From positions 1 to 64,000 of the IMG/VR virus record IMGVR_UViG_3300012920_000022: a stretch of 64,000 nucleotides of DNA. One strand, given 5' to 3'. The notes beneath the pieces were generated by a model. The model ran no database searches. It was not told where the DNA came from and saw only the letters and a list, made by a program, of their open reading frames with translations. Positions 1-64,000 of the stretch are shown here, piece after piece (within the stretch, counting starts at the first letter, position 1; every line of letters begins with the position of its first letter). The DNA is from a virus. The position numbers and the translations under genes were made by a program.

Positions 1-340
1 AGAATTACATATGGATAATAATCATATAACTTACTTACCAGAATCCATTGGTAACCTGGGAAATTTAAGAGCATTATATTTATATGGGAATGAGATTACC
101 CATTTACCTGAATCCATTGGTAACCTGGGAAATTTAATGGATTTGTATGTAGACAGCAATAAAATTACTAAATTACCTGATAGCATGGGCAATTTAAGAA
201 ATCTAACCCGTTTATTTGTTCATAATAATAATTTAGATGAATACCCAAAATTTGTTGACAAGTTGGTAAATTTACAAAAATTTACCCATAGACAAAATAA
301 TTATAATAAAATTTATCACAGTAGAAGTATTAACTTATGA
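1..340 (+). CDS. Leucine-rich repeat protein, C-terminal part (5' end lies outside the window)
   Basis: 23-aa repeats LPESIGNLGNLxxLYLxxNxIT; the frame is open from position 2 (ELH-MDNN), so ATG 11 is internal. Confidence 0.9.
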   Translation, partial: ELHMDNNHITYLPESIGNLGNLRALYLYGNEITHLPESIGNLGNLMDLYVDSNKITKLPDSMGNLRNLTRLFVHNNNLDEYPKFVDKLVNLQKFTHRQNNYNKIYHSRSINL

Positions 341-789
341 AATTTACAGACGACATTATTTATGATTGGCTATTGAATCACATGAATAGCCGTAATGAAA
401 TCGATTACAAATTATTTGCAGATGAAATTGTAGATATATGTAATAAAAAGATGAAAAAAGATCCATCGGGTGAAGATGGAGTTTTCTCAATGGTGAAAAA
501 TTGCGCTAAAGTAGCTTGTGAAAAATTCAATAAAAAATTTGACACTGATATTAATTACATCACGGCATTTGATATTTTAAATGCCGAAGCTAAAATATTC
601 AAATATTTTAGAGATGTACTTGATTATGAAACTTTGAAATCAATATCTATTGGTCACAATGTAAGTTATCACGTAATTGATCATATGGCAAAATTAGATC
701 CCAAAGAACTCACTGTTGATAGGAGACCATTAATTGCCAGTGTTATCATAAACATCAAAAATGAGGAATCCAAAAAAGTGGGTGCATAA
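337..789 (+). CDS. Hypothetical protein
   Basis: 150-aa ORF, ATGA overlap with the upstream LRR gene. Confidence 0.7.
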   Translation: MKFTDDIIYDWLLNHMNSRNEIDYKLFADEIVDICNKKMKKDPSGEDGVFSMVKNCAKVACEKFNKKFDTDINYITAFDILNAEAKIFKYFRDVLDYETLKSISIGHNVSYHVIDHMAKLDPKELTVDRRPLIASVIINIKNEESKKVGA

Positions 790-793
790 TAAA

Positions 794-832
794 AGGGTTT
801 AGATACAGCTCACTATGCTGTATCTAAACCCT
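794..832. terminator. 16-bp stem hairpin between convergent genes, probable bidirectional terminator
   Basis: agggtttagatacagc-tcactat-gctgtatctaaaccct. Confidence 0.6.
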
Positions 833-1982
833 GTAAATGGATATATGCAATTTGATCATCACCATCTTCAAAAATTTCTAGTATTTTTGAGGGTATTATC
901 ATTTCTCCTATGGCTACTTCCAATGTATCGTTAGTCATAAATGACTCATTTAATACAACTGATAATACATTTTTAGATTTATAGTACTTAGTCCCATGGA
1001 TTTTTAAATCTAGAGATTGATTATCATAATACCCTTTAATATAATCCCCAGGCTTGACCAAATTAACGTCTTCATTAGCATAATCTATTTTATTCATTAG
1101 ATAATCACCATTATCAAGTACATCTGATACTATCAAATTTTGAATATTATCACCATAATCAGCAGCAATTATATCACCAGTTTCTAATGGATGGGATAAT
1201 TTAACTAAATAATGATCACCTTCCTGTAATATGGATGCATTATAAGTATCTTCGGCATACTTGATAGTTATAGATTTATATTCAGCATCATTAGATTGCT
1301 CATAAAATGACATTTGATTTTTCAATATGTCATCATAATTTATATCATCTAACAAACCTTCCCAATCATTTGATGTTAGTGGGTCATCAACAGCAGTGGC
1401 AACTTCATCATAATAACCAACTTCATCATTACCATCAAACAATACACAAAAGCATCCTTTGGGGGTTTTTAATGTAAACACTATCATGCCTTCCTTAACA
1501 TACTGATCCATATTAATTGGATCATACATGGAAACCATCTCATTAATTGTATGGGGGATGTATACGCTAATATCACCCTTAACAATATCTGGGGTTGATT
1601 TATTCTCAGCTATATAACCAGCCAATTCTAGATTATTTGAATTCTTAACATCTTTTTTGAATGCATTTATGTATGTCTGGGATATGTTACCATATGCATT
1701 CCCAAGGTATGCCTTACCAGTTTTCCAATCTATTTCACCTATCACTGCTCTACCAATGGTGGTCATTTTTATACATTCCCTATTAGAACGATTACCATAA
1801 TTAGTATTATCAATTTCTAATATTTCTTTGGGTGATGAATCACCAACCGATAAGTCACCAGATACAAAACTGGATATGAATTTTCTTTCAGATTGTTTTA
1901 TTCTGTATCCTTGTGCCTCATTGATACTGGTTTTATCACCTTTGGATACCCATTCGTCAAAATTAAGTACTTTGCTATTCAT
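813..1982 (-). CDS. Putative head-internal protein with multiple prohead-protease-type sites
   Basis: N-terminus MNSKVLNFDEW..SINE; internal TINE, ILQE and VLNE resemble T4 gp21 (I/L)-X-E sites. Confidence 0.5.
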   Translation of the reverse strand: MNSKVLNFDEWVSKGDKTSINEAQGYRIKQSERKFISSFVSGDLSVGDSSPKEILEIDNTNYGNRSNRECIKMTTIGRAVIGEIDWKTGKAYLGNAYGNISQTYINAFKKDVKNSNNLELAGYIAENKSTPDIVKGDISVYIPHTINEMVSMYDPINMDQYVKEGMIVFTLKTPKGCFCVLFDGNDEVGYYDEVATAVDDPLTSNDWEGLLDDINYDDILKNQMSFYEQSNDAEYKSITIKYAEDTYNASILQEGDHYLVKLSHPLETGDIIAADYGDNIQNLIVSDVLDNGDYLMNKIDYANEDVNLVKPGDYIKGYYDNQSLDLKIHGTKYYKSKNVLSVVLNESFMTNDTLEVAIGEMIIPSKILEIFEDGDDQIAYIHLQGLDTA

Positions 1983-3496
1983 ATTCCAAGTTCTTTTTCT
2001 AGTTCTAATTTTTTAGTTTTAGCTACTGATAAATTTTCTTGTAATTTACCATAATAAACCACCATATCAGGATCTGATTTAATAGAGGTATCTTGCGAAT
2101 CTATGTAGCGGATAGATTCATTAATATCATTAATATTTTTTATGATTTTTTCTAATTGTATGCTCTTTTGTCTTTTTGTATTCTTTTTATTATTCGAAAA
2201 AGAATTAGTATAGTTAAGTTTTTCAGATAAATCTATTTCGTGTTTCATTTTCATCTGGTTTATGAAACCAGATTTTTTAAGATTTTTATGTATAGCATCA
2301 TTGGGTTCATTTGATATTGATTCCAATACATCCACTGAACTACCTTTATCTATGACAAATACCTTATTATCATTATGATCACCATCCATTTTTAATATAT
2401 TTTCTGTTACAACAAAATTTTTATAGTTTTCTACTATAAAAATTATATCTCTATGAAAATTTTTTGGGGTATTGGTGAAAAACAGATCATCCGATAATTT
2501 AGATGCATTTTTATATTCAAATTTATCCTCGTCAATTTGAATATAAACCTTATCTTTATGTTCTGATATCGATATACCAGTAGATTTATGCAATATTTTG
2601 TTATCGCTCCAGGATATTTTGTTATTTATAGAAGAATCTTCCGCATATTTATATGGTATCAGAGTCTCATTAATAATTTCCATGTTATTAATGAGATCAA
2701 AATAAGAATTGCCTATTCTAATATATTTGTTTTTATTATCATTATAGATCAATGATACGTGGTGAGTAACATTTTTGGATTCCAACACAATATCGGCATA
2801 ACCTTTAGTATGGCTTATCATATGTTTATCATATGATCCAAGTTTATTATGCATTTGATCATACAATAAACATATAGATTCATGGTTATCTTTATGTTTT
2901 ACAACCTCTTTATAAACATATGCATAACATTGAAAAGGCGGTAAATGCATAGAAAAATTCAATCTGCAAATCAGTTTGTCATATAGATAACTATGGGGAT
3001 CATCACACAAATCATCTATACAGTTTTGTATAATTATATAAGGTTTATCATCAGTGAATTTTTGACTCAATTCATTATAAATAGATAATATCTCACCTAT
3101 ATCAGAATATTGATCTATGGATTCTAATAATCTACCAATTAGTCTATAGTCTGGTAAAAAATCATATTTTTTACCCACATATATTTCATTGATAATATCA
3201 AATATATCCAATGATTCTAATAAAGGTTTTTTACCCATCAATTCGGTCAAACTCTTACTTATTCCCATGTTGCTCAGCCTGTTCATAGTATTATGATATG
3301 ATTCATACATATCAATATCAGGATGAGCAATACCAGATATTTTCTTATGAGCAATTTGATTGGCTATATCAGAATCTAGATTATATTTTGTAATATCTAT
3401 CCCTGCTTCTTCTATTGTCTGTTTTATTAGATCAGATTTAGTATTTTCATACAACCATCTAATATTTTTGTTAAATTTATTGGTGATATTACCCAT
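1979..3496 (-). CDS. Putative head core/scaffold-like virion protein
   Basis: 505 aa with repeated LLES/VLES/INE motifs and a C-terminal coiled coil; co-transcribed with the gp15-like gene. Confidence 0.45.
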   Translation of the reverse strand: MGNITNKFNKNIRWLYENTKSDLIKQTIEEAGIDITKYNLDSDIANQIAHKKISGIAHPDIDMYESYHNTMNRLSNMGISKSLTELMGKKPLLESLDIFDIINEIYVGKKYDFLPDYRLIGRLLESIDQYSDIGEILSIYNELSQKFTDDKPYIIIQNCIDDLCDDPHSYLYDKLICRLNFSMHLPPFQCYAYVYKEVVKHKDNHESICLLYDQMHNKLGSYDKHMISHTKGYADIVLESKNVTHHVSLIYNDNKNKYIRIGNSYFDLINNMEIINETLIPYKYAEDSSINNKISWSDNKILHKSTGISISEHKDKVYIQIDEDKFEYKNASKLSDDLFFTNTPKNFHRDIIFIVENYKNFVVTENILKMDGDHNDNKVFVIDKGSSVDVLESISNEPNDAIHKNLKKSGFINQMKMKHEIDLSEKLNYTNSFSNNKKNTKRQKSIQLEKIIKNINDINESIRYIDSQDTSIKSDPDMVVYYGKLQENLSVAKTKKLELEKELGI

Positions 3497-3497
3497 A

Positions 3498-4202
3498 CTA
3501 TTCTGCTTTTTTGTTATTTATTTTTATATTGGACATTTTATTGCTTACGTTGAATGTGGAAGAATGATCAATATTAGGTAAATAGGTCAAAATACTAAAA
3601 GAAAATTCAAGTTGAGGTTTGTTACTACCATTATCAGGATACTGAAATACAAAATCTTTACTTATATCAAAATCATCTGGAAACCCTATCATAACTGGTA
3701 TACTATTAAATCCATTATATCTGATGTAAACTACATCAGTATTATACAATGCTTTAATGAGAGATTCAAATATTTTGAGCCTTTGTATATCACTTGAACA
3801 TATCACTTTTGAGCCAAAATCTAGTGATATTGGTATGTGATCAACCACAGATGATTTTGCATTGATTTGATTGCCATATTCATTTTCTTTACTCTCCATG
3901 TGTACACTTCTTATATACCTTTGAGTCATTTCATCAGATGATCTACCACCATTAGATATATGGAATATGCCTCTGGGAACCTTATCCACATTTCCATCAA
4001 TTCTTAAATTATTATAGTTTTTATCAGTAGATACGAAAAAATCAGTTAAAAATTGTTCTTCACCAGTCATAGAATAAAAAAAAGGCACATTTACTTGTTG
4101 AGTATCGTTATTTTTTGTGATGGTTATATGTATTCTTTTCCAAAAATAAGAAGAAATGCCCACAATTACATTTCTTAGAAGAACATCATCGTAATTATTC
4201 AT
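3498..4202 (-). CDS. Tail sheath stabiliser/tail terminator, T4 gp15-like
   Basis: VPFFY..EQFL and VPRGIF motifs parallel gp15 VPITY../LPR; 234 aa. Confidence 0.65.
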   Translation of the reverse strand: MNNYDDVLLRNVIVGISSYFWKRIHITITKNNDTQQVNVPFFYSMTGEEQFLTDFFVSTDKNYNNLRIDGNVDKVPRGIFHISNGGRSSDEMTQRYIRSVHMESKENEYGNQINAKSSVVDHIPISLDFGSKVICSSDIQRLKIFESLIKALYNTDVVYIRYNGFNSIPVMIGFPDDFDISKDFVFQYPDNGSNKPQLEFSFSILTYLPNIDHSSTFNVSNKMSNIKINNKKAE

Positions 4203-4287
4203 ATCTTAAATAATTATTTAAATATTATATATTTTAATAAATTTTCAAAATACATAATAAAATATGTTTTAAATAACAATTAAAATC

Positions 4288-4629
4288 ATGGAAAAACTCA
4301 ATGAATTTGCAAATAAACACATAGGAATCATATTAATAATATCCATAGTTATTAATATGATTATGCCAGTTAGATTAAATAGAAAAATCAATGTTAATCA
4401 CGGAGAGTATATTAAAAAACACATAGATAGTGTACAAAATAATTATAAAAAAATATACTCAGAATATATACGGAAACAGATAAAAAATAGACTCATAATA
4501 GAGCAACTCACAGAAACCATAGATACTGTGAACAAAAACAATAACAAATTGATCATAAACTATAATAAATTAAGAAATGAACTGGAAACTTCTAAAATTG
4601 ATCTTCCTCCTCTTGATAGTCTCAAATAA
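4288..4629 (+). CDS. Membrane-anchored coiled-coil protein (spanin-like)
   Basis: N-terminal TM segment (IGIILIISIVINMIM) followed by coiled coil. Confidence 0.45.
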   Translation: MEKLNEFANKHIGIILIISIVINMIMPVRLNRKINVNHGEYIKKHIDSVQNNYKKIYSEYIRKQIKNRLIIEQLTETIDTVNKNNNKLIINYNKLRNELETSKIDLPPLDSLK

Positions 4630-5071
4630 TATTTCAATATCCCAAAATATAAGGAGATTCAATAAATCTAATTTTGATATTAACAAAATCCAATTCTATG
4701 ATTTTGTTATAATGAGTACCAACCAATATAAATTAATTAGGAAAAATTTTGGAGATAGGGATGTGCTCATTAAAAAATCAGATTCTATAAAAATATTATT
4801 GCTTCATGAAATTGGGTTGAAAGATTCATTGATTACAGTAAAAACCACAATGATAAATGATGCTAATAATCAAATAGATTCTTGTAATATAGCCAAAGAT
4901 AAAATCGTTAAATCTTCTAATGATTTAATAAAACTAAATAAAAAATTAGGGGAGAATATAGTTGATTTAACGAATGATTTAAATAAATATAAGATTAGGA
5001 ATAAGAGGAATAAAATCTTATATTTTTTAGGGGGTGTTTTAATAACATCAGCTATATTATTAAAAAATTAG
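4577..5071 (+). CDS. Signal peptide + coiled coil + C-terminal TM protein (spanin-like partner)
   Basis: Hydrophobic N-terminus, heptads, C-terminal ILYFLGGVLITSAILL; overlaps the previous gene. Confidence 0.45.
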   Translation: MNWKLLKLIFLLLIVSNNISISQNIRRFNKSNFDINKIQFYDFVIMSTNQYKLIRKNFGDRDVLIKKSDSIKILLLHEIGLKDSLITVKTTMINDANNQIDSCNIAKDKIVKSSNDLIKLNKKLGENIVDLTNDLNKYKIRNKRNKILYFLGGVLITSAILLKN

Positions 5072-6690
5072 GATGAACTACCAGTTGGGAATTCATTTCT
5101 AACAATTAATACATTATTATTATCAGCCACCAATAATTTATCTAACATATAATAGTTATTGGTGGTAAATACTGATGATACAACTGATAAAAATGTATTA
5201 CCTATGTAGTTTGTAGTAATTTCATCAGCACCTATTTTAACTAATATAGTATATTCATCACCCGATGATCCATTAGACAGAGATATATCAATAGATGGAT
5301 TTATAACAGCACCAGTGTCAGTGGATGTTAAATCTAATAAATGGTTTCTAGATAATGATAAGTCTATATTATAGGGTGTTAAATTGGCTGGTTGATGAGT
5401 GTGATAATTACCTTTAATTTTTCCATTGAAATATAGCATTCCTGGAAATGATACATCACCAGCATTACTTAGCAATAATCTATCACTTCCATTTGATTTT
5501 ATATCAATGAAATTGGTAGGATCATTAATACTATTAATGGAAATATTGGTGCTGTTGATAACCATCATTCCATCATTATCATCATTGGTTATTAGTTTAT
5601 TAGATATATTGGTTATCCCATTGATGTTAGATATTATGTTATTACCGAATATATTAACATAATTAGCATCATTATTAATATCAATAGTTGAACTAGAGCC
5701 AAATATGTTAATATATACACCAAATACATTTATTTGAGTAGTTGATGAATTACCCCATGATAAATGTATATTGATATCATTATTATCAACACCCAATCTA
5801 ACCACAGAATTATTGATTGATACTATTTTTGCAAATGTATTTGATCTTAACAATAATTCCTGTAATCCATCTACATTATTTATATTTATATTAGAATTAG
5901 TGGAGGTAACGCTGATAGTATTTGGTGATCTATCAATCTGAATTATTGAATGAATATAAAAACTATTATTCAACATATTAAATTCAACATTTTGGCTACC
6001 ACCCAAAAAAGTTAAGGTGTTGAATTTAATATTGGATGATATATTGGTAGTTGAGTCATCTTTAATATCAACATCCACACCATGCATATTAAAAATTACA
6101 TTGGATGTACCACCTATTGTAATTTTTGGATTATTTATACCTATCCAGTCTAATTCATTATAACTGATTGATGGATTATTGTCTACCCCTTCAATCACAA
6201 ACCCGATACCCAATGGATCATATAAATATATTGGATGTTGTTGAGATAATTGAGATGTGGCATATGCCAATATATTGGGTAAATCATTGGTAGTTCCATC
6301 TATGGGTGTTATGAATTCTCTATTTATGATTGTCCATATTGAATTAGCTGGTGAATTATCACTACAAATCCAATATGTGTGATTAGATGAATTATACCAA
6401 GTAGTACCAATAGATAATCCATCATCAGTATTGTTGGGGTTTCTACTTTCAATAATACCATCATTATTGAATATAGTATATTTACCAGAGATACCCACCC
6501 ATTTGGTATTTACTCCAACATTAGTATCTATAATATATTTGTCATCAGATACTAGTGTTGGAGATGTCTTTGTTTGATATAAGGTTTCATTTTCTTTTAT
6601 ATAGCATACGATGTTATCATCATTAGATAACTTAGCATCTGCTATTGTTTCAAATATTAAATTTCTTATATGTCTTTGATTGATCATCAC
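5068..6690 (-). CDS. Virion structural / tail fibre-like protein
   Basis: PNNTDDG..IGTTWYN..YWICSDN..SIW fibre-type motif; N/I/S-rich beta repeats. Confidence 0.55.
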   Translation of the reverse strand: MMINQRHIRNLIFETIADAKLSNDDNIVCYIKENETLYQTKTSPTLVSDDKYIIDTNVGVNTKWVGISGKYTIFNNDGIIESRNPNNTDDGLSIGTTWYNSSNHTYWICSDNSPANSIWTIINREFITPIDGTTNDLPNILAYATSQLSQQHPIYLYDPLGIGFVIEGVDNNPSISYNELDWIGINNPKITIGGTSNVIFNMHGVDVDIKDDSTTNISSNIKFNTLTFLGGSQNVEFNMLNNSFYIHSIIQIDRSPNTISVTSTNSNININNVDGLQELLLRSNTFAKIVSINNSVVRLGVDNNDINIHLSWGNSSTTQINVFGVYINIFGSSSTIDINNDANYVNIFGNNIISNINGITNISNKLITNDDNDGMMVINSTNISINSINDPTNFIDIKSNGSDRLLLSNAGDVSFPGMLYFNGKIKGNYHTHQPANLTPYNIDLSLSRNHLLDLTSTDTGAVINPSIDISLSNGSSGDEYTILVKIGADEITTNYIGNTFLSVVSSVFTTNNYYMLDKLLVADNNNVLIVRNEFPTGSSS

Positions 6691-6695
6691 AAATA

Positions 6696-7049
6696 TTATG
6701 GTTTATAAGTGCCCATTACACCTCTATCTTCTCTATCTCTTTTTCTTTCCTCTATCCAAAATAATGCCTCCTGTAATTTATGTATAGCATTAGATGTATG
6801 TATATTGTTTAATTCTGGGTGTTTATTTAAATGAGATAAATGACCAATTAGCATATTTAAAAGACCTTCAGTTATTATCCCATCTTGTCTAAATTTATTA
6901 CCGTCAATATCACCTTTCACAAATTCTATGTGTTGATATTCGTCTGTCTCCACCAAACCAGAACTAGTGATTCTCTTTTTTGGTATTTTATAAGATGCTC
7001 CTTTTACTACAGTTAGGTATTTTCTATTATTTGTGGTATCCATAATCAA
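6696..7049 (-). CDS. tad1: Tad1-like anti-Thoeris/anti-CBASS signal-sponge protein
   Basis: IEFVKG..QDGIITEGLL..AIHKLQEALFWIEERKRDREDRGVMGT matches the Tad1 pattern IKFQKG..HGV..DLL..EEALMW..R..DR..R.VLGT. Confidence 0.75.
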   Translation of the reverse strand: MIMDTTNNRKYLTVVKGASYKIPKKRITSSGLVETDEYQHIEFVKGDIDGNKFRQDGIITEGLLNMLIGHLSHLNKHPELNNIHTSNAIHKLQEALFWIEERKRDREDRGVMGTYKP

Positions 7050-7795
7050 ATATATGTTTGTATTTCTATTTTATCATTTTTATATACAGGCATTGATAAG
7101 GTAAATGTGGATGAATTGATGTAATTAAAATGATCCCCGTTAACCAGTTTTAATCCATTGATATATGCATAGATTTCATTAGTTAAAAAATTTGGTGATG
7201 TACCCAAATTTAATAAATCACCAGATACGCTAAATTCTGGGGTAGGAGAAGATGCATTTATATTACTACCAGAACTTATAGTAGATAATATAGATATATT
7301 GGTAACTTTCCTATTTCTAGGGGATGTACCAGGAACAATATAACTACCTATATATCTATACGCAGTGATTTTATATGGTTTTGGTAATCCGGTATCTTGT
7401 TGTATTATTAACACACCAGTTTTATAATCAAACAGCCATCCAATATCACTAGTTATCGGTATTTCATTATCTGTATTATCAAATAATCTACAAGAATATT
7501 TGAATCCATGTTTATCAGATATGAAATCACCAATTCTACCACCATCATTTACATAATAACATTCATAATCCGTTACTGAGGTTTCTCTGGTTAATGTATA
7601 TTTATCATATAGCTGACATATACCATTTGTTATCCCTTGATCAGGATCATCAAATGGAATATCACTTTGGCGTATATCTAATTTATCTAATTCCAATACT
7701 CTACCACCTAATTCTTCATAGTGAAATTTAGAATTATCGGTGACAAGTTTAGAAAGTAATTTTTTAAATGATATGTCTTCTTTATCCCAAGCCAA
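7046..7795 (-). CDS. Virion structural protein, paralogue of 8668..9855
   Basis: Shared WxKEDISFKKL, IPFDDPxQGI, W.FDYKTG.L and KP.KI..YRY.G motifs. Confidence 0.55.
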   Translation of the reverse strand: MAWDKEDISFKKLLSKLVTDNSKFHYEELGGRVLELDKLDIRQSDIPFDDPDQGITNGICQLYDKYTLTRETSVTDYECYYVNDGGRIGDFISDKHGFKYSCRLFDNTDNEIPITSDIGWLFDYKTGVLIIQQDTGLPKPYKITAYRYIGSYIVPGTSPRNRKVTNISILSTISSGSNINASSPTPEFSVSGDLLNLGTSPNFLTNEIYAYINGLKLVNGDHFNYINSSTFTLSMPVYKNDKIEIQTYI

Positions 7796-7813
7796 TTTTT
7801 AATATTTCTTTAA

Positions 7814-8668
7814 TTAGATTCTAATTATATTACTACTCCTAAATAATCTATATTCTGGAATATATTTATTTAGGAGATTACTAATAGTGTATACAAAATA
7901 CTCCCCATTAGATACCTTGGTACTATTATATAAAACTATGGTATTGGGTAATGATTTTTGGATTTCATATAAATCATGTTTTTCTATAATTTCATTACCA
8001 CCATTGCCCAAATCCAATATTTTAAGATTTTTGAGGTTAACTATCCATTGTGGAAATTCCAGTAATCCTCTACAATGGAATGCCAAATATTCCAAATTAC
8101 CAAGATTGAGCATTGATGAGGGCAATTCTGGATATATTCCATTACCCAGAATTAATACTCTTAGTTTATTCAAATTACCAATTGATTCTGGAATTTTGTT
8201 CATTTTGTTGGATAATCCAGTATTCAAATATATTAATTCACTAAGATTGCCTATATTTTTGGGTATTATTTTGATTTTATTACCACCAAAATCAAAATAT
8301 CTAAGCTTCGATAATTTAGTTATACTTTTTGGTAAACTGGTTATATTAGCAAAATTTAAATCTAACCATTCCAAATTAATAAAATTACTTATATGTGATG
8401 GTATAGTCCTATAAATAGTTTCTTTGACATGTTTATTTATATTTAATGATATAAACTTATCATTAAATATAAAATGTTCTGCACATTTAAATGGATAATT
8501 TAATATCTTTTCTTTTAATTCATCATTTATATTGAGAATGTTACTTGATAATATATGGAATGCTAAATCAATATTGTTATCATCATTTGAATTTAATAAT
8601 CTCATTAAATTATTAAATTCAATAGATTCCTCATTTATAAATTGACTAAAAGATGCAATTTGATTCAT
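7814..8668 (-). CDS. LRR protein with capsid-targeting-like leader
   Basis: MNQIASFSQFINE leader, LLNSNDDNNIDLAF cap, repeats such as IPESIGNLNKLRVL. Confidence 0.85.
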   Translation of the reverse strand: MNQIASFSQFINEESIEFNNLMRLLNSNDDNNIDLAFHILSSNILNINDELKEKILNYPFKCAEHFIFNDKFISLNINKHVKETIYRTIPSHISNFINLEWLDLNFANITSLPKSITKLSKLRYFDFGGNKIKIIPKNIGNLSELIYLNTGLSNKMNKIPESIGNLNKLRVLILGNGIYPELPSSMLNLGNLEYLAFHCRGLLEFPQWIVNLKNLKILDLGNGGNEIIEKHDLYEIQKSLPNTIVLYNSTKVSNGEYFVYTISNLLNKYIPEYRLFRSSNIIRI

Positions 8669-9855
8669 TAGTTAGTAAAATCTATTATTATTCTTAAAAT
8701 CCATCCATCAAAAAATGAATTGTTGGCAAATACTCTTAACATATCAGTAGTTGAGTTGTATTCACCATATAATATGTTGGTTCCATCATTGTATGGTAGT
8801 TTATATATCAGATTACCATTTAACACATAGCCAGTAAATTCATCAAAATATTGTGGGGTAAATGGTAATATGCTAAAATCGGTTGGTGTTGCACCGTTTA
8901 TATTAGTTGGTGGGAATTCATATCTCTTTACCCTTCTATATTCAGATCCAGTCCAAAACAGTTTATTGGTAGGAGCCAACATGCCAGATCTTACCAATTG
9001 ATCTAATGATTGGGGATTAGAAGTAGCACTATCATCAAAACCCACCAAAACCATTTTATCAGTTGATGCATTTAGATCAAATCCGGCATCTAGTCCATTC
9101 CAATATATGGTAGCACCATTAGTATCTGGTGTTGCCGATATACCACCATCATTGCTAAAAAACGCAAGACTGGTTATGTCAGTTTTACTTATCACATAAT
9201 GTGCGTGATTTATAAATAATAGCACTTGACCCACATATGATTTATTAGATATGGCACCAGTGTCTTGGGTATTACCAGTAGTATTATTTGGTGTGAATTC
9301 TTCTATTGTGAATTCGCCATTGTTGTTACCACCAACAAAATCTGATAATTTTTGACCCACATATCTATATCCACTTATTTTAAATGGTTTAGGATATGAG
9401 ATAGTATTAACATTACCATTGAATAATAATATACCAGTTTTATAATCAAATATCCAATCTGATTCATCAGTGGGGAATATTTGATTATCATTATTATCAA
9501 ATAATTTGATTTTGTATGATTCACCAAATTTATCACTAATCCAATTTTTTAGCCTAGGATTAGTGATGTCATCAGGTTTTGAAAAATCATATGGATCATT
9601 AGGATTAGTACATGTAAAATATGCTTGATTATTGGGTACCGTAATATTCTCTTTGAGCAAAAACAAGTTATATTCAGCTACAACATTATTCGTTATACCT
9701 TGTGTGGGATCATCAAATGGTATTTCTTCTGCAAATATGTCATTTGTAGATATTGTTAATGTAGAATCACCAAATTCTTCATAAAATTCTTTAATAGAAT
9801 CAGTAGTTCTTCTATTGATAAGCTTTTTAAATGAAATATCTTCCTTAGTCCACAT
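8668..9855 (-). CDS. Virion structural protein
   Basis: 395 aa, paralogous N-domain with 7046..7795; lies in a late-type operon. Confidence 0.55.
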   Translation of the reverse strand: MWTKEDISFKKLINRRTTDSIKEFYEEFGDSTLTISTNDIFAEEIPFDDPTQGITNNVVAEYNLFLLKENITVPNNQAYFTCTNPNDPYDFSKPDDITNPRLKNWISDKFGESYKIKLFDNNDNQIFPTDESDWIFDYKTGILLFNGNVNTISYPKPFKISGYRYVGQKLSDFVGGNNNGEFTIEEFTPNNTTGNTQDTGAISNKSYVGQVLLFINHAHYVISKTDITSLAFFSNDGGISATPDTNGATIYWNGLDAGFDLNASTDKMVLVGFDDSATSNPQSLDQLVRSGMLAPTNKLFWTGSEYRRVKRYEFPPTNINGATPTDFSILPFTPQYFDEFTGYVLNGNLIYKLPYNDGTNILYGEYNSTTDMLRVFANNSFFDGWILRIIIDFTN

Positions 9856-9859
9856 AAAA

Positions 9860-11512
9860 TTATACTAACTCTATTTTTTCTATTGACTTGTTATTATTCT
9901 TTAATATGGCTATAATTTTAAATCTATCATTATTTAAAGAAGTGCTATTAGTTCCGAAAGTGAATGAAAATTCACTACCTTGAACTTGTACTTTGGCACC
10001 TATACTATTGGTTGGTGAATCACCAGTTCCAGTTCCATTTATATCTCCAAAAAATTTACTAATATCAAAATATAAATCTTGGGTTTCCAACCATAATAAT
10101 AAATTTAAATCACCAGTACCGTATGGGGATATATCACCATCTATTAAATTACCAAAATCTATGATACCACCATTGAGTATACCACTTTCTATAATTCTTT
10201 CATAGTATTGATCACCAGTCTTTAAAGGATAATCAATATCTCCATATACTAATTGACCACATCTAACTTGAGCTTCACCATTAGGTAATGATATTGTGGA
10301 GTCAAACGAAGTCATGGTACCTGATATTAATCTTCTATCTTCATCATGGAATAATTCTGTGATACCAGTACTGATTATACCAAAAGTGTTTATAGATTTA
10401 TTAAAATTACTATTTATATTAAATGAATCCACAGCAGCAGCATTGTTATTTGGTTTAGTTACCGTAACCTGTAATATTGGATTTAGATCACATATACCAG
10501 CATCATTTAATATTACTTCCGCATTGTTAACTGAAAATTGATCATTATATGCAGGGATTGTTTGTGGATCTACGTCCATGCCAGTAAACCCAGGGCATGA
10601 TATTTTAGTGACTCCGGATACGCTATAAACCTTATTAAATGCATCATCAACATCATAGCTAACCAAAAATTTAGTACCTATGGTTAAATATTGGATTCCA
10701 GATACATGCTTTATAACTTCATCTATGGGATTGAGTATAACTAATATAGGTGATACAAATGACGGCAATGTCAAATTATCATCATAATATGCATCCAACA
10801 AATCACTATTTCCGGAATCACTATGTCTAATCTGATAGGTGGTAAGTCCTTCAGAATATCCAGTATTACTTAATCTGCCTTGAGATTTATTCCAAAATGG
10901 GTTTGCATTTCCTATATTGAAAGCACTTATGATATTATTAGCACCAGTCCCGTCTATGCCACTGGTCATATCATAGAAATCTTCATCAACACCATCTATA
11001 TTACCATATATTATTCCAAATGTGGGGGGGTCATTGGCTGCACCAGCGAAAAAATCTGGTGATTCTATTACTATATTATTTAAATATATCAGATTTGAAA
11101 TGTTGGTACCAGCAGGTACTTTGGTATACCATGTGGGTGATAATCCAGATGGTAATATTCCCAAATATGTGGATGGAGATACTATTTCTATTAACGATAA
11201 AGATGGTGGTTCTGGTGGAATTAATAGGGAAATATGGTTAAGATTAATTCTGGTTTGATTTGCAAGTTTATCTAATGCATCTTCTACATTTAATGGTAAA
11301 GTTGTCCAATCCCACCATATAACATCATTTGTATTATATGTTACATTTTCAGCGTCTACAACTCCACCAACTCCACCTTCTAATGGTATTACATTGCCAT
11401 CGTCTTTTTTTACCTTAGTTATGTTGTCAGCATCTAAGAATATGGTAATTTTACCAGTTGGTGGAGTTGGTACTACATTAGCATCAGATTTTTTTAATAT
11501 TATCTTGGACAT
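9860..11512 (-). CDS. Virion structural protein (fibre/decoration-like)
   Basis: N-terminal PTPPTGKITIFLD..KKDDG module shared with 60364..62418; ATAAATAA upstream. Confidence 0.55.
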   Translation of the reverse strand: MSKIILKKSDANVVPTPPTGKITIFLDADNITKVKKDDGNVIPLEGGVGGVVDAENVTYNTNDVIWWDWTTLPLNVEDALDKLANQTRINLNHISLLIPPEPPSLSLIEIVSPSTYLGILPSGLSPTWYTKVPAGTNISNLIYLNNIVIESPDFFAGAANDPPTFGIIYGNIDGVDEDFYDMTSGIDGTGANNIISAFNIGNANPFWNKSQGRLSNTGYSEGLTTYQIRHSDSGNSDLLDAYYDDNLTLPSFVSPILVILNPIDEVIKHVSGIQYLTIGTKFLVSYDVDDAFNKVYSVSGVTKISCPGFTGMDVDPQTIPAYNDQFSVNNAEVILNDAGICDLNPILQVTVTKPNNNAAAVDSFNINSNFNKSINTFGIISTGITELFHDEDRRLISGTMTSFDSTISLPNGEAQVRCGQLVYGDIDYPLKTGDQYYERIIESGILNGGIIDFGNLIDGDISPYGTGDLNLLLWLETQDLYFDISKFFGDINGTGTGDSPTNSIGAKVQVQGSEFSFTFGTNSTSLNNDRFKIIAILKNNNKSIEKIELV

Positions 11513-11534
11513 GGACAGTATGTTTTAAATTACA

Positions 11535-11542
11535 TTATTTAT
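11535..11542 (-). promoter_or_regulatory. T4-like late promoter (ATAAATAA)
   Basis: ATAAATAA 22 nt upstream of the 11512 start of a structural operon; the motif recurs before other virion genes. Confidence 0.5.
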
Positions 11543-11595
11543 CACCACCCATGTCCAGTACACACCAATAATATTAATTTAAAACAATTTTTATG

Positions 11596-11979
11596 CTATC
11601 TTCTGATTACGTTATATAATTTACCATCTTCTATCATATCTTCAACGCCCCATTCATCAACCAATAACATATCTTGTAGTTTATTATCCTTAACCATGGT
11701 AATTGTTTCCTCCTCTGGTAGCGAATCAGGTATTAGTATTACAACCACTATCTCCATCTCGTTTATTTCTAACTGTGGATCTAAATCATATTCTTTTTTA
11801 ACATAATCCATCAATTCTTGACCTCTATTGAAATCAGCTACGGTGTTTTCATATGATTTTTTATAATCATCTAATTCACTAGCAAACCTTTTAGCAACCT
11901 TATTACCAGTGATGGTTGCAGTTTCGTTAATGGACATATTAAATTTTCCAAGTCTTTTTGGTAATTTTGTATTCTTCAT
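11596..11979 (-). CDS. Small head-internal-type protein (family with 18791 and 19668)
   Basis: Leader ..LGKFNMSINE; core DYVKKEYD..P.LE..I...DNKL. Confidence 0.5.
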   Translation of the reverse strand: MKNTKLPKRLGKFNMSINETATITGNKVAKRFASELDDYKKSYENTVADFNRGQELMDYVKKEYDLDPQLEINEMEIVVVILIPDSLPEEETITMVKDNKLQDMLLVDEWGVEDMIEDGKLYNVIRR

Positions 11980-11982
11980 AAT

Positions 11983-13881
11983 CTATTGAAATTTAGATGG
12001 TTTATTATATTTTAAACTATCTTTACCTATGTCACCCAAATCATAATTTGGTGAACAATTATCTATTATATGAGTTTTACTAGAATTAGTTACATGAATG
12101 CTAGTTAAAATAGTATTATGATAATCTTCATTAACATAATTTTTCCACATTCTCATGTAGCCAATATATGATGATGTGGAAATATATTCTATGGGTAATT
12201 CATCAAATTTTAGGCAATCTGGTTCTATATTTTTATTATCAGTATATATCCTGTTAAGTTTGTTGATATATTTTTCTTCACCATCATATAAATTATAGAT
12301 ATCCAAGAATATTTTTGAATATTCTTTACTAATTGATAACACAATTCCATTCCATTTGTTAAATATATCTCCAACTTCAAATAATAAATAATCACCATTT
12401 AAATTTATAACTAAATGATTATTTGAATAATCCACAAATATTCCATTATCCTGATAAATTTTAATAATAGGATACGACTTATCATTGAAATTTATATTGC
12501 AATCTACATCTACATCACTATTTGAAATAATTACAAATGATATATTATCAACAATTTCAACAATTTTATATAATTGGTCACAAATTGTGACATATTCCAA
12601 TATTAACAAATGACAGTGATTAAATTCACTGTTCATCGTTACTTTTACTTTGTTGGGAGAAATTCTTTCAGATCCAGCCACAATAAAACTATAATCGGAT
12701 ACTGCATTTGCATATGATACATCTTTTATTGGATGAAACCACATAGATAATGTAATATCATAAGGTTTCACAGATTTGTTGAATCTTATAGCTATATCAT
12801 CTTTCCCCAATTTGGTCATATCATAATATGAATTCATTATGATATTAGAATTATTAGTGACTTCACATAATTCTATGTTGATCTCCTGATTTATATAGTT
12901 TCTTATATGGTCTTTATCGGATGATATGGGTGTGTTTTGAATGGGATTAGATATATCTTCCATTTCTGATAATAATAAATCATTGAATAAATCGTGTCTA
13001 CTATTAGATATTTCCCCTATAGAATTTATTATATCATCAGATTTGTCTATTGCAACTTCATCATCATATTTTACGAGGTTGAGTACATGATATAACGGCA
13101 AGCCATTTATGCCATTTTTGATATAGTGTGATTTAACACTATACATTCTTCTAAATTTTTTTATGTATATATAGTCTTTATTTCTAGGTTCATAATTACC
13201 ACCAAAAATTTCCATGAAATACACCATATCTATGAATATTTCGGTTTCCTCCCACTCATAACCCCATTCACTATATATAGGTCTCTCATCGGGAAAATCA
13301 TTATTCTCCCTAATAATTCTTATACATTTATTATCAACAGTATTATATAGACTATACTCACTTAAAAACACATCAACAGTATCCATATCTGGTTCTGTTC
13401 TAAAATAATGGCAGTCTATTACTGAAGATTTGTTAATCAAATAACTCATCTGCCTTTCAACAGAATAATTATTGAATAGGTCATTAATATTAGATATGCA
13501 CATGTTTAATGAAACTTCCATATTGCCTATTACTATGGAAGTTTCATTAGTGGGTAAATCAGTGTGTTTTGCTCTATCAACATTAATAATTAATTCATGT
13601 ATGGTTATCGATGATGAATCAGATAATAAGGTATATTTTATTTTAAAATAATGATTTTTTGGGATTAACCTAAGGTTGTTATTATTTAAAGGAATGTATG
13701 GAGACCATAATACTTGGTCGTGTGACCAAGAAAGCTGATATTGTAAGTCACAATCACCAGATAAATCATGATAATAATCTACAATATCCACGTCATTGGA
13801 TAAGAAAAATCTAAAAATATAGGATTGATCCTTTTTATCTAATTTTATATTTAAATTTTTATATTCAAATTCATAATTCAT
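11983..13881 (-). CDS. Neck protein, gp14-like, with C-terminal extension
   Basis: YFRTEPD..DVFLSEYSL and F.EIFG..EPRNKDYIYI..RMYSV gp14-type motifs. Confidence 0.55.
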   Translation of the reverse strand: MNYEFEYKNLNIKLDKKDQSYIFRFFLSNDVDIVDYYHDLSGDCDLQYQLSWSHDQVLWSPYIPLNNNNLRLIPKNHYFKIKYTLLSDSSSITIHELIINVDRAKHTDLPTNETSIVIGNMEVSLNMCISNINDLFNNYSVERQMSYLINKSSVIDCHYFRTEPDMDTVDVFLSEYSLYNTVDNKCIRIIRENNDFPDERPIYSEWGYEWEETEIFIDMVYFMEIFGGNYEPRNKDYIYIKKFRRMYSVKSHYIKNGINGLPLYHVLNLVKYDDEVAIDKSDDIINSIGEISNSRHDLFNDLLLSEMEDISNPIQNTPISSDKDHIRNYINQEINIELCEVTNNSNIIMNSYYDMTKLGKDDIAIRFNKSVKPYDITLSMWFHPIKDVSYANAVSDYSFIVAGSERISPNKVKVTMNSEFNHCHLLILEYVTICDQLYKIVEIVDNISFVIISNSDVDVDCNINFNDKSYPIIKIYQDNGIFVDYSNNHLVINLNGDYLLFEVGDIFNKWNGIVLSISKEYSKIFLDIYNLYDGEEKYINKLNRIYTDNKNIEPDCLKFDELPIEYISTSSYIGYMRMWKNYVNEDYHNTILTSIHVTNSSKTHIIDNCSPNYDLGDIGKDSLKYNKPSKFQ

Positions 13882-13919
13882 ATATCTAATATGAGTTTAA
13901 CTTTATATATTAGATATAT
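13880..13919. promoter_or_regulatory. Inverted repeat forming a symmetric divergent promoter region (TAGATATAT on both strands)
   Basis: atatatctaatat (13880-92) / atattagatatat (13907-19) between divergent neck and baseplate genes. Confidence 0.4.
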
Positions 13920-13924
13920 AAAGT

Positions 13925-14287
13925 ATGATCAGTGAAATGTATTCAAAAGGTATATCTGATGCGGATTATAATGATGATAAATTAGATGAACATAATCCAA
14001 TAGAAATATACACCCAACAAATAAGAACTATATTCATTACTAGTGTTAATAGTGTTATGGGTGCTGGTGATATGGGTATAGATATTGAATCATTAGTATA
14101 TGAGCAAAATTTAAATGAAAAACAAATAGCCAATGATATAAGGGAAAAATTAGAATTATATGCAACTCTTTATAGAGATTTTAGGACTGATATTTCCGTT
14201 AATTTCCATAGAGGAATCAATAGAGATATTGCATATATCAATATAGTGGTGGATAATAATAGAAAATTATCATTTTTTATAAAATAG
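13925..14287 (+). CDS. Baseplate wedge protein, gp25-like
   Basis: 120 aa, QQIRTIF.T....VMG..DMGIDIESLVYE pattern. Confidence 0.6.
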   Translation: MISEMYSKGISDADYNDDKLDEHNPIEIYTQQIRTIFITSVNSVMGAGDMGIDIESLVYEQNLNEKQIANDIREKLELYATLYRDFRTDISVNFHRGINRDIAYINIVVDNNRKLSFFIK

Positions 14288-14293
14288 TACCCA

Positions 14294-14887
14294 ATGAATG
14301 GATTATTAACCAAATATTTTAGTGGAAAATATATAACACAACTACCCCAGACGTTTTTCCTACCCAATACCTATGATAAATGGAATCGTGTAATAAAATC
14401 ACTGAACATGCTACCATTTGAAACTATGGCAGATTTTATTAATCAAGGGGCATTTGAAACTGAAATACCAGGATTAAGAGATGAAGGTACTGATAAACAG
14501 ATATTACCAAAATTCAATAAAAATAGCCGCGTAACCAATAGATCAAAAACATTTAAAGGTAGCATAGATTTACAGGAAAATATAGGGAAAGAATTAATTA
14601 TCAGTTATAGATTATCAGTTTTTAATTGGTTTGTATTATATGATAATTTTATTGAATTCCACGAAAACAAGGACTCACCTACTCACCTACCAGACGTTAG
14701 TACAAAATTACTAAATTTTAATAACGATATAGTGGGTTATATTGTATATAAAGGTATAAGAATGACTGAGCTATCTAGATTAAGGCTTGGATCATCTGAT
14801 AGTAACATTAATTCAAACACTTTTGAATTAAAATTATCATATAATGAATTCAAATTTGTTACTGGATTCGAAAAAACTAGAAATTAA
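14294..14887 (+). CDS. Tail tube-fold protein (gp19/gp54-like)
   Basis: TEIPG, LIISYRL..FNWF, YKG...LS.L and FELKLSYN tube-fold pattern; baseplate context. Confidence 0.5.
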   Translation: MNGLLTKYFSGKYITQLPQTFFLPNTYDKWNRVIKSLNMLPFETMADFINQGAFETEIPGLRDEGTDKQILPKFNKNSRVTNRSKTFKGSIDLQENIGKELIISYRLSVFNWFVLYDNFIEFHENKDSPTHLPDVSTKLLNFNNDIVGYIVYKGIRMTELSRLRLGSSDSNINSNTFELKLSYNEFKFVTGFEKTRN

Positions 14888-14888
14888 T

Positions 14889-15923
14889 ATGACAAATGAG
14901 GAAGAAAATGTATTTAATGATGAAAATGCATTAAATGAACTTAAAAATATCAGTAATCAAGAAGAGGTTACAGATAAATTAGGTAAAGTGGAAACGGAAT
15001 TTATCAAGAAGCAAAAATCCGTAGAAGAATCTAAAAAATTAGCCAAGAATATAGGTTGGAGAAAATTAGATATTGGATCATTACCATCCAAAGGAAGATT
15101 CAATAAACATGGCATGATATTAGAATATAGACCATTATCATTGAATGAAATAAAAGAATACTCTATGGGTATCGATGATAGTGATCCTATATCAATAAAT
15201 GACAGTCTTAACGGTATTCTTAAAAAATGCATTAGGATCAGATACCCAAATATGATGAGTGATTATAAGGATATCATAGACTATGATAGGTTATTTTTGA
15301 TATTTATCATTAGAGACATATCGATGATGAACCATCAAAGGGAAACCAAAATATATCAGGAAACCCCATGTAAATGTGGTCAAATTACCATAAAAAAAGA
15401 AATTACATCACAAGAATTTTCATTTTTAACAATTAAGCAAGGTCTTAATAAGTACTATGATGCCGGAATAAGAGGATTCAGATTAAATGATCCAAATAAT
15501 GATATAGATCTGTCATTTTTTATACCTTCAATAGGAGTATTTGAAGAAGTAAAAAAGTACATAAACGAGAAAAACAAAAAGAAAGAATTTGGTCAAAAAA
15601 ATCATTTTTATGATCTAAAATTCTTAGAATATTATCAGTTTATGGTATCAGATTGGAAAAAAATTAGTGAAAAATCCATAGATGAAGCATATATCAAATG
15701 GTTAAACGATACAAACATAGATGAAACATCACTAATAGTAAAGATGTGTGACATGCTATCTAAAATATCAATAAAAAGTGAAACCGATATCAAATGCACT
15801 AAGCAAGGATGCCAGGAGGTCACCAAAAAACCCATAGTATTTCAAGAAGGATATAGATCTATATTCGATTTTTCAGATATCTCTAAAGGCTTATTCTCAG
15901 ATGCGTTCGATGATGTTGATTAA
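14889..15923 (+). CDS. Baseplate hub assembly protein, gp26-like
   Basis: LPSKG, YRPL..EIK, DRLFLIFIIR and Cys-pair motifs; start reassigned to ATG 14889. Confidence 0.6.
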   Translation: MTNEEENVFNDENALNELKNISNQEEVTDKLGKVETEFIKKQKSVEESKKLAKNIGWRKLDIGSLPSKGRFNKHGMILEYRPLSLNEIKEYSMGIDDSDPISINDSLNGILKKCIRIRYPNMMSDYKDIIDYDRLFLIFIIRDISMMNHQRETKIYQETPCKCGQITIKKEITSQEFSFLTIKQGLNKYYDAGIRGFRLNDPNNDIDLSFFIPSIGVFEEVKKYINEKNKKKEFGQKNHFYDLKFLEYYQFMVSDWKKISEKSIDEAYIKWLNDTNIDETSLIVKMCDMLSKISIKSETDIKCTKQGCQEVTKKPIVFQEGYRSIFDFSDISKGLFSDAFDDVD

Positions 15924-16140
15924 ATTCAACATACCATTTGAAAGTTTTTTAGAATTACCATATTATGAATATGGGTGGTTTATTAAAGAATTAAAAGATT
16001 ACGTTGATAAGCAATCAAATGAAGGTAATAATGAGCATGGGGAATATAGCAAAAACTATGTTAATGAATTGATGAGACAATCCAAAAACTTAGTTAAACA
16101 ACCTAAAATGCCTAAGATTAAGATGCCTAAGATTAAATAA
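15901..16140 (+). CDS. Baseplate hub assembly factor (gp51-like)
   Basis: F.ELPYYEY..FIKEL directly after the gp26-like gene; PKMPKIKMPKIK tail. Confidence 0.4.
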   Translation: MRSMMLIKFNIPFESFLELPYYEYGWFIKELKDYVDKQSNEGNNEHGEYSKNYVNELMRQSKNLVKQPKMPKIKMPKIK

Positions 16141-16171
16141 ACTTTAAAAATTCCATAATTATTCCATCCAA

Positions 16172-16585
16172 ATGAATAGACTAGAAGATTGGGATTTCAT
16201 AAAAACCTTAAATGAGGAAGATGTATCCAAAATACAGAGATTAATAGATACCAAAGATGTGAAAAATTTTAAGATATCTTGTACACTATTAATCTCTCTA
16301 AATATTGACAAACCCACCATACTAGCCTTTCTAATAAAATGTATAAAAGAATATAGAAAAACGGGCACATGGTATATTAATGATTCAAATAAGGCTTTCA
16401 TAAGTGATGGCATGTGTGCAATAAACATAAACACATATGAGAGGAGTACAGGAATATTTAGAACAGATGTTTGGATAAAAGCAGGAAATCATTATTATGC
16501 AAAAAGTTTTCAATCCAGTAATCCCAATGAACCCAAAGAATTAATTGATTTTTTAACAACCATAAAAATAGCATTAGATATATGA
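16172..16585 (+). CDS. Hypothetical protein carrying the LRR-family N-cap motif but no LRRs
   Basis: WDFIKTLNE leader followed by IQRLIDTKDVKNFKIS. Confidence 0.55.
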   Translation: MNRLEDWDFIKTLNEEDVSKIQRLIDTKDVKNFKISCTLLISLNIDKPTILAFLIKCIKEYRKTGTWYINDSNKAFISDGMCAININTYERSTGIFRTDVWIKAGNHYYAKSFQSSNPNEPKELIDFLTTIKIALDI

Positions 16586-16878
16586 TGTACTATGTTGGAA
16601 TTTTATCACTTAATGAAAATCAAAGCCAATCAGTAAATTCAATATTATTAAGAAAATTACTAGAACTCGCAGATTGCAACATAAACAAACCTGATATTAT
16701 ACCATCTTTTGCTAAAAGTTTGATAAAATTTAGATTTACCTCAGATAATAAAAATAAATCTTTGAAAGTTATTGATTTATTGTCATATATAAGTAATTTC
16801 GATACTTTATGTGAAGAAGTTAATAAACAAAGATATGATAATTTTATAACATATCTAGGAAAACAAACGATGACATGA
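16582..16878 (+). CDS. Hypothetical protein
   Basis: 98-aa ORF with ATGA overlaps on both sides. Confidence 0.6.
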   Translation: MMYYVGILSLNENQSQSVNSILLRKLLELADCNINKPDIIPSFAKSLIKFRFTSDNKNKSLKVIDLLSYISNFDTLCEEVNKQRYDNFITYLGKQTMT

Positions 16879-17429
16879 GCAAAATATTCTTCACTTCTGA
16901 TCATCATTTTGGACATAATAATATTATTAATCTTTGTAATCGCCCATTTAACAGTGTGGAGGAAATGAATCAAATAATGATTGATAGGTGGAATGATAGA
17001 ATCAGCCCAGATGATGAGGTTTATTATTTGGGTGATTTTGCTATAATCAAAGGTAAAGAAGAAGTTGCTCATATAATTGACCAACTTAATGGTATCAAAT
17101 ATTTGATTAAAGGTAACCACGATGGGTCTGCATTAAGTAACCCCAAAAAATTTAAATGGATTAAAGATTATCATGAACTTAAAGTAAAGGACTCTGAATG
17201 TGAAAATGGAATACAACGAATTATTTTATTCCATTATGCTATGCGCACATGGAGAGGATATTCACGTGGTAATTGGCATTTATATGGTCATAGCCATGGT
17301 AATTTACCGGATAATAAAAAACAACTGGCTTTTGATGTAGGCGTAGATTGTCATGACTATTATCCACTATCATATGAGGATGTAAAAACCATTATGAAAA
17401 CCAAAAATGGATTCCCATTGAATATTTAA
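16875..17429 (+). CDS. Calcineurin-like metallophosphoesterase
   Basis: TSDHHFGH, LGDF, GNHD, HY, LYGHSH and DVGVD motifs. Confidence 0.9.
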   Translation: MSKIFFTSDHHFGHNNIINLCNRPFNSVEEMNQIMIDRWNDRISPDDEVYYLGDFAIIKGKEEVAHIIDQLNGIKYLIKGNHDGSALSNPKKFKWIKDYHELKVKDSECENGIQRIILFHYAMRTWRGYSRGNWHLYGHSHGNLPDNKKQLAFDVGVDCHDYYPLSYEDVKTIMKTKNGFPLNI

Positions 17430-17452
17430 GCAATATAAATTAAGCAATAAAG

Positions 17453-18292
17453 TTGAAAAAGATAAAAACAGTTTATGATATAAATGAATGTGTAATTTTC
17501 CATAAAATGGAAAATGGAAAATCATTTATAGGTAAAAACAGGGACAGAACCTATTTTTCCAGCATATCAGTAGAAAGATCAAGTTATAATGATATAGAAA
17601 TAGTTGTGATAGTAGATCAAGATACTATGTGGATGGAAGGGATGAATTCCATGGGTATGGGTATTACTAACTCAGCATTGCTTGTTGGATTTGATGAAAA
17701 GGCGAAAAAATTGGCGAAAAAGAACTCTGTAACATCAAAAGATGGCATAATAATAAGAGAAGCATTAAAAATGAATAATATAGAATCCGCAATGACCTGC
17801 TTGAGATATCACATGGGGGGTGTTAGAGGTCACACCATAATTAGTAACAGAGATAGTGTGTATACCATAGAATCAAGCACATATCACGATTCTATAACTA
17901 GCAAAAAAGAATCCTCCATAGGGATTGTTAGAACTAATCACGGTCATGAATTTAGCGGCATTATTGGATATACTTCTGGGGATGATTTTATCAGTTCAAT
18001 TCTTAGAAAAGATCAGATGGGGAGAAATATAAGGGATAGAAATCACGATGATAAATGGTTTGATACCATGACTAAATCAAATTATGACAAAAACTCACCG
18101 TATAACATACGTAGAGATACCGATAAAATGAATACTACCAATCAACTGCTGATGAATTTACATGATCTAGAATTCCATATAAATATGATAAATGATAAAG
18201 GTGAATTTAACGAATTTGTAGACTTGAGTCCAGATATTGATAGGAAGATCAAACTATTTATACATGATAACAACAAAATAAAAGAGATATAA
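17453..18292 (+). CDS. Ntn-hydrolase (C45/AAT/choloylglycine hydrolase-like) with N-terminal leader
   Basis: INE-C..., GKNRDR, EGMNSMGMGITNSALL and VRTNHG motifs. Confidence 0.7.
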   Translation: MKKIKTVYDINECVIFHKMENGKSFIGKNRDRTYFSSISVERSSYNDIEIVVIVDQDTMWMEGMNSMGMGITNSALLVGFDEKAKKLAKKNSVTSKDGIIIREALKMNNIESAMTCLRYHMGGVRGHTIISNRDSVYTIESSTYHDSITSKKESSIGIVRTNHGHEFSGIIGYTSGDDFISSILRKDQMGRNIRDRNHDDKWFDTMTKSNYDKNSPYNIRRDTDKMNTTNQLLMNLHDLEFHINMINDKGEFNEFVDLSPDIDRKIKLFIHDNNKIKEI

Positions 18293-18365
18293 TTTTTAAT
18301 ACAAATCATATATTTTTAGAGGGAATCATACATTTTTAAAATTATTAATCTTTAAAAATTAAAAA

Positions 18366-18794
18366 ATGATGTATTATAACAAATTAGCTAATGACCATAA
18401 AACAATCAATGAAATAGTACAGCTGTTATTTAAAGATGGCATATTGGAAATGTCTGATGAATATGATGAAAACCTAATAGAAAAGGCTATAAATAGACTG
18501 GTAATAGAGCATAATAAAAAAATAACCACATTGGGAAATACCATATCTATGAGTTTATTCCATGAAGGTGGAAATAGAAGAACTGGTAGAACTACAAAAT
18601 TAGTTGACGAATACATAAATAAAATATTGTTGGGTGAGATGGTTGTATGTTATGATCACCATATGTATGTAGATAATGAACTCAATGATCAGGCATATAA
18701 TCTAGTTATTGACAGATTGAATAGAGAGTTTAATATTTCAATAGACAAATTAAGAACGGTAAAAAATGAATTAACTATAAATATTATACAATGA
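18366..18794 (+). CDS. Hypothetical protein with P-loop-like RRTGRTT motif
   Basis: GGNRRTGRTTKLVD. Confidence 0.55.
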   Translation: MMYYNKLANDHKTINEIVQLLFKDGILEMSDEYDENLIEKAINRLVIEHNKKITTLGNTISMSLFHEGGNRRTGRTTKLVDEYINKILLGEMVVCYDHHMYVDNELNDQAYNLVIDRLNREFNISIDKLRTVKNELTINIIQ

Positions 18795-19123
18795 GAAAAA
18801 ACAGATTATCAAAATTCAAGATAAATTCACCAAAATCTATAAATGAAAATGGTGTTGGTGAAGCTATAAAATATTTTGCCGATATAATAAAAGAATCTAA
18901 TACTATAATAGGTGTATTAAAACACATTAGTAAGAACCATAATGTTTCAACTAGAATAGAGCACCATGATGATGGCATAAATATACATGTGGATGTAGAA
19001 CCAGAAGACCATGAAAAATTATTATCTGACAAACAATTTATAAAACTTGTCAAAGATTATTACGATGAAGATGATCTGAAATTTACCTTAGAAAATACAG
19101 ACATGTTTAGTATGGGAATATGA
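18791..19123 (+). CDS. Small head-internal-type protein (family with 11596 and 19668)
   Basis: Leader RLSKFK..SINE; shared core. Confidence 0.5.
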   Translation: MRKNRLSKFKINSPKSINENGVGEAIKYFADIIKESNTIIGVLKHISKNHNVSTRIEHHDDGINIHVDVEPEDHEKLLSDKQFIKLVKDYYDEDDLKFTLENTDMFSMGI

Positions 19124-19352
19124 ATAAAATGGTCAGCATTTTCTATGATAACATATATGACATATAAAAGAAATATGACAAAAACATCTTCTACAATAAA
19201 TAAACCTGACATAAAACAACGAACTAAAACAAAAAGATTAATTAGAAATAATCCATATAAAAAAGAGGCTAAAAGACTCAAGAACTGATGAGTGGATTAT
19301 TTCTAATTAATTAATAATATGATTTTAACCACATTTTTCAATCGAGGGAGTT

Positions 19353-19655
19353 ATGATGAACAACAAAATTAAAAGATTTGTAAGTAATGCAGAAAATGGA
19401 ATAGAAAATATACCGTTTATAAAGAGTGAGCTGATAAAAAACCAATCATTCACAAGAGACTGGATGGCGGAAATTCACAGGAATCATAACGACAATGACA
19501 ATGTAATAAATAGTCTTGTCAGATGTATTTTTCAACTAGAGGATGATGGTACCCACATGCAAACTAGAATAATTGTTATGGGTTCATTAACTAATAGAAA
19601 TGAGAATACCAGAAGATTAGCCACAGAATGTATGTCTAAATGGTCTAACAAATAA
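19353..19655 (+). CDS. Hypothetical protein
   Basis: 100-aa ORF preceded by GAGGGAG. Confidence 0.55.
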   Translation: MMNNKIKRFVSNAENGIENIPFIKSELIKNQSFTRDWMAEIHRNHNDNDNVINSLVRCIFQLEDDGTHMQTRIIVMGSLTNRNENTRRLATECMSKWSNK

Positions 19656-19667
19656 AGCAATACCCAT

Positions 19668-20000
19668 ATGAAAAATATATTGAAGCCTTTCAATTATACA
19701 TCCAGAGTTGCAATTAAAGAAAATTTGGATGCACAAAATTTTTTTAACAAAATAGATGAAATTAAAAAGATACATGATTACTTTGTTAAAAAATATGATT
19801 CTAAACCGTCAATTGAATATAATGGTCACGATGATGAAATATTATTGAGATTACCCACCAAAGAAGATGAACAAGTATTAATTAATGATAAAAAATTAAG
19901 ATCATTAATTAATATGTCTGATGAAGATATGCTACATCAATTAAATACATTACCTGGGTTAGAATATACGTTTAAATTGAGTGATTTTACTAGTGATTAG
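19668..20000 (+). CDS. Small head-internal-type protein (family with 11596 and 18791)
   Basis: Leader MKNILKPF..AIKE; core DYFVKKYDSKPSIE..LINDKKL. Confidence 0.5.
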   Translation: MKNILKPFNYTSRVAIKENLDAQNFFNKIDEIKKIHDYFVKKYDSKPSIEYNGHDDEILLRLPTKEDEQVLINDKKLRSLINMSDEDMLHQLNTLPGLEYTFKLSDFTSD

Positions 20001-20034
20001 AAATTATAAACCCCCCTATGATAAGCTTTCATAT

Positions 20035-21645
20035 CTAGGCAGTTTTATTAATAGATGAAAGCTTATCATCTATTAATTTGTTTATCAATCTTTTGATCTT
20101 GAGACCATTATTTAAGGATTCATCAATATCCTGTTCTCCTTTAACATCATTAGACCATTCATCTAATTGCTTATCAGTATAACCAAATATCAATTTCAAT
20201 AAATACCTATCTGGATAAATTGGTTCACCACTACCATTATATGACAATCCTTGCATAGATTCAAAATAATCCATTTTCTGCCTATTTTCTTCAAATTGCT
20301 TGGCAAGAATTATATCATTTATAGAATAATGTTTTATACCTATATTATAAATTAAATCAGTATCATCAGATAATTCTGGTAAATTTGATTTAACCATGAG
20401 TTTTAATGCATTTACCATACATTTATCAAATTCTTTGGTAAGTCTATTTTTAAACTTAAAAAATGATATCTCATCATAAGGTACATCAGCATTAAATATA
20501 AATAAGTTACCACTTCCGTCCTCTCTATCAAATCTAGAAAATGGGAGATTTGAATCTCTCTGCAATTTTCTATCAAAATACTTAGGTATGTCCATATCAT
20601 TAAGATCAGTTCCATCATGTCTCACAGATTCAATTTCCGGAGTTTGCCCATTCCTGGATGGTAAAAATATATCGTTTTTATATGGGAACTTGGCACTTCC
20701 GTTTACATAAACCTCACCACTATTGCTGTCAATTACCATATTCTCTTTATATTTGTTTTTTATAACAGCAAGTATTTGTTTTGATTGCCCAGTACTACGG
20801 TTTCCCATAGGTATAATATATTTCATTTTATACCTGGAATGCATTATTACCCAAGCAACTTTTGCATTTTCAGTACTTCTCAACATATTGAATGATCTAA
20901 CCAATCTTTCCAGATATGATATTTTATTATAACCTGATGATACCCTATTATATGATATCATCACTATAGAATCATATGGGATTATTCTAGTCTTTATACC
21001 ATTGGGTGTTTCTATTTCCTGAATCCAAACTTTCCTCTCCTTACCCTCTGAATCTATTAAAACTTCTGGGAATAATGTAGATGAATCTACCTCCTCTATT
21101 CTAACAATTGTTTTAGGATTATCCTCATCATCCCATATATATTCAAATGATAAATAACCATCACTTAGCCATTTATAGAATAATCCCCATGCATATGTAC
21201 CATCATGGAAATTTAACATTCTATAAATGGACTTAAACCACATATTCAGTTTGTCTTTTACTTCATCATCCACATCCAATGATGAATTAATTTTTAATTC
21301 ACAAAAAGTTCCCCCATCTTTATAATCTATGGCTTCATTAGTTATAGTTTCCAATATAAATTCAAGCTCAGGATATTCTGAATATCTTCTGAGTATCTTC
21401 CTTTTAATTTTATATGAATAGTCATAATATGGTGTATAGTCATTGATATTTATATCATCATCTTCCATCAATGCATCATATGCACCGAATTCATCTTTAG
21501 CCATTCTAATATAGTCCTTTTTGGTTATAGATAAACTTTTACCCATAGCCTTATCTATATTAACACCTATGTTAGCAATGTTTAGTAGTCTATTGGGGAA
21601 TGACTTAAACCTGTACATGCTAATTTTCCTAATCATTCTATTCAT
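20035..21645 (-). CDS. Portal vertex protein, T4 gp20-like
   Basis: YPELE..ITNEAI, F.KWLSDG, SYLERLVR.FNML..E.A.V.W, DIFLPSR.G..PEIE, D..YF..KL..LPFSRF and DEISF.KF..RL. Confidence 0.9.
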   Translation of the reverse strand: MNRMIRKISMYRFKSFPNRLLNIANIGVNIDKAMGKSLSITKKDYIRMAKDEFGAYDALMEDDDININDYTPYYDYSYKIKRKILRRYSEYPELEFILETITNEAIDYKDGGTFCELKINSSLDVDDEVKDKLNMWFKSIYRMLNFHDGTYAWGLFYKWLSDGYLSFEYIWDDEDNPKTIVRIEEVDSSTLFPEVLIDSEGKERKVWIQEIETPNGIKTRIIPYDSIVMISYNRVSSGYNKISYLERLVRSFNMLRSTENAKVAWVIMHSRYKMKYIIPMGNRSTGQSKQILAVIKNKYKENMVIDSNSGEVYVNGSAKFPYKNDIFLPSRNGQTPEIESVRHDGTDLNDMDIPKYFDRKLQRDSNLPFSRFDREDGSGNLFIFNADVPYDEISFFKFKNRLTKEFDKCMVNALKLMVKSNLPELSDDTDLIYNIGIKHYSINDIILAKQFEENRQKMDYFESMQGLSYNGSGEPIYPDRYLLKLIFGYTDKQLDEWSNDVKGEQDIDESLNNGLKIKRLINKLIDDKLSSINKTA

Positions 21646-21681
21646 GCGTTATTTATTTGTAAATAGATATGTAAAAAATAT

Positions 21682-22092
21682 ATGGAGAAAATCATATCAT
21701 TCATAAAAAGCTTCTGCATAAACAATACACACGATATATGTAAAAATTATACCATTAACAATGATATAATGGACGTAATAAATATCATTCATAGATCCAC
21801 AAATATTAGCAAAGATAAACTATATGATCATTATTCTTACCATGTGTCATCAGAACTAATAAGAAAACTGGATATCCCCATATCATTAAATTATACAATA
21901 AAATCAATTATATTATATGATATAAACATAACCATAAGATCAAACATGTTTATATCATATAATATATCAAATATCGATGAATATATTGATTATATATCAA
22001 AAAATATATCGAGCATTAGTAACTTAGAATATACAGATATATTATCATTATTGAAAGAGTTTCATGATGGATATAATCTCAAAAATAAATGA
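21682..22092 (+). CDS. Hypothetical protein
   Basis: 136-aa ORF divergent from the portal gene. Confidence 0.55.
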   Translation: MEKIISFIKSFCINNTHDICKNYTINNDIMDVINIIHRSTNISKDKLYDHYSYHVSSELIRKLDIPISLNYTIKSIILYDINITIRSNMFISYNISNIDEYIDYISKNISSISNLEYTDILSLLKEFHDGYNLKNK

Positions 22093-22358
22093 TAGAAGAT
22101 ATATTAAAGAAATTACAATCCAATATTAATGAATTATCATATGAAATCAGCTTAAAGAAAAATACCATAGACAGATCCAGTGTGATGATAAAAACTATGG
22201 TTGAAATTATATATCCGGACTATGATGGAACATTTCAGAAATTATTTGAATCCATGAATAACAATAACATGCCATTAGTAACATATAAAGATAATGATGT
22301 AATGGTAGTTAGTAATCATGGTAAACCAATAACTATAATAGAATGGCTATCAACATAG
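22089..22358 (+). CDS. Hypothetical protein
   Basis: 89-aa ORF with overlapping start/stop. Confidence 0.55.
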   Translation: MIEDILKKLQSNINELSYEISLKKNTIDRSSVMIKTMVEIIYPDYDGTFQKLFESMNNNNMPLVTYKDNDVMVVSNHGKPITIIEWLST

Positions 22359-22882
22359 ATGAATTACTTTATTCAGGAAATAAAATCAGCGTGTCAATTG
22401 CTATAAAGGTAATATTCAGTAGCACAAAATCATATGATAAATATGCATCCTTATTAAAGGAGTATGCAGATTTGTTAAATGTGGATTACGATATAGAAGA
22501 GCATCTGATTTTTATGATGACAAATGATGACATTATAATTAGAGACAGGGTAGATGAATATGAAAAATTGCATATCATAAAAAGTATTAATGCGATTAAA
22601 TTTGATAAATCATCAAATATAACTAGACTACCCCCATGGTTGCTTAAATTTAATCTAAGATCACTTATGGTTGAATCTGATGAAATCACCGAATTATCAC
22701 CAATTGATTTACAAATGTTATCTAATATGAAAGAATTAGATTTTTTTCATGCTGTTGATGTTTACAATGAAAAACTCACTAATTATATGAAATCACTAGG
22801 TTTTGTGTCACATATCCCAGGTGTGTATACAAAAGATAGCTCACCATTCCATAAGGTTGCAAAATTTCAAAAACTATTTTAA
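22343..22882 (+). CDS. Short LRR-family protein, tandem copy 1
   Basis: IDELLYSGN cap, YEKLH, LPPWLLKF and MKSLGF shared with copies 2-4. Confidence 0.75.
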   Translation: MAINIDELLYSGNKISVSIAIKVIFSSTKSYDKYASLLKEYADLLNVDYDIEEHLIFMMTNDDIIIRDRVDEYEKLHIIKSINAIKFDKSSNITRLPPWLLKFNLRSLMVESDEITELSPIDLQMLSNMKELDFFHAVDVYNEKLTNYMKSLGFVSHIPGVYTKDSSPFHKVAKFQKLF

Positions 22883-22887
22883 TAAAG

Positions 22888-23436
22888 ATGAGTAATATAG
22901 ATAGATTATTATACTCAGATGATCACGCAAACATCGCTTTGGCTATAGAAATCATATATGGTAATAGAAATATGTATAACCATTACATATCCATGATAAC
23001 TGATTATGCAAAGATAGTTCATATGAAATTCAATAGTAAAGATGATGCCATAGAACTAGTTGCAAACTCCACATTGCACATGTATGGAGATCTATGTCAA
23101 TATGAAAAATTGCATAGATTTAAAAATATTAAGGAAATCCATATTAAATATTCGGAAATCAAGAAATTACCATCATGGTTACCTAAATTCGATAACATAG
23201 AATCGATAACAATAGGTGATACCAATATAAAAAAATTCACCAGCAAAGATTTAAACATAATATCCAAACTAAAAAATTTAAATCACATATCAGCAAATAA
23301 TATTAGTGATATTAGATTCGGTAAACACATGAAAAATTTGGGATTTACTGGTGGAATGTCTATGTATTCAAAAAAAGATTCTAATTACTATAAATGTGTT
23401 AAGATACATACTAACAGTAGATATGGTAAATATTGA
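22888..23436 (+). CDS. Short LRR-family protein, tandem copy 2
   Basis: IDRLLYSDDHANIALA, YEKLH, LPSWLPKFDN, MKNLGF. Confidence 0.75.
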   Translation: MSNIDRLLYSDDHANIALAIEIIYGNRNMYNHYISMITDYAKIVHMKFNSKDDAIELVANSTLHMYGDLCQYEKLHRFKNIKEIHIKYSEIKKLPSWLPKFDNIESITIGDTNIKKFTSKDLNIISKLKNLNHISANNISDIRFGKHMKNLGFTGGMSMYSKKDSNYYKCVKIHTNSRYGKY

Positions 23437-23930
23437 AAAATTGTTGTTTTCAAATGACATCCAAAACACAATGGTGGGGATAGATATATTATTAAATAAC
23501 CCAGATGTGTTTGATACTTATACTGAAAAATTAAACGCATGTGGAGAAATATTTGGGATAGTTGATATTAATGAAAACAACTTATTAAAGTTAGTATCGG
23601 AATTTACCACCGTGATAATAGATGATAATATGGGTAGTATTAAAAAATTACATATACTAAAAAACATAAAAACAATTATATTAAACTCTGATAAAATTAA
23701 GAGATTACCAGGATGGTTATCAAATTTTGATAATTTAGAATCTCTGATTTTTAATAAAACTAATATAACCAAATTATCAATTAAAGAATTAAATACGATA
23801 TCTAGATTAAAAAAGTTAAAACGTATATTAGTGGATTTTTAGTGATAGGAAATTCATATCATACATAGAAAATTTGGGATTTGTTGGTAATGGATTATTA
23901 TTTAAAAAATTAGACAACACTCATGGATAG
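23423..23930 (+). pseudogene. Short LRR-family protein, copy 3, frameshifted at a T5 tract (0-frame stops at 23842; homologous tail continues in +1 frame to 23930)
   Basis: GAT TTT TAG stop; +1 frame reads FSDRKFISYIENLGFVGNGLLFKK, matching the paralogue C-termini. Confidence 0.65.
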
Positions 23931-24501
23931 TATAGAAAAACTGATGTTTTCCACCGATAGTGGAAACATACTATTGGCAATAGAAATAATGTTTGGTAAT
24001 CCAAGACAATATAGTCATTGGATTACCAAACTATCCAATATGTTGCCGATATTAAATATAGAAGAATCGGGCAAAGATGGTATATGTAAATTATTAAATA
24101 AAAACCACATAGTAATGTCAGATGATCTATCAAAATACGAAAAATTACACATATTAAAAAACATAAAATCAATAGATATTAGATCAAACTATGCCAAAAA
24201 ATTACCATCATGGCTGATCAAGTTTGATAACATAGAGACAATTGATATGAATTCATTTGGGGGGATGAACAAATTTACTGGTAAAGATCTAGAAATAATA
24301 GGTAATCTAAAAAATCTAACATGGTTACATACCATGGTACGCAGTGATAGATTACACAAATTTATGACAAATCTAAGATTCGCAAATGTTATGGGGATTT
24401 ATTATAAGCCAGTTATTAGCCAGTTATTAGCCAGTTATCAAAAAACATCAAAAAATATAACAATAATGGGTAGGGTTAGACAACCAATAACTAAAATTTA
24501 A
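23923..24501 (+). CDS. Short LRR-family protein, tandem copy 4
   Basis: IEKLMFSTDSGNILLA, YEKLH, LPSWLIKFDN, MTNLRF. Confidence 0.75.
   Translation: MDSIEKLMFSTDSGNILLAIEIMFGNPRQYSHWITKLSNMLPILNIEESGKDGICKLLNKNHIVMSDDLSKYEKLHILKNIKSIDIRSNYAKKLPSWLIKFDNIETIDMNSFGGMNKFTGKDLEIIGNLKNLTWLHTMVRSDRLHKFMTNLRFANVMGIYYKPVISQLLASYQKTSKNITIMGRVRQPITKI
24407..24439 (+). repeat. 11-bp tandem repeat x3 (agccagttatt) in the 3' end of LRR copy 4
   Basis: agccagttatt agccagttatt agccagttatc. Confidence 0.85.
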
Positions 24502-25156
24502 CTTTGGGGTCTCTTTTACCTATTCTATAAGTATCATCAATATTTTGTTTATATTTTACATATATAGCTTTTATATTCATTCTACTTATAAATTTGCTAG
24601 CAAATAAAGATATGGAATACCATCTAGAAAATTCCACCACCAGTGGCTTATTTTTTATTCTGGTTGGTATGTAGGATCTAATTGCAAATTCAAAACCGGA
24701 ATTCTTAACAAACAGTTTCATTTTTTCATAGTTAATATCTATGGCAGAATATTTCTTATTTTCCCTCAACCTAGCGTCATTTTTGTCTATATAATGACCA
24801 AATTTAGTTATTAATTTATCCAAAAATTTAATTCTTATTTTTGGTGGTAGATAAGAAATATTAATACCAATCATTCTCAACCCATTGCTAGTATTAATAT
24901 AACCCAAACAATAAACCATTGGCATACTATCATAAAAAGGTAAATAATAACTACCATTTTTATATTTTACATTTTTATATTCAGGATCATAATTGAAAAC
25001 ATATATATAACCAGACAAAAATTCACTAGTAGAAACTATACTTTTATCATTTCTATCTATATAGGAATAAATAAACCATTTATAAGAATCCCTTATAATG
25101 GATGTTTTACTCCTATTCCTTGTGAGTCTAGTTATGCTTTGACTAATTGTTTCCAT
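24491..25156 (-). CDS. DNA end protector protein, T4 gp2-like
   Basis: GYIYVFNYDP.YK..LPFYD..P.V, GINISYLPP..R..FLD and AIRSY motifs. Confidence 0.75.
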   Translation of the reverse strand: METISQSITRLTRNRSKTSIIRDSYKWFIYSYIDRNDKSIVSTSEFLSGYIYVFNYDPEYKNVKYKNGSYYLPFYDSMPMVYCLGYINTSNGLRMIGINISYLPPKIRIKFLDKLITKFGHYIDKNDARLRENKKYSAIDINYEKMKLFVKNSGFEFAIRSYIPTRIKNKPLVVEFSRWYSISLFASKFISRMNIKAIYVKYKQNIDDTYRIGKRDPKVKF

Positions 25157-25173
25157 AATATATATATTTTAAA

Positions 25174-25503
25174 ATGGAGGAGTTCTATAATATAATCAAT
25201 TCATATCAGAAAAAATATAATCTAAAATGCATACCATTTGGTGAAGTCATATATAGATTATCAGATGGAAATGGAGAACTATTTTCAAAATGGGACGATG
25301 GATCTAAAAAATCACTGATTGATAAATTGGGTGATGAAGATTTGGTACAAAATATCATAAATGATATAAATTCAGATCTATCAAATTCAGATGCAGATCC
25401 TGATACAAATAAAACAGGATTTTTATTTGTATCAGGATCTGCATATTCTAAACAACATGTGATTAAAATAACCAAAATCAAAAATAGAACATATCTACAC
25501 TGA
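25174..25503 (+). CDS. Hypothetical protein
   Basis: 109-aa ORF. Confidence 0.55.
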   Translation: MEEFYNIINSYQKKYNLKCIPFGEVIYRLSDGNGELFSKWDDGSKKSLIDKLGDEDLVQNIINDINSDLSNSDADPDTNKTGFLFVSGSAYSKQHVIKITKIKNRTYLH

Positions 25504-25505
25504 TT

Positions 25506-26102
25506 ATGATAAAAACATTCAAAGAATTTATGACAGAAGCTGATGAGGAAGTGTGGTATCATGGAACTGATAAAAAATTATCTGGTAACTTAATGAAAAA
25601 TGCAGTTAAGAAAACCTGGGATGATTTCTTATCATTTGATGATTTCCTACCAGCATTCTTTGTAACCAAAGACATATCATGGGCAAAGATTTATACCAAA
25701 AATGATACAATATATGAAATATTAATATCTCCTGGATATAAATATTTGGATATGAGTAATATTAAAGAAAGCACTCATTTATCCAATAAGTTATTGATGA
25801 CTAACAAAAGTGGTATTGATAGTGAATTTATATTCCAGAATGATTTTGATGATTTTGCATTCACATGGATAAATAAGGAGAGAAAGAGGAACAATAAAAG
25901 ATTGTTTGATAAACAAGAATATTTTGATAGAGATATACATCTTCAATTCAAACCCAACTTACCAGACTGGTTTGATGGTGGTATAGGTGAAAAAGCATTA
26001 AAAGATTATGTAGAGCAAAACAAATTTGATACAATATTGTTTGAAAGAGAAATGATAATATTAAATACGGATATAATAAAAAGCTATAATATTATGCAAT
26101 AA
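25506..26102 (+). CDS. ADP-ribosyltransferase-like (ART-PolyVal-type) protein with capsid-targeting leader
   Basis: MIKTFKEFMTE leader; WYHGT..FFVT.D..WA..Y..IYEI..FDTI..E.IIL. Confidence 0.6.
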   Translation: MIKTFKEFMTEADEEVWYHGTDKKLSGNLMKNAVKKTWDDFLSFDDFLPAFFVTKDISWAKIYTKNDTIYEILISPGYKYLDMSNIKESTHLSNKLLMTNKSGIDSEFIFQNDFDDFAFTWINKERKRNNKRLFDKQEYFDRDIHLQFKPNLPDWFDGGIGEKALKDYVEQNKFDTILFEREMIILNTDIIKSYNIMQ

Positions 26103-26506
26103 TGAGCAAATCTATAATAATATATGAAATAATTTCATTCATATTTTTAAAGAAAAATTGGGATGGTCATGATGCGAGTAAGGTAATGATTATAGTAATC
26201 ATTAATACCACATGGTTTATAATGAAATTAAATAAGCATTATGTGAAATTAATATATGATTTTTATCCAAACCCAGACGGTACTATATCAATAGAGTGGG
26301 GACATAAAATAGGCAGTACTATATCACTAGAGGTGGGTAAATATTATAGTTCATATTATACTGAAATTGGTGGTACAATTATTAACAAATATGATAATAT
26401 AAAGTTAAATAAAATCAATAAACCTATCTTATTAAAATCAATAGATTTATTATATGAAAATCAATCCAATAAAATGGTCAACCAAAAAATTAAAAGCGTT
26501 GATTGA
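26102..26506 (+). CDS. Hypothetical protein
   Basis: NWDGHDA..P.PDGTI.IEW motif; 134 aa. Confidence 0.55.
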   Translation: MSKSIIIYEIISFIFLKKNWDGHDASKVMIIVIINTTWFIMKLNKHYVKLIYDFYPNPDGTISIEWGHKIGSTISLEVGKYYSSYYTEIGGTIINKYDNIKLNKINKPILLKSIDLLYENQSNKMVNQKIKSVD

Positions 26507-26963
26507 AAAAATAGAATCTACTGGCACCATGCCAAGAAATAACCCATTCCATGACGGTGACCTTAGCTATAAATCAGAAGGGGTTAAATGGGTATATACA
26601 GAAGAAGAAGCAGAGGAATTGATAAGAATAAAAACTGATATATTTTATTTTGCCGAAAATGTGGCTAAAGTCATGACCGATAAAAAGGGGATTACCACAT
26701 TAAAAGAAGTTGGGGGATTAAGAGATTATCAAAAAAGCACACTACTTGATTTAGTCAGATACAGATTTAATATATGGCTTGCCTCGCGTCAGATAGGCAA
26801 GTGTGTATGTCCATATACCAAAATAACTATAAAAGATAACAAAGGTAATTTATCTATTATACCAATATTTGAATTATATTATACCAATGTTGCTAACATT
26901 GGTATAATAGATAAATTAAAACTAAATTTATATAGGATATCTTATAGACTTAGAAACCTATAG
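26454..26963 (+). CDS. terL: Terminase large subunit N-terminal fragment fused to a split-intein N-half
   Basis: DIFYFAEN..LRDYQ..RFNI.LASRQIGK (gp17 Q-motif and Walker A), then CVCPYTKITIK..IPIFELY and stop. Confidence 0.85.
   Translation: MKINPIKWSTKKLKALIEKIESTGTMPRNNPFHDGDLSYKSEGVKWVYTEEEAEELIRIKTDIFYFAENVAKVMTDKKGITTLKEVGGLRDYQKSTLLDLVRYRFNIWLASRQIGKCVCPYTKITIKDNKGNLSIIPIFELYYTNVANIGIIDKLKLNLYRISYRLRNL
26802..26960 (+). mobile_element. Split intein N-fragment (IntN, 53 aa), TerL atypical type
   Basis: Starts with Cys directly after Walker A GK; block-A-like CVxxxTxI and I.I.ELY; no block B in this fragment. Confidence 0.75.
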
Positions 26964-28062
26964 ATTTGGATTGTTGATCATTATCAATATTATTGAATAT
27001 GGTTGCAAGTGTAACATCACAAGTAAATTCATTATCTATTTTGTTATTCATGGCTATTTTATTGGCATTGTCACTAGATATCCTATCAAATTTATGAGAT
27101 ATAGCTAACCTTCCAGGTCTCCTCAATGCTTTATCTATATTTGCTATGTCTGTATTAAAGGTTAGAATAATTTTAATATTAAGACCATCTGATAAAAGAC
27201 CATCCCCTATATTAAGTAAGCTATCAATTGATGATTTATCATGATCAAATTTCCTATCAGTAACCAAATTTTCGGATTCTTCTATTATAATAACTCTATT
27301 TTTCATATCTCTAAGCACTGGCATCAAATTAGCATTGTGCATATCCGGAATCATACTAGCTGGTAGATAAACAAAATCAATATCTTTACACTCGTTTATA
27401 ATATACCTAATATAATTTGTTTTACCAGTACCGGGTTCACCATGTAGTATAAAAATAGATCCATCACCAGACCTTAATTTAGCGATTATATTATTATGAA
27501 TCTTTTTAAACCCATTACCATAATACAAATCAAGATCTGGTATATTAGGTAATAATACCTGTTGATCCGAAAAATAGTGACCATTATTACTGAAATTCAA
27601 ATATTGTATTCTATTATATTTATTGATTCTTTCGCATTCTTTTATAAAAGATGATATGCTTTCTATTATATTCTCCAGTGGTGCTTGGTCAGCATAAATT
27701 ATGGGTATAGTATTTGGAGATACAATTACATCTTCTAGATTCATGGTGTCACAGTCTGATACAATGGACATAATCACATCATATTCACTACAATTATTGG
27801 TTTTAATTAATAATAACCAGCTAATATAATAATTATTTCTATGGTTGTCGTAATTAGTATAAGATTTCACCAATCTGACATCATTTAAGTCATTATTAGA
27901 AATACTTATTATGAATTCAGATAAATTAAATCTAGAATTAATATTAGTATATTCAAATCTATTAGATAAATCCTTAGTAACATATGATATGAACTCATTA
28001 GCCAAGAGATCATGGGATGACATGAACTCACCTATATTTATACCATCTGATTTTTCGGTCAT
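26950..28062 (-). CDS. AAA+ ATPase (BCS1-like)
   Basis: LHGEPGTGKT, IIIEESE, LLNIGDG and IDKALRRPGR motifs. Confidence 0.85.
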   Translation of the reverse strand: MTEKSDGINIGEFMSSHDLLANEFISYVTKDLSNRFEYTNINSRFNLSEFIISISNNDLNDVRLVKSYTNYDNHRNNYYISWLLLIKTNNCSEYDVIMSIVSDCDTMNLEDVIVSPNTIPIIYADQAPLENIIESISSFIKECERINKYNRIQYLNFSNNGHYFSDQQVLLPNIPDLDLYYGNGFKKIHNNIIAKLRSGDGSIFILHGEPGTGKTNYIRYIINECKDIDFVYLPASMIPDMHNANLMPVLRDMKNRVIIIEESENLVTDRKFDHDKSSIDSLLNIGDGLLSDGLNIKIILTFNTDIANIDKALRRPGRLAISHKFDRISSDNANKIAMNNKIDNEFTCDVTLATIFNNIDNDQQSKSIGF

Positions 28063-28092
28063 ATTATTCTGGGTTTTATTTTAAAAATTATG

Positions 28093-28100
28093 ATAAATAA
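28093..28100 (+). promoter_or_regulatory. T4-like late promoter (ATAAATAA)
   Basis: Immediately upstream of the baseplate wedge gene. Confidence 0.5.
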
Positions 28101-28109
28101 CAATAAAAT

Positions 28110-29720
28110 ATGTGGTTTCCAGAATTCTTAAATAAATCCAGAATTAAAGCCAATGAAATAATAGATGATATGGTAGAATTCTTGGTTAAAAAATATAGGC
28201 AATCAAAAAAAATGTTTACACCAAGTACAAGCTATGGTCAAATACTAATGGTGTTATCAAATCATGTTCAACTAATATACTTCTATATTCAGAACTCAAT
28301 CTCAGAACTCAATTTTTATCAAGCATATAAAAATCAGAGCATATATGGTATGAGTGATCTCACTGGTCACATAAGAAAATTAGCCACATCAGCAAAGGGA
28401 GAAATAGTATTAACCCCAAAACCCAATTCATCATCTGGAATAATATATATACCCAACTATACTAAAATAACATGTTTAAATAATAACCTACCATATATCA
28501 TATCATTAAATAGTGATTATATTATTGTTGATAAATCATCAACTAAAAAATATCATATACCAATAATACAAGGGGAAATTGAAACAGCTAGATTCACTGG
28601 TACCGGAGAAGATTTACAATCATTTGAAGTGGATACAAGTAAAAATACGGTGGTGAGTGAGGATGGTATAGAGATTTTCGTTAATGGAGAAAAAGCAAAA
28701 GTTTATGATTCTATATATCCCATACCATTCAAAGAATTGGGGGCAGTAGTGAGAAATAGCATAACTTCACAACTAACAGTATTATTTGGATATGATATAA
28801 ATGCCAGGATACCACCACTGGGATCTGAAATAACAATAGACTATTTAACATGTGCAGGAATTGAGGGTAATATAAACGAAATCGAACTTATCGAATTTGA
28901 ATTTAAAGATACCGGAATTAATGATAGAGGAGAAACAATAGATCTAAACGATATTTTTAATATATCAATAGAAGAACCCATATTATTAGGATCTAGCCCA
29001 GAACCAGTTGGTATAACAAGGATAATTGCACCCATGTTTAATAAATCCGGATTAATATATGATTCTGAATCTGTTAGATACCATTTTTTAAAAATGAACA
29101 TGTTTAAATCTGTGATAACTTGGTATGAGTCTACAAATAATGTAGTCAATGTATTACCCATGGTGGATTTAAAAAATGTGATGAGAGGTGATGAAACATA
29201 TTTTTCAATAGATATCAATAAATTCTCACTAACAAATATAGAAACAACTAGAATACTAAATTCAATAGAAAGCTCCGGCAATAAATCTACAAATTTACAG
29301 ATAAACGTGATAAATCCCACCATAAAAAGATTTGTGATTTATTTAAATATAGAGGTATTTAGATCAATAAATGGTGTTAGTATCCCTAAAGAAAGTCTAA
29401 AAAATAAAATAAAATCAGAGATATCATCGTATCTCATAAGCAATAAAAGACATAACAAAATACCTACATCAGATATAATAAGAATATTAGATACTATGGA
29501 TGAAATAGACACTGCAACCATCACATTTATAGATGAAAATGGGGGGATAGATGAAAATGGTAATATAAATGTGGAAAATAATGAGATAGCAGTAATAAGG
29601 GGTGGATGGGAAGACGAAAATGGGGTATTCTATTTTGATAGCTTTGACATAACCAAAGATAGTAATCAAAGTATAAATATATTTATGACAACAATAAATC
29701 TAGATAGATCACAAATATGA
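28110..29720 (+). CDS. Baseplate wedge protein, gp6-like
   Basis: E.NF..A...SIYG..L.GH..ATSA.G, IIQGE, V.FG....P..G..I.I.YL..G..GN and G...E motifs. Confidence 0.75.
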   Translation: MWFPEFLNKSRIKANEIIDDMVEFLVKKYRQSKKMFTPSTSYGQILMVLSNHVQLIYFYIQNSISELNFYQAYKNQSIYGMSDLTGHIRKLATSAKGEIVLTPKPNSSSGIIYIPNYTKITCLNNNLPYIISLNSDYIIVDKSSTKKYHIPIIQGEIETARFTGTGEDLQSFEVDTSKNTVVSEDGIEIFVNGEKAKVYDSIYPIPFKELGAVVRNSITSQLTVLFGYDINARIPPLGSEITIDYLTCAGIEGNINEIELIEFEFKDTGINDRGETIDLNDIFNISIEEPILLGSSPEPVGITRIIAPMFNKSGLIYDSESVRYHFLKMNMFKSVITWYESTNNVVNVLPMVDLKNVMRGDETYFSIDINKFSLTNIETTRILNSIESSGNKSTNLQINVINPTIKRFVIYLNIEVFRSINGVSIPKESLKNKIKSEISSYLISNKRHNKIPTSDIIRILDTMDEIDTATITFIDENGGIDENGNINVENNEIAVIRGGWEDENGVFYFDSFDITKDSNQSINIFMTTINLDRSQI

Positions 29721-29947
29721 AACGTAGTTTAATAGATATAACTAAAAACAGGCTAAATACTGATAATAGGTATAATTATAGGGGTAAAATAATGGAAAGA
29801 TCTGTATCTCCGGATCAATTCAGAAATCCCACTAAAAGAAAGTTTCTATATTACATCGATGATGTTATAGTAGAACTATTAGAAGCAGTCAAATTGATCA
29901 AAAAGTATATGAATCCATATATTAATATAAAAGATGATATTGATTAA
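29717..29947 (+). CDS. Small baseplate-associated hypothetical protein
   Basis: 76 aa, ATGA-coupled to the gp6-like gene. Confidence 0.5.
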   Translation: MKRSLIDITKNRLNTDNRYNYRGKIMERSVSPDQFRNPTKRKFLYYIDDVIVELLEAVKLIKKYMNPYINIKDDID

Positions 29948-29958
29948 TATCATAGAAA

Positions 29959-30261
29959 TCATTTTAAAAGATTATTTTTCATCATAAATATATAATGTCT
30001 GATCTCGCTTAGTTTATCTAAGTTTGGTGTATCGTTCCATGGTATTGTGTTATGGAACATATCATTATTAATAGTTATCGTAACTATATGGTCACCAGTA
30101 CCCCACCATGTTTCTCCATGATCTCCGTGATCTTGACGTTGGCTATATTCTAAACGATCTTCGGCATCATCAAACACACCCTCTTCTATATCAAACCCAG
30201 CATCAATCAACATGCTATATAGTTTGTTATGATTAATTGATTTTAATAATTGATTTATCAT
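29959..30261 (-). CDS. Hypothetical protein
   Basis: 100-aa ORF, last gene of the sigma operon. Confidence 0.6.
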   Translation of the reverse strand: MINQLLKSINHNKLYSMLIDAGFDIEEGVFDDAEDRLEYSQRQDHGDHGETWWGTGDHIVTITINNDMFHNTIPWNDTPNLDKLSEIRHYIFMMKNNLLK

Positions 30262-30614
30262 TGGTCAATCTGAATTTTTATATGATAATTCGTTTTATCA
30301 ATAATTTTACCAAAATTCTCTGATATGCATTCAAACCATAGAAGATCCATAGAAGATCTGAATATGTATATAAATTCAATATTTTGTGATTTGAATTTAT
30401 TAAATAAATCATATATATGTAAAATAGTATTCCACATCATGGATCTACCGTGTGATCTACCACTTCTATGATATTCAATAGTATCATTAGATGAATTCAT
30501 TTTTACACTATCCAATATCATACTACTATTTATGATATTGGATATGTGATGAATATCATAAATATACACAGTATCAGAGTCTTCAACTTGTTTATATGAT
30601 ATTAAATCTTCCAT
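30258..30614 (-). CDS. Hypothetical protein
   Basis: 118-aa overlapping ORF. Confidence 0.55.
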   Translation of the reverse strand: MEDLISYKQVEDSDTVYIYDIHHISNIINSSMILDSVKMNSSNDTIEYHRSGRSHGRSMMWNTILHIYDLFNKFKSQNIEFIYIFRSSMDLLWFECISENFGKIIDKTNYHIKIQIDQ

Positions 30615-30994
30615 TTTGGTTTATGTTTTCTATAATAATTTTTGTATGATTTAGTACATCCATATCCATCCATTCTAGATATGTGATTAGATATAGTAGA
30701 TCCAAAATTGATCTTTTCCATATATTCCATGAAATTATTAGTTTTCATATTAGACATAAATTTATAGTATATGTCTAATATGAAAACTAAATAATCACAT
30801 ATAGATTCATGACATTTCATGGATAAATCCAGAGATATGTCAACTGAGTTTATATAAATTGAGTCATCTACGATTATATGGTCTTCATAGACTGATATAA
30901 TATGAAGATTATATATGTTATTTATGGTTATATGGTCTTCATGGACTGATACATCTTTAACAAATTCATCATCAAAATATTTAAGATAATTCAT
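30602..30994 (-). CDS. Hypothetical protein
   Basis: 130-aa overlapping ORF. Confidence 0.55.
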   Translation of the reverse strand: MNYLKYFDDEFVKDVSVHEDHITINNIYNLHIISVYEDHIIVDDSIYINSVDISLDLSMKCHESICDYLVFILDIYYKFMSNMKTNNFMEYMEKINFGSTISNHISRMDGYGCTKSYKNYYRKHKPKWKI

Positions 30995-31889
30995 ATTCTA
31001 AAAAGAATTCCTCATTAATCAATTCATCATCTTTGTATTCTGCAAGGTAACAAAGTTCATCATCTTCATACTCCTCCATTTTAGTAATATAGCCATTAAG
31101 ATAATATTTCCATTCACCCTGCTTTTTACCACATCCATATAAACCGACGGTTTTATGAACATTTTTATCGTTATCAACAGTGGTAATTTCATAATTACCA
31201 TCTAATTTACCATTTTTATATTTGGTAACAATTCTGTGATTATTCCTATTATAAGTTAAATCACCTGTGTAATCATATGGCAACTTATGATCCATCATTG
31301 AACTAGTAAGTTCTTTTTCATTTATCATAACCCTAAGCTTATTTCTTAATCTGAACTTTCTAAGTTTAACCGATGATACAGAATTTAAACCTTCTATTTC
31401 CATAAATTGTTGGCTAGATATTTCATCCAGTATATGACCCAAGGTTGTCAGTTGTTGTTCAGTCAATTGACTTAATGAATCATTTAAAAAGTTTAGTTTA
31501 GTTTCACATTTATTACCATCCAATATTTCTGATATACATTTATTATCGGAAGGCAATAAATTCTCTTGATTTATATCAGGAGAGGCTATCGGTTTTTGGT
31601 GGCTGGCTCTATTGTACTTTTTGTACATAACTTGTGATCTTGTTATGGCTATTCTGGCTATATATCCAGTATGGGGTTTATCAGGATTAAACACAAATTG
31701 GTTATTCATGTACATTTTTATCATACAATCCTGGGCAATTATTGTAGCATCATCGTGATTTTTCATCACAGATTTAGATAACCTATAGGCTATAGGGTAA
31801 TATGCAGCATAATAAGCATTAAAATTTTTCTCATTTTTCTCATTGAAAAATTTCTTGGCGATTTCTTGTTTATTGATGTTATTGTGCAT
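30981..31889 (-). CDS. ECF-type sigma70 factor fused to C-terminal MORN2/YwqK-like repeats
   Basis: Region 2 F..YY..YY..AY...NHDDA..IAQD..IK..YIARIA; region 4 SVKLRKFRLRNKLR; YKNGKLDG and GKKQGEWKYY repeats. Confidence 0.65.
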   Translation of the reverse strand: MHNNINKQEIAKKFFNEKNEKNFNAYYAAYYPIAYRLSKSVMKNHDDATIIAQDCMIKMYMNNQFVFNPDKPHTGYIARIAITRSQVMYKKYNRASHQKPIASPDINQENLLPSDNKCISEILDGNKCETKLNFLNDSLSQLTEQQLTTLGHILDEISSQQFMEIEGLNSVSSVKLRKFRLRNKLRVMINEKELTSSMMDHKLPYDYTGDLTYNRNNHRIVTKYKNGKLDGNYEITTVDNDKNVHKTVGLYGCGKKQGEWKYYLNGYITKMEEYEDDELCYLAEYKDDELINEEFFLEYELS

Positions 31890-31920
31890 GATTTTAATAG
31901 TTTTTAATAGTTTTTAATAT

Positions 31921-31975
31921 AAATATTGCAAAGACCATACCAACATATAACATATGACAGGGTGTCATATGTTAT
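31921..31975 (-). promoter_or_regulatory. Palindrome + sigma54-like promoter module, copy 1 (drives the ECF sigma gene)
   Basis: Minus strand: ATATGACAcccTGTCATAT-gttatatg-TTGGTATGGTCTTTGCAATATTT. Confidence 0.7.
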
Positions 31976-32396
31976 TGATTAGCAAATAAAATTTATCTAT
32001 GATATTATTTGAATTAAAGGAGGGATATAGATAAAAACTATTCATATATCGTTGTTCGTTTTTGGTCAATTTATTCATAACCATATAATCTTCATTTTCA
32101 CAATTAATGTGGTCAATGTAGAAAGTTACATTAAATTTAATATGAGAATCATATGAAACACTTACTATATCATTTATATAACCAATATATCTAAGTGGTT
32201 TAGGATCTACATATATTCCCAAAATAACTTTAATTTTTTCTACATGGGGCGATTTCATAAATGTTCTATACAATATGGTGGGTATAGAATCAATTATGTT
32301 ATCCTCGTTATGTATATAACGAGGATAACGATTTATATCAGCATTGGGTGGAGTAGATGTATATAACTTAAAATTGTGTGACCCTACTATTTTCAT
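31965..32396 (-). CDS. Hypothetical protein downstream of purZ
   Basis: 143-aa ORF overlapping the purZ 3' end. Confidence 0.55.
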   Translation of the reverse strand: MKIVGSHNFKLYTSTPPNADINRYPRYIHNEDNIIDSIPTILYRTFMKSPHVEKIKVILGIYVDPKPLRYIGYINDIVSVSYDSHIKFNVTFYIDHINCENEDYMVMNKLTKNEQRYMNSFYLYPSFNSNNIIDKFYLLINNI

Positions 32397-33615
32397 CTAA
32401 AAATGTTTTATTATTAAGCAATACCATATCATCGGTATCAGCACCAGTTCCTACATATGATAATATCACATTATCATATGGATTAATATCTCTCATAATC
32501 TCATTTAGCCATTCTTTAGATTTGTTAGATAATTCCAAATAATCTGTAACACCTTCATCTTCCCCATTAACATAATTCATAAAGTTAATGGATATATGAA
32601 TAGTATGATTAGTCATGTTATGTGCAATGGCACTATGCATATTATCAAATGAGAAATTAAATACTCTTCTCGGTAGCTTGGTTAAGGTTGTAGTTTCCAT
32701 AACAGGTCTACCAACATTACTTGATATTTGATCCCAGGTAATTTCTTCCTGATCTTGATATCCTCCACCACTATCACTGTCTATCACTTCATACTCATAT
32801 TCATTACTTTGTACCTGATCCCAAGTTAAATGATTACCAGTAACTTTGTCTATATATTTTTTAGAACATATTCTTATGGGATATGTTCTAAAGTTGATTA
32901 TAACATCACCCAGATATGAAGGAGGTACCATCATATCATCAAAACCCCCAGCTATGGTGGAATTTCTGGAAGTAGTGTTGGGGTAAAAATCAGAGATTCC
33001 ATAACTCAACTGGAATCCTTGGGGAATTTCCATAACCCCAGATTCTCCTTGGTTCAATCTGCAAATTATATCATGTCCCACGTTACAAAGATATGGCTTT
33101 AACCAATCCACATCTCTTGCCAATAATAAATTAGACTTCCTCATGATTTTCCTGGCTCTTGCAGATCCAGAACCACTACATGTACTACCAGTTTTAATAG
33201 TACCATTGTGTTGTAATTCATTATTCAATAAATTACCTTCAAAATCATGGGTTCCTTTTTCATACCCTATATCTATATCTTGTATTATGGGTGCAAGATA
33301 GTCAATACCAACATCGATACCATTTTTTTCGGCTATTGATATCTCTTCTTTCAATGCTTGTAAATCTATCGCAGATCCATGACCAGCATATACTTTACTA
33401 ACAGAATTTGGTATTACTATAGCTGAGCTTAAATGTTTAAGCACAGTAGTTGTGCCACCAATTACTACTGTATGACTAGCATTGCTAGATCCATTACTAC
33501 AAGCAAAATCAAATTCATGATTTTTAAAAATATAAGAACCAATTTTAGCTTTACCAGATGATCCGGCTCCCCCATCTAATATGGCTAATATTTTACCTTT
33601 TTTTACTATACTCAT
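32368..33615 (-). CDS. purZ: PurZ, 2-amino-2'-deoxyadenylosuccinate synthase (PurA family)
   Basis: GSSGK (Ser in place of the PurA Asp), NASHT, GSTCSGSGSA, QGF.LS..FYP.TTSR, RTYPIRI, TTLTKLPRRVFNFS, NFMNY (no TKLD GTP motif). Confidence 0.8.
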   Translation of the reverse strand: MSIVKKGKILAILDGGAGSSGKAKIGSYIFKNHEFDFACSNGSSNASHTVVIGGTTTVLKHLSSAIVIPNSVSKVYAGHGSAIDLQALKEEISIAEKNGIDVGIDYLAPIIQDIDIGYEKGTHDFEGNLLNNELQHNGTIKTGSTCSGSGSARARKIMRKSNLLLARDVDWLKPYLCNVGHDIICRLNQGESGVMEIPQGFQLSYGISDFYPNTTSRNSTIAGGFDDMMVPPSYLGDVIINFRTYPIRICSKKYIDKVTGNHLTWDQVQSNEYEYEVIDSDSGGGYQDQEEITWDQISSNVGRPVMETTTLTKLPRRVFNFSFDNMHSAIAHNMTNHTIHISINFMNYVNGEDEGVTDYLELSNKSKEWLNEIMRDINPYDNVILSYVGTGADTDDMVLLNNKTFLDENSRVTQF

Positions 33616-33651
33616 ATATTACATCATTTTAATTGATATGCTAAATAATAA

Positions 33652-33682
33652 AAAAGGCACCATACTAAATATGGTGCCTTTT
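33652..33682. terminator. Intrinsic terminator hairpin
   Basis: aaaaggcaccata-ctaaa-tatggtgcctttt with A and T tails. Confidence 0.75.
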
Positions 33683-33721
33683 GATTTATAACTTAAAAAC
33701 TATTAATATTAACTATCATGA

Positions 33722-34234
33722 TCAGTGACTAGGTATTGAACCAGTATCACGGAAATCATCGATGAGTTGAGTAAGTTGATCACTATCATATTCTTTAGAA
33801 TCACCATCCATGAATGCAATGTGCAATGTGCCACCATCATCCAAATGCCAATCATCTACAACGCCATCACTGCTATCACTAATTGATTTAACAAAATCCC
33901 CAATTAGTTCATTATATTCATTATGCTCATCAATATAATCTGAGAAACGCGGTATTAATTCTGGTTTATTTTCATTCATATTGAAAAACACTCTGAAATC
34001 ATTGAATCCACCAGCTAATGCAACTTTATCAAGTATTTTTAAAAATTTATCATCAGCTTCACCCACATAATCATCAGTATCGTATATATCATAATCTGGG
34101 TAATCTGCCATATGCTGATTAACTAAATCATTAAACATATGGCTCATTGTATCGCTAATATTATCAGATTTAAATTTACCATCTGGAAGATTAATATTGA
34201 ATATATTAGCGATATCTGATTTGGATATTTTCAT
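33722..34234 (-). CDS. Acidic hypothetical protein
   Basis: 170 aa, D/E-rich. Confidence 0.65.
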   Translation of the reverse strand: MKISKSDIANIFNINLPDGKFKSDNISDTMSHMFNDLVNQHMADYPDYDIYDTDDYVGEADDKFLKILDKVALAGGFNDFRVFFNMNENKPELIPRFSDYIDEHNEYNELIGDFVKSISDSSDGVVDDWHLDDGGTLHIAFMDGDSKEYDSDQLTQLIDDFRDTGSIPSH

Positions 34235-34295
34235 GAGTTCTTAATATTTTTGATAAAAATAATAACCATATAACATACACTTGGTTATATGAAAT

Positions 34296-34631
34296 TTATT
34301 GATTCAATAGTCTATCATCGCTTTCTCTGTTCCCAACTACCGCAGTAGATGCATCATCCCCACACAATACTCCAAGTATGCTGTGATATTTGATAATCAA
34401 ATACTCAGTATTGTTAACATTAGCATAAGTACCACCCATTTGACTAATAAGTACTCTATCACCCACGGACAATTCACAATTCTCAATATTAGGATCTATA
34501 GCCGCAACTACACCACTGTTTTGTCTGTTATGTTTTCTAGTGTCTATTTCAAAAACTATACCAGATTTAGTTTCAGTAACTACTCTATCCTCAATTATAA
34601 ATACATTATTCTTAATGGGTTCCATACACAC
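34296..34631 (-). CDS. groES: GroES-like co-chaperonin
   Basis: EPIKNNVFI..TETKSGIV..GVVAAI..VGDRVL..GGT..EYLII...ILGV. Confidence 0.85.
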   Translation of the reverse strand: MCMEPIKNNVFIIEDRVVTETKSGIVFEIDTRKHNRQNSGVVAAIDPNIENCELSVGDRVLISQMGGTYANVNNTEYLIIKYHSILGVLCGDDASTAVVGNRESDDRLLNQ

Positions 34632-34830
34632 TATTACATTTATTAAATATTGTTGTTACATCATTTTTAGATACATTATTCAATATAATGGAATCACTAC
34701 CATTTAACACTGATAATTTTGTACCATCGGGTGATAACATGTATTTTTTATTCAATATGGTTATAACATAAGATTCATTATGTAATGATACATTGTTTTT
34801 AGTTATACCATTGAGTATTTTAGATACCAT
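34612..34830 (-). CDS. Hypothetical protein
   Basis: 72-aa ORF in operon. Confidence 0.5.
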   Translation of the reverse strand: MVSKILNGITKNNVSLHNESYVITILNKKYMLSPDGTKLSVLNGSDSIILNNVSKNDVTTIFNKCNSVYGTH

Positions 34831-34831
34831 A

Positions 34832-35788
34832 TTATTCAGATAATAATAATTGTATATTTATATTTATATCGCTGCTATTAAAAATCTCCAAAAATAGAAA
34901 TTTTTTACATTTATTAAAAGACTGTATAGTTAATGAATCACATATTTGATATTTAAGTGCAGATATAGTTGAATAATCCGCAATAAGATTGAATGATGGA
35001 TAGCCCTCGCTCAATGTGGAAGTGGTGTTAAATTCACCATATAATGTACCATTATGTTCACCACTAATATTGACTACTGCATTGGAATATTCCAAAGAAC
35101 TATTTTCTACATTCAACTCATCTATATCAAAAACCAGATTTAACTGAACATTTGCCTCATGGCAACCAACACACATGTATATAAGTTTGCTGATATCACA
35201 TTTTCCACCAACTATATCACAACTAATCTTACCAGATGATTCAAAATTTGGTAAAACCCAGTGGTCATTATACCCAAAATCAGTGAAAGTCTTCCAGGTA
35301 TAATGGGACATATGGTTCCACGAAGATCTATATTCACCATCTATAAGTTGAGTTTCTATATTATCCCAAGTAACATCTTGTAATAATTTATTATTTCTAT
35401 TCAAACTCAGAGTATAATTAAAAAATACATTATTACAAGATATTTTTTCTATTGATATATTTAACTCAAACTCATATCTAATTGCATAATATCTAATAAA
35501 ATTATCATCAATTAGATTATATTCAAAACTGGTTTCAGATAACATCGCTATAAATGCTATATTGTCGGTGGATAAATCCAGAGTATATAAACTATCAGGT
35601 TTAACAATTATTTTTTTATAATCTATTACTTCTGAATTTCTAAAATATCTTGATAAATCTATATATGGAGATTTATCATATACCAATTGGTTATCAGAGA
35701 AATATAGTTGTTTTCTCTGACTATCCAGACTACAATTAAAATCTATACCGTTACTGTTAACATTTGTGTTATCTGATTTAATCATCAT
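34832..35788 (-). CDS. Hypothetical (possibly virion) protein
   Basis: 318 aa; ATAAATAA at 35808-35815 upstream. Confidence 0.6.
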   Translation of the reverse strand: MMIKSDNTNVNSNGIDFNCSLDSQRKQLYFSDNQLVYDKSPYIDLSRYFRNSEVIDYKKIIVKPDSLYTLDLSTDNIAFIAMLSETSFEYNLIDDNFIRYYAIRYEFELNISIEKISCNNVFFNYTLSLNRNNKLLQDVTWDNIETQLIDGEYRSSWNHMSHYTWKTFTDFGYNDHWVLPNFESSGKISCDIVGGKCDISKLIYMCVGCHEANVQLNLVFDIDELNVENSSLEYSNAVVNISGEHNGTLYGEFNTTSTLSEGYPSFNLIADYSTISALKYQICDSLTIQSFNKCKKFLFLEIFNSSDININIQLLLSE

Positions 35789-35807
35789 TGATTAGGTGTG
35801 ATATACG

Positions 35808-35930
35808 TTATTTATTCTGATGTCTTTTAGAGAGAATTAATATGGCTTTAAATCCCGCAAATAAGAACATGGCAGTAAAAGGTATACCAAATATCACCAT
35901 AATATCATATATTAGCTTTGGATCTATCAT
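35808..35930 (-). CDS. Small single-pass membrane protein (40 aa, not in the ORF track)
   Basis: MIDPKLIYDIMVIFGIPFTAMFLFAGFKAILILSKRHQNK; start overlaps the upstream stop codon. Confidence 0.5.
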   Translation of the reverse strand: MIDPKLIYDIMVIFGIPFTAMFLFAGFKAILILSKRHQNK

Positions 35931-36466
35931 CATTGATTGGGTGTGATACCATATGAATTATTTATCTCTCCCATATTCACACTATTTTCATCACTAAGAT
36001 ATTTCTGCAATGATTTTGATATTAATAGTGATATCAAAGGTATCGGTAATCCCATTATTATGGATAATAGGAACACATGACCATTACTGCTCAATGGATC
36101 AGCTATGGGACTAATTATGGTATCTATTATCTGGCTAAAATGGGATATATATTTACTGTTATCATCAATTTTATACTTAGTATATGAATATATGAAATAT
36201 ATGTTACCGAATATTTGGGTAAACAAAACTATATAAAATATAGACCAGACATAGGTTCTCTGAAGTCTACCCATAATTGATATGGCAAGTATAACAAATA
36301 TATTAATAATCTCATAGGTTATAGACATTAATATGGCAACCCAAAGATAATTACCCAAAGATAAAAATTTTATCATATGGATAAATGATATTACAGATGA
36401 TAATATGGGTATAGATAGATAAACCCATATTATCATCTGTCTAGTATTCTGTTTTTTGATGTTCAT
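35930..36466 (-). CDS. Multi-pass membrane protein
   Basis: Four hydrophobic segments. Confidence 0.65.
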   Translation of the reverse strand: MNIKKQNTRQMIIWVYLSIPILSSVISFIHMIKFLSLGNYLWVAILMSITYEIINIFVILAISIMGRLQRTYVWSIFYIVLFTQIFGNIYFIYSYTKYKIDDNSKYISHFSQIIDTIISPIADPLSSNGHVFLLSIIMGLPIPLISLLISKSLQKYLSDENSVNMGEINNSYGITPNQ

Positions 36467-36795
36467 ATCACCAATTTTGGTAATTTTAAAGATTTATTGG
36501 ATAAATCTGTGAGTGAAAACATTGGATATCCTTTAAAATCAATAAACTGTATTGGATATCTCATCAGATAAATGAACCAATGTTTACCGATTTGTTCAGT
36601 GTAAAATTCACTTATTAAATTATCACCAATAATATTATTGATTTTATCTAGATTATCGATATGACCTTGTTCATCATATCCATCACCGTCAACAAAAATC
36701 TCTATTGAATATAGACCTGCTTTTCTGTGGATGGTGATATCTGTATCATGATCCAGGAACAAATTTTTAATATCAATTAGATTTATGTCATTCAT
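36463..36795 (-). CDS. Hypothetical protein
   Basis: 110-aa ORF. Confidence 0.6.
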   Translation of the reverse strand: MNDINLIDIKNLFLDHDTDITIHRKAGLYSIEIFVDGDGYDEQGHIDNLDKINNIIGDNLISEFYTEQIGKHWFIYLMRYPIQFIDFKGYPMFSLTDLSNKSLKLPKLVI

Positions 36796-36804
36796 ATGTC
36801 ATAA

Positions 36805-37221
36805 TTAAAATATGGATTTAATAATAAAATAAATTGATGCTATAATTGTTGCATCAATAATAATAAATATGAGCAATTTTATTTTATTGATAGGGAATAT
36901 TGGGACATATTTTATCAATATTTTATGATCACCTTGATCATTATTATCATCCACGTATACATAATCATTCAATCTCACTAAACCTATCAATGATGCACGA
37001 ATAATATATTCGTGCATCATTGATAGGTAATTATTAAGTATATCCACATGCTTATCAACTGGTTTGTCATGGTTTATGGTATAAACAGAATAAATCATAC
37101 CAAATATATCGAAATTCCACCCATAGAATGAACCATAATCATGATCTTCAGCGCATATTATAAGTGAATTCCTAGCATGCCAATATAGCATAAAAGATTT
37201 TATAAAATAAAATATAGTCAT
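36805..37221 (-). CDS. Hypothetical protein with C-terminal TM segment
   Basis: 138 aa, hydrophobic C-terminus. Confidence 0.6.
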   Translation of the reverse strand: MTIFYFIKSFMLYWHARNSLIICAEDHDYGSFYGWNFDIFGMIYSVYTINHDKPVDKHVDILNNYLSMMHEYIIRASLIGLVRLNDYVYVDDNNDQGDHKILIKYVPIFPINKIKLLIFIIIDATIIASIYFIIKSIF

Positions 37222-39230
37222 ATTATATCACAATAACCGCCAACACAGGCTAACTCATTTATTAATTCAGTATTATCACCATATTCCTTAATTAAGCTAA
37301 AATCAATATCAACCAACATAGATTTCAATCTATCATACTCAGTTTTGTCTATTTTGGCTAATGGGGCTTGATTATATGGCTCACGATTTAATGGTAGTAT
37401 GGTTATTCCAGAATAATAGTCTCGATTCTGCCATAACCAAGATTTAACAGAACCCCATTCACTATCAACATAAACAGTAGCTGATACATTATTAGTGTTT
37501 TTACCACTTCTATGACCAGCACACACCCATTCTGAATAAAAAAACTTTATTCTGTTCAAAGTATCTAGTGGTGATTCATGGGATATTCCATCAATGGTGT
37601 TGGGTGATACCATTGGATAATAGAAAATTGCAGTAGCTGATGGATTTATCATACAATCTTCTATTAAATCCGGCATAGAATTTAATAGTACATCATATAT
37701 TGGTAAATGCTTTTTTATTCTAATGGCTCTCTTAATATATTTGGAGTATGGTTCGTGAATACCAGAACCAGTAAGACCAGCCATTAATGTGGTTGTACCT
37801 TCGGGTTTTATGCAGGTGGTTCTAGAAGCTCTATTTATACCCAATATATCAGATATTCTGTCATTTTCTTCATTAACTACTCTAGCAGCATCACCGACAT
37901 TAAGCGACATTACATTACCATTACATATGCCAGTCATAGACACTCCTATCAAATATTCACTCTCAGTTATATTTTTCCAGTTTTTCCTTATGTAGTGGAA
38001 GGAGGTAAATCCGGCTTGTAGAGTTCCAAAAAAACTAGCTACCTTGGCACGATCATTTAATTCTTTTTGGGTTAGATTATCACCAACATTAATGGTAGTT
38101 AAATTACAAAATTGACCACCATTATTAGAAGTTAGGGATATTTCTCCACATGGATTAGTACCAATAGATATATCATTAGTCCAAAATATTCCAGGTTCAC
38201 CATACCCAGAATCTTTCATCATATCAAAATAATTATCAAACTCATTTTTGGTAACTTCACCTCTTATAAACACACCACTATTATTTGATCTGCTTCGTTG
38301 GGGATGAACTAAATACCAATGTATTTTTTTAGTTTTTTTAATTTGATCAAATGACTCTTTGGTAATATTTAATGTCAGACAATCACTATATGGTCTACTA
38401 TGGTGATTGTCTGACATAATTAAACGACATGAAAATAAGCCATCTGATAATTTACCACATATTTCTATGGATTTTACGTCTAGCATATATTTAGACTTCA
38501 CCATATTTATGTCATCTCTATCGAACAATGAAATCATAGCAGCTTCCCTAACGCCACCAGAATATATGCATTCAGCAATAAAGCAACATATGTCATGAAC
38601 TTCCAAAGTTGTTAATTTTCTACCAACTGCATTGCGTAAAACACCATCAACATGGGTCAAGGTTTTTTCCAAAGGTTCATATCCAGGTGATATGCCACCG
38701 GATTTTGTTATTGGTGATCCTTTAGCCCTAATATCACTATAATCAAATATGGGATAACTATTACCAAACATATATGATTTTATTAGGTACTTAAGACCAT
38801 CAGACCATCCCTCAATGGAATCTTGAACTAAATATCTAATGCTACTATCTGGTTGTTTTATGATCGGAAGTTGATTTACATGGTATGATTGCACACTATA
38901 GCCAACACCAACACCACACAATAATAAAAACATAATCTCATTAAATGATTTATAACTATCAATAGCTATATATGAGCAATTATAGATTTTTATAGGGTTA
39001 ATCTCTATCGGTAATCCGGAAAATTGCAACCCTCTCATGGACGGAAAAACTTTATTTTCATATAGATATTTGCCATTTCTATCTATATCATCAGACAGCA
39101 TAGGATATTTCCGTTTCATCATATCTATATAAGATGAAACGACCTCTGTGTGTGTTTGTCTTCTTCCTTTATTGGCATCATATGATGCATACTTCATGTA
39201 ATTGATTAAATTGGGGAGTAATTCTGACAT
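37218..39230 (-). CDS. nrdJ: Class II (B12-dependent) ribonucleotide reductase
   Basis: PSMRGLQF.G, YNCSY, GVGVGYSVQ, GGVR.AA.ISL, TNPCGEI, FCNL, TTCIKPEGT and C-terminal CVGGYC. Confidence 0.9.
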   Translation of the reverse strand: MSELLPNLINYMKYASYDANKGRRQTHTEVVSSYIDMMKRKYPMLSDDIDRNGKYLYENKVFPSMRGLQFSGLPIEINPIKIYNCSYIAIDSYKSFNEIMFLLLCGVGVGYSVQSYHVNQLPIIKQPDSSIRYLVQDSIEGWSDGLKYLIKSYMFGNSYPIFDYSDIRAKGSPITKSGGISPGYEPLEKTLTHVDGVLRNAVGRKLTTLEVHDICCFIAECIYSGGVREAAMISLFDRDDINMVKSKYMLDVKSIEICGKLSDGLFSCRLIMSDNHHSRPYSDCLTLNITKESFDQIKKTKKIHWYLVHPQRSRSNNSGVFIRGEVTKNEFDNYFDMMKDSGYGEPGIFWTNDISIGTNPCGEISLTSNNGGQFCNLTTINVGDNLTQKELNDRAKVASFFGTLQAGFTSFHYIRKNWKNITESEYLIGVSMTGICNGNVMSLNVGDAARVVNEENDRISDILGINRASRTTCIKPEGTTTLMAGLTGSGIHEPYSKYIKRAIRIKKHLPIYDVLLNSMPDLIEDCMINPSATAIFYYPMVSPNTIDGISHESPLDTLNRIKFFYSEWVCAGHRSGKNTNNVSATVYVDSEWGSVKSWLWQNRDYYSGITILPLNREPYNQAPLAKIDKTEYDRLKSMLVDIDFSLIKEYGDNTELINELACVGGYCDII

Positions 39231-39261
39231 ATACGGTAAATTTTATTTGCTCACAATCATT

Positions 39262-39290
39262 TTTCTTTATCTATCACACAGATAAAGAAA
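39262..39290. terminator. 11-bp stem hairpin upstream of nrdJ
   Basis: tttctttatct-atcacac-agataaagaaa. Confidence 0.45.
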
Positions 39291-39305
39291 TTTAATAATG
39301 AATAG

Positions 39306-39662
39306 CTAATCTTCTACAAATTTTGGTATATAGCCTTTATCACTCCAATGATCAATTAATTTCAAATATGGTAAAATGAATTCATTGTGATACAAATCCT
39401 CCAGAGGTTTTTCAGCTATCTTGGCTATTGAGTCTTTTACTTTATCCCAGTTATCAGCATGAGAAATATGTATATTCCACCCAACCAAATCAAACCAGCT
39501 TTGCCATCCACTACCCAGTGCTTCTTCAATAGGCAATGTATTAATATCAATAGGCATGGCATATTCCTTTTGTTTAATAGGCACATTCCAAAATTCTGCA
39601 GATTCTTTATCCAAATCGTTTAATGAAATTGGCTCATTGTTAAATAAAATTTGAAATCCCAT
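39306..39662 (-). CDS. Hypothetical protein
   Basis: 118-aa Trp-rich ORF. Confidence 0.7.
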   Translation of the reverse strand: MGFQILFNNEPISLNDLDKESAEFWNVPIKQKEYAMPIDINTLPIEEALGSGWQSWFDLVGWNIHISHADNWDKVKDSIAKIAEKPLEDLYHNEFILPYLKLIDHWSDKGYIPKFVED

Positions 39663-39858
39663 TTTGTTATATCGTTTTGATGAATTAAAAACATAGATAT
39701 AGTGGATAATGAACAGTGGTTACAATATTATTAAGCAATTATTAAGCAATATTATAGTAACCCAATATTGTAACCAATACTATGTTTTGTGGAGGGAAAA
39801 GAAAAGCCGAATGATGTTTAAAGGGTGGGTGGTTTGGGAGTATGGAATACCATTACTG

Positions 39859-39866
39859 ATAAATAA
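39859..39866 (+). promoter_or_regulatory. T4-like late promoter (ATAAATAA)
   Basis: 20 nt upstream of the gp5-like gene. Confidence 0.5.
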
Positions 39867-39886
39867 TCAAAATACTATAAGATCAT

Positions 39887-40651
39887 ATGATTGTACCTGT
39901 TGATAGATCATTCAAAAATACTAATAAAGACTATGTTGGTTTGGTCAAATCCATTGATGTTGATAATCAACAAGGTATATGTAAAATACTTGTTTATGGA
40001 ATTTTTAGTGATCAGATACCCATAGATAAGCTTCCAAATGCTTATCCTATTTATGACTTATCTTTTAATGATACTGGATCTGGTAGATTAATAGTACCAA
40101 AAATTGGGTCTAAAGTTAAGGTTAGATTTGATGGATCAATATATGAACCCAGATATTTTGGTGTAGAAGAACAAGATAATTCATCTACAATCAATAGTTC
40201 TTCATATGAAAATTCTAAATTGTTATTACAAGATGATTCTCAGAATCTATCCATATCATATAATGCTAACGATGGTATTTTTATTAAACACAATGATTCA
40301 TATTTTGTTATTAAACCAGATGGGTCAATAACATTAAATCATGTTAATAGTACCTCCACCATCCAATTAAAGGGTAACGATATAGATATTAACAGCAATG
40401 CCAATGTAGTGATTTCATCTACTAGTCAAGTTACTGTAAATTCAAATAATGTCCATGTTAATGGTTCTACCACTGATATTGGATCTAATCCCATATATAG
40501 TTCAGTTAATGGTGAGCCAATATTTGAACTATTAAATCTATTAGCTACAATAATTGACGCTAAATATCCTAGTAGTCCTGGAACTACCACATCAATCGTC
40601 GGTCAAATGAGAAATTTGATATTGAGTAATACAGTTAAAACATCTCCCTAA
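39887..40651 (+). CDS. Baseplate hub/central spike protein, gp5-like (OB-fold + beta-helix, no lysozyme domain)
   Basis: YVG.V...D....G.CKI.VYG, LP.AYP, VPKIGS.V.V.F.G..Y.P.Y and GE..L..L motifs. Confidence 0.75.
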   Translation: MIVPVDRSFKNTNKDYVGLVKSIDVDNQQGICKILVYGIFSDQIPIDKLPNAYPIYDLSFNDTGSGRLIVPKIGSKVKVRFDGSIYEPRYFGVEEQDNSSTINSSSYENSKLLLQDDSQNLSISYNANDGIFIKHNDSYFVIKPDGSITLNHVNSTSTIQLKGNDIDINSNANVVISSTSQVTVNSNNVHVNGSTTDIGSNPIYSSVNGEPIFELLNLLATIIDAKYPSSPGTTTSIVGQMRNLILSNTVKTSP

Positions 40652-40652
40652 T

Positions 40653-42119
40653 ATGGATATAAAAGATTTGATTAATAATATACCAAACTATGATTCTGCT
40701 AATCTATTAAAGATCATAGAAGATGCTAAAAATTTATCATATGATGATTGTGTGGATAGACCCAGTATTAACAAAATTACTGATGATTGTGTGGATACTG
40801 GAAGTTTATCTGAGTTTAAATTACCAACCATTGATTTAGGCAACATCATACAAAATGAGTTATCACAATGTCAATCACAATGCTTTAGCAATATCAAATC
40901 ACAGATAGATTCATTTGATACAAATATTGGTGATAACATTATGAAATTTTATGAACTTAATAGAATTTTCTATTTGTTTGTGATTCAATCATTTATAGAT
41001 TTATCATTAATAGTGTTAAATGGTGGATCTGGTGATGAAATTAAAAATACGTTTGCTAAGCTATTTCAATATATAGATGGTGGTGATAGATATATTGAAA
41101 TATTAAATAGTGTTATTAATACAAATGATGATCAACCTACCAATAGTTTTGATATTTCTAATATTATTTCTAATATATATGAATTGTTACCAGCAAACTA
41201 TGAATTAAATGATGATTTATCTATATTAGAGGGTAATGAGCAATTTGATGGCTCAATTAGTAATCCTTTGTATCATCAATTTATAGATTTTATGGGCGAT
41301 ATTGATATTAGCAAATTCAATGACATAAAGGATTTTTATAAATCTAAGATAAATGGTTTTGATCTGTTTCTTGGTAAGGTTTTTTCGTTGGGAACTACAA
41401 TATCCAACTATATAATTAATGAGAATTTTTCTATATCACCCATTGGTAAAGATTTTTCAGAATTCATTAATAAATTCACTAATCTATATGGTGAATTTAT
41501 TAATGTGTTTTCACTCACAATGCTTGATGAGACTACATTTGAATGTTGTGGTAACAATGAAATATCAATATCACAAGATCAATTATTGATAAACCAAACT
41601 GAAGATATTAATTTTAATTCCATACCTGATGATAGTATACCTGAAATTACTGAATTGGATTATTGGAAAAAATATTCTACTATCATAAATACTATAAATT
41701 TATTTCCACAATATTGGTCTAAGGGTTTCCCGACTCCCACTGGATTTGTGAATTTTCCCACGATATGGATACCATTATTAGCAATACCATTATTTGGTAA
41801 ATTATTTGTTGTGTTTATTACTATTAATGGAATTTTGATTAGTCCAGTTGTGTGGGAACTGTCCATGGATGGATCTCAGGATGTAAGCAGGTTTACATTG
41901 ATACTTAAAAATAGTGGTGAAATAATAAGTAATGTAACTAAAACCATATCCGATATTAATGTAATTGATGGTATAGACATTGATCCTATTCAATCGCTTT
42001 CTGTTGGATACATCAAGGATGATTTGCCCACATATAATAGGATCAGTTTAAATAATGCCAATTTAATTAAGTATATCAATGAATGGCTATTAGTTAGCTC
42101 TAAAAGTTTGGGCATTTAA
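40653..42119 (+). CDS. Hypothetical baseplate-associated protein
   Basis: 488 aa, directly after the gp5-like gene; YWKKY..W..G.P.P...P.IWIPL. Confidence 0.5.
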   Translation: MDIKDLINNIPNYDSANLLKIIEDAKNLSYDDCVDRPSINKITDDCVDTGSLSEFKLPTIDLGNIIQNELSQCQSQCFSNIKSQIDSFDTNIGDNIMKFYELNRIFYLFVIQSFIDLSLIVLNGGSGDEIKNTFAKLFQYIDGGDRYIEILNSVINTNDDQPTNSFDISNIISNIYELLPANYELNDDLSILEGNEQFDGSISNPLYHQFIDFMGDIDISKFNDIKDFYKSKINGFDLFLGKVFSLGTTISNYIINENFSISPIGKDFSEFINKFTNLYGEFINVFSLTMLDETTFECCGNNEISISQDQLLINQTEDINFNSIPDDSIPEITELDYWKKYSTIINTINLFPQYWSKGFPTPTGFVNFPTIWIPLLAIPLFGKLFVVFITINGILISPVVWELSMDGSQDVSRFTLILKNSGEIISNVTKTISDINVIDGIDIDPIQSLSVGYIKDDLPTYNRISLNNANLIKYINEWLLVSSKSLGI

Positions 42120-42122
42120 ATT

Positions 42123-42482
42123 ATGAATAAACAAATCAAAAAACTATTATCAACTGATGCTTATGATAAACATGAAATCAGTAAACTCATAGATGAAAAA
42201 TGTGATTTTACCACATTATTTCCTGGTGATAAATTGAGAATTCACTGGGATGTTAGTTTGAATGAAATTAAAATACATGATTTATGTTATGTTATTTCAT
42301 TACCCCACATGGAACCCACCCCGTTTAACTTTATATTACATTTCCCAATTCATGTTAATAGTGGTATGGATGAGAAGTCAATCAATCAATGGTTCCATAT
42401 TTATGAATTATTATCTGATCCCACGATTATTAAACTAACTAAGCTTGATGATGAAGATGATGAATATATGGGCGCATTATAG
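42123..42482 (+). CDS. Hypothetical protein
   Basis: 119-aa ORF. Confidence 0.6.
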   Translation: MNKQIKKLLSTDAYDKHEISKLIDEKCDFTTLFPGDKLRIHWDVSLNEIKIHDLCYVISLPHMEPTPFNFILHFPIHVNSGMDEKSINQWFHIYELLSDPTIIKLTKLDDEDDEYMGAL

Positions 42483-42704
42483 ATCGTCATGTTTTATTAT
42501 ATGCGTATCTTTGTTTTCATCTATTAATATTATGTCATTTTCAGATATACCATAATAATCAATTAATTCTACCATGCATCTTTTATTAGATTTTTTGGTG
42601 TTTTTATTGAAGACCATATTATATATATCAATTGCATTGTTATCCAATACTTTTAATTCATGAATACTCGATAAATTAAAAGGTATATATGTTAATTTAC
42701 TCAT
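42477..42704 (-). CDS. Hypothetical protein
   Basis: 75-aa ORF filling the gap. Confidence 0.45.
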   Translation of the reverse strand: MSKLTYIPFNLSSIHELKVLDNNAIDIYNMVFNKNTKKSNKRCMVELIDYYGISENDIILIDENKDTHIIKHDDL

Positions 42705-42745
42705 ATATTATGTAACGTAATTGTAAACTTATTCATAAGTTATAT

Positions 42746-43426
42746 ATGAATAAGTTTATGATCATAAAAGATATTGAAGAAACTAGCAACTATATTTCTA
42801 GTGTGAAAAATCAATTTATAAACTATGCCAAATCCATAGGGTTTGATGTAATATTTTTTGATGGTGATGGTGTAGTGTATATAGATGGCGTTGCATTGAA
42901 ATGCACCATAGGGAAAACATACTTATTCATAGATAATTCTAACTGGTTCAATAATCCTATTAAGACCCAAATAAAATATAATACCCATCTTAATAATCGC
43001 AAATATAAATCTAAATTGGAATGGATTTATAAAACAACACTATTAAAGCAAAAGATATCTGTGGATTTTGATAATAGGTCAAGATATTTAAATATTTTAT
43101 CATCCGTAATTCAATCAATAGAACATTGGGGTGGGATATCTGGATATGAAATAATTGATGGAGGTGCATTAATATTCATATCAACTGGTGAATATTCTGT
43201 TGAATTACTATTGAAATATCCCAGTATGCTTTATGAAATATATATCACTGAGATTTTTGGAACCATCTTTAATAATCCTCTAAAATCTAGTAACGATTTT
43301 AAGTTAATATATGGTAGTATTAAAAAATTAGAGAAATCTATATTTTTAATATATTCAGCTATATGTTATAAAATTAAAGACCATGAGGACAATATATCTG
43401 AGCATACCCTATTACTTGAGGAATAA
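42746..43426 (+). CDS. Hypothetical protein
   Basis: 226-aa ORF. Confidence 0.6.
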   Translation: MNKFMIIKDIEETSNYISSVKNQFINYAKSIGFDVIFFDGDGVVYIDGVALKCTIGKTYLFIDNSNWFNNPIKTQIKYNTHLNNRKYKSKLEWIYKTTLLKQKISVDFDNRSRYLNILSSVIQSIEHWGGISGYEIIDGGALIFISTGEYSVELLLKYPSMLYEIYITEIFGTIFNNPLKSSNDFKLIYGSIKKLEKSIFLIYSAICYKIKDHEDNISEHTLLLEE

Positions 43427-43718
43427 TATCAAGATCATAAACATACACGATAGACTATCGCTACATTTTAATATTATAAACCCATATCATATACCTTGGT
43501 TTAGCCACAAAACTCATATGGATATGATATTAAATTCAGATGCTATAGTATATCTGGGTGATAATGATTCTGTTACATTTGGTTGCTATAAAGAGATATT
43601 GATGTATTCTAAATTTGGCAAAACAAAAAAGATATTTGATAGTAAATTAAGGATATCAAAAATTTCACTTAAACCAAAATATAATAGATTAGATACTGCA
43701 ATATTAATTAACATATAA
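43383..43718 (+). CDS. Nucleoside 2-deoxyribosyltransferase-like (NDT-fold) protein
   Basis: IYLSIPY..IINP..SDAIVYL..S..GC..EI pattern. Confidence 0.45.
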   Translation: MRTIYLSIPYYLRNNIKIINIHDRLSLHFNIINPYHIPWFSHKTHMDMILNSDAIVYLGDNDSVTFGCYKEILMYSKFGKTKKIFDSKLRISKISLKPKYNRLDTAILINI

Positions 43719-43730
43719 ATAATAACAAGG

Positions 43731-44429
43731 ATGACCATTAACAAGGATGATTTGGAAAGTGAGGTATTAGATTTAATAGTTTCCAATAACCCAGATAATA
43801 TTGATAAGGCTTTTCATATTTTACAAAATAATAAAGAATTAATAAACGAAGTTTTATTACCTTTATTACCCAATTACCCATACTATTGTGCGAAATATTG
43901 TATATGTAATGATTTAGTATATTCATTAACACTTCTCGATGATAGTTTTCCAGATTATTTGTTTAATTTACATAACCTTATTAGTATATCAATATATGAA
44001 AGAGGCACAATTAACACATCACTTGACTTTGTGAATAAGTTTCCTAAATTAGAATTTTTGGGTTTAAAGAATTTTGTATTTAGTAAATTTCCCAGATGCC
44101 TGTTTGATCATCCAAATCTTAAAGCCATAGATTTTTCTAATACCAATATATCTGAATTTAATTTTAGATTATCTAAAATTAATACCAATATTGTGTATAT
44201 TAATTTAGATAATACCAATTTAACAGAATTACCAAAATTTTTGTTTGATATTATCCATCTTAGTGAGTTGGATATACACAATAATCCTAATGTAAAATTA
44301 GATGGATTTGATAAATTACATGGATTGGTATCTCTGGGTGTTATTAATTGTGGAATAAATGATATACCTGCGTATATTAATTTACCACCTAGTTTTAAAA
44401 AGCTAAAATTAGGTAATAATTGTTATTAA
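43731..44429 (+). CDS. LRR protein
   Basis: LIVSNNPDNIDKAF cap, YPYYC, repeats such as LDNTNLTELPKFLFDI..LSELDIHNN. Confidence 0.8.
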   Translation: MTINKDDLESEVLDLIVSNNPDNIDKAFHILQNNKELINEVLLPLLPNYPYYCAKYCICNDLVYSLTLLDDSFPDYLFNLHNLISISIYERGTINTSLDFVNKFPKLEFLGLKNFVFSKFPRCLFDHPNLKAIDFSNTNISEFNFRLSKINTNIVYINLDNTNLTELPKFLFDIIHLSELDIHNNPNVKLDGFDKLHGLVSLGVINCGINDIPAYINLPPSFKKLKLGNNCY

Positions 44430-44430
44430 C

Positions 44431-45237
44431 ATGAATAGATTTTCTGGTCATAAAAATAAACTATGTAGTTCTTATTCATTGAATAGATATTATAAACTAT
44501 ACCCCATATCTGATCCTGTAACTGATTTGGGGATACCAAAAGTTTCATTCTCATCATTAAAATACTGGCTAACTACGTTTGGTCTGGTTAATAGTGATTA
44601 TTCTCCCAATTTTTTATATGATAAATTGATGGAAAAAGATCCTGAATTTTTAAATTGTGATACTTATGCATTGATTCATCATAATATGATTGTTAATTCC
44701 AGATCAATATTATACTATGAGATGTTTTCTGAGTTTATACCAACTAAGATAGATCATTTTACCACCAATCATCTACTTAGGTTTATTATCAACAAATATG
44801 GTAACGATAGCAATTATAATACTATTGCTAATGATATTAATATGGCATTAAAATTATACATTGATAACTCATCCCCATTTGATGATAAATTTACCATGAG
44901 TCAACTTAGATTATTAATAATTGATTACATTGATGAAGATAAGATTAATTATTTCAAGATGAACCCATATGTTAATTTATCTTTGAATATTATGCTATAT
45001 GCTATTATATGTCTTTGGGGTGGTAAAAGTATCATATCATTAAAGGAATATTTTAAATCACCATATTCTCCACACATAATATATGGGTTAAATATAGACA
45101 AATCTATGTCTCTATTAACCGAATTATCTAATAAATATAATGGTATAATTATAATTAACCCCCATGATAGGACTATCACCATAAATACTAGTCTGACTTG
45201 TAAAGATATGTTAATTAAATATTTGTGGGATAATTAG
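44431..45237 (+). CDS. DUF4007 (SspB-like) protein, divergent
   Basis: FSGH start, DLG..K...LKYWL..FGL, DP..L..T..LIH, T...DI and SP..I..L motifs. Confidence 0.65.
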   Translation: MNRFSGHKNKLCSSYSLNRYYKLYPISDPVTDLGIPKVSFSSLKYWLTTFGLVNSDYSPNFLYDKLMEKDPEFLNCDTYALIHHNMIVNSRSILYYEMFSEFIPTKIDHFTTNHLLRFIINKYGNDSNYNTIANDINMALKLYIDNSSPFDDKFTMSQLRLLIIDYIDEDKINYFKMNPYVNLSLNIMLYAIICLWGGKSIISLKEYFKSPYSPHIIYGLNIDKSMSLLTELSNKYNGIIIINPHDRTITINTSLTCKDMLIKYLWDN

Positions 45238-45983
45238 AATATAAAATCTCCATCTTGAGACATAAAAGGAGTATTACTGTTCTCTTCCATTTTCTTCTCC
45301 ACTTTGTCTATTTTTTTCTCCCCGCTATCTTTGATAACATTCCAATCTATTTCATATCCCCCAGGTAATTTTTGCTTGACTAATGCGTTTTGCTTATACA
45401 TGTCGATTTCACCAGTACCAATTACATATCGTTGGAAATCATAATTATCAAACAAAGACTCTTCATCTATATCTATATAACAAGTTGCCACTAAATCAAC
45501 TTGAAAATTTCTACCTTGTATTGTTAAATTTTTGGTATATGAATTATAATCAAATGCTACTGTTTTTATTATTGCAGAATCTAAAAAATCTTGGTATGAA
45601 TCTATTGCTATTGTATATACCAGATCTTCTGGTGATGTTCTGGTACCAATATATCTACCTGTATTACCTTTTCTGTAGTCCAAATCCTTGCTACTACTAA
45701 AGATTCCTCTACCACCAACTTCTGATAATCCGTATACATTCCTGGTGCACTTTGGCATTTTTATGTTTCTTCTGTTATTATTCTTGAAATCTTTGGTATT
45801 CATTGCTTTTGTGGGTATGATCATATATACAGATTCATTGGCTACTTCTGTCCAATTATCCCTAAACATTTCAAGAGTATCATCTATTATGTTATCTATG
45901 GCTTTACTGGTTAGATTTACTGGTATACCACATCCCTGGCTTATCCTTGATTTTATGAAACTTACGAAACTCAATCTATCCAT
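45234..45983 (-). CDS. Neck protein, T4 gp13-like
   Basis: PVNLT...IDNIIDD.LE.F, F.YNSYTKNL.I.G, F.RY..G and KLPGG.EID motifs. Confidence 0.75.
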   Translation of the reverse strand: MDRLSFVSFIKSRISQGCGIPVNLTSKAIDNIIDDTLEMFRDNWTEVANESVYMIIPTKAMNTKDFKNNNRRNIKMPKCTRNVYGLSEVGGRGIFSSSKDLDYRKGNTGRYIGTRTSPEDLVYTIAIDSYQDFLDSAIIKTVAFDYNSYTKNLTIQGRNFQVDLVATCYIDIDEESLFDNYDFQRYVIGTGEIDMYKQNALVKQKLPGGYEIDWNVIKDSGEKKIDKVEKKMEENSNTPFMSQDGDFIF

Positions 45984-45986
45984 TAT

Positions 45987-46042
45987 TAACTCTCCTTTTT
46001 TGTTATTTATTTTGTGGGATAAATAACAAAAAAGGAGAGTTA
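45987..46042. repeat. Perfect 24-bp inverted repeat; each arm holds a late promoter-like ATAAATAA and an AAGGAG RBS
   Basis: taactctccttttttgttatttat-tttgtggg-ataaataacaaaaaaggagagtta. Confidence 0.9.
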
Positions 46043-46043
46043 C

Positions 46044-47054
46044 GTGAATAATAAAACTCTATTAACACTACTGGATAATTTTCCAGATTGTGTAATATAT
46101 GTGTATGATTACGACTATATTGTTCAATATATTGGGGGTTCTGATTCAAATAATACAAATGATTATGGTAAACATTTAAACGATGTATTGGGTGATGATC
46201 TATATAGATATTTGGAATATTATATCTCTAAATCTATTAGAGATAACACTACTATAAAAATTAATCATAGTTTAGATGGTAGCACATATCTTAAGACAAT
46301 ATTTAATATAGGTGATGGTCTATTTGCCATGACTAGTATCAATACCTCTGATACTAGTTTTTATCAAAATATGTTGAGAGATAGCAATCACAATTTAAAA
46401 ATTAAAGATAGGCAGTTATATGAGTTATCAATAACTATATCACATCATGTTAGGAATAAAATAACAAATATGATATCTATTTTTGATTTATATGAAAGAG
46501 GATTATATCACGGTGGCAGACTTATAGATGATACATTTAATACCATAATGGAGCTACGTGCGGTTATATTACATTTATCAAAAGTATTGAGAATGAAAGT
46601 AACAGAAGAAGTATCTAGTGATATAAGCTTATTAAGTGTTTTAAATGAATCTAAAAGAAATTTGGTATCAGAATTGATATCATTTGGGGTTAATATATCC
46701 AATAATTTCACATATATGAGTTCGGTTAGTTTTAACAGGTTCTCATTAAGTGTTACATTTACTACTATTATAAAATTTTTGATAGAAAATACCGCATTGG
46801 TAGAAGATAAAGTTATAGACATAACTAGTTCTCGCGATAATGATGGTACCACCATAAATTTCAGGGCTAACTCTATATTATCAATTAATATAGAAAGTAT
46901 ATTTGATTATCAAACCTTCAATACAGATTCTCATGGTAATTTATTTACTATGAGAAATCAATTATCTGCTATGGATAGTGATATAAATATAGCTGTTGGA
47001 GATAATTATACAGATATTACATTAAAAATATGGGAGAATATGATATTAAATTAG
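46044..47054 (+). CDS. PAS-like + HisKA sensor kinase with degenerate ATP-binding domain
   Basis: LLDNFPD..IYVYD PAS-like start; ISHHVRN.ITN H-box; no recognisable N/G1/G2 boxes. Confidence 0.6.
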   Translation: MNNKTLLTLLDNFPDCVIYVYDYDYIVQYIGGSDSNNTNDYGKHLNDVLGDDLYRYLEYYISKSIRDNTTIKINHSLDGSTYLKTIFNIGDGLFAMTSINTSDTSFYQNMLRDSNHNLKIKDRQLYELSITISHHVRNKITNMISIFDLYERGLYHGGRLIDDTFNTIMELRAVILHLSKVLRMKVTEEVSSDISLLSVLNESKRNLVSELISFGVNISNNFTYMSSVSFNRFSLSVTFTTIIKFLIENTALVEDKVIDITSSRDNDGTTINFRANSILSINIESIFDYQTFNTDSHGNLFTMRNQLSAMDSDINIAVGDNYTDITLKIWENMILN

Positions 47055-47443
47055 TTGTTGTGGACGCTGACAGTATGTCTACATATCTATTAGGGAAATA
47101 TGTAAATCATGTTGGAGACGAATTATCAATTAAAGTTGAATTCATCCCATTCCATAATATAGATGATGCATTCAACTATCTTACTAAATATGTTCCCAAC
47201 ATATTATTTATAGATCCCACAGACCCATCTAATTTCACATCATCAAACAAAACTGGGTGGGATATGTTAGATAAGTTACCGGATGGTATAATACCACCAT
47301 GTAAGGCATATATATTTACTTCTTATGAATATGGTCATGATTATGTTAGAGCTGAAACTCATGATAAGATTACTGGGTGTGTATTAAAACCATTGGATGT
47401 TGATGTGTTGACAAAGATCATAAAAGACTGTCAATCTGTTTAG
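47030..47443 (+). CDS. Single-domain response regulator (receiver)
   Basis: LVVVDAD, ILFID, GWDML, YIFTS and LKPL motifs. Confidence 0.75.
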   Translation: MGEYDIKLVVVDADSMSTYLLGKYVNHVGDELSIKVEFIPFHNIDDAFNYLTKYVPNILFIDPTDPSNFTSSNKTGWDMLDKLPDGIIPPCKAYIFTSYEYGHDYVRAETHDKITGCVLKPLDVDVLTKIIKDCQSV

Positions 47444-47447
47444 AATC

Positions 47448-47506
47448 ATATGACAATATGTCATATTGGATGAATTGGCACGATTTTTGTAATATTTTAT
47501 GTAAAA
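47448..47506 (+). promoter_or_regulatory. Palindrome + sigma54-like promoter module, copy 2
   Basis: ATATGACAataTGTCATAT-tggatgaa-TTGGCACGATTTTTGTAATATTTtatgtaaaa. Confidence 0.7.
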
Positions 47507-47516
47507 GATTCTTATT

Positions 47517-47768
47517 ATGATCAAAATCACTTATTTGTCATACACATATGCCACCATAATGAAAAATGGTGATGATACTGTTATCACTGTTGACCGTAAA
47601 TTGATATCGGCAAATGATTGGCATATCATTAGATTTGCTTTGGGTGCATTATCGGATACCAGAAAGGTGTTGGATAATCTCATGATTGAGTATACAATAA
47701 AGTCATATAATAGTGACATAGAATATATTGGAAAAGTTGTTAAAAAATTATTTTATTGGGTCAAATGA
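47517..47768 (+). CDS. Hypothetical protein (putative early gene)
   Basis: 83-aa ORF directly after the promoter module. Confidence 0.55.
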   Translation: MIKITYLSYTYATIMKNGDDTVITVDRKLISANDWHIIRFALGALSDTRKVLDNLMIEYTIKSYNSDIEYIGKVVKKLFYWVK

Positions 47769-47983
47769 TAGATACTAACACTCCCATTCTACATGAGTTT
47801 GATAATAAATTTATTATCAAACTAAGTCTTGATAATTCATATCAAATAGCATTAGCCAATTCTATGTTTGATGGAATTTATGTTAATAAAGAATCCATTG
47901 AAGAACTTAATATATTTACTTATGAATTTAATAAAGCTGATATAGATATTTATCAATTGAGTAATCTAATTAAATATCTATAA
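47765..47983 (+). CDS. Hypothetical protein
   Basis: ATGA-coupled start at 47765. Confidence 0.5.
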   Translation: MIDTNTPILHEFDNKFIIKLSLDNSYQIALANSMFDGIYVNKESIEELNIFTYEFNKADIDIYQLSNLIKYL

Positions 47984-48027
47984 CTGAGAATTTTCACATA
48001 TTTTATAACTTAAAAACAAAGATACAT

Positions 48028-49020
48028 ATGCATAATCTAGATTTCAATTCCGAAAGAAACACCTATTCTTATATGGGTACACAAAAAGCTTGGCATGGTC
48101 TTGGACAAATAGTAACCGAAGCTAAGACTGCTCAAGAAGCACTGGTACTTTCCAACATGGATTTTGATGTAATAAAAGTCCCTGTTCCAGCTGGTGAAGT
48201 TGAAATAAATGGTGAGAAATTTATGGTTAAAGATCCCACTAAGAATTATGTTATTAGAACTGACACTGCCGAAGTTTTAGGTACTGTTGGTAGTACCTAT
48301 ACAGTACTCCAGAATCGGGATGCATTTAGTTTTTTTGATAATATTGTTGATAAAGATGAAGCAATATACGAAACTGCTGGTGTTATTAGAGGTGGGAGAC
48401 GTATCTGGATTGCTGCTAAGATGCCAAGCTACATAAAAGTTGGTAATGAAGATATTGAGCAATATGTAGTAATTACTAATGGTCATGATGGTAAATCTGG
48501 TTGTACTGCATTCTTAACCCAAGTAAGAATAGTCTGTGAAAATACTTTGAGATATGGTATTAGCAGTGCTATGAATAAAGTTAGTATACCCCACAGAAGT
48601 AAAATTGCTGAAAAAATTAAAATGGCTCATCAAGTTCTTGGCATGTCCAATAAGTACAATGAAGAGATATCCGATATTTGGAATGCCATGGCTAAAAAGC
48701 AGGTCACTGAGAAGATTACCATGGATTATTTGTTAAAATTATACCCCACTCATGAAGATTCTTCTATAGTTACGGTTACCGATAAATTTAGAGAAGATAT
48801 AATGGAATATATCAATTCGGATGCAACTGTTCAAACTAAAGAAACTAAACATACTGTGTGGGGACTTGTTCAGTCTATCAATGGTTGGTATCAACACAAG
48901 AAAAAATACAGACCTACCAGTAATTTCACCGTAGAGGATGTTAAACTTAACAGCATCTGGGATGGATCAACTCAGAAGAAAAATCAACAAGCATTTGATT
49001 TAGCATTAACATTAATATAG
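48028..49020 (+). CDS. DUF932 (TIGR03299 phage/plasmid-like) protein
   Basis: AWHGLG, RTDT..VLG.VG..Y..LQN..AF.FFD, YETAG..GGRRIW, HDG, T.VRIVC.NTL and T.WG motifs. Confidence 0.85.
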   Translation: MHNLDFNSERNTYSYMGTQKAWHGLGQIVTEAKTAQEALVLSNMDFDVIKVPVPAGEVEINGEKFMVKDPTKNYVIRTDTAEVLGTVGSTYTVLQNRDAFSFFDNIVDKDEAIYETAGVIRGGRRIWIAAKMPSYIKVGNEDIEQYVVITNGHDGKSGCTAFLTQVRIVCENTLRYGISSAMNKVSIPHRSKIAEKIKMAHQVLGMSNKYNEEISDIWNAMAKKQVTEKITMDYLLKLYPTHEDSSIVTVTDKFREDIMEYINSDATVQTKETKHTVWGLVQSINGWYQHKKKYRPTSNFTVEDVKLNSIWDGSTQKKNQQAFDLALTLI

Positions 49021-49028
49021 GATAATAC

Positions 49029-49544
49029 ATGGAAAAATATTTAATATCGTTTGATGTCTACGGGGAAGTAGACATCAAACGCCATACTAGAATTATATTT
49101 AGTAAAAGCTATAAACACGCATTGTTGCTTACTGAATATAAGGTTAAATCATTTTGTCTAGATGCCAATATTAGTATGGATCAGGTGGATGTTCATGAAC
49201 CTGAATTATATGAAAAATTTATTGAACATCAAGATCACAATACTGATTCTATGGATTTCATAGAATATGGTGATGTTGATAGGTCTGTATTTACTCACAT
49301 AGGTTCTATGAACCACATTGTTCAACTCAAGTATGATAATAAAACCAATAATGCATGTGTTGATCAATATCAGCCAAGAAGAAATACTGTTTGGTCTGGT
49401 GATATTGATATACCCAGAGATGAAATGTGTGAATTGTTGAAGGAAAATATAGAACGTATGAAGTTATATATAAATCTTCAATATGAGTTTATACTTGGTT
49501 ACATTGATGATATATATTATTGGGAATATGAAAACAGGGACTAA
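49029..49544 (+). CDS. Hypothetical protein
   Basis: 171-aa ORF. Confidence 0.6.
   Translation: MEKYLISFDVYGEVDIKRHTRIIFSKSYKHALLLTEYKVKSFCLDANISMDQVDVHEPELYEKFIEHQDHNTDSMDFIEYGDVDRSVFTHIGSMNHIVQLKYDNKTNNACVDQYQPRRNTVWSGDIDIPRDEMCELLKENIERMKLYINLQYEFILGYIDDIYYWEYENRD
49049..49080. other. 13-bp stem hairpin at the start of the gene after DUF932
   Basis: gtttgatgtctac-ggggaa-gtagacatcaaac. Confidence 0.5.
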
Positions 49545-49905
49545 TATTGCTTATGTTACCGAATTATTGTGTGAATTGGGTAACGGCAACGGATATCACT
49601 ATCTGAATAGTATATTTGATGATTTTGATGGGGATACATATATTAATGTTAGAATCACTAGATGTGGTGAATACTATTATGTTTATGGTGATAGACCATT
49701 AACAGACATAGAAATATTTGATATTAGTCATGCTAGTAGATTAAAGACACCAGATGCATTTAAATTATTTGCTAGCCTGCTACATGAATTTAAGCAATAT
49801 TCTATAGATCAATTAGCCAAAGGAATTAATAAACTGGATGATTATGCAAATCTTTTATTGTCAGCTATTAACTCACTAGACAATTTTTATGATTTAAAGA
49901 TTTAA
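49528..49905 (+). CDS. Hypothetical protein
   Basis: Start reassigned to ATG 49528 (MKTGTN). Confidence 0.55.
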   Translation: MKTGTNIAYVTELLCELGNGNGYHYLNSIFDDFDGDTYINVRITRCGEYYYVYGDRPLTDIEIFDISHASRLKTPDAFKLFASLLHEFKQYSIDQLAKGINKLDDYANLLLSAINSLDNFYDLKI

Positions 49906-49909
49906 TGCA

Positions 49910-50065
49910 ATGAAGTCAGATGATAATTACCACATTAAACTGGATGAAGATGAATTTAAATTTTTATTGGATATACACACTATGGTGTCGCCATTTTTAT
50001 CTGATGAAAATATATCCACATACTTATCCATAGGATTTAAAATTAAAACAAATAGAACAGAATAA
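49910..50065 (+). CDS. Small hypothetical protein (51 aa, not in the ORF track)
   Basis: MKSDDNYHIKLDEDEFKFLL..; fills the gap before the terminator. Confidence 0.45.
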   Translation: MKSDDNYHIKLDEDEFKFLLDIHTMVSPFLSDENISTYLSIGFKIKTNRTE

Positions 50066-50067
50066 TA

Positions 50068-50095
50068 CAGAGGACGTGTAGTTACACGTCCTCTG
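50068..50095 (+). terminator. GC-rich hairpin terminator ending the DUF932 unit
   Basis: cagaggacgtgta-gt-tacacgtcctctg followed by ctgttttt. Confidence 0.7.
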
Positions 50096-50130
50096 CTGTT
50101 TTTGATATATAATAGAAAACGCAAAATCAT

Positions 50131-50916
50131 ATGAATTCTATTGTAAGCAAAAACGCTGGTGGTACAAGATATGAAATATTATCTACTCTATTATCCTTAC
50201 ATGGGTTTGACTCCATAGAATCTTTTCAAAATCATGCTGGATTATTATCGGATGGACTATACGGAATGAAAACCCATGAAAAATTGTATTCACATATACT
50301 CGATGTTGATCATGTAGAATTTGCTGGTCATTATTATATGCAAGAATTTCCAAAAAAACAAATTGTACTACATCATAGTGCTGGTAGAGATAATTCTAGA
50401 AGTATGTTTGATTATTGGAAAAATGATGGTGTTTATCATGTGGCAACATCCATAGGCATTAATGATGATGGTAAAGTGGTAAAAGGCTATGATGAAAGAC
50501 ATTGGGGACATCATATAGGTATGCAAAATATCTATAATTTGGCTCGTAATAGAGAATCCGTGGCGGTTGAAATATGTAATTGGGGTGCTTTAAATGATGA
50601 TATGGTTAGTTGGGCAGGAGTTAGAGTGCCTGAAGATAAGGTCATAGAACTCAATTATAAAAACATTAAATATTTTGAGAAATACACTCAAAAGGAAATA
50701 GATTCATTGGAATTATGGATAGTCATTAATGCTATTAGATTTGATATACCACTTGATTATAATGAGAATGATATGTGGAAGGTATCACAGAACGCTATTG
50801 CTGGAACTCCAGGTATATACACTCATAATAGCTATATATCATGGAAGAGTGATATAAGTCCACAACCTAATATGATAAATATGTTATCTGGTTTGAAAGA
50901 TAAATACCTTTCATAA
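50131..50916 (+). CDS. N-acetylmuramoyl-L-alanine amidase (endolysin) with PG-binding-like N-terminus
   Basis: FQ..GL..DGLYG; IVLHHSAG, WGHHIG, SVAVEICNWG, GIYTHNS and KSD..P motifs. Confidence 0.8.
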   Translation: MNSIVSKNAGGTRYEILSTLLSLHGFDSIESFQNHAGLLSDGLYGMKTHEKLYSHILDVDHVEFAGHYYMQEFPKKQIVLHHSAGRDNSRSMFDYWKNDGVYHVATSIGINDDGKVVKGYDERHWGHHIGMQNIYNLARNRESVAVEICNWGALNDDMVSWAGVRVPEDKVIELNYKNIKYFEKYTQKEIDSLELWIVINAIRFDIPLDYNENDMWKVSQNAIAGTPGIYTHNSYISWKSDISPQPNMINMLSGLKDKYLS

Positions 50917-50921
50917 TATGG

Positions 50922-50983
50922 TAACTTAAAACATTTTTACAGTTTAACATTTTTTTACAGTTTAACATTTTTACATTTTTATT
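50922..50983 (+). repeat. U-rich tandem repeats in the SSB leader (candidate autogenous translational operator)
   Basis: acatttttac agtttaacatttttttac agtttaacatttttac atttttattATG. Confidence 0.6.
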
Positions 50984-52345
50984 ATGAATACAGAAGAACA
51001 AGAACTTTACGGTGACATAGACAAAATGTTTGAGGATTCAAGTGACATAAGCATTGGATCTCAAGGTGTGGTGCAAGGTGCAGGAGCTGTAGACCCCGAT
51101 TTATATACAGTTAGCTTAAACAATAATGACAAAATACCAAAAGATAAGAATGGGTCTCCATTCTATAATTCATTGGTGAGATTTGTTATGAACCCAAAGC
51201 TACACAATGGTAATTTTCTACATAGAATTACCAAATATGTGTATTATATGAAGGCATCTGGTGCCACTGACAATTCCCCTATTTGGTTAGATTGCCCAAG
51301 CACTATTGGTACTAATAAAAACCTCATGTCTGCCACTTTTTTTTATCTTAAAAATCTTGGTAGTAAACACTATTCAAACATTGCTTACTCTGATTTTTCC
51401 AGAAAGCTTTATAATTGGGCGATTATTTATATTGTTAAAGATGGTAACTTTCCGGATCTGGATAACACCTTTAAAGTGTTTAGATTCCCCAATACCATCA
51501 ATGACATGATAGATACCGAAGCTGCTGGTAATGAGCAATTTCAGCAACCTCCCGTGAATGTATTTCATCCCTTTTATGGTAAAAATCTATTATTGGATTT
51601 TCGTAGCAAAAAAATTAAAAATGATGATGGTCATGAAAGAACAGTATCCACATATGAGGGTAGTAAATTTGATGGCACTGTAAGCATGATACCAATACCT
51701 GGACTTGACTATCAAGTTTATCCTGTTATAGGTAATGGGCTATATTCTAAAGACCCCATTGAAAACGAAAAGTTTAAAGAACACAATAAGGTGGTTCAGC
51801 GAAAGCTTGGTAAATATATTCATGATAATGTACCGGATTTATCTAAATATTGTTATAAGGGATGGGATGATTCTACCGAAGAAATGATTATAGCATATAT
51901 CCAAGAAAGGATTTCTGACACCAAAGTCTACAAGGGTTTATTGAGACATTTTTATAGATCCAGATTATTTATCAGAAAATACACTAGCATAGAAAACGTA
52001 TTTGAAATGTCTGATAAAATTCAGTCTGATTATGGTGGGGTGGATGACATCGGTGATGAAGATAATGATACCGCAGCGAAGAGACCAGTTCATGATGATG
52101 AAGACATTAAAGATTTTAAGGCTTCATTGGAAAGTACTGGTGATGATGACTTACCAGATCTACCATTCGGAGATATGGATGATGAAACACCCAATAAACA
52201 AGAAAACACCCAAAATCAGCAAAATAATCCAAAACCATCACAAAATAGTCCAAACAAAACCAATCCAAATCCATCACAAAATTCAAGTGAAAACGATGAA
52301 GATTTTGATATAGGTAGTGATATAGACTGGTCTAGTGTTGGATAA
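50984..52345 (+). CDS. Single-stranded DNA-binding protein, T4 gp32-like
   Basis: VRF, DCPSTIG, IYIVKD..P....KVFRF..I..MI, F.PF.GKN.LL, YE.SKF and an acidic tail. Confidence 0.85.
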   Translation: MNTEEQELYGDIDKMFEDSSDISIGSQGVVQGAGAVDPDLYTVSLNNNDKIPKDKNGSPFYNSLVRFVMNPKLHNGNFLHRITKYVYYMKASGATDNSPIWLDCPSTIGTNKNLMSATFFYLKNLGSKHYSNIAYSDFSRKLYNWAIIYIVKDGNFPDLDNTFKVFRFPNTINDMIDTEAAGNEQFQQPPVNVFHPFYGKNLLLDFRSKKIKNDDGHERTVSTYEGSKFDGTVSMIPIPGLDYQVYPVIGNGLYSKDPIENEKFKEHNKVVQRKLGKYIHDNVPDLSKYCYKGWDDSTEEMIIAYIQERISDTKVYKGLLRHFYRSRLFIRKYTSIENVFEMSDKIQSDYGGVDDIGDEDNDTAAKRPVHDDEDIKDFKASLESTGDDDLPDLPFGDMDDETPNKQENTQNQQNNPKPSQNSPNKTNPNPSQNSSENDEDFDIGSDIDWSSVG

Positions 52346-53454
52346 TGGAGTTTGATAAATTAGATGAAAATTCTATGGATGGTGTGAATGATACGCACAT
52401 CATCCATATATTACACAAATCCATAACCAATATATTAAAATCTAAATTTCCCACCGATTACGAAAAACAATCTATATCACATAGAACTAACAGAATTAAT
52501 TTTGCATGTCCCATATGTGGTGATAGTAGTACTAGTAGTACCAAAAAGCGTGGCAACATTTACATAGGTAATGGATTTAGGTATATGTGCTATAATATTT
52601 GTGGTAGTATGCCATTATCACAATTTTTTAGATCGTTAAATGTAGAGTTCCCATTTGATGATAGATCATTATTATACATATCAAGCTCCCATAATAACTA
52701 TATATCGCACAATATTTCCAATAATAGGAACAATAATTATTTTAAGAACTTATTAGAAATAGATAAGTATGCAATACCAATACCAATAATAGAAAAATTA
52801 TTTAACTTAAAAAAAATACAGGATGATAAGGTAGCATATGAATTTATCAAATCTAGAAACCAATTATCTTATATAAGTAACCTTAGATCAAATAAATATG
52901 GAATATATATACTCAATATGTTTGATGATAAAGTTATAAGTCTGCAAACCAGATACTACAAAGGTGATTATAGATATTTATCCAAAAGATATTCTAGAAT
53001 ATTAAAACATATGAATGTCGATTCATCGAAAATAGATCCTCAATATTTATCTATGATGGATAATTTATCCAATTATTATGGAATATTTGGTGTTGATTTT
53101 TCCAAATCAGTATATGTATTTGAGGGTGCGTTCGATTCCCACCATATACCAAATTCTATAGCCACATTATCTGCTAGTAATGATATAATTTTTGATAATG
53201 CAGTGTATTTTTTTGATAATGACGATGCTGGTAGAAAAAAATCCATAGCAAAATTAGAGAAAGGTCATAAAGTGTTTTTATGGAGTTCATTTCTCAATGA
53301 TCATGGTAATTATAATCCTATGAAACCCAGGGATTATCATAAAGATATATATGATGGAATGGATTTGGATGATATTATAAGATTAAATCTTTGTGATATA
53401 CCCACATTGTATAAATATTTTTCTAACGATATTAGCGATATGTTGTATGTATGA
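52345..53454 (+). CDS. DNA primase, T4 gp61-like
   Basis: NFACPICGDS...KKRG..Y.CYN.CG Zn finger; VFEG.FDS and FDND.AG TOPRIM. Confidence 0.9.
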   Translation: MEFDKLDENSMDGVNDTHIIHILHKSITNILKSKFPTDYEKQSISHRTNRINFACPICGDSSTSSTKKRGNIYIGNGFRYMCYNICGSMPLSQFFRSLNVEFPFDDRSLLYISSSHNNYISHNISNNRNNNYFKNLLEIDKYAIPIPIIEKLFNLKKIQDDKVAYEFIKSRNQLSYISNLRSNKYGIYILNMFDDKVISLQTRYYKGDYRYLSKRYSRILKHMNVDSSKIDPQYLSMMDNLSNYYGIFGVDFSKSVYVFEGAFDSHHIPNSIATLSASNDIIFDNAVYFFDNDDAGRKKSIAKLEKGHKVFLWSSFLNDHGNYNPMKPRDYHKDIYDGMDLDDIIRLNLCDIPTLYKYFSNDISDMLYV

Positions 53455-53611
53455 TAATCCAAATATAATAATATTACCCAATATATTTGATATAGATATT
53501 AGTTTTAGTGATGATGATATTAGTGATATTAGTGATGATGATATTATTAAATCCTCCAATACTAATGTGATTGAAATTATCGATGATACTAACAAAAATA
53601 GCATTTTTTAA
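53447..53611 (+). CDS. Small highly acidic protein
   Basis: MYDNPN..DISFSDDDISDISDDDII; start reassigned to 53447. Confidence 0.45.
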   Translation: MYDNPNIIILPNIFDIDISFSDDDISDISDDDIIKSSNTNVIEIIDDTNKNSIF

Positions 53612-54090
53612 TGGATAACGTAGAAAGTAATATCATTGATGGAATCAATGAACTAGCTGAAATAATAGATGAATGGGAATCATTATCTAAACTTAACATA
53701 GAGAAGAAACTTGATATATTATCTGGATATTTTACTAATATTGATCTGCTCCATGATAATAGGCATAAGTATTTTAAATTTAGGCAATCATTATTGAGCA
53801 AACAATATGATTATCAAACTACTTCTAACAAAATATCCAAAATATTTAATGAATATACGGATTATCGTAAAGTTAAATTAAAGAATCTCCTATCATCAGA
53901 TGATAAATCCATTAAACCAAGCAATCAAAAACAAAGAGATGACTATGTGACTATGGGTACCAATAATATAACCTATTATATCAATCAAATAGATCATATA
54001 ATAGGTTATATTATTGGTACTATAAAAAATGTAGATCACATGATGTATTCCATAGATTCTATTATAAAGCATAATGAAAAATATAGTTAA
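53611..54090 (+). CDS. Recombination mediator, UvsY-like
   Basis: 159-aa helical protein upstream of uvsW with IK.VD.M..SI..IIK C-terminus. Confidence 0.45.
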   Translation: MDNVESNIIDGINELAEIIDEWESLSKLNIEKKLDILSGYFTNIDLLHDNRHKYFKFRQSLLSKQYDYQTTSNKISKIFNEYTDYRKVKLKNLLSSDDKSIKPSNQKQRDDYVTMGTNNITYYINQIDHIIGYIIGTIKNVDHMMYSIDSIIKHNEKYS

Positions 54091-54099
54091 ATATTTTTC

Positions 54100-54330
54100 A
54101 TGACAGCATTTGAATTATGTCAAATTTATGATGGACAAAATTTTAGAGTTAAAGGAGGTATAGTTATATGGAATTTTATAAATTATAGATATAGAAATGA
54201 TAAATGTTTTGTTCAAAGGATAGTACCTGTAAGTGATTGGTATACTATCAAAAGTTCATATATTTCTCCTAATACCATGGTGGAGGTGGTAAAATTGAAC
54301 AGATCCAATGGTTTATATGAATTAATATAA
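54100..54330 (+). CDS. Hypothetical protein
   Basis: 76-aa ORF. Confidence 0.55.
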   Translation: MTAFELCQIYDGQNFRVKGGIVIWNFINYRYRNDKCFVQRIVPVSDWYTIKSSYISPNTMVEVVKLNRSNGLYELI

Positions 54331-54335
54331 ATATT

Positions 54336-55913
54336 TTGATGAATATGGTGAAAATTAATCTACATAAAGATAGAATAAATTTGATGATATTAACTGATAG
54401 TCCAGATACATCATCAAAATTGTTTGATCATTTTACCTTTAAAGAGAGCAATTGGAAGTTTTTAGCTAGAAAATACCCAGGTCACACTGGTGATGTTAGA
54501 TTTATAAAGTTCGCAAAAAAAGGTGAATTAACTAATTTAAAAACTTCCGTGGGATTTTATTATCATTTAATAAAATATTTGAATGATAATAATTTGCCAT
54601 ATGAAAGTGATGTATTGGAATCCATATATAGAAAGATTACAGATTTCCATTTTTTTTACAATAAATTGATAGAAAAAATGGGGTTTCAGTTTAGAGATAT
54701 GCAATACAACGCAGCTTTATCTGCATTGGAAAATGATTTTTGTATATTGCATCTGGATACTAATAGTGGTAAGACCTTTATCCTTTTTTCTATAGTAACT
54801 TATATGATATGGAAAAAAGAATGCAAACAAATATTAATAGTATGTACTGATTTGGGTTTAACTAAGCAAATGTTTGAAGATTTTGGGGAATATATGTCAG
54901 GTTTCCTAAATTATAAGGTATTAATCTGTCATGGTAAAGCTACTGTTAAATCATTTGAAGGTTACAAAGTCATCATATCCAATTTCCAGTATCTTGGTAA
55001 CAGAGATAAATCATTATTTAAAAATATATCACATGTGTTTTTTGATGAATGTGATTTATGTACTGCTAAAACATATGATAAAATAGTCAAAAAACTTCCA
55101 CCATCTGATAAAAGAATTGGTGTTACTGGAACACTACCATCTCCCAAATCCGTTAAATTCAACAAAATCAGAAAAAAGACTGGTGATGTAATGGCTAGAA
55201 TAAAAAAAGAAGACTTAATGGAGCTGGGATATTCTGCAAAACCCATAATAAAGGTTATTGAATTGGATTATTTATCTATAAACGATAGATTAGAAATATA
55301 TGATTGTAAAATCAATATAGAAGATGAAGACCAAATGTTTAGAGTAAAAATGTTGGAATCTTCTAAACTTAGAGATAGCCAACTTAGGTTAGATTATATA
55401 TCTAACCTAGCTGTAAACAGTATTGGTAATGGTGTTATATTTTGTTCTGATAAAAAATATGGATATGGTTTAAAAATAAAGGAATATTTATTATCTTTGA
55501 ATTCTGGTAAGGAAATATATTATGCTGATGGTGATACAAAATCATCTGATAGACAAACCTATACCAATAGAATGAGAACCGGAAATAACAGGATATTAAT
55601 AGTCACTTATAGTATTTGGGGTAGAGGTATATCTGTACCTAATCTATCATGGATAATCGCAGCAGAACCAAAGAAAAACGAAACTACCTTGGATCAGGCT
55701 ATGGGTAGAGGTGAGAGAATAAAGGATGGTAAAAATCACTATATATGGTATGATATAGTTGATAATTTTGATATAAATAAACAAAATTATCCTAGTTTAT
55801 ATGATGATGGTATCACATATAAGAGTTATATGATGAAAAACTTCTCCAATAGAAAATCATTCTATAAATCTAAAAATTGGGATATAGATATTCACGAAAA
55901 GGTTACCTTATAA
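54336..55913 (+). CDS. uvsW: SF2 DNA helicase, UvsW-like
   Basis: RDMQ, TNSGKT, DECD, GVTGT, GISVPNL and QAMGRGER motifs. Confidence 0.85.
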   Translation: MMNMVKINLHKDRINLMILTDSPDTSSKLFDHFTFKESNWKFLARKYPGHTGDVRFIKFAKKGELTNLKTSVGFYYHLIKYLNDNNLPYESDVLESIYRKITDFHFFYNKLIEKMGFQFRDMQYNAALSALENDFCILHLDTNSGKTFILFSIVTYMIWKKECKQILIVCTDLGLTKQMFEDFGEYMSGFLNYKVLICHGKATVKSFEGYKVIISNFQYLGNRDKSLFKNISHVFFDECDLCTAKTYDKIVKKLPPSDKRIGVTGTLPSPKSVKFNKIRKKTGDVMARIKKEDLMELGYSAKPIIKVIELDYLSINDRLEIYDCKINIEDEDQMFRVKMLESSKLRDSQLRLDYISNLAVNSIGNGVIFCSDKKYGYGLKIKEYLLSLNSGKEIYYADGDTKSSDRQTYTNRMRTGNNRILIVTYSIWGRGISVPNLSWIIAAEPKKNETTLDQAMGRGERIKDGKNHYIWYDIVDNFDINKQNYPSLYDDGITYKSYMMKNFSNRKSFYKSKNWDIDIHEKVTL

Positions 55914-58900
55914 TCTAATTGAATCTAATGAATCTCTCTTATACTTCATGGTAACTGATATGTCGAATGAAAATATATCATCATTTCTAACATTAATATC
56001 AAATCCCATTTTTTTGGTATATACTAAATTATTATTAGTATTATTTACTATTCCTCCTAAATTACCATTCCCAGAATTTCCTGACCCATCATAATCTGTA
56101 AATCTTGATTGAAATATTATGGGTATTCTTATCTTAAAAGAATCACCATTCTTTATTACTTTGGTGGAGTTATATGTGGCACTACCTATGGTTATTTGTT
56201 TTTCATCTTGTGGTGCCATAAACAAATAAGACCCACATGTATTTTTTCCTATTAAATATGTGTCATCATTCCCGAAACCTATTTTTCTTGGAAAATTTAA
56301 TTCAGTGGGACTACCAGAAGGTAATTTTTCTATTTGCCTATAGTTGAGTTGTTTATAATAATTCTCTTTTGTATCATCTAATTCAAAATATTTTGATTGA
56401 GAGAATACTGGATAGAAAAATCTTGAATTATTTAATATAACTGATGGTATGCCTCTAACTAATAGTCCATTTGAGTTAAAAGTATATGATGAAAACAAAT
56501 CATTATAGTTTTGCAAGAAATCACTACCAGATTGTAATTCTGGGTGGTCTATGTGAACGCAAAAATCCGTTATATTTCCATTGCCACTACCCAAACTATC
56601 ACCATTCCACACATATGGTCTATTTCCATTACCGTTGTTATCAAATGTTGGCATATAGAAATCATCTTTTTGGTCATTGGGTGTTATATATAAGCTATCT
56701 CCTAGAGTAATATCCCTATTTCTTGCATATATGAATTGACCTTTGGTTTGTGATGACTGGAATGCAGAGATATTTATATATGGATCTACTGCATTGTTGT
56801 ATTTGGATATCAATATATCATTATTGGCAGTATTCCTATATGATGCCGGAGTTTGCCAGTATTTTCTATATAACCTATATTCATCTTTGTTTATTAAATA
56901 ACCATCATAGTCTATTGATGGTAAATCCACTATTGGTAATTTTTCGTTTACTCCTGGTACATATGATAATAATTCTAGATCTGATGTATCTGTCAAATTT
57001 GATATTTCTATATAGTATATTTTTGATATTATTTGACCCTTTTTAACTTGTAATGTCTCTATTTCATCCACATAATATCCACCAAATATGCTGATTTCGG
57101 AGTTATTTGATACTGTAGCGAGTACATTGTCGTTTTCATCTATTATTTTAACCGACATTTCTGGTATAGATGATGTTACTAATGATTTTAATTCACTTAT
57201 TATACCCTCCATTTCCACTATTTTCTCTTCTAGTGTTTTTGGTCTATTATCTTTAATTTCGCTTGTTCCTATATTATTTGCAAAATGATAATAGGTTTTA
57301 CCAAGTACTTTGGTACTTTCTGATACATGATCATATACTCCTCTGTTAGTTAATTCAGTATTCAGTTCATTTTTTATTGATTCTATTAATGTGGAGTTGG
57401 TTATGTTGGGTGTTTCTGATAATATGCTTTCATCAAATGGTACATTCAGAGAATCAGACCAATCTGATTCTATGGGGGTTGGATATCCCACTTCACCAAT
57501 TGTTTTTACTCGTATTTCTACCTGCTCATTTTGAGTTATTGGTATGCTGATTTCATTTATATTTAGTTCATCAGCACTCTCTTGGTTGTCTATTACCCAA
57601 ATTACATTATTATTGCTATCAATCTGTCTGGTTTTAATAGGTGTATTAAAACTTATCCATTTTGATTTGTTGGCTTTTTGGGTGTTATCTTGATCATCAG
57701 TATATTTATATTCATTTGATTGTATAGAATTACCATCATTGGTTAAATATCTATACTGGATTTTCATACCTATTACTTCATATTTGTATTCTGGTAATGG
57801 TATAAATCCTTCTATTCTATATTTTGGTGAAAAATTATCTATATCTTGTATAGTTGCGTTTATTTCATCTATTAGTGAGCTGTAATCTGATTCTATTGCT
57901 GATAATCGATTTTGCTTATCTTGTAGATTTCTCCTATCTTTGTCTAATTCTTCTGTTGTGTCATATTCTGTTGTGGATATTCTAGTTTTCAGCGACTCTA
58001 TTTCAACCGATAATTCAGATATTTGTTCTTTTAATCTTATTTTTTCATTGTTTTTTTTCCTTAGTTCATCATTCTGAGTACCTTGCTTATGTCTGTTAAC
58101 TATGTTTATTGATAGACTATCAATTGATAGGTTTGGTGGTGCTGGTTTGTCATTTATATCAGTTGGTGGTATAAATGTGTTTTTAAGACTGTTACTAATA
58201 CCATTTTGATAGTCAATAACATTACTATTATCAAAATCGTTTAAATTCTGATTGTTTAAACTAAACATATCAGATGATATGGATATGCCTTCACCCCATT
58301 CATTTGGTACTATACCAAAATTTTTTATTATGGGTTTAATGAATATTATCATATATTCATTGTTGGCTATTTCAATTGGTAGTTTGGATTCGTTTATTTT
58401 CTGATATAGACCAAATATATTTGATCCTATTCTTATCGGGTCAAATCCTTCTATGAGTTTTAATGATACTTCATTAGTTTCTGGTATTATGTTAGTTATT
58501 TCATAACATGTTGTTTTTTCGTTATTGTAATCTATAACTAAACTATCACCAGAAGATAATAGTTTAGTCGATCCCCCATTATCAATATATTGTATTGTAT
58601 TTAATTTATAATATGTTCCATCGTTGGTTTTTCTAAACGATTCTACGGAAAATCTATTATTGGAATTAATGTTTAATACATCTATAAATTCTCTATATTC
58701 CAATAATTCAAATGATATATTATTTGTCGATAATTGGTCTATTTCTGATATATTTATGTCATTTCTACCTCTTATGTTTTCATCGAAATATAGTATATCA
58801 TTTGAATCGTTTAATAATAGCTTATATGATCTAATTAGATACTCATTTACATCATCGAGATATGGTAGATTGATGTTGAAATAAGTTTGTGGATATCTAG

Positions 58901-59273
58901 ATGATGTAAATGGTTTTTGGTTTTTAATGTTAAATTCATTACTTGTTGTTAGCGCATTAGATGGATTTTTTGGATATGGTAAGTTTGATTTTGTGAGAGA
59001 TCTTCTTATTCCATCGCTCCCCACCAATGATACATTCCTATATGATACACCAGATATCGCATCCATATTGCTTTCTACTACATTTAATCTTGATAGTAGA
59101 TAACCATATGATGGTATTTGGATTTCTGATTCTACACCATTTGCATCCTCATATACTACTACCAATGACTCATCATTGGTAGTTAATGAATTGCTAAATT
59201 GCTGAATCAATTCATTACTGTTTTTCTCTCTTCTAAGGATTTCCTTTATAAGACCATCTAAACTATTAGTCAT
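55908..59273 (-). CDS. Large virion structural protein (coiled coil + beta domains)
   Basis: 1121 aa in a late-type operon; central coiled coil, FN3-like ESDWS motif. Confidence 0.55.
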   Translation of the reverse strand: MTNSLDGLIKEILRREKNSNELIQQFSNSLTTNDESLVVVYEDANGVESEIQIPSYGYLLSRLNVVESNMDAISGVSYRNVSLVGSDGIRRSLTKSNLPYPKNPSNALTTSNEFNIKNQKPFTSSRYPQTYFNINLPYLDDVNEYLIRSYKLLLNDSNDILYFDENIRGRNDINISEIDQLSTNNISFELLEYREFIDVLNINSNNRFSVESFRKTNDGTYYKLNTIQYIDNGGSTKLLSSGDSLVIDYNNEKTTCYEITNIIPETNEVSLKLIEGFDPIRIGSNIFGLYQKINESKLPIEIANNEYMIIFIKPIIKNFGIVPNEWGEGISISSDMFSLNNQNLNDFDNSNVIDYQNGISNSLKNTFIPPTDINDKPAPPNLSIDSLSINIVNRHKQGTQNDELRKKNNEKIRLKEQISELSVEIESLKTRISTTEYDTTEELDKDRRNLQDKQNRLSAIESDYSSLIDEINATIQDIDNFSPKYRIEGFIPLPEYKYEVIGMKIQYRYLTNDGNSIQSNEYKYTDDQDNTQKANKSKWISFNTPIKTRQIDSNNNVIWVIDNQESADELNINEISIPITQNEQVEIRVKTIGEVGYPTPIESDWSDSLNVPFDESILSETPNITNSTLIESIKNELNTELTNRGVYDHVSESTKVLGKTYYHFANNIGTSEIKDNRPKTLEEKIVEMEGIISELKSLVTSSIPEMSVKIIDENDNVLATVSNNSEISIFGGYYVDEIETLQVKKGQIISKIYYIEISNLTDTSDLELLSYVPGVNEKLPIVDLPSIDYDGYLINKDEYRLYRKYWQTPASYRNTANNDILISKYNNAVDPYINISAFQSSQTKGQFIYARNRDITLGDSLYITPNDQKDDFYMPTFDNNGNGNRPYVWNGDSLGSGNGNITDFCVHIDHPELQSGSDFLQNYNDLFSSYTFNSNGLLVRGIPSVILNNSRFFYPVFSQSKYFELDDTKENYYKQLNYRQIEKLPSGSPTELNFPRKIGFGNDDTYLIGKNTCGSYLFMAPQDEKQITIGSATYNSTKVIKNGDSFKIRIPIIFQSRFTDYDGSGNSGNGNLGGIVNNTNNNLVYTKKMGFDINVRNDDIFSFDISVTMKYKRDSLDSIRL

Positions 59274-59288
59274 TTGATTGATTGGTTA

Positions 59289-60128
59289 TTATGATACACC
59301 AGTGACATTTTTACTATCTATCACCAAGAATTTAAATATACCGCCACCAATGTTAGTCCACCTAATTTTTAGATAAGATTTTGTATCTACTGCGGTTGGT
59401 ACAAATTCTGGTGATACTGTGTTAGATATTATGGTTATACCAGTACCAGTGGGGTTAATATATGCAAATATTTCGTCTCCAGAAGTTCCATTATACAGTT
59501 TTTGATTTCCAGAAGTACTTGTAGTCAAGCAATGTAATTCAAATTCTTGACCTTCTGTTATATTAGATGTATCTAGATTCAATCCATCAGTTGATGTTAC
59601 GGCTGAATAGTTTAATAAAATAGTTGAATTATATTGAATATCCAATGGATTTGGTGCTGATGCACCAAAATTAGCGTCTGTTAGATCTATGGTATCTAAT
59701 TTTTTTATCACTTTGGTATTAGTGCCAGATAAATTTAAATTACCTGCTAATACTATCTCATTAACATTTAATATTTCTAATACATCCACTGTATTAAATA
59801 CAGATTTATCTGTATTTCCAGTACCATTGGCTATTAGTGATTTTGCTGTTAAATTACCAAGGTTATCTATGGTTAATATGTTACCAGCTCCTGCGGGTGA
59901 TACTGATATTACATTACCACTTTGACCAGTTATGGCTATAGTTGCAGCTTCTATACTGTTAGATGGTATAGAGAGAAAATTTGTCAACTTAAGCTTATTA
60001 TCTGTTATTGATAATAAGCTTAATTGATTATTTATAGTATTCTCTAATATATCATAATTTTGATTAAATAAATCAGGTGCGGATTTTATAGCTTCAGCCG
60101 AATTAATCCTGGTTAATGTTATGCTCAT
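59289..60128 (-). CDS. Virion structural protein
   Basis: 279 aa, T/N/S/G-rich, N.N...LE..IN N-terminal motif. Confidence 0.55.
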   Translation of the reverse strand: MSITLTRINSAEAIKSAPDLFNQNYDILENTINNQLSLLSITDNKLKLTNFLSIPSNSIEAATIAITGQSGNVISVSPAGAGNILTIDNLGNLTAKSLIANGTGNTDKSVFNTVDVLEILNVNEIVLAGNLNLSGTNTKVIKKLDTIDLTDANFGASAPNPLDIQYNSTILLNYSAVTSTDGLNLDTSNITEGQEFELHCLTTSTSGNQKLYNGTSGDEIFAYINPTGTGITIISNTVSPEFVPTAVDTKSYLKIRWTNIGGGIFKFLVIDSKNVTGVS

Positions 60129-60136
60129 TGTTTAAT

Positions 60137-60361
60137 CTATGTTTTAATTTTTTCTAAATTATCCATGGATCTTTGTATTAATCCAGATTTATATGACATA
60201 CCTTCGTTGTCTAATTCAGATATCCAACCCTGTAAAGTTGATAACATTGTATTTACCATGTCATTTGTGATATTTTCCGATATTTTTGGGCTAGTATCCT
60301 CATTGTCTTTGTCATCATCCCCACCATCTTCTTCATATAAATTTGTATTTATTGTTTTCAT
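60137..60361 (-). CDS. Small acidic protein (possible head-internal protein)
   Basis: MKTINTNLYEE leader. Confidence 0.5.
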   Translation of the reverse strand: MKTINTNLYEEDGGDDDKDNEDTSPKISENITNDMVNTMLSTLQGWISELDNEGMSYKSGLIQRSMDNLEKIKT

Positions 60362-60363
60362 GG

Positions 60364-62418
60364 CTAATTAAAATAATTTTCTACATACCAATTATTGTCA
60401 ATATTTATCATATCCACAAAATGACCAACACTAGTTAAAGATATATTATTACCATCATTGGTAAATATTTTTATTGGTGCACTTGAATTATTTATTATGT
60501 CCACATTACCGGAACCTTTGTGGATTAATCTAATTTTTGATAAATTTTTTATATTATTATAACTTAATGATTCAATGGTAATATTACCATTGAATAATAA
60601 AAATATGTTCCTAATATTAGTGATATCTATTGATCCATTTTGAATCTCTAATATTGGATTTGATTGATGCTCGATTGACTGGCTTAATGTTTCACTAGAT
60701 AATTTTGGTTCATTGAATATGATTCCATCTGATTCACTTAACATATCTATCATACCAGAGTGTATCATTATATAAATCTGTGATATTGTGGATATGTTAT
60801 TGTTGTTTAATTTAACTGATATTGGTGGTGTGTCTGCTGTATTATCATTATTTGTATCAAATGATATATATAGTGGTTTATCTTCAAGGGGCAATGAAAA
60901 ATTTATTTTCATTACCCCATCTGATATGTCATTTGATGAACACAGTATATTTTGTGAGTTACTACTAACATTTCTACTTATCTCATTAGACTCTCTATAT
61001 AAATTTTTCCCAGTGATGTTATTAACTGTACTGTTATTACATTCATATAATGATACATTAGATACATTATATGATGTGGATATAAATGTTTTTAAGATAT
61101 TATGATTTGAATTATTATGTGATATTATATGATCACTATCATCTAATCTAACCATACTATTATTAATTAAATTAGATTCATTGGATTGTCTAATTTCAAC
61201 ATCACTACTAGATAGTATTGAAATATTAAAAGAATTTTTTATAGAAATATCATTAGACTGTTTAATTTCAATATTATTGCTAGATAGTATTGAAATATTG
61301 AAAGAATTTTTTATAGAAATATTATTTAATAAACTGGTATTATCATATGACATCATGTGATCACAATTTAACAATGACATTCTTCTCACATTGTTAAATC
61401 TCACATTATCACAATTTTTTATGATTATCGAACTGTTATTATTGGATGTGCAATTTGTTAATGATATATTAGTAGAATTTTCTATGATTAAGTTATTACA
61501 ATTATGGAATGAATTTCTACCATTACTTATACCGTGATCATCATAACTTGGGTGATTTGAGTTTGGAACCAATATTCTTATATTCTTACAGGTTCCACCA
61601 CTGGGGGAATTATCGAAAGTATAAATTTGTGATTTATTTGATATGAATTCCGGTGAACTTATATCAGAATATGTATTTAATCCCAGTGTGTTATCTAAAC
61701 CTTTTTCAAATTTTACATATCTCCAATCATAATTTGCCGATAGATTTTTTATGGTGCATATTCTATCAGTTATATGTTCTGATGTAATATCTAATGATAT
61801 TAGATCATTAGGATAAGTCAATGAGTTGAACCTATTGATGAATGTGTTATTGGATGTGGCTTTTATCAATAGGCTTTGGTTTATTGAAGATGTTATTACA
61901 CTACCATTTATTGTATATTTTGATTTAAATGATACTATATAGATTTTATTGGCTATTAGACCACTACTATTTATTAATGATTTAAAACCATTTAGATCCA
62001 TTGAGTCCACCTTTATACCATCCATACCAATAATAATTGCACTATTGTCTTTTATAGCTATTGGTAAAATAATATCAGATAACTCATTTACGTTAAATGC
62101 AGATTTATCTGGTTTAACTAAATCATAATAATTTCCATTTATGTTTATTAATATTTGTTTTTTGTCATTTTGATCATTTATTGATATATAGAACTCTTTG
62201 CCTATATCTGGTGTTCCATTTAATTGATATATGTTATGAGTTGCATTTGATGTTTTAGTAGAATCGAATATTGTTTGATTGTTTTGATTTATGAATATTA
62301 TAGATCCATCTGATTTCATTAATTTCAGATTACCATCAGTATCATCTATAAATATAATACCATATCCTGAATTGGGTGTATCTATGGATAATGGATTTTT
62401 AGCTTTTAAGTTTATCAT
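60364..62418 (-). CDS. Tail fibre/beta-helix virion protein
   Basis: N-module shared with 9860..11512; N/S/I beta-helix repeats. Confidence 0.55.
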   Translation of the reverse strand: MINLKAKNPLSIDTPNSGYGIIFIDDTDGNLKLMKSDGSIIFINQNNQTIFDSTKTSNATHNIYQLNGTPDIGKEFYISINDQNDKKQILININGNYYDLVKPDKSAFNVNELSDIILPIAIKDNSAIIIGMDGIKVDSMDLNGFKSLINSSGLIANKIYIVSFKSKYTINGSVITSSINQSLLIKATSNNTFINRFNSLTYPNDLISLDITSEHITDRICTIKNLSANYDWRYVKFEKGLDNTLGLNTYSDISSPEFISNKSQIYTFDNSPSGGTCKNIRILVPNSNHPSYDDHGISNGRNSFHNCNNLIIENSTNISLTNCTSNNNSSIIIKNCDNVRFNNVRRMSLLNCDHMMSYDNTSLLNNISIKNSFNISILSSNNIEIKQSNDISIKNSFNISILSSSDVEIRQSNESNLINNSMVRLDDSDHIISHNNSNHNILKTFISTSYNVSNVSLYECNNSTVNNITGKNLYRESNEISRNVSSNSQNILCSSNDISDGVMKINFSLPLEDKPLYISFDTNNDNTADTPPISVKLNNNNISTISQIYIMIHSGMIDMLSESDGIIFNEPKLSSETLSQSIEHQSNPILEIQNGSIDITNIRNIFLLFNGNITIESLSYNNIKNLSKIRLIHKGSGNVDIINNSSAPIKIFTNDGNNISLTSVGHFVDMINIDNNWYVENYFN
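61178..61322 (-). repeat. 72-bp (24-aa) tandem duplication inside the beta-helix protein
   Basis: ISIKNSFNISILSSNNIEIKQSND / ISIKNSFNISILSSSDVEIRQSNE. Confidence 0.85.
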
Positions 62419-62419
62419 G

Positions 62420-63226
62420 CTATAGTATTACTAGTTCACCATCTATATTAAATTCACCATCTATTGTTATAGATTGATGAACTATATATTGATAATCTTC
62501 ATTTACATTTACAATTAGAGTATCAGGTATATAATTTCTAATACCATCAACTCCATCTGCATCAACCAATTCATATTCAGACCCATTGTATCTTAATAGA
62601 TAGTTATTATTAGATAATGGAGTTGGTGGTAGCACTATATCATTTATTAATGATAACGTTATTAATTTAAATAACACATTAGATCCATCAAATGTGAGAA
62701 ATGAATCTGCGGTATTTGCTGGTGCAAAGTTTATCTCACCACTATCGTTTCTGGTTATTGCACCATTAAGATTTATGGCATTATTTATATCTACTTCTGA
62801 TAGTGAATAAAATGAGTAGTCTCTATCATACCATATATTATCATTAACATCATAAACCAGTATTCTATTATCACCAGACAATGGATAGTTAAAATCATCT
62901 ACATCATCCAAATCTTTCAGGTATTGGGCACCTCCTCCACCACTACCGGAGGAATTTATCGGTTTCCACTTTGCCCCATCCCATCCCAATACTTGACCTA
63001 CGGTTGGTGCATCCGCGTTTTCAGTAGACACATCTGAATGTAAATTTATTGAACCTAATCCTTGGTTTATTGAATCCAATATTGCATCAAATGTACATTC
63101 ATATGATTCCAATACAGGTATCAAATTCTTAAAATTTTCATTTATGGTAAGTCTCATCTTGGAATTACTGGAATTGCTACCAATTTCAGATATCTTACCA
63201 TTTATTTTTATTAATGATATTGGCAT
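62420..63226 (-). CDS. Tail fibre-like virion protein
   Basis: GQVLGWDGAKW and LKDLDDVD repeats, C-terminal YQYIV..ITIDG..IDGELV. Confidence 0.6.
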   Translation of the reverse strand: MPISLIKINGKISEIGSNSSNSKMRLTINENFKNLIPVLESYECTFDAILDSINQGLGSINLHSDVSTENADAPTVGQVLGWDGAKWKPINSSGSGGGGAQYLKDLDDVDDFNYPLSGDNRILVYDVNDNIWYDRDYSFYSLSEVDINNAINLNGAITRNDSGEINFAPANTADSFLTFDGSNVLFKLITLSLINDIVLPPTPLSNNNYLLRYNGSEYELVDADGVDGIRNYIPDTLIVNVNEDYQYIVHQSITIDGEFNIDGELVIL

Positions 63227-63234
63227 GTATTATT

Positions 63235-63242
63235 TATTTATA
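63235..63242 (-). promoter_or_regulatory. T4 late promoter consensus TATAAATA
   Basis: Exact TATAAATA 8 nt upstream of the 63226 start of the structural operon. Confidence 0.55.
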
Positions 63243-63259
63243 ACATTAATTCTGTTGTG

Positions 63260-63320
63260 TTATATGACAATCTGTCATATAATATCCATTGGTACGATTT
63301 TTGTAATATTTTATGTAAAA
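63260..63320 (+). promoter_or_regulatory. Palindrome + sigma54-like promoter module, copy 3 (drives the LRR gene)
   Basis: ATATGACAatcTGTCATAT-aatatcca-TTGGTACGATTTTTGTAATATTTtatgtaaaa. Confidence 0.7.
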
Positions 63321-63333
63321 AACCATTATCGTA

Positions 63334-64000
63334 ATGAATAACATTATAAAGTTGCTACGCAGTGGCATAGATTGTAATATAAAATTGGCATTTACTTTTG
63401 CATCATCATTGAAGTATAATACTGATGTATCTGTGGAATTAAGAAAATTTCCATTATATTGTTTGGAATATGGTGTGGAAATGGGTTACATGATGGAGTT
63501 AAAAAGTTTATGGTTAGATGAATTAAGTTTAACTGAGTTACCAGAATCAATTGGTAATCTGAAAAAATTAACTAGATTGCATGTTAGTTATAACCACTTA
63601 ACTAAATTACCAGAATCAGTTGGTAATTTGAAAAATTTGGAATGGCTATATGTTAATAATAACCACTTAACTAAATTACCAGAATCAGTTGGTAATTTAG
63701 AATCGCTAACTAGATTGTATATTAATGGTAACCACTTAACTAAATTGCCAGAATCAGTTGGTAATTTGAAAAATTTGGAATGGCTATATGTTGGTTATAA
63801 TGATTTAAACGAATTACCAGAATCAATAGGCAATTTAAAAAATTTGGAATTATTATATGTTAGTCATAACCGATTAACTAAATTGCCAGAATCAGTTGGT
63901 AATTTGAAAAAACTAGTTGAATTGTATGTTAGTCATAACCGATTAACTAAATTGCCAGAATCAGTTGGTAATTTGAAAAAACTAGTTGAATTGTATGTCA
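63334..64000 (+). CDS. LRR protein, 5' part (runs off the window; not in the ORF track)
   Basis: Manual translation MNNIIKLLRSGIDCNIKLAF..FPLYCLEYG.., then about seven 23-aa repeats LTKLPESVGNLKxLxxLYVxxN. Confidence 0.9.
   Translation, partial: MNNIIKLLRSGIDCNIKLAFTFASSLKYNTDVSVELRKFPLYCLEYGVEMGYMMELKSLWLDELSLTELPESIGNLKKLTRLHVSYNHLTKLPESVGNLKNLEWLYVNNNHLTKLPESVGNLESLTRLYINGNHLTKLPESVGNLKNLEWLYVGYNDLNELPESIGNLKNLELLYVSHNRLTKLPESVGNLKKLVELYVSHNRLTKLPESVGNLKKLVELYV
63529..64000 (+). repeat. 69-bp tandem LRR repeats; 63856-63924 and 63925-63993 are identical
   Basis: Repeated ttaactaaatt(a/g)ccagaatcagttggtaatttg with a 69-nt period. Confidence 0.9.

Follow-up and report, generated by a model that had tools for sequence, protein, structure and literature searches.

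A 135.8-kb contig (G000:C1) of a large, uncultured marine phage carries nine copies of a compact intergenic module whose architecture is identical to that of chaperone promoters in Bacteroidota, and every copy is oriented toward the next gene. Judging from sequence comparisons, we consider it likely that this module is a host-type sigma-54 (-24/-12) promoter combined with the dyad that serves the heat-shock regulon of Bacteroidota as operator or enhancer, and it is likewise likely that the phage has distributed copies of it upstream of nine or more non-structural transcription units. The phage, whose host pointers are limited to Bacteroidota-like relatives, probably uses the stress-response machinery of its host to turn on the genes behind the module.

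The window, i.e. the whole stretch of 64,000 nucleotides that was analysed, corresponds to bases 1-64000 of this contig. The full 50-nt pattern, a 19-bp palindrome followed by 8 nt and by TTGGYAYG-N4-TTGY-AATATTT, has three exact matches in it, at 31921-31970 (-), 47448-47497 (+) and 63262-63311 (+), and each of these sites reads exactly as claimed in the initial annotation (Table 1); the mean in shuffled windows was 0.00 and none of 100 shuffles contained three matches. The bare dyad TGACA-N3-TGTCA also has three matches in the window versus 0.15 expected. With three mismatches allowed, the palindrome alone (5 versus 2.98 expected, five or more in 18/100 shuffles) is not significant, nor by itself is the core (4 versus 0.68 expected). 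The conserved core extends further than first described (TTGGCACGATTTTTGTAATATTTTATGTAAA), and the distance from the end of the AATATTT box to the ATG is 31, 19 and 22 nt for copies 1, 2 and 3.

Table 1. Module copies and the genes behind them (positions of the window, continued beyond 64000 on the contig; start sites are predictions)
Feature	Position	Strand	Description
Copy 1, dyad	31952..31970	-	ATATGACA-CCC-TGTCATAT; centre ~45 nt 5' of predicted start
Copy 1, core	31921..31943	-	TTGGTATG-GTCT-TTGC-AATATTT
Copy 1, boxes	31942-31936; 31931-31928	-	-24 TGGTATG; -12 TTGC
Copy 1, predicted TSS	31915	-	from geometry of TSS-mapped F. psychrophilum SM4 promoters
Copy 2, dyad	47448..47466	+	ATATGACA-ATA-TGTCATAT
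Copy 2, core	47475..47497	+	TTGGCACG-ATTT-TTGT-AATATTT
Copy 2, boxes	47476-47482; 47487-47490	+	-24; -12
Copy 2, predicted TSS	47503	+	first A of conserved GTAAA
Copy 3, dyad	63262..63280	+	ATATGACA-ATC-TGTCATAT
Copy 3, core	63289..63311	+	TTGGTACG-ATTT-TTGT-AATATTT
Copy 3, predicted TSS	63317	+	
Further copy, TGG	68688	-	
Further copy, TGG	71605	+	
Further copy, TGG	86538	+	
Further copy, TGG	93159	+	
Further copy, TGG	96270	-	
Further copy, TGG	101204	+	
g045	30981..31889	-	heads the genes behind copy 1; 302 aa, divergent, probably an ECF-type member of the sigma-70 family, C-terminal extension
g044, g043, g042	29959..30994	-	three small ORFs directly 3' of g045; presumed one transcription unit
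g069, g070, g071, g072	47517..49544	+	genes behind copy 2; g069 83 aa, g070 72 aa, g071 DUF932
g086	63334..64125	+	LRR protein behind copy 3; extends past window end (64000)
g087	downstream of g086, outside window		Dda/PIF1-type helicase
g088	65772-66209, outside window		stand-alone OmpR/PhoB-type winged-helix protein, after g087

Genes were called on the contig by a simple pick of the longest ORF with an ATG start, and the Pfam and PHROG scans covered the contig genes other than g100 (76685-81337). In all nine copies, six of which lie beyond the window, TGG is found 38-59 nt upstream of a same-strand ATG, a range that holds only 1.76% of strand positions, and the 8-mers of the module are the most enriched words 5' of genes in the contig (up to 42.6-fold). 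All nine copies have 12 nt between TGTCA and TGG. Sigma-54 promoters depend on rpoN and an AAA+ activator and are transcribed from about 12 nt beyond the -12 box; their consensus is TGGCAC-N5-TTGC, with the GG and the TTGC-like box at invariant spacing, and eight of the nine copies read TGGYAYG-N4-TTG(T/C), at the -24/-12 spacing of sigma-54; copy 93159 has a degenerate right half-site. The N3 and the spacer were thought to differ between copies, which holds in the window but not for copies 63290 and 71605, whose 8-nt spacers are the same. Two features were counted against sigma-54: the -12 box, which is TTGT in seven of the eight correctly spaced copies and the textbook TTGC in the remaining one (host chaperone promoters, among the matches listed, have C there in only 31/120), and the spacing of copy 68688, which is 1 nt too short.

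The targets named in the initial annotation were recognised again, with an ECF-sigma-like gene behind copy 1, the DUF932 gene third behind copy 2 (g071, 48028-49020, E 2.3e-54) and an LRR gene behind copy 3. ECF sigma factors have sigma-70 regions 2 and 4 only. The sigma-like g045 matches phrog_1740 (E 1.4e-7) while its own Sigma70_r2 Pfam match falls below the cut-off; its Atlas neighbours are Bacteroidota Sigma70_r2 clusters (score 0.89) and its 60 relatives from an exhaustive search comprise 35 with Sigma70_r2, 23 with r4_2 and 14 with Sigma70_ECF. Word-index protein searches with g045 and g088 returned self-matches only, and a search for family matches of g044, g043 and g042 found none. 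As the nine copies are followed by genes of several unrelated families (sigma-like g045, g069, LRR g086 and g094, the g105/g116 family, g120, g129 and g091), the module was not simply copied along with one gene. These targets are not chaperones or proteases but comprise a gene for a sigma-like protein, DUF932, LRR genes and genes of unknown kind; the module, which would work in the manner of the regulon's promoters, is therefore a co-opted copy and no member of the host regulon proper. No module accompanies the phage Cpn10 gene (34296-34625).

The phage is T4-like, with a portal, a gp23-type capsid and a prohead protease. In T4 itself, early genes depend on sigma-70, middle genes on sigma-70 together with MotA/AsiA and late genes on gp55, no class being sigma-54 dependent, and the late promoters carry a TATAAATA-like box some 10 nt ahead of the start. 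The module lacks a box of this kind, and since a T4-late-like word, ATAAATAA, precedes the portal, protease and other structural genes, the module is not the late class (the evidence on ATAAATAA consists of the sequences, the computed gaps being unreliable for overlapping or opposite-strand genes and left unused). Like T4, the phage has a multi-copy, strongly conserved class of putative promoters before non-structural genes, and a late-type word distinct from it. Sigma54_DBD had no match in the contig, where no phage sigma-54 was found, and the search for a sigma-54 activator yielded nothing beyond a sub-threshold match to PF00158 in a helicase; a search at E 1e-12 for a late sigma was negative in the contig, which is about 55% of the genome.

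Using TGACA-N3-TGTCA followed by TGGYAYG-N4-TTG, with gaps of 10-16 nt allowed, we scanned 185,579 species genomes and obtained at least 120 prokaryote loci, nearly all of them Bacteroidota among the matches listed. Among the 120 matches listed, the TGTCA-TGG gap is 12 nt in 79, 11 nt in 17, 13 nt in 17 and 14 nt in 7, and none has a gap of 10, 15 or 16 nt. Downstream ORFs encode a chaperone or protease in 88 of the 111 cases among the matches listed (HSP70 43, HtpG-type 18, Cpn10 13, HSP20 6, ClpB-type 5, Lon 3), the genes being dnaK, htpG, groES, hsp20, clpB and lon. The occurrence of the dyad with TTGGCA before Bacteroidota chaperone genes, suggested in the initial annotation, is thus verified, and this recurrence before chaperone and protease genes agrees with the proposal that the phage mimics a host sigma-54 promoter class. 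Weaker copies within single genomes precede htpG, grpE, dnaK, hsp20, groES and clpB (7/9 tested). Exactly one sigma-54 gene is present in each of the five module-bearing genomes checked, and 4-6 PF00158 activators in each of three. With up to two mismatches and a gap of 12, the module occurs in 17/81 genomes versus 2/81 for a reversed control; of 201 Bacteroidota genomes sampled, three contain the exact module, among them the one from which the query came. One host genome (G002) has two perfect dyads, one of them in a coding region (reversed control, 1 site), so there is no sign there of an autoregulated regulator gene.

Promoters of this kind have been mapped. In supplement file 3 of PMC9723704, the groS, htpG, grpE and clpB promoters of F. 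psychrophilum are TSS-mapped and carry the Sig54 motif SM4, with TGTCA/TGACA 12-13 nt before TTGG and a Sig54 probability of 0.999-1, and the sigma-A promoters of the same table look different. The SM4 promoters as given there (groES-EL, dnaK, grpE-dnaJ, htpG, lon and clpB; Guerin et al. 2021) have the same core as the phage, TTGGYAYG-N4-TTG, and start about 13 nt after the TTGN box (PMC9723704). They belong to host chaperone genes, one each, whereas the phage has nine copies before unrelated gene families, and in the phage the dyad forms a perfect palindrome of 19 bp; the main text of PMC9723704 makes no mention of any palindrome. In the text of a PSSM survey (PMC12316311), sigma-54 promoters are predicted at Bacteroidota chaperone genes, and the Blattabacterium genome paper (its reference 80) is cited for sigma-54-dependent grpE/groES.

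From this likeness we infer sigma-54 use, start site, stress dependence and a type of dyad binder, as follows. Host RNA polymerase-sigma-54 would form a closed complex on TGGCACG-N4-TTGT, a dimeric host regulator would sit on TGACA-N3-TGTCA exactly 12 nt upstream of the -24 box, with the dyad centre near -45, two helical turns from that box, and a host AAA+ activator would open the promoter, with a start at the conserved GTAAA. Firing of the phage genes would therefore depend on an active proteotoxic-stress circuit in the host, a circuit that infection by itself should set off, and the ECF-like sigma product could hand control to later genes. A dyad near -45 lies much nearer to the promoter than classical enhancers do, which is at odds with the usual looping model.

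We see about an even chance that the dyad is bound by a sensor-less AAA+/HTH_8 activator of the host. Such a protein, of about 420 aa, is encoded in module-bearing Flavobacteriaceae, and in one genome its gene and the groES site are some 2 kb apart. In E. coli, PspF is a sensor-less sigma-54 activator of pspA restrained by a partner protein, and by analogy the Flavobacteriaceae activator could be released by stress; the Psp enhancer, however, is far further upstream and needs DNA bending, whereas the phage dyad is 12 nt from the -24 box. HrcA-CIRCE and HspR-HAIR are negative heat-shock operators acting on sigma-70-type promoters, and they resemble the module in that a palindrome is fixed beside chaperone promoters phylum-wide, although their sequences are unrelated to the phage dyad and the promoter type is sigma-70. 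An RprY-like repressor is a more tentative candidate: according to Krishnan and Duncan 2013 (PMC3646045), RprY of Porphyromonas gingivalis, an OmpR-family protein, shifts groES, dnaK and clpB promoter fragments, apparently repressing, and does not bind htpG, and that paper defines no motif, consensus or binding site. RprY is a candidate binder of a TGTCA-type dyad and, by our inference, of the phage dyad. The phage winged-helix protein g088 is an unlikely binder.

With g088 on the dyad and g045 reading the core, the module would be a phage-only autoregulated circuit and its host likeness superficial, a reading to which we give little credence. Both genes do lie within module-driven units, g088 consists of a lone DNA-binding domain of the OmpR/PhoB/CadC type (CadC at 1.1e-9, PhoB at 7.2e-8), TGTCA is the core of the Pho box, and host dyads are shorter and less perfect palindromes than that of the phage. 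However, the same bipartite architecture and spacing precede chaperone genes in phage-free bacterial genomes, and the 4-nt gap between the core boxes cannot form a -35/-10 pair. A homologue of g088, moreover, was found neither in the related contig G001 nor in three other module-bearing contigs, with one weak match elsewhere (E 1.4e-3), the contigs examined being fragments except G009.

It is very unlikely that the module is a host primary-sigma promoter with an upstream operator, the likeness to TGGCAC being incidental. Bacteroidota primary-sigma promoters combine a TTG at -33 with a TAnnTTTG at -7, the two being separated by 17-21 nt, and T4-like phages classically have primary-sigma early promoters. 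The word GATTTTTG within the core resembles TAnnTTTG, a likeness that was rejected as a main argument, and the variant copy 68688, in which the sigma-54 spacing is lost, reads TTG-N20-TAGTTTTG, a perfect match and the only one among the module copies. By contrast, TTG at the -33 distance is missing in 8/9 copies, while TGGYAYG and the exact distance to TTG are kept in 8/9 and across hosts, and host equivalents lack TA at the required place, often having TTG alone. TTG-N17-21-TAnnTTTG has 24 matches in the contig, one of them within 60 nt upstream of a gene. The F. psychrophilum equivalents have the sigma-54 geometry and the Sig54 probabilities given above (PMC9723704, supplement).

That the copies are non-promoter repeats, scars of a mobile or recombination element or sites for a replication, packaging or partition protein, is most improbable: copies 86538, 93159, 96270 and 101204 are identical over an extended downstream stretch reaching the ATG, as recent duplication predicts, and a lone perfect dyad without core lies at 95578-95590, but the nine copies face the next gene from intergenic sites at a fixed short distance from the ATG, terminal inverted repeats and target duplications are lacking, the boxes stay constant while N3 and spacer vary, as selection on the boxes would produce, and the host counterparts listed in the supplement of PMC9723704 are TSS-mapped promoters.

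Five other phage contigs have only one copy each. For IMG/VR matches picked by the dyad and TGGYAYG only, TTG follows exactly 4 nt on in 7/13 distinct sequences, and the genes behind the modules of other phage contigs are those of a phage Hsp70, an Hsp20, a tRNA-His and a sigma-70-family protein; the last of these, on an unrelated contig, is consistent with host sigma-54 handing over to a phage sigma. Four cultured relatives (MaF61, PTm1, pT24 and Lak-B5), scanned whole, contain no module, which is therefore not a clade trait; this absence was counted against our interpretation, as were the rarity of the exact module among hosts and the single copies in the five other contigs. A nucleotide search of a 4-kb query against a phage collection gave no match, and a search of public runs listed two marine metagenomes, one of them possibly the source, as containing this DNA, and no RNA run. 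The literature searched, in which few subscription journals were covered, gave no published example of a phage-borne sigma-54 promoter and 0 papers for the dyad spellings.

To our knowledge, host-reliant phage transcription programmes depend on the primary sigma factor. Gene timing would be different in a T4-like jumbo phage with a nine-copy sigma-54/heat-shock-operator class, its expression being tied to the proteotoxic stress of infection and independent of primary sigma. We regard as a long shot the further idea that the perfect dyads serve the phage as a timer set by copy number and as a sponge for the host heat-shock regulator; there are nine in the 136-kb contig versus two in a 4.2-Mb host genome, so replicating phage DNA would soak up this regulator. 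Were it an RprY-like repressor, phage genes including the sigma would switch on with replication and host chaperone synthesis would be pushed up; were it an activator, the host stress response would be diverted to the phage. With either regulator, a lytic phage gene class would run on sigma-54, immune to primary-sigma shut-off.

We know of neither sigma-32 nor classical CIRCE control in Bacteroidota, and the phage module would give a handle on heat-shock gene regulation there. Its copies, as idealised operators (perfect 19-bp palindromes at a fixed 12 nt), could be used as probes to pull down the regulator, and modules could help to predict Bacteroidota hosts of uncultured phages or serve as stress-inducible parts in Bacteroidota genetics. 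The phage also encodes PurZ-, MazG- and HD-type genes, and 2-aminoadenine, if it occurs in the phage DNA, could alter the recognition of A/T-rich boxes by proteins.

At each of the three sites for which the initial annotation had proposed a module made of a dyad (TGACA-N3-TGTCA) and a sigma-54-like -24/-12 core (TGGYAYG-N4-TTG), the sequence agrees exactly with the description. The full 50-nt pattern occurs three times without mismatch in the window, compared with a mean of 0.00 over 100 shuffles, and the bare dyad occurs three times in the window against 0.15 expected. Taken alone with 3 mismatches allowed, the two halves are unremarkable there (5 against 2.98 and 4 against 0.68), and the signal resides in the exact, combined architecture. 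Scanning beyond the window, we found nine copies in the whole 135,755-bp IMG/VR contig, whose bases 1-64000 make up the window; they are named here by the contig position of their TGG (see table). The boxes of the core are as first described, but its length was underestimated, the conserved core extending further to TTGGCACGATTTTTGTAATATTTTATGTAAA. Two of the nine copies depart from this consensus: in 93159 the right half-site is degenerate, and 68688 lacks one T between both core boxes, so that its -24/-12 spacing is 1 nt short. The copies at contig 63262-63311 and 71577-71626 have an identical 8-nt spacer, AATATCCA, and dyad centres that are reverse complements (ATC and GAT), as if the centre of the palindrome had been flipped. 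A solitary perfect dyad, TGACATTTTGTCA, lies at contig 95578-95590 without a -24/-12 core, adjoining a strong GC-stem hairpin on the 3' side of g120.

Using a simple ORF call on the contig (177 genes, 95% coding density), we considered the placement of the copies relative to genes. In 9/9 cases the TGG is followed, 38-59 nt downstream, by an ATG on the same strand; only 1.76% of strand positions in the contig are so placed, and the words most enriched ahead of genes contig-wide are the 8-mers of the module. The first genes behind the copies (g045, g069, g086, g094, g105, g116, g120, g129 and g091) are of several unrelated kinds, and the module has therefore spread to unrelated genes. They include two LRR paralogues (g086 and g094), two members of another paralogue family (g105 and g116), g069, which is followed by a DUF932 gene, and g045, the first gene behind copy 31942 and a predicted divergent ECF-type sigma factor. 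Four copies share a common leader down to the ATG, which indicates recent duplication of those copies. In other phage contigs the module precedes phage Hsp70, Hsp20 and tRNA-His genes and, in one unrelated contig, a sigma-70-family gene.

The same module is found in bacteria. With the pattern TGACA-N3-TGTCA, 10-16 nt, TGGYAYG-N4-TTG and one genome per species, we obtained at least 120 loci, for a chance expectation that we estimate at fewer than 10. Going by title, almost all of the matches listed are from Bacteroidota (Alistipes, Bacteroidales, Prevotellaceae, Flavobacteriaceae, Hymenobacter, Roseivirga, Lewinellaceae), with a few odd MAGs labelled Selenomonadaceae, Bdellovibrionales and Salinisphaeraceae. 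In these listed matches (n=120) the gap between dyad and TGG is 12 nt in 79 cases, 11 in 17, 13 in 17 and 14 in 7, and never 10, 15 or 16; it is 12 nt in all nine phage copies. The base after TTG varies among the same 120 (A 54, T 32, C 31, G 3), and the TTGT of the phage is therefore normal for the promoter class. A link with chaperone genes, suggested in the initial annotation, is borne out by the 111 downstream ORF fragments of the listed matches, which comprise 43 HSP70, 18 HtpG-type, 13 Cpn10, 6 HSP20, 5 ClpB-type and 3 Lon, together with 3 others (DUF3800, SecA and thioredoxin) and 20 without a match at 1e-5, many of them visibly short HtpG/Hsp20 N-termini. Each of five genomes scanned individually has 2-5 copies when up to 3 mismatches are allowed, against 0 in the reversed control, and 7 of the 9 copies tested precede htpG, grpE, dnaK, hsp20, groES or clpB. 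The exact module is not universal: sampling 201 genomes of the phylum, we found it in 3, one of them the centre genome, and a form with up to 2 mismatches and a gap of 12 in 17/81 genomes against 2/81 in the control; host dyads are thus usually imperfect, in contrast to the phage dyad, which is perfect and extended to 19 bp.

This host class of sigma-54 chaperone promoters is already published. In Flavobacterium psychrophilum, PMC9723704 reports 5'-end mapping that places the sigma-54 motif SM4, with -24/-12 elements, before groES-EL, lon, dnaK, grpE-dnaJ, htpG, skp and clpB, and mutagenesis that confirmed SM4 at another operon; supplement file 3 assigns those chaperone and protease promoters to Sig54 with probability 0.999-1. 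In the promoter sequences of that file, TGTCA or TGACA stands 12-13 nt before TTGG at groS, htpG, grpE and clpB, and a half-site is not clearly present at dnaK, lon and skp. A PSSM survey (PMC12316311) likewise arrives at predicted sigma-54 promoters for chaperone genes in Bacteroidota and Planctomycetota. The host chaperone promoters are, per published work, of sigma-54 type. Judged by where the -7 box falls in the sigma-A (primary sigma) rows of PMC9723704, its 61-nt promoter windows appear to span -50 to +10; the F. psychrophilum start would then lie 13 nt past the base that follows TTG. By analogy, the phage starts are predicted at 47503, 63317 and 31915, in each case the first A of the conserved GTAAA. 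Neither the dyad sequence nor a phage-borne sigma-54 promoter class was found in the literature searched.

Two observations stand against sigma-54: with its shortened spacing, copy 68688 fits a sigma-A-type TTG-N20-TAGTTTTG perfectly, and a dyad near -45 is in an unusual position. The sigma-A pattern has 24 matches in the contig, of which only copy 68688 is upstream of a gene, and TAnnTTTG alone is not enriched upstream of genes in the contig (9/270 against 13/237 for a control word). As to sigma-54 itself, a single sigma-54 gene is present in each of the five module-bearing genomes tested, and three tested for activators have 4-6 each. In the phage contig, which CheckV estimates as ~55% complete, there is no match to Sigma54_DBD, and PF00158 gives only a sub-threshold match inside a helicase; the phage would therefore have to borrow host proteins, as far as this part of its genome shows.

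Three proteins are candidates for binding the dyad. The first is a sensor-less activator of 419-423 aa, with an N-terminal AAA+ and a C-terminal HTH_8 domain. Two Flavobacteriaceae genomes carry its gene, flanked by a MiaB-like gene and lptE; in one of the two the groES site is ~2 kb away. The second is the OmpR-family regulator RprY, which in Porphyromonas gingivalis shifts promoter fragments of groES, dnaK, clpB and its own gene, with repressor-like behaviour; no binding motif is given in PMC3646045. The third is phage g088, a stand-alone winged helix of OmpR/PhoB/CadC type (145 aa) in the unit driven by copy 63290, for which co-occurrence with the module in other phage contigs found no support. 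Some Bacteroidota activators are described in PMC3372290 as having no DNA-binding domain. A REC-AAA+-lid activator of this kind (386 aa) is encoded ~6-7 kb downstream of the grpE-dnaJ heat-shock site, on the same strand, in three Flavobacteriaceae genomes; in one (G002), the interval contains ABC-transporter, MscS and DUF6268 genes. A second dyad is present within 45 nt upstream at 14/119 host loci; at 10 of these the offset is 21-23 or 42 nt, and such whole helical turns suggest cooperative binding.

A different word, the T4-late-like (A/T)ATAAATAA, stands 5-20 nt before the ATG of the portal, prohead protease, g085, g092, g100 and other genes, and probably represents late promoters of T4 type, a class separate from the module. 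The class that the module marks is therefore not the late one; it may be early or middle and could feed a cascade. At a threshold of E 1e-12, the ~55% complete contig yielded no gp55-like late sigma. The phage Cpn10/GroES-like gene has no heat-shock module upstream; the region there contains AAAATGATGTAA, and similar words of the form AATGATGT before g047, g031 and g158 may be another promoter class.

Coordinates of the module copies and associated features (contig, same record as the window; host loci where named)
Feature	Position	Strand	Basis
Module copy (TGG)	contig 31942	-	contig scan
Module copy (TGG)	contig 47476	+	contig scan
Module copy (TGG)	contig 63290	+	contig scan
Module copy (TGG)	contig 68688	-	contig scan
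Module copy (TGG)	contig 71605	+	contig scan
Module copy (TGG)	contig 86538	+	contig scan
Module copy (TGG)	contig 93159	+	contig scan
Module copy (TGG)	contig 96270	-	contig scan
Module copy (TGG)	contig 101204	+	contig scan
(A/T)ATAAATAA sites	window 21646-21681 (before portal g028), 63227-63245 (before g085); contig 68714-68728, 116880-116890, others		
Cpn10/GroES-like gene	window 34296-34625	-	Pfam 1.4e-12
LRR ORFs, window	11-340, 7814-8668, 22888-23842, 43731-44429, 63334-64000		Pfam
LRR ORFs, contig beyond window	66255-68059, 71643-76644, 87293-89850, 126818-127288, 132723-133643		Pfam
DUF4007 protein	window 44431-45237	+	Pfam 1.7e-20
PurZ-like and associated nucleotide-metabolism genes	window 32368-33615; contig 104925-106157, 116189-116914, 134460-134996, 134986-135513	- (all)	Pfam/PHROGs
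Family-B polymerase, one part	contig 96490-97944	+	
Family-B polymerase, other part	contig 131541-132719	-	
REC-AAA+ activator, host loci	L192 (G002:C1:4186001-4196000), L171, L173		

By its Pfam and PHROGs matches the phage is a T4-like myovirus, with a T4 portal, gp23-type capsid protein, prohead protease, UvsX, clamp loader, gp2-like end protection and a family-B polymerase split into parts 34 kb apart on opposite strands. The proteins closest to its capsid protein come from Flavobacterium phage MaF61 (36.7%), Tenacibaculum, Chryseobacterium and Prevotella Lak phages and Sphingomonas phage PAU, and the GC content is ~28%; the host is likely a member of the Bacteroidota, probably a flavobacterium. 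About 18 ORFs of the contig, many of which are paralogues, match LRR families in Pfam, and only some LRR clusters begin with the module; LRR and uncharacterised genes also neighbour the DUF4007 gene. The contig further encodes a PurZ-like adenylosuccinate synthetase (phrog_1211 'aminoadenylosuccinate synthetase', 1.2e-37), alongside adenylosuccinate lyase, an HD-type dNMP phosphatase, MazG and guanylate kinase. This combination is the one known from phages whose DNA carries 2-aminoadenine in place of adenine. If the same holds here, every A/T-rich promoter box would be chemically modified. Only one public run contains most of the stretch; it is a marine metagenome and possibly the source of this DNA. 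Phage proteins P0001 and P0063 are also indexed on a 182,191-bp contig, longer than the present record, and a more complete assembly of the phage therefore exists.

Follow-up and report, generated by a model that had tools for sequence, protein, structure and literature searches.

Does a purZ-type gene in an AT-rich, T4-like phage genome belong to a pathway for 2-aminoadenine (Z) DNA, and which enzymes would complete such a pathway? Z-DNA has been linked to small sipho- and podoviruses that carry a compact purZ-mazZ-datZ cluster and usually DpoZ (PMC8599892). The passages of PMC12697855 and PMC8515928 that treat PurZ draw no link to large or contractile-tailed phages, and the words jumbo, myovir, family B and guanylate kinase are absent from the main text of the two main 2025-2026 surveys, the supplements of PMC12884076 (S8, S9, Table S3) and the bioRxiv preprint being places where large phages may be listed. 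An earlier note on a window of 64,000 nucleotides (positions 1 to 64,000 of the IMG/VR record IMGVR_UViG_3300012920_000022) had read one open reading frame (ORF) as a PurZ-type synthase in an AT-rich, T4-like jumbo phage.

The ORF is there as described: it starts with ATG, encodes 415 amino acids and has same-strand neighbors that are coding too. In a 122-row MAFFT alignment, the four motifs held to separate PurZ from PurA fell where the note had placed them: GSSGK (residue 18), RTYPIRI (243), TKLPRRVF (312) and NFMNY (344). GSSGK aligns with GDEGK of Escherichia coli PurA, Ser19 occupying the column of the catalytic Asp13; YPIRI stands against YSTRV (Ile for Thr), TKLPRR against TGRRRR (Leu for Arg), and NFMNY (344-348) against TKLDV, where phiVC8 PurZ has NFCNY. 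PurA's catalytic Asp13 and its TKLD motif for GTP specificity are thus both missing. Ser fills the Asp13 column in 112 of 116 representative homologs and in all 21 rows of the query's own subclade, and it has been reported in 100% of phage PurZ, as against Asp in 99% of the PurA group (PMC12884076, PMC8515928). Leu314 lies at the column of PurA R303, described as contacting the ribose 2'-OH (PMC8342488), and S-2L PurZ has Leu there as well. The PurZ determinants reported in phiVC8 numbering, of which F295/Y298 stack ATP (bioRxiv 2025.10.22.683976), are retained (S14, T262, Y244, W252, P233, F295/Y298). The phiVC8 residue F12, said in the same preprint to help accommodate the 2-amino group, is replaced by Ala in the 415-aa protein, as it is in 12 of the 21 subclade rows. 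The S-2L PurZ motifs cited in the note are correct: translated from MW334946, S-2L PurZ reads GSTRSGAGSA and TTVTKLPRRIFTFS.

Tree, fold and family models place the protein further. A quick IQ-TREE analysis of 77 rows, rooted on the long branch of E. coli PurA alone and without Asp-type archaeal PurA, united the query subclade (23 rows, support 99) with the PurZ of phiVC8 and S-2L in a clade of 68 rows (SH-aLRT 100), so that in the comparison of PurA, PurZ and PurZ0 proposed earlier the protein groups with PurZ and away from both PurZ0 and E. coli PurA. The PurZ0 of Arthrobacter phage Wayne (7vf6), which has the same Ser at the Asp13 position and a common fold but retains a GTP-like TMLD in place of NFMNY, falls outside this clade together with the Gly-type rows. 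The best solved relatives by sequence are phiVC8 PurZ (6fm1/6fko), and an AF2 model (pLDDT 91.7) has 6tnh/6fm1 as its top Foldseek matches. With the PurZ of phiVC8 and S-2L (6fm1/6tnh, 7odx) the protein shares, besides Ser for Asp13 and the equivalents of T262, Y244, W252 and P233, the NFxNY ATP site, an S-2L-like TKLPRR loop and the short-form fold (TM 0.83-0.86 on the target); however, identity is just 26-30%, and an insert at about 250-280 and a C-terminal extension make it some 60-70 residues longer. The NCBIfam PurZ model NF038379, built on the small-phage PurZ group, gives 129.4 bits (cut-off 300), no better than the 145 bits of the archaeal PurA model NF003295 (cut-off 368). The short PurA of Pyrococcus horikoshii (5k7x/2d7u; NF003295) likewise equals PurZ in sequence and fold scores, but it uses IMP and GTP (entry 5k7x title), whereas the 415-aa protein has neither Asp13 nor the GTP motif. 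Judged by its residues, its position in the tree and its predicted fold, the protein is PurZ-type, not PurA.

Homologs are widespread (79 clusters at E <= 1e-30), and members of the subclade are carried by contigs of large phages, the longest of 341 kb. An alignment-based scan found nine MAG contigs, just one above 30% identity and none with a host assignment, and no DNA near-identical to the 10 kb around the gene was found in the phage collection. The closest cultured relative is ORF141 of Flavobacterium phage MaF61, annotated as a putative adenosuccinate synthetase (PQ858689), which has 37% identity over 95% of the protein and belongs to the query subclade. MaF61 is a 167.8-kb myovirus, and passages of its description make no mention of DNA modification (PMC13269007). 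Like the contig studied here, it encodes PurB, a guanylate kinase (GK) homolog of the Gln type described below and the HD protein; unlike it, it has no match to the contig's MazG-type query. By alignment and phylogeny, then, there is one distinct PurZ subclade on large phages, cultured MaF61 included, and hence no single odd genome. A scan with the capsid protein of the lineage found 16 loci, and purZ is present on all nine contigs of at least 100 kb; it was found in none of the five fragments tested out of seven, which are 14-52% complete and hence uninformative. This points to purZ as a lineage-wide trait.

The source record, a linear contig, is 135,755 bases long and rated 55% complete by CheckV; with this length, and with capsid-protein relatives whose complete genomes span 129-167 kb, the term jumbo is not supported. 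The remainder of the genomic setting stands as first described. GC content is 0.27-0.32 per 4-kb window and 28.3% across the whole contig, and the T4-like content comprises a gp23-type capsid protein, portal, gp2-type end protector, gp32-type single-stranded DNA-binding protein, UvsX, Dda, a clamp loader and GroES. The setting is of myovirus type, and the polymerase is a split family B enzyme, without DpoZ. The contig also encodes three N6-adenine-type DNA methyltransferases.

Features of the purZ-type locus and of the contig that carries it (contig and window numbering coincide)
Feature	Position	Strand	Basis or remark
ORF often near purZ	11983..13881		
143-aa ORF	31965..32396	-	overlaps the purZ 3' end by 29 bases
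purZ-type gene, predicted N6-succino-2-amino-2'-deoxyadenylate synthase homolog, large-phage subclade	32368..33615	-	ORF; PF00709 and phrog_1211 matches
170-aa acidic ORF directly upstream of purZ	33722..34234	-	ORF
class II (adenosylcobalamin-type, RTPR-like) ribonucleotide reductase	37218..39230	-	phrog_367, 340 bits; purZ strand block
PurB (adenylosuccinate lyase)	104925..106271		NF006764, 304 bits; PF00206 and PF08328; SSMPHK loop
HD phosphohydrolase	116189..116914		profile matches
MazG-type pyrophosphatase	134460..134996		phrog_229; overlapping-adjacent to the GK homolog
guanylate-kinase homolog	134986..135513		beside the MazG-type gene

Among the window neighbors of purZ, the ribonucleotide reductase, which reaches 208.8 bits against the RTPR model TIGR02505 (cut-off 340), is a probable supplier of deoxynucleotides; homologs lie within 10 kb of purZ at 10 of the 47 clade loci. 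The 143-aa and 170-aa ORFs that flank purZ had no Pfam or PHROG match and are not conserved beside it, each having homologs at fewer than three of the 47 loci. The ORF at the head of the table was rejected as a large terminase; Atlas weakly indicates a T4 neck-protein-like structural protein, and we treat its position near purZ as synteny, outside the proposed pathway.

The classic partners were sought in the window and then across the contig. As the earlier note had stated, no DatZ or MazZ family appeared when the window's 86 ORFs with 70 aa or more were searched against PHROGs and Pfam. The search of the whole contig that it had called for yielded an HD protein, a MazG-type enzyme and the family B polymerase, but not DatZ, MazZ or DUF550. 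No DatZ orthologue was found on the contig, rated 55% complete, or in its PolB-type relatives, eight records at least 90% complete among them: the DatZ model phrog_7076 gave weak matches on both (E 1e-4 to 3e-3), confined to the HD motif. The contig's HD protein is matched in this way (E 1.2e-4), and as a candidate DatZ it was rejected, its pairwise alignment with S-2L DatZ (E 4e-4) again covering the HD motif only. It is nearest to Atu1052 and YfbR-like folds, with DatZ absent among the matches listed, and because Atu1052 is the sole match by both sequence and fold we do not file it as DatZ. The MazG-type enzyme was rejected as a MazZ orthologue (pairwise E 0.013), and at E <= 1 it matched none of the solved structures; phrog_229, to which it belongs, is a large, general family. 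Neither dUTPase, DUF550 nor NDT families were present among the ORFs scanned on this contig of 55% rated completeness, and neither were DutZ/DUF5664 and DmtZ, by which PurZ0 phages are reported to replace DatZ non-orthologously (PMC12884076). There was no match to PF00476, the family A polymerase family of DpoZ, on the contig, but DpoZ is not obligatory, since S-2L is reported to lack it too (PMC8065100).

Partners of a pathway do exist, but outside the 64-kb window, and they are not the classic ones. Earlier work reports that the steps downstream of PurZ had not been seen encoded by phages (PMC8342488, PMC12884076), canonical Z phages leaving them to the host, whereas the PurB and GK homologs of the subclade would cover them. 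In the GK homolog, Gln68 aligns with Glu72 of human GMPK, a residue reported to hydrogen-bond guanine and whose E72A mutant has no detectable activity (PMC12297293). The P-loop and the equivalents of S37, R41, R44, Y53, Y81 and T83, as listed in that paper, are kept. We gathered GK homologs with the Pfam model, a single-protein scan of viral contigs having found no relatives of the contig's enzyme: 14 of the 18 from PurZ-subclade records have Gln in this column. Glu is the residue in three of five control GKs, taken from phages that lack any PF00709 gene, and likewise in E. coli Gmk and the four solved GKs compared. From the alignment, Gln68 is more compatible with nucleotides of 2-aminoadenine or adenine than with guanine; it would suit dAMP as well as dZMP.

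Co-occurrence was counted over 48 PurZ-subclade records (47 from IMG/VR and MaF61), in which PurB is found in 21, GK in 17, the MazG-type enzyme in 16 and HD in 11. Among the eight PolB-bearing records with a completeness of 90% or more, the GK, MazG-type (one match being weak) and HD genes are each present in all eight and PurB in seven. Because the genomes share descent and several are near-copies, these counts overstate the number of independent events. The capsid scan described above yielded no purZ-less relative complete enough to separate tracking of purZ by the GK, HD and MazG-type genes from tracking of the lineage. PurB is otherwise nearly absent from phages (4 of 50,697 INPHARED records, MaF61 among them). 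Clustering was observed as well: within 10 kb of purZ at the 47 subclade loci lie PurB in 13 cases, the MazG-type gene in 9 and GK in 6, and a blind screen of all contig ORFs returned as the most frequent recurring purZ neighbors PurB (11), ribonucleotide reductase (10), a 632-aa ORF (9), PolB (8), MazG (8) and GK (6). The arrangement differs from the classic one: of 33 canonical loci, 27 have MazZ and 30 have DatZ after purZ, never more than 4 kb away, whereas of the 47 large-phage loci none has MazZ there and one has DatZ, and PurB, the GK homolog and a different MazG type are found instead. The predicted logic, by which dGMP is made, then turned into a Z nucleotide, and the nucleotide pool is biased, would be common to both.

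We therefore favor, with a probability of roughly 0.65, a dispersed, self-sufficient dGTP-to-dZDP pathway built around the PurZ-type enzyme in a T4-like lineage. The substrates that we infer run as follows. The class II ribonucleotide reductase would provide deoxynucleotides and the MazG-type pyrophosphatase would convert dGTP to dGMP; PurZ would join dGMP and aspartate, with ATP or dATP, into dSMP, the committed step toward Z; the phage PurB would release dZMP, and the GK homolog, with Gln for the guanine-binding Glu, would phosphorylate it to dZDP. An NDP kinase of the host would then form dZTP, the split T4-type family B polymerase would incorporate it, and the lineage-conserved HD phosphohydrolase is a candidate remover of dATP or dAMP. 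This dispersed gene set would replace the classic purZ-mazZ-datZ cluster and reach further down the pathway. Of the options offered earlier (a dispersed Z pathway read by a T4-type polymerase, partial substitution or a repurposed PurZ), the first fits best, albeit with non-classic partners. Tentatively, and with less confidence than in the pathway itself, we suggest that a lineage of T4-like myoviruses of 125-170 kb, MaF61 included, may be fully Z-substituted, very AT-rich and copied by a split family B polymerase, having its own route of MazG-type enzyme, PurZ, PurB, Glu-to-Gln dZMP kinase and an HD protein replacing DatZ, and that the same PurZ subclade may occur in separate PolA-type phages of 250-340 kb.

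A divergent adenylosuccinate synthetase and PurB could instead serve purine auxiliary metabolism, turning IMP into AMP and feeding dATP to a genome of 71.7% A+T whose DNA is ordinary. The two enzymes form exactly the two-step IMP-to-AMP branch, and the equal standing of PurA and PurZ in model scores and fold matches agrees with such a reading; yet the residues go the other way, with the Ser that every PurZ carries at Asp13, the ATP-stacking NFxNY and Leu for the Arg that reads the ribose 2'-OH, and the tree nests the protein with PurZ in a branch without PurZ0. The failure to find DatZ, MazZ and DpoZ on the contig, the N6-adenine-type methyltransferases and a Gln68 that could fit AMP or dAMP would also agree with ordinary DNA, but the genes that travel with purZ encode a GMP-kinase homolog and a MazG-type enzyme, not an adenylate kinase, and we consider purine metabolism an improbable explanation. 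Far less credible still is the idea that a transferred purZ is decaying here or has lost its function: although the protein falls short of the curated thresholds for the PurZ and PurA models alike, its reading frame is intact, its structural model confident and its relatives widespread, and 28 columns, those of the P-loop, His48 and the Arg pair among them, are invariant over 20 subclade members. Inteins are kept in 11 of 14 long homologs scanned, and intein upkeep is typical of genes under strong selection.

It is unlikely, though somewhat less so than the purine reading, that PurZ chemistry is real without genome-wide Z, either because dATP is not removed and substitution is partial, or because dZ serves pool manipulation or a further-modified base. 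Complete replacement of dA by dZ is reported to require dATP removal (PMC12697855), and the PolB-type lineage yielded no DatZ orthologue, even in its near-complete records; however, PurZ itself is reported to be able to consume dATP (PMC8342488), and the HD phosphohydrolase could replace DatZ non-orthologously. Adenine-type methyltransferases are retained, and an AT-rich genome would pay heavily for full substitution: at about 72% A+T, roughly half of all nucleotides would, by simple arithmetic, have to pass through guanine nucleotides. Against this, five lineage-wide pathway genes suggest a heavy and constitutive flux.

The dispersed pathway thus remains our preferred reading, and because PurZ and later steps that are usually borrowed from the host are found on one phage, Z-DNA genomes may extend to an entire group of large phages. 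In the kinase, the change from Glu to Gln offers a simple specificity switch that lends itself to testing and could aid the enzymatic production of dZTP, and the cultured MaF61 makes the question of Z answerable by experiment. If the lineage does use Z, the trait reaches large contractile-tailed phages with T4-type replisomes, a family B replisome would be shown to copy ZTGC DNA, and PurB and the dZMP kinase would be the first phage-encoded versions of two "host" steps.

The PurZ-type ORF put forward in the earlier note is present as claimed, within a run of minus-strand genes, and all the motifs quoted for it, those of S-2L included, agreed with an alignment in which the query stood beside 116 representative full-length homologues, plus MaF61, phiVC8 PurZ, S-2L PurZ, Wayne PurZ0, and E. 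coli PurA. Only the N-terminal third of the query is covered by a match to Pfam Adenylsucc_synt (55 bits); with 131 bits, the query also matches phrog_1211, the PHROG that holds phage PurZ proteins and also takes in S-2L PurZ, Wayne PurZ0, and MaF61 ORF141. Among solved structures, a sequence search with the query ranked phiVC8 PurZ first (6fm1/6fko, E 1e-25), followed by Pyrococcus horikoshii-type PurA (8e-23), and then by S-2L PurZ (3e-17), PurZ0 (1e-6), and E. coli PurA (2.5e-5). Because the NCBIfam models do not separate archaeal PurA from PurZ (144.8 and 129.4 bits, respectively, both far under the cut-offs), residues and a tree were needed to decide the identity of the query.

At the Asp13 column the query has Ser, a residue shared by 112 of the 116 representatives (the others having two Gly, one Lys, and one gap). 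Most of the residues that separate PurZ from PurA according to a 2025 preprint (bioRxiv 2025.10.22.683976; phiVC8 numbering) are kept, with equivalents of S14, T262, Y244, W252, and P233, while F12 (Ala in the query), I34, G256, and S273 are lost. The adenine-stacking pair F295/Y298 is present (NFMNY in the query vs. TKLDV in E. coli and TMLDQ in PurZ0), and the column of R303, reported to read the ribose 2'-OH in PurA (PMC8342488), is Leu, as in S-2L. In a quick IQ-TREE analysis (77 rows, LG+C20, rooted on E. coli PurA), the query grouped with PurZ rather than with PurA or PurZ0, in a 68-row clade (SH-aLRT 100) that includes phiVC8 and S-2L PurZ and excludes Wayne PurZ0 and the Gly-type rows; inside it, the query, MaF61, and their kin form a 23-row subclade (support 99). 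This tree comes from a short search with a lone outgroup on a long branch, and Asp-type archaeal PurA were left out. A confident AlphaFold model (pLDDT 91.7), for which 20 subclade sequences served as input, had phiVC8 PurZ, P. horikoshii PurA, S-2L PurZ, and PurZ0 as best fold matches, which confirms a predicted short-form family fold by which PurZ and archaeal PurA are inseparable. Residues and tree identify the query as a PurZ-type enzyme and a member of a distinct large-phage subclade.

A representative search gave 79 clusters at E ≤ 1e-30, and 211 of the viral contigs scanned encode a relative; the best 80 of these were kept. Of the 80, 47 fall in the query subclade, with identities of 32–45% and a single partial match at 49%, and their contigs are up to 341 kb long; the remaining 33 (27–31%) come from canonical small Z phages. 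In the phage collection, the subclade has just one cultured member, Flavobacterium phage MaF61 (37% identity, top among 101 matching records), reported as a 167.8-kb myovirus; the available part of that report (PMC13269007) does not mention DNA modification. Phages of at least two kinds carry the subclade: T4-like ones with a family-B polymerase (PolB; 18 of 49 records, 8 of the 12 at least 90% complete) and others with a family-A polymerase (PolA; 13 of 49), among which are the genomes of 250–340 kb. Among 14 over-long PurZ homologues (550–890 aa), 11 are interrupted by Hint/intein-splicing and/or LAGLIDADG homing-endonuclease domains (P0002, P0003, P0007, P0013, P0018, P0019, P0023, P0024, P0089, P0132, and P0146, all outside the window), with two or more insertion sites overall; the query has no intein.

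The linear IMG/VR contig that begins with the window has 135,755 bases (CheckV 55% complete; GC 28.3%). Its T4-like nature is borne out by a gp23-type capsid protein, prohead protease, portal, and gp2-type end protector, and by gp32-type SSB, UvsX, Dda helicase, clamp loaders, RNase H, and GroES. The contig is not demonstrably "jumbo"; complete-genome relatives found by capsid protein measure 129–167 kb. The T4-type family-B polymerase is split into two genes ~34 kb apart on opposite strands, a pattern that recurs in most PolB-type relatives. A family of leucine-rich-repeat (LRR) paralogues has well over a dozen copies on the contig. When a PurZ-less member of the T4-like lineage was sought via the capsid protein to serve as a control, none was found: purZ occurred in nine of nine contigs of at least 100 kb and thus looks like a core gene of this lineage.

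As first noted, the window has no recognisable datZ or mazZ. Over the whole contig, no DatZ orthologue was found, an HD phosphohydrolase and a MazG-type pyrophosphatase are present, and the polymerase is of family B. The HD protein is similar to Atu1052 and to enzymes of the YfbR type, DatZ being absent from its listed matches, and the MazG-type protein belongs to a general family. These two genes, an adenylosuccinate lyase gene (purB), and a guanylate-kinase homologue (GK) all lie beyond the window, on the rest of the contig. The window itself carries a class II RTPR-like ribonucleotide reductase (RNR), which shares the strand of purZ at a distance of 3.6 kb.

Features of the window and of the rest of the contig, in contig positions (1 to 64,000 being the window)
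Feature	Position	Strand	Remarks
PurZ-type ORF (query)	32368..33615	-	415 aa
632-aa ORF	11983-13881	-	window
DUF4007 protein	44431-45237	+	window; 73.7 bits
DUF932 protein	48028-49020	+	window; 185 bits; phrog_1221, 251 bits
LRR proteins	11-340, 7814-8668, 22888-23842, 43731-44429		window; phrog_6688; LRR_8/LRR_14 (Pfam)
LRR proteins	63334..64125, 66255..68059, 71643..76644, 87293..89850, 126818..127375, 132723..133658		contig; phrog_6688; LRR_8/LRR_14
PolB, exonuclease/N-terminal gene	96490..97944	+	outside window
PolB, C-terminal gene	131541..132719	-	outside window
Adenylosuccinate lyase PurB	104925..106271		NF006764 304 bits; PF00206 + PF08328; SSMPHK loop
DNA methyltransferases, N6-adenine/N4-cytosine types (N6_Mtase, N6_N4_Mtase, D12 Dam-like)	108454..109344, 112456..113286, 121429..122244		outside window
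HD phosphohydrolase	116189..116914		phrog_318; YfbR-like below threshold
MazG-type pyrophosphatase	134460..134996		overlapping-adjacent to GK
GK homologue	134986..135513		overlapping-adjacent to MazG-type gene

Gene context was compared by tblastn of pathway proteins against the ±10 kb purZ loci, with canonical loci as positive control. The latter have MazZ after purZ in 27 of 33 cases and DatZ in 30 of 33, all within 4 kb; large-phage loci have MazZ in 0 of 47 and DatZ in one, locus L058 of a PolA-type jumbo phage (IMG/VR record G046, 307 kb, 98% complete), where a true DatZ-family gene (phrog_7076, E 1e-12) lies 2.7 kb downstream of a subclade PurZ (32% identity). The 47 large-phage loci instead contain PurB in 13, MazG-type in 9, and GK in 6 cases, and five near-identical genomes of 150 kb have purZ, purB, and mazG together on the same strand in a stretch of no more than 6 kb; as several loci are near-copies, independent events must be fewer than counted. 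When every contig ORF was screened blind against the 47 subclade loci, the recurring purZ neighbours were PurB (11), RNR (10), the 632-aa ORF (9), PolB (8), MazG (8), and GK (6). The 632-aa ORF, which matches no family and has a homologue no more than 10 kb away from purZ in 9 of the 47 loci, is possibly neck-protein-like, a weak lead from T4 neck-protein-like clusters of a protein atlas; its identification as the large terminase was ruled out. Over the full length of 48 subclade records, PurB is found in 21, GK in 17, MazG-type in 16, and HD in 11. All eight complete PolB-type genomes encode GK, MazG (one weak match), and HD, and seven encode PurB; the four complete non-PolB genomes are poor in these genes, with PurB and MazG only in G018 and DatZ only in G046. 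PurB homologues are near-absent from phages at large (4 of 50,697 records, among them MaF61 and one or more short fragments without annotation), and GK homologues matched 106 records.

Aligned with solved guanylate kinases, the contig GK conserves the P-loop along with the residues that bind the phosphate and ribose of GMP, and has Gln68 at the column of Glu72 (human numbering), a residue reported to hydrogen-bond guanine in human GMPK, the E72A mutant having no detectable activity (PMC12297293). Among 18 GKs from subclade records, this column is Gln in 14, within F(I/L)Q(Y/F/W), Val in three, and Glu in one, the second GK of a record that also has a Gln-type GK; the 14 Gln-type GKs probably reflect one inherited change and not 14 independent events. 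The 126.6-kb IMG/VR record G012 has two GK homologues (124155..124415 and 22780..23250): the Gln-type one adjoins a MazG-type gene, as in the window's contig, and the search match of the other, with canonical Glu, crosses one in-frame TAG. Six regions from other phages were taken as controls. One of them (L153, MG065691.1, "UNVERIFIED: Campylobacter phage A11a") does not differ from E. coli K-12 gmk over the aligned stretch (tblastn with the E. coli query, E 8e-158) and was discarded as probable host or contaminant sequence. In the five kept, none of which comes from a phage with a PF00709 gene, the residue is Glu in three and Ala or Phe in two very divergent ones. On chemical grounds, a carboxylate would take hydrogen bonds from guanine N1-H and 2-NH2, and with 2-aminoadenine (Z) a carboxamide could act as donor to the unprotonated N1 and as acceptor for the 2-NH2. 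Gln68 would thus fit a dZMP kinase; dAMP would fit too.

A PurA-like enzyme together with PurB could in principle constitute an AMP-supply module. Against this stand Ser in place of Asp13, the loss of the GTP motif and of the 2'-OH contact, and the position of the query in the tree. Other features argue against a Z genome, namely the failure to find a DatZ orthologue where the HD protein is Atu1052/YfbR-like, the general family of the MazG type, the three N6-adenine-type methyltransferases, and an A+T content of ~72%, at which full substitution would route roughly half of the nucleotide flux through guanine nucleotides. A literature search found no paper linking PurZ with myoviruses, jumbo phages, phage PurB, or phage GMP kinase, survey supplements, which may list some of these contigs, being outside its coverage.

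Leaving aside the extent of Z in the DNA, a dispersed, extended, phage-encoded dZ-nucleotide pathway is taken as the most likely mechanism, with a confidence of roughly 0.65. Whereas known Z phages leave the dSMP-to-dZMP and dZMP-to-dZDP steps to host enzymes, this contig encodes homologues of both enzymes.
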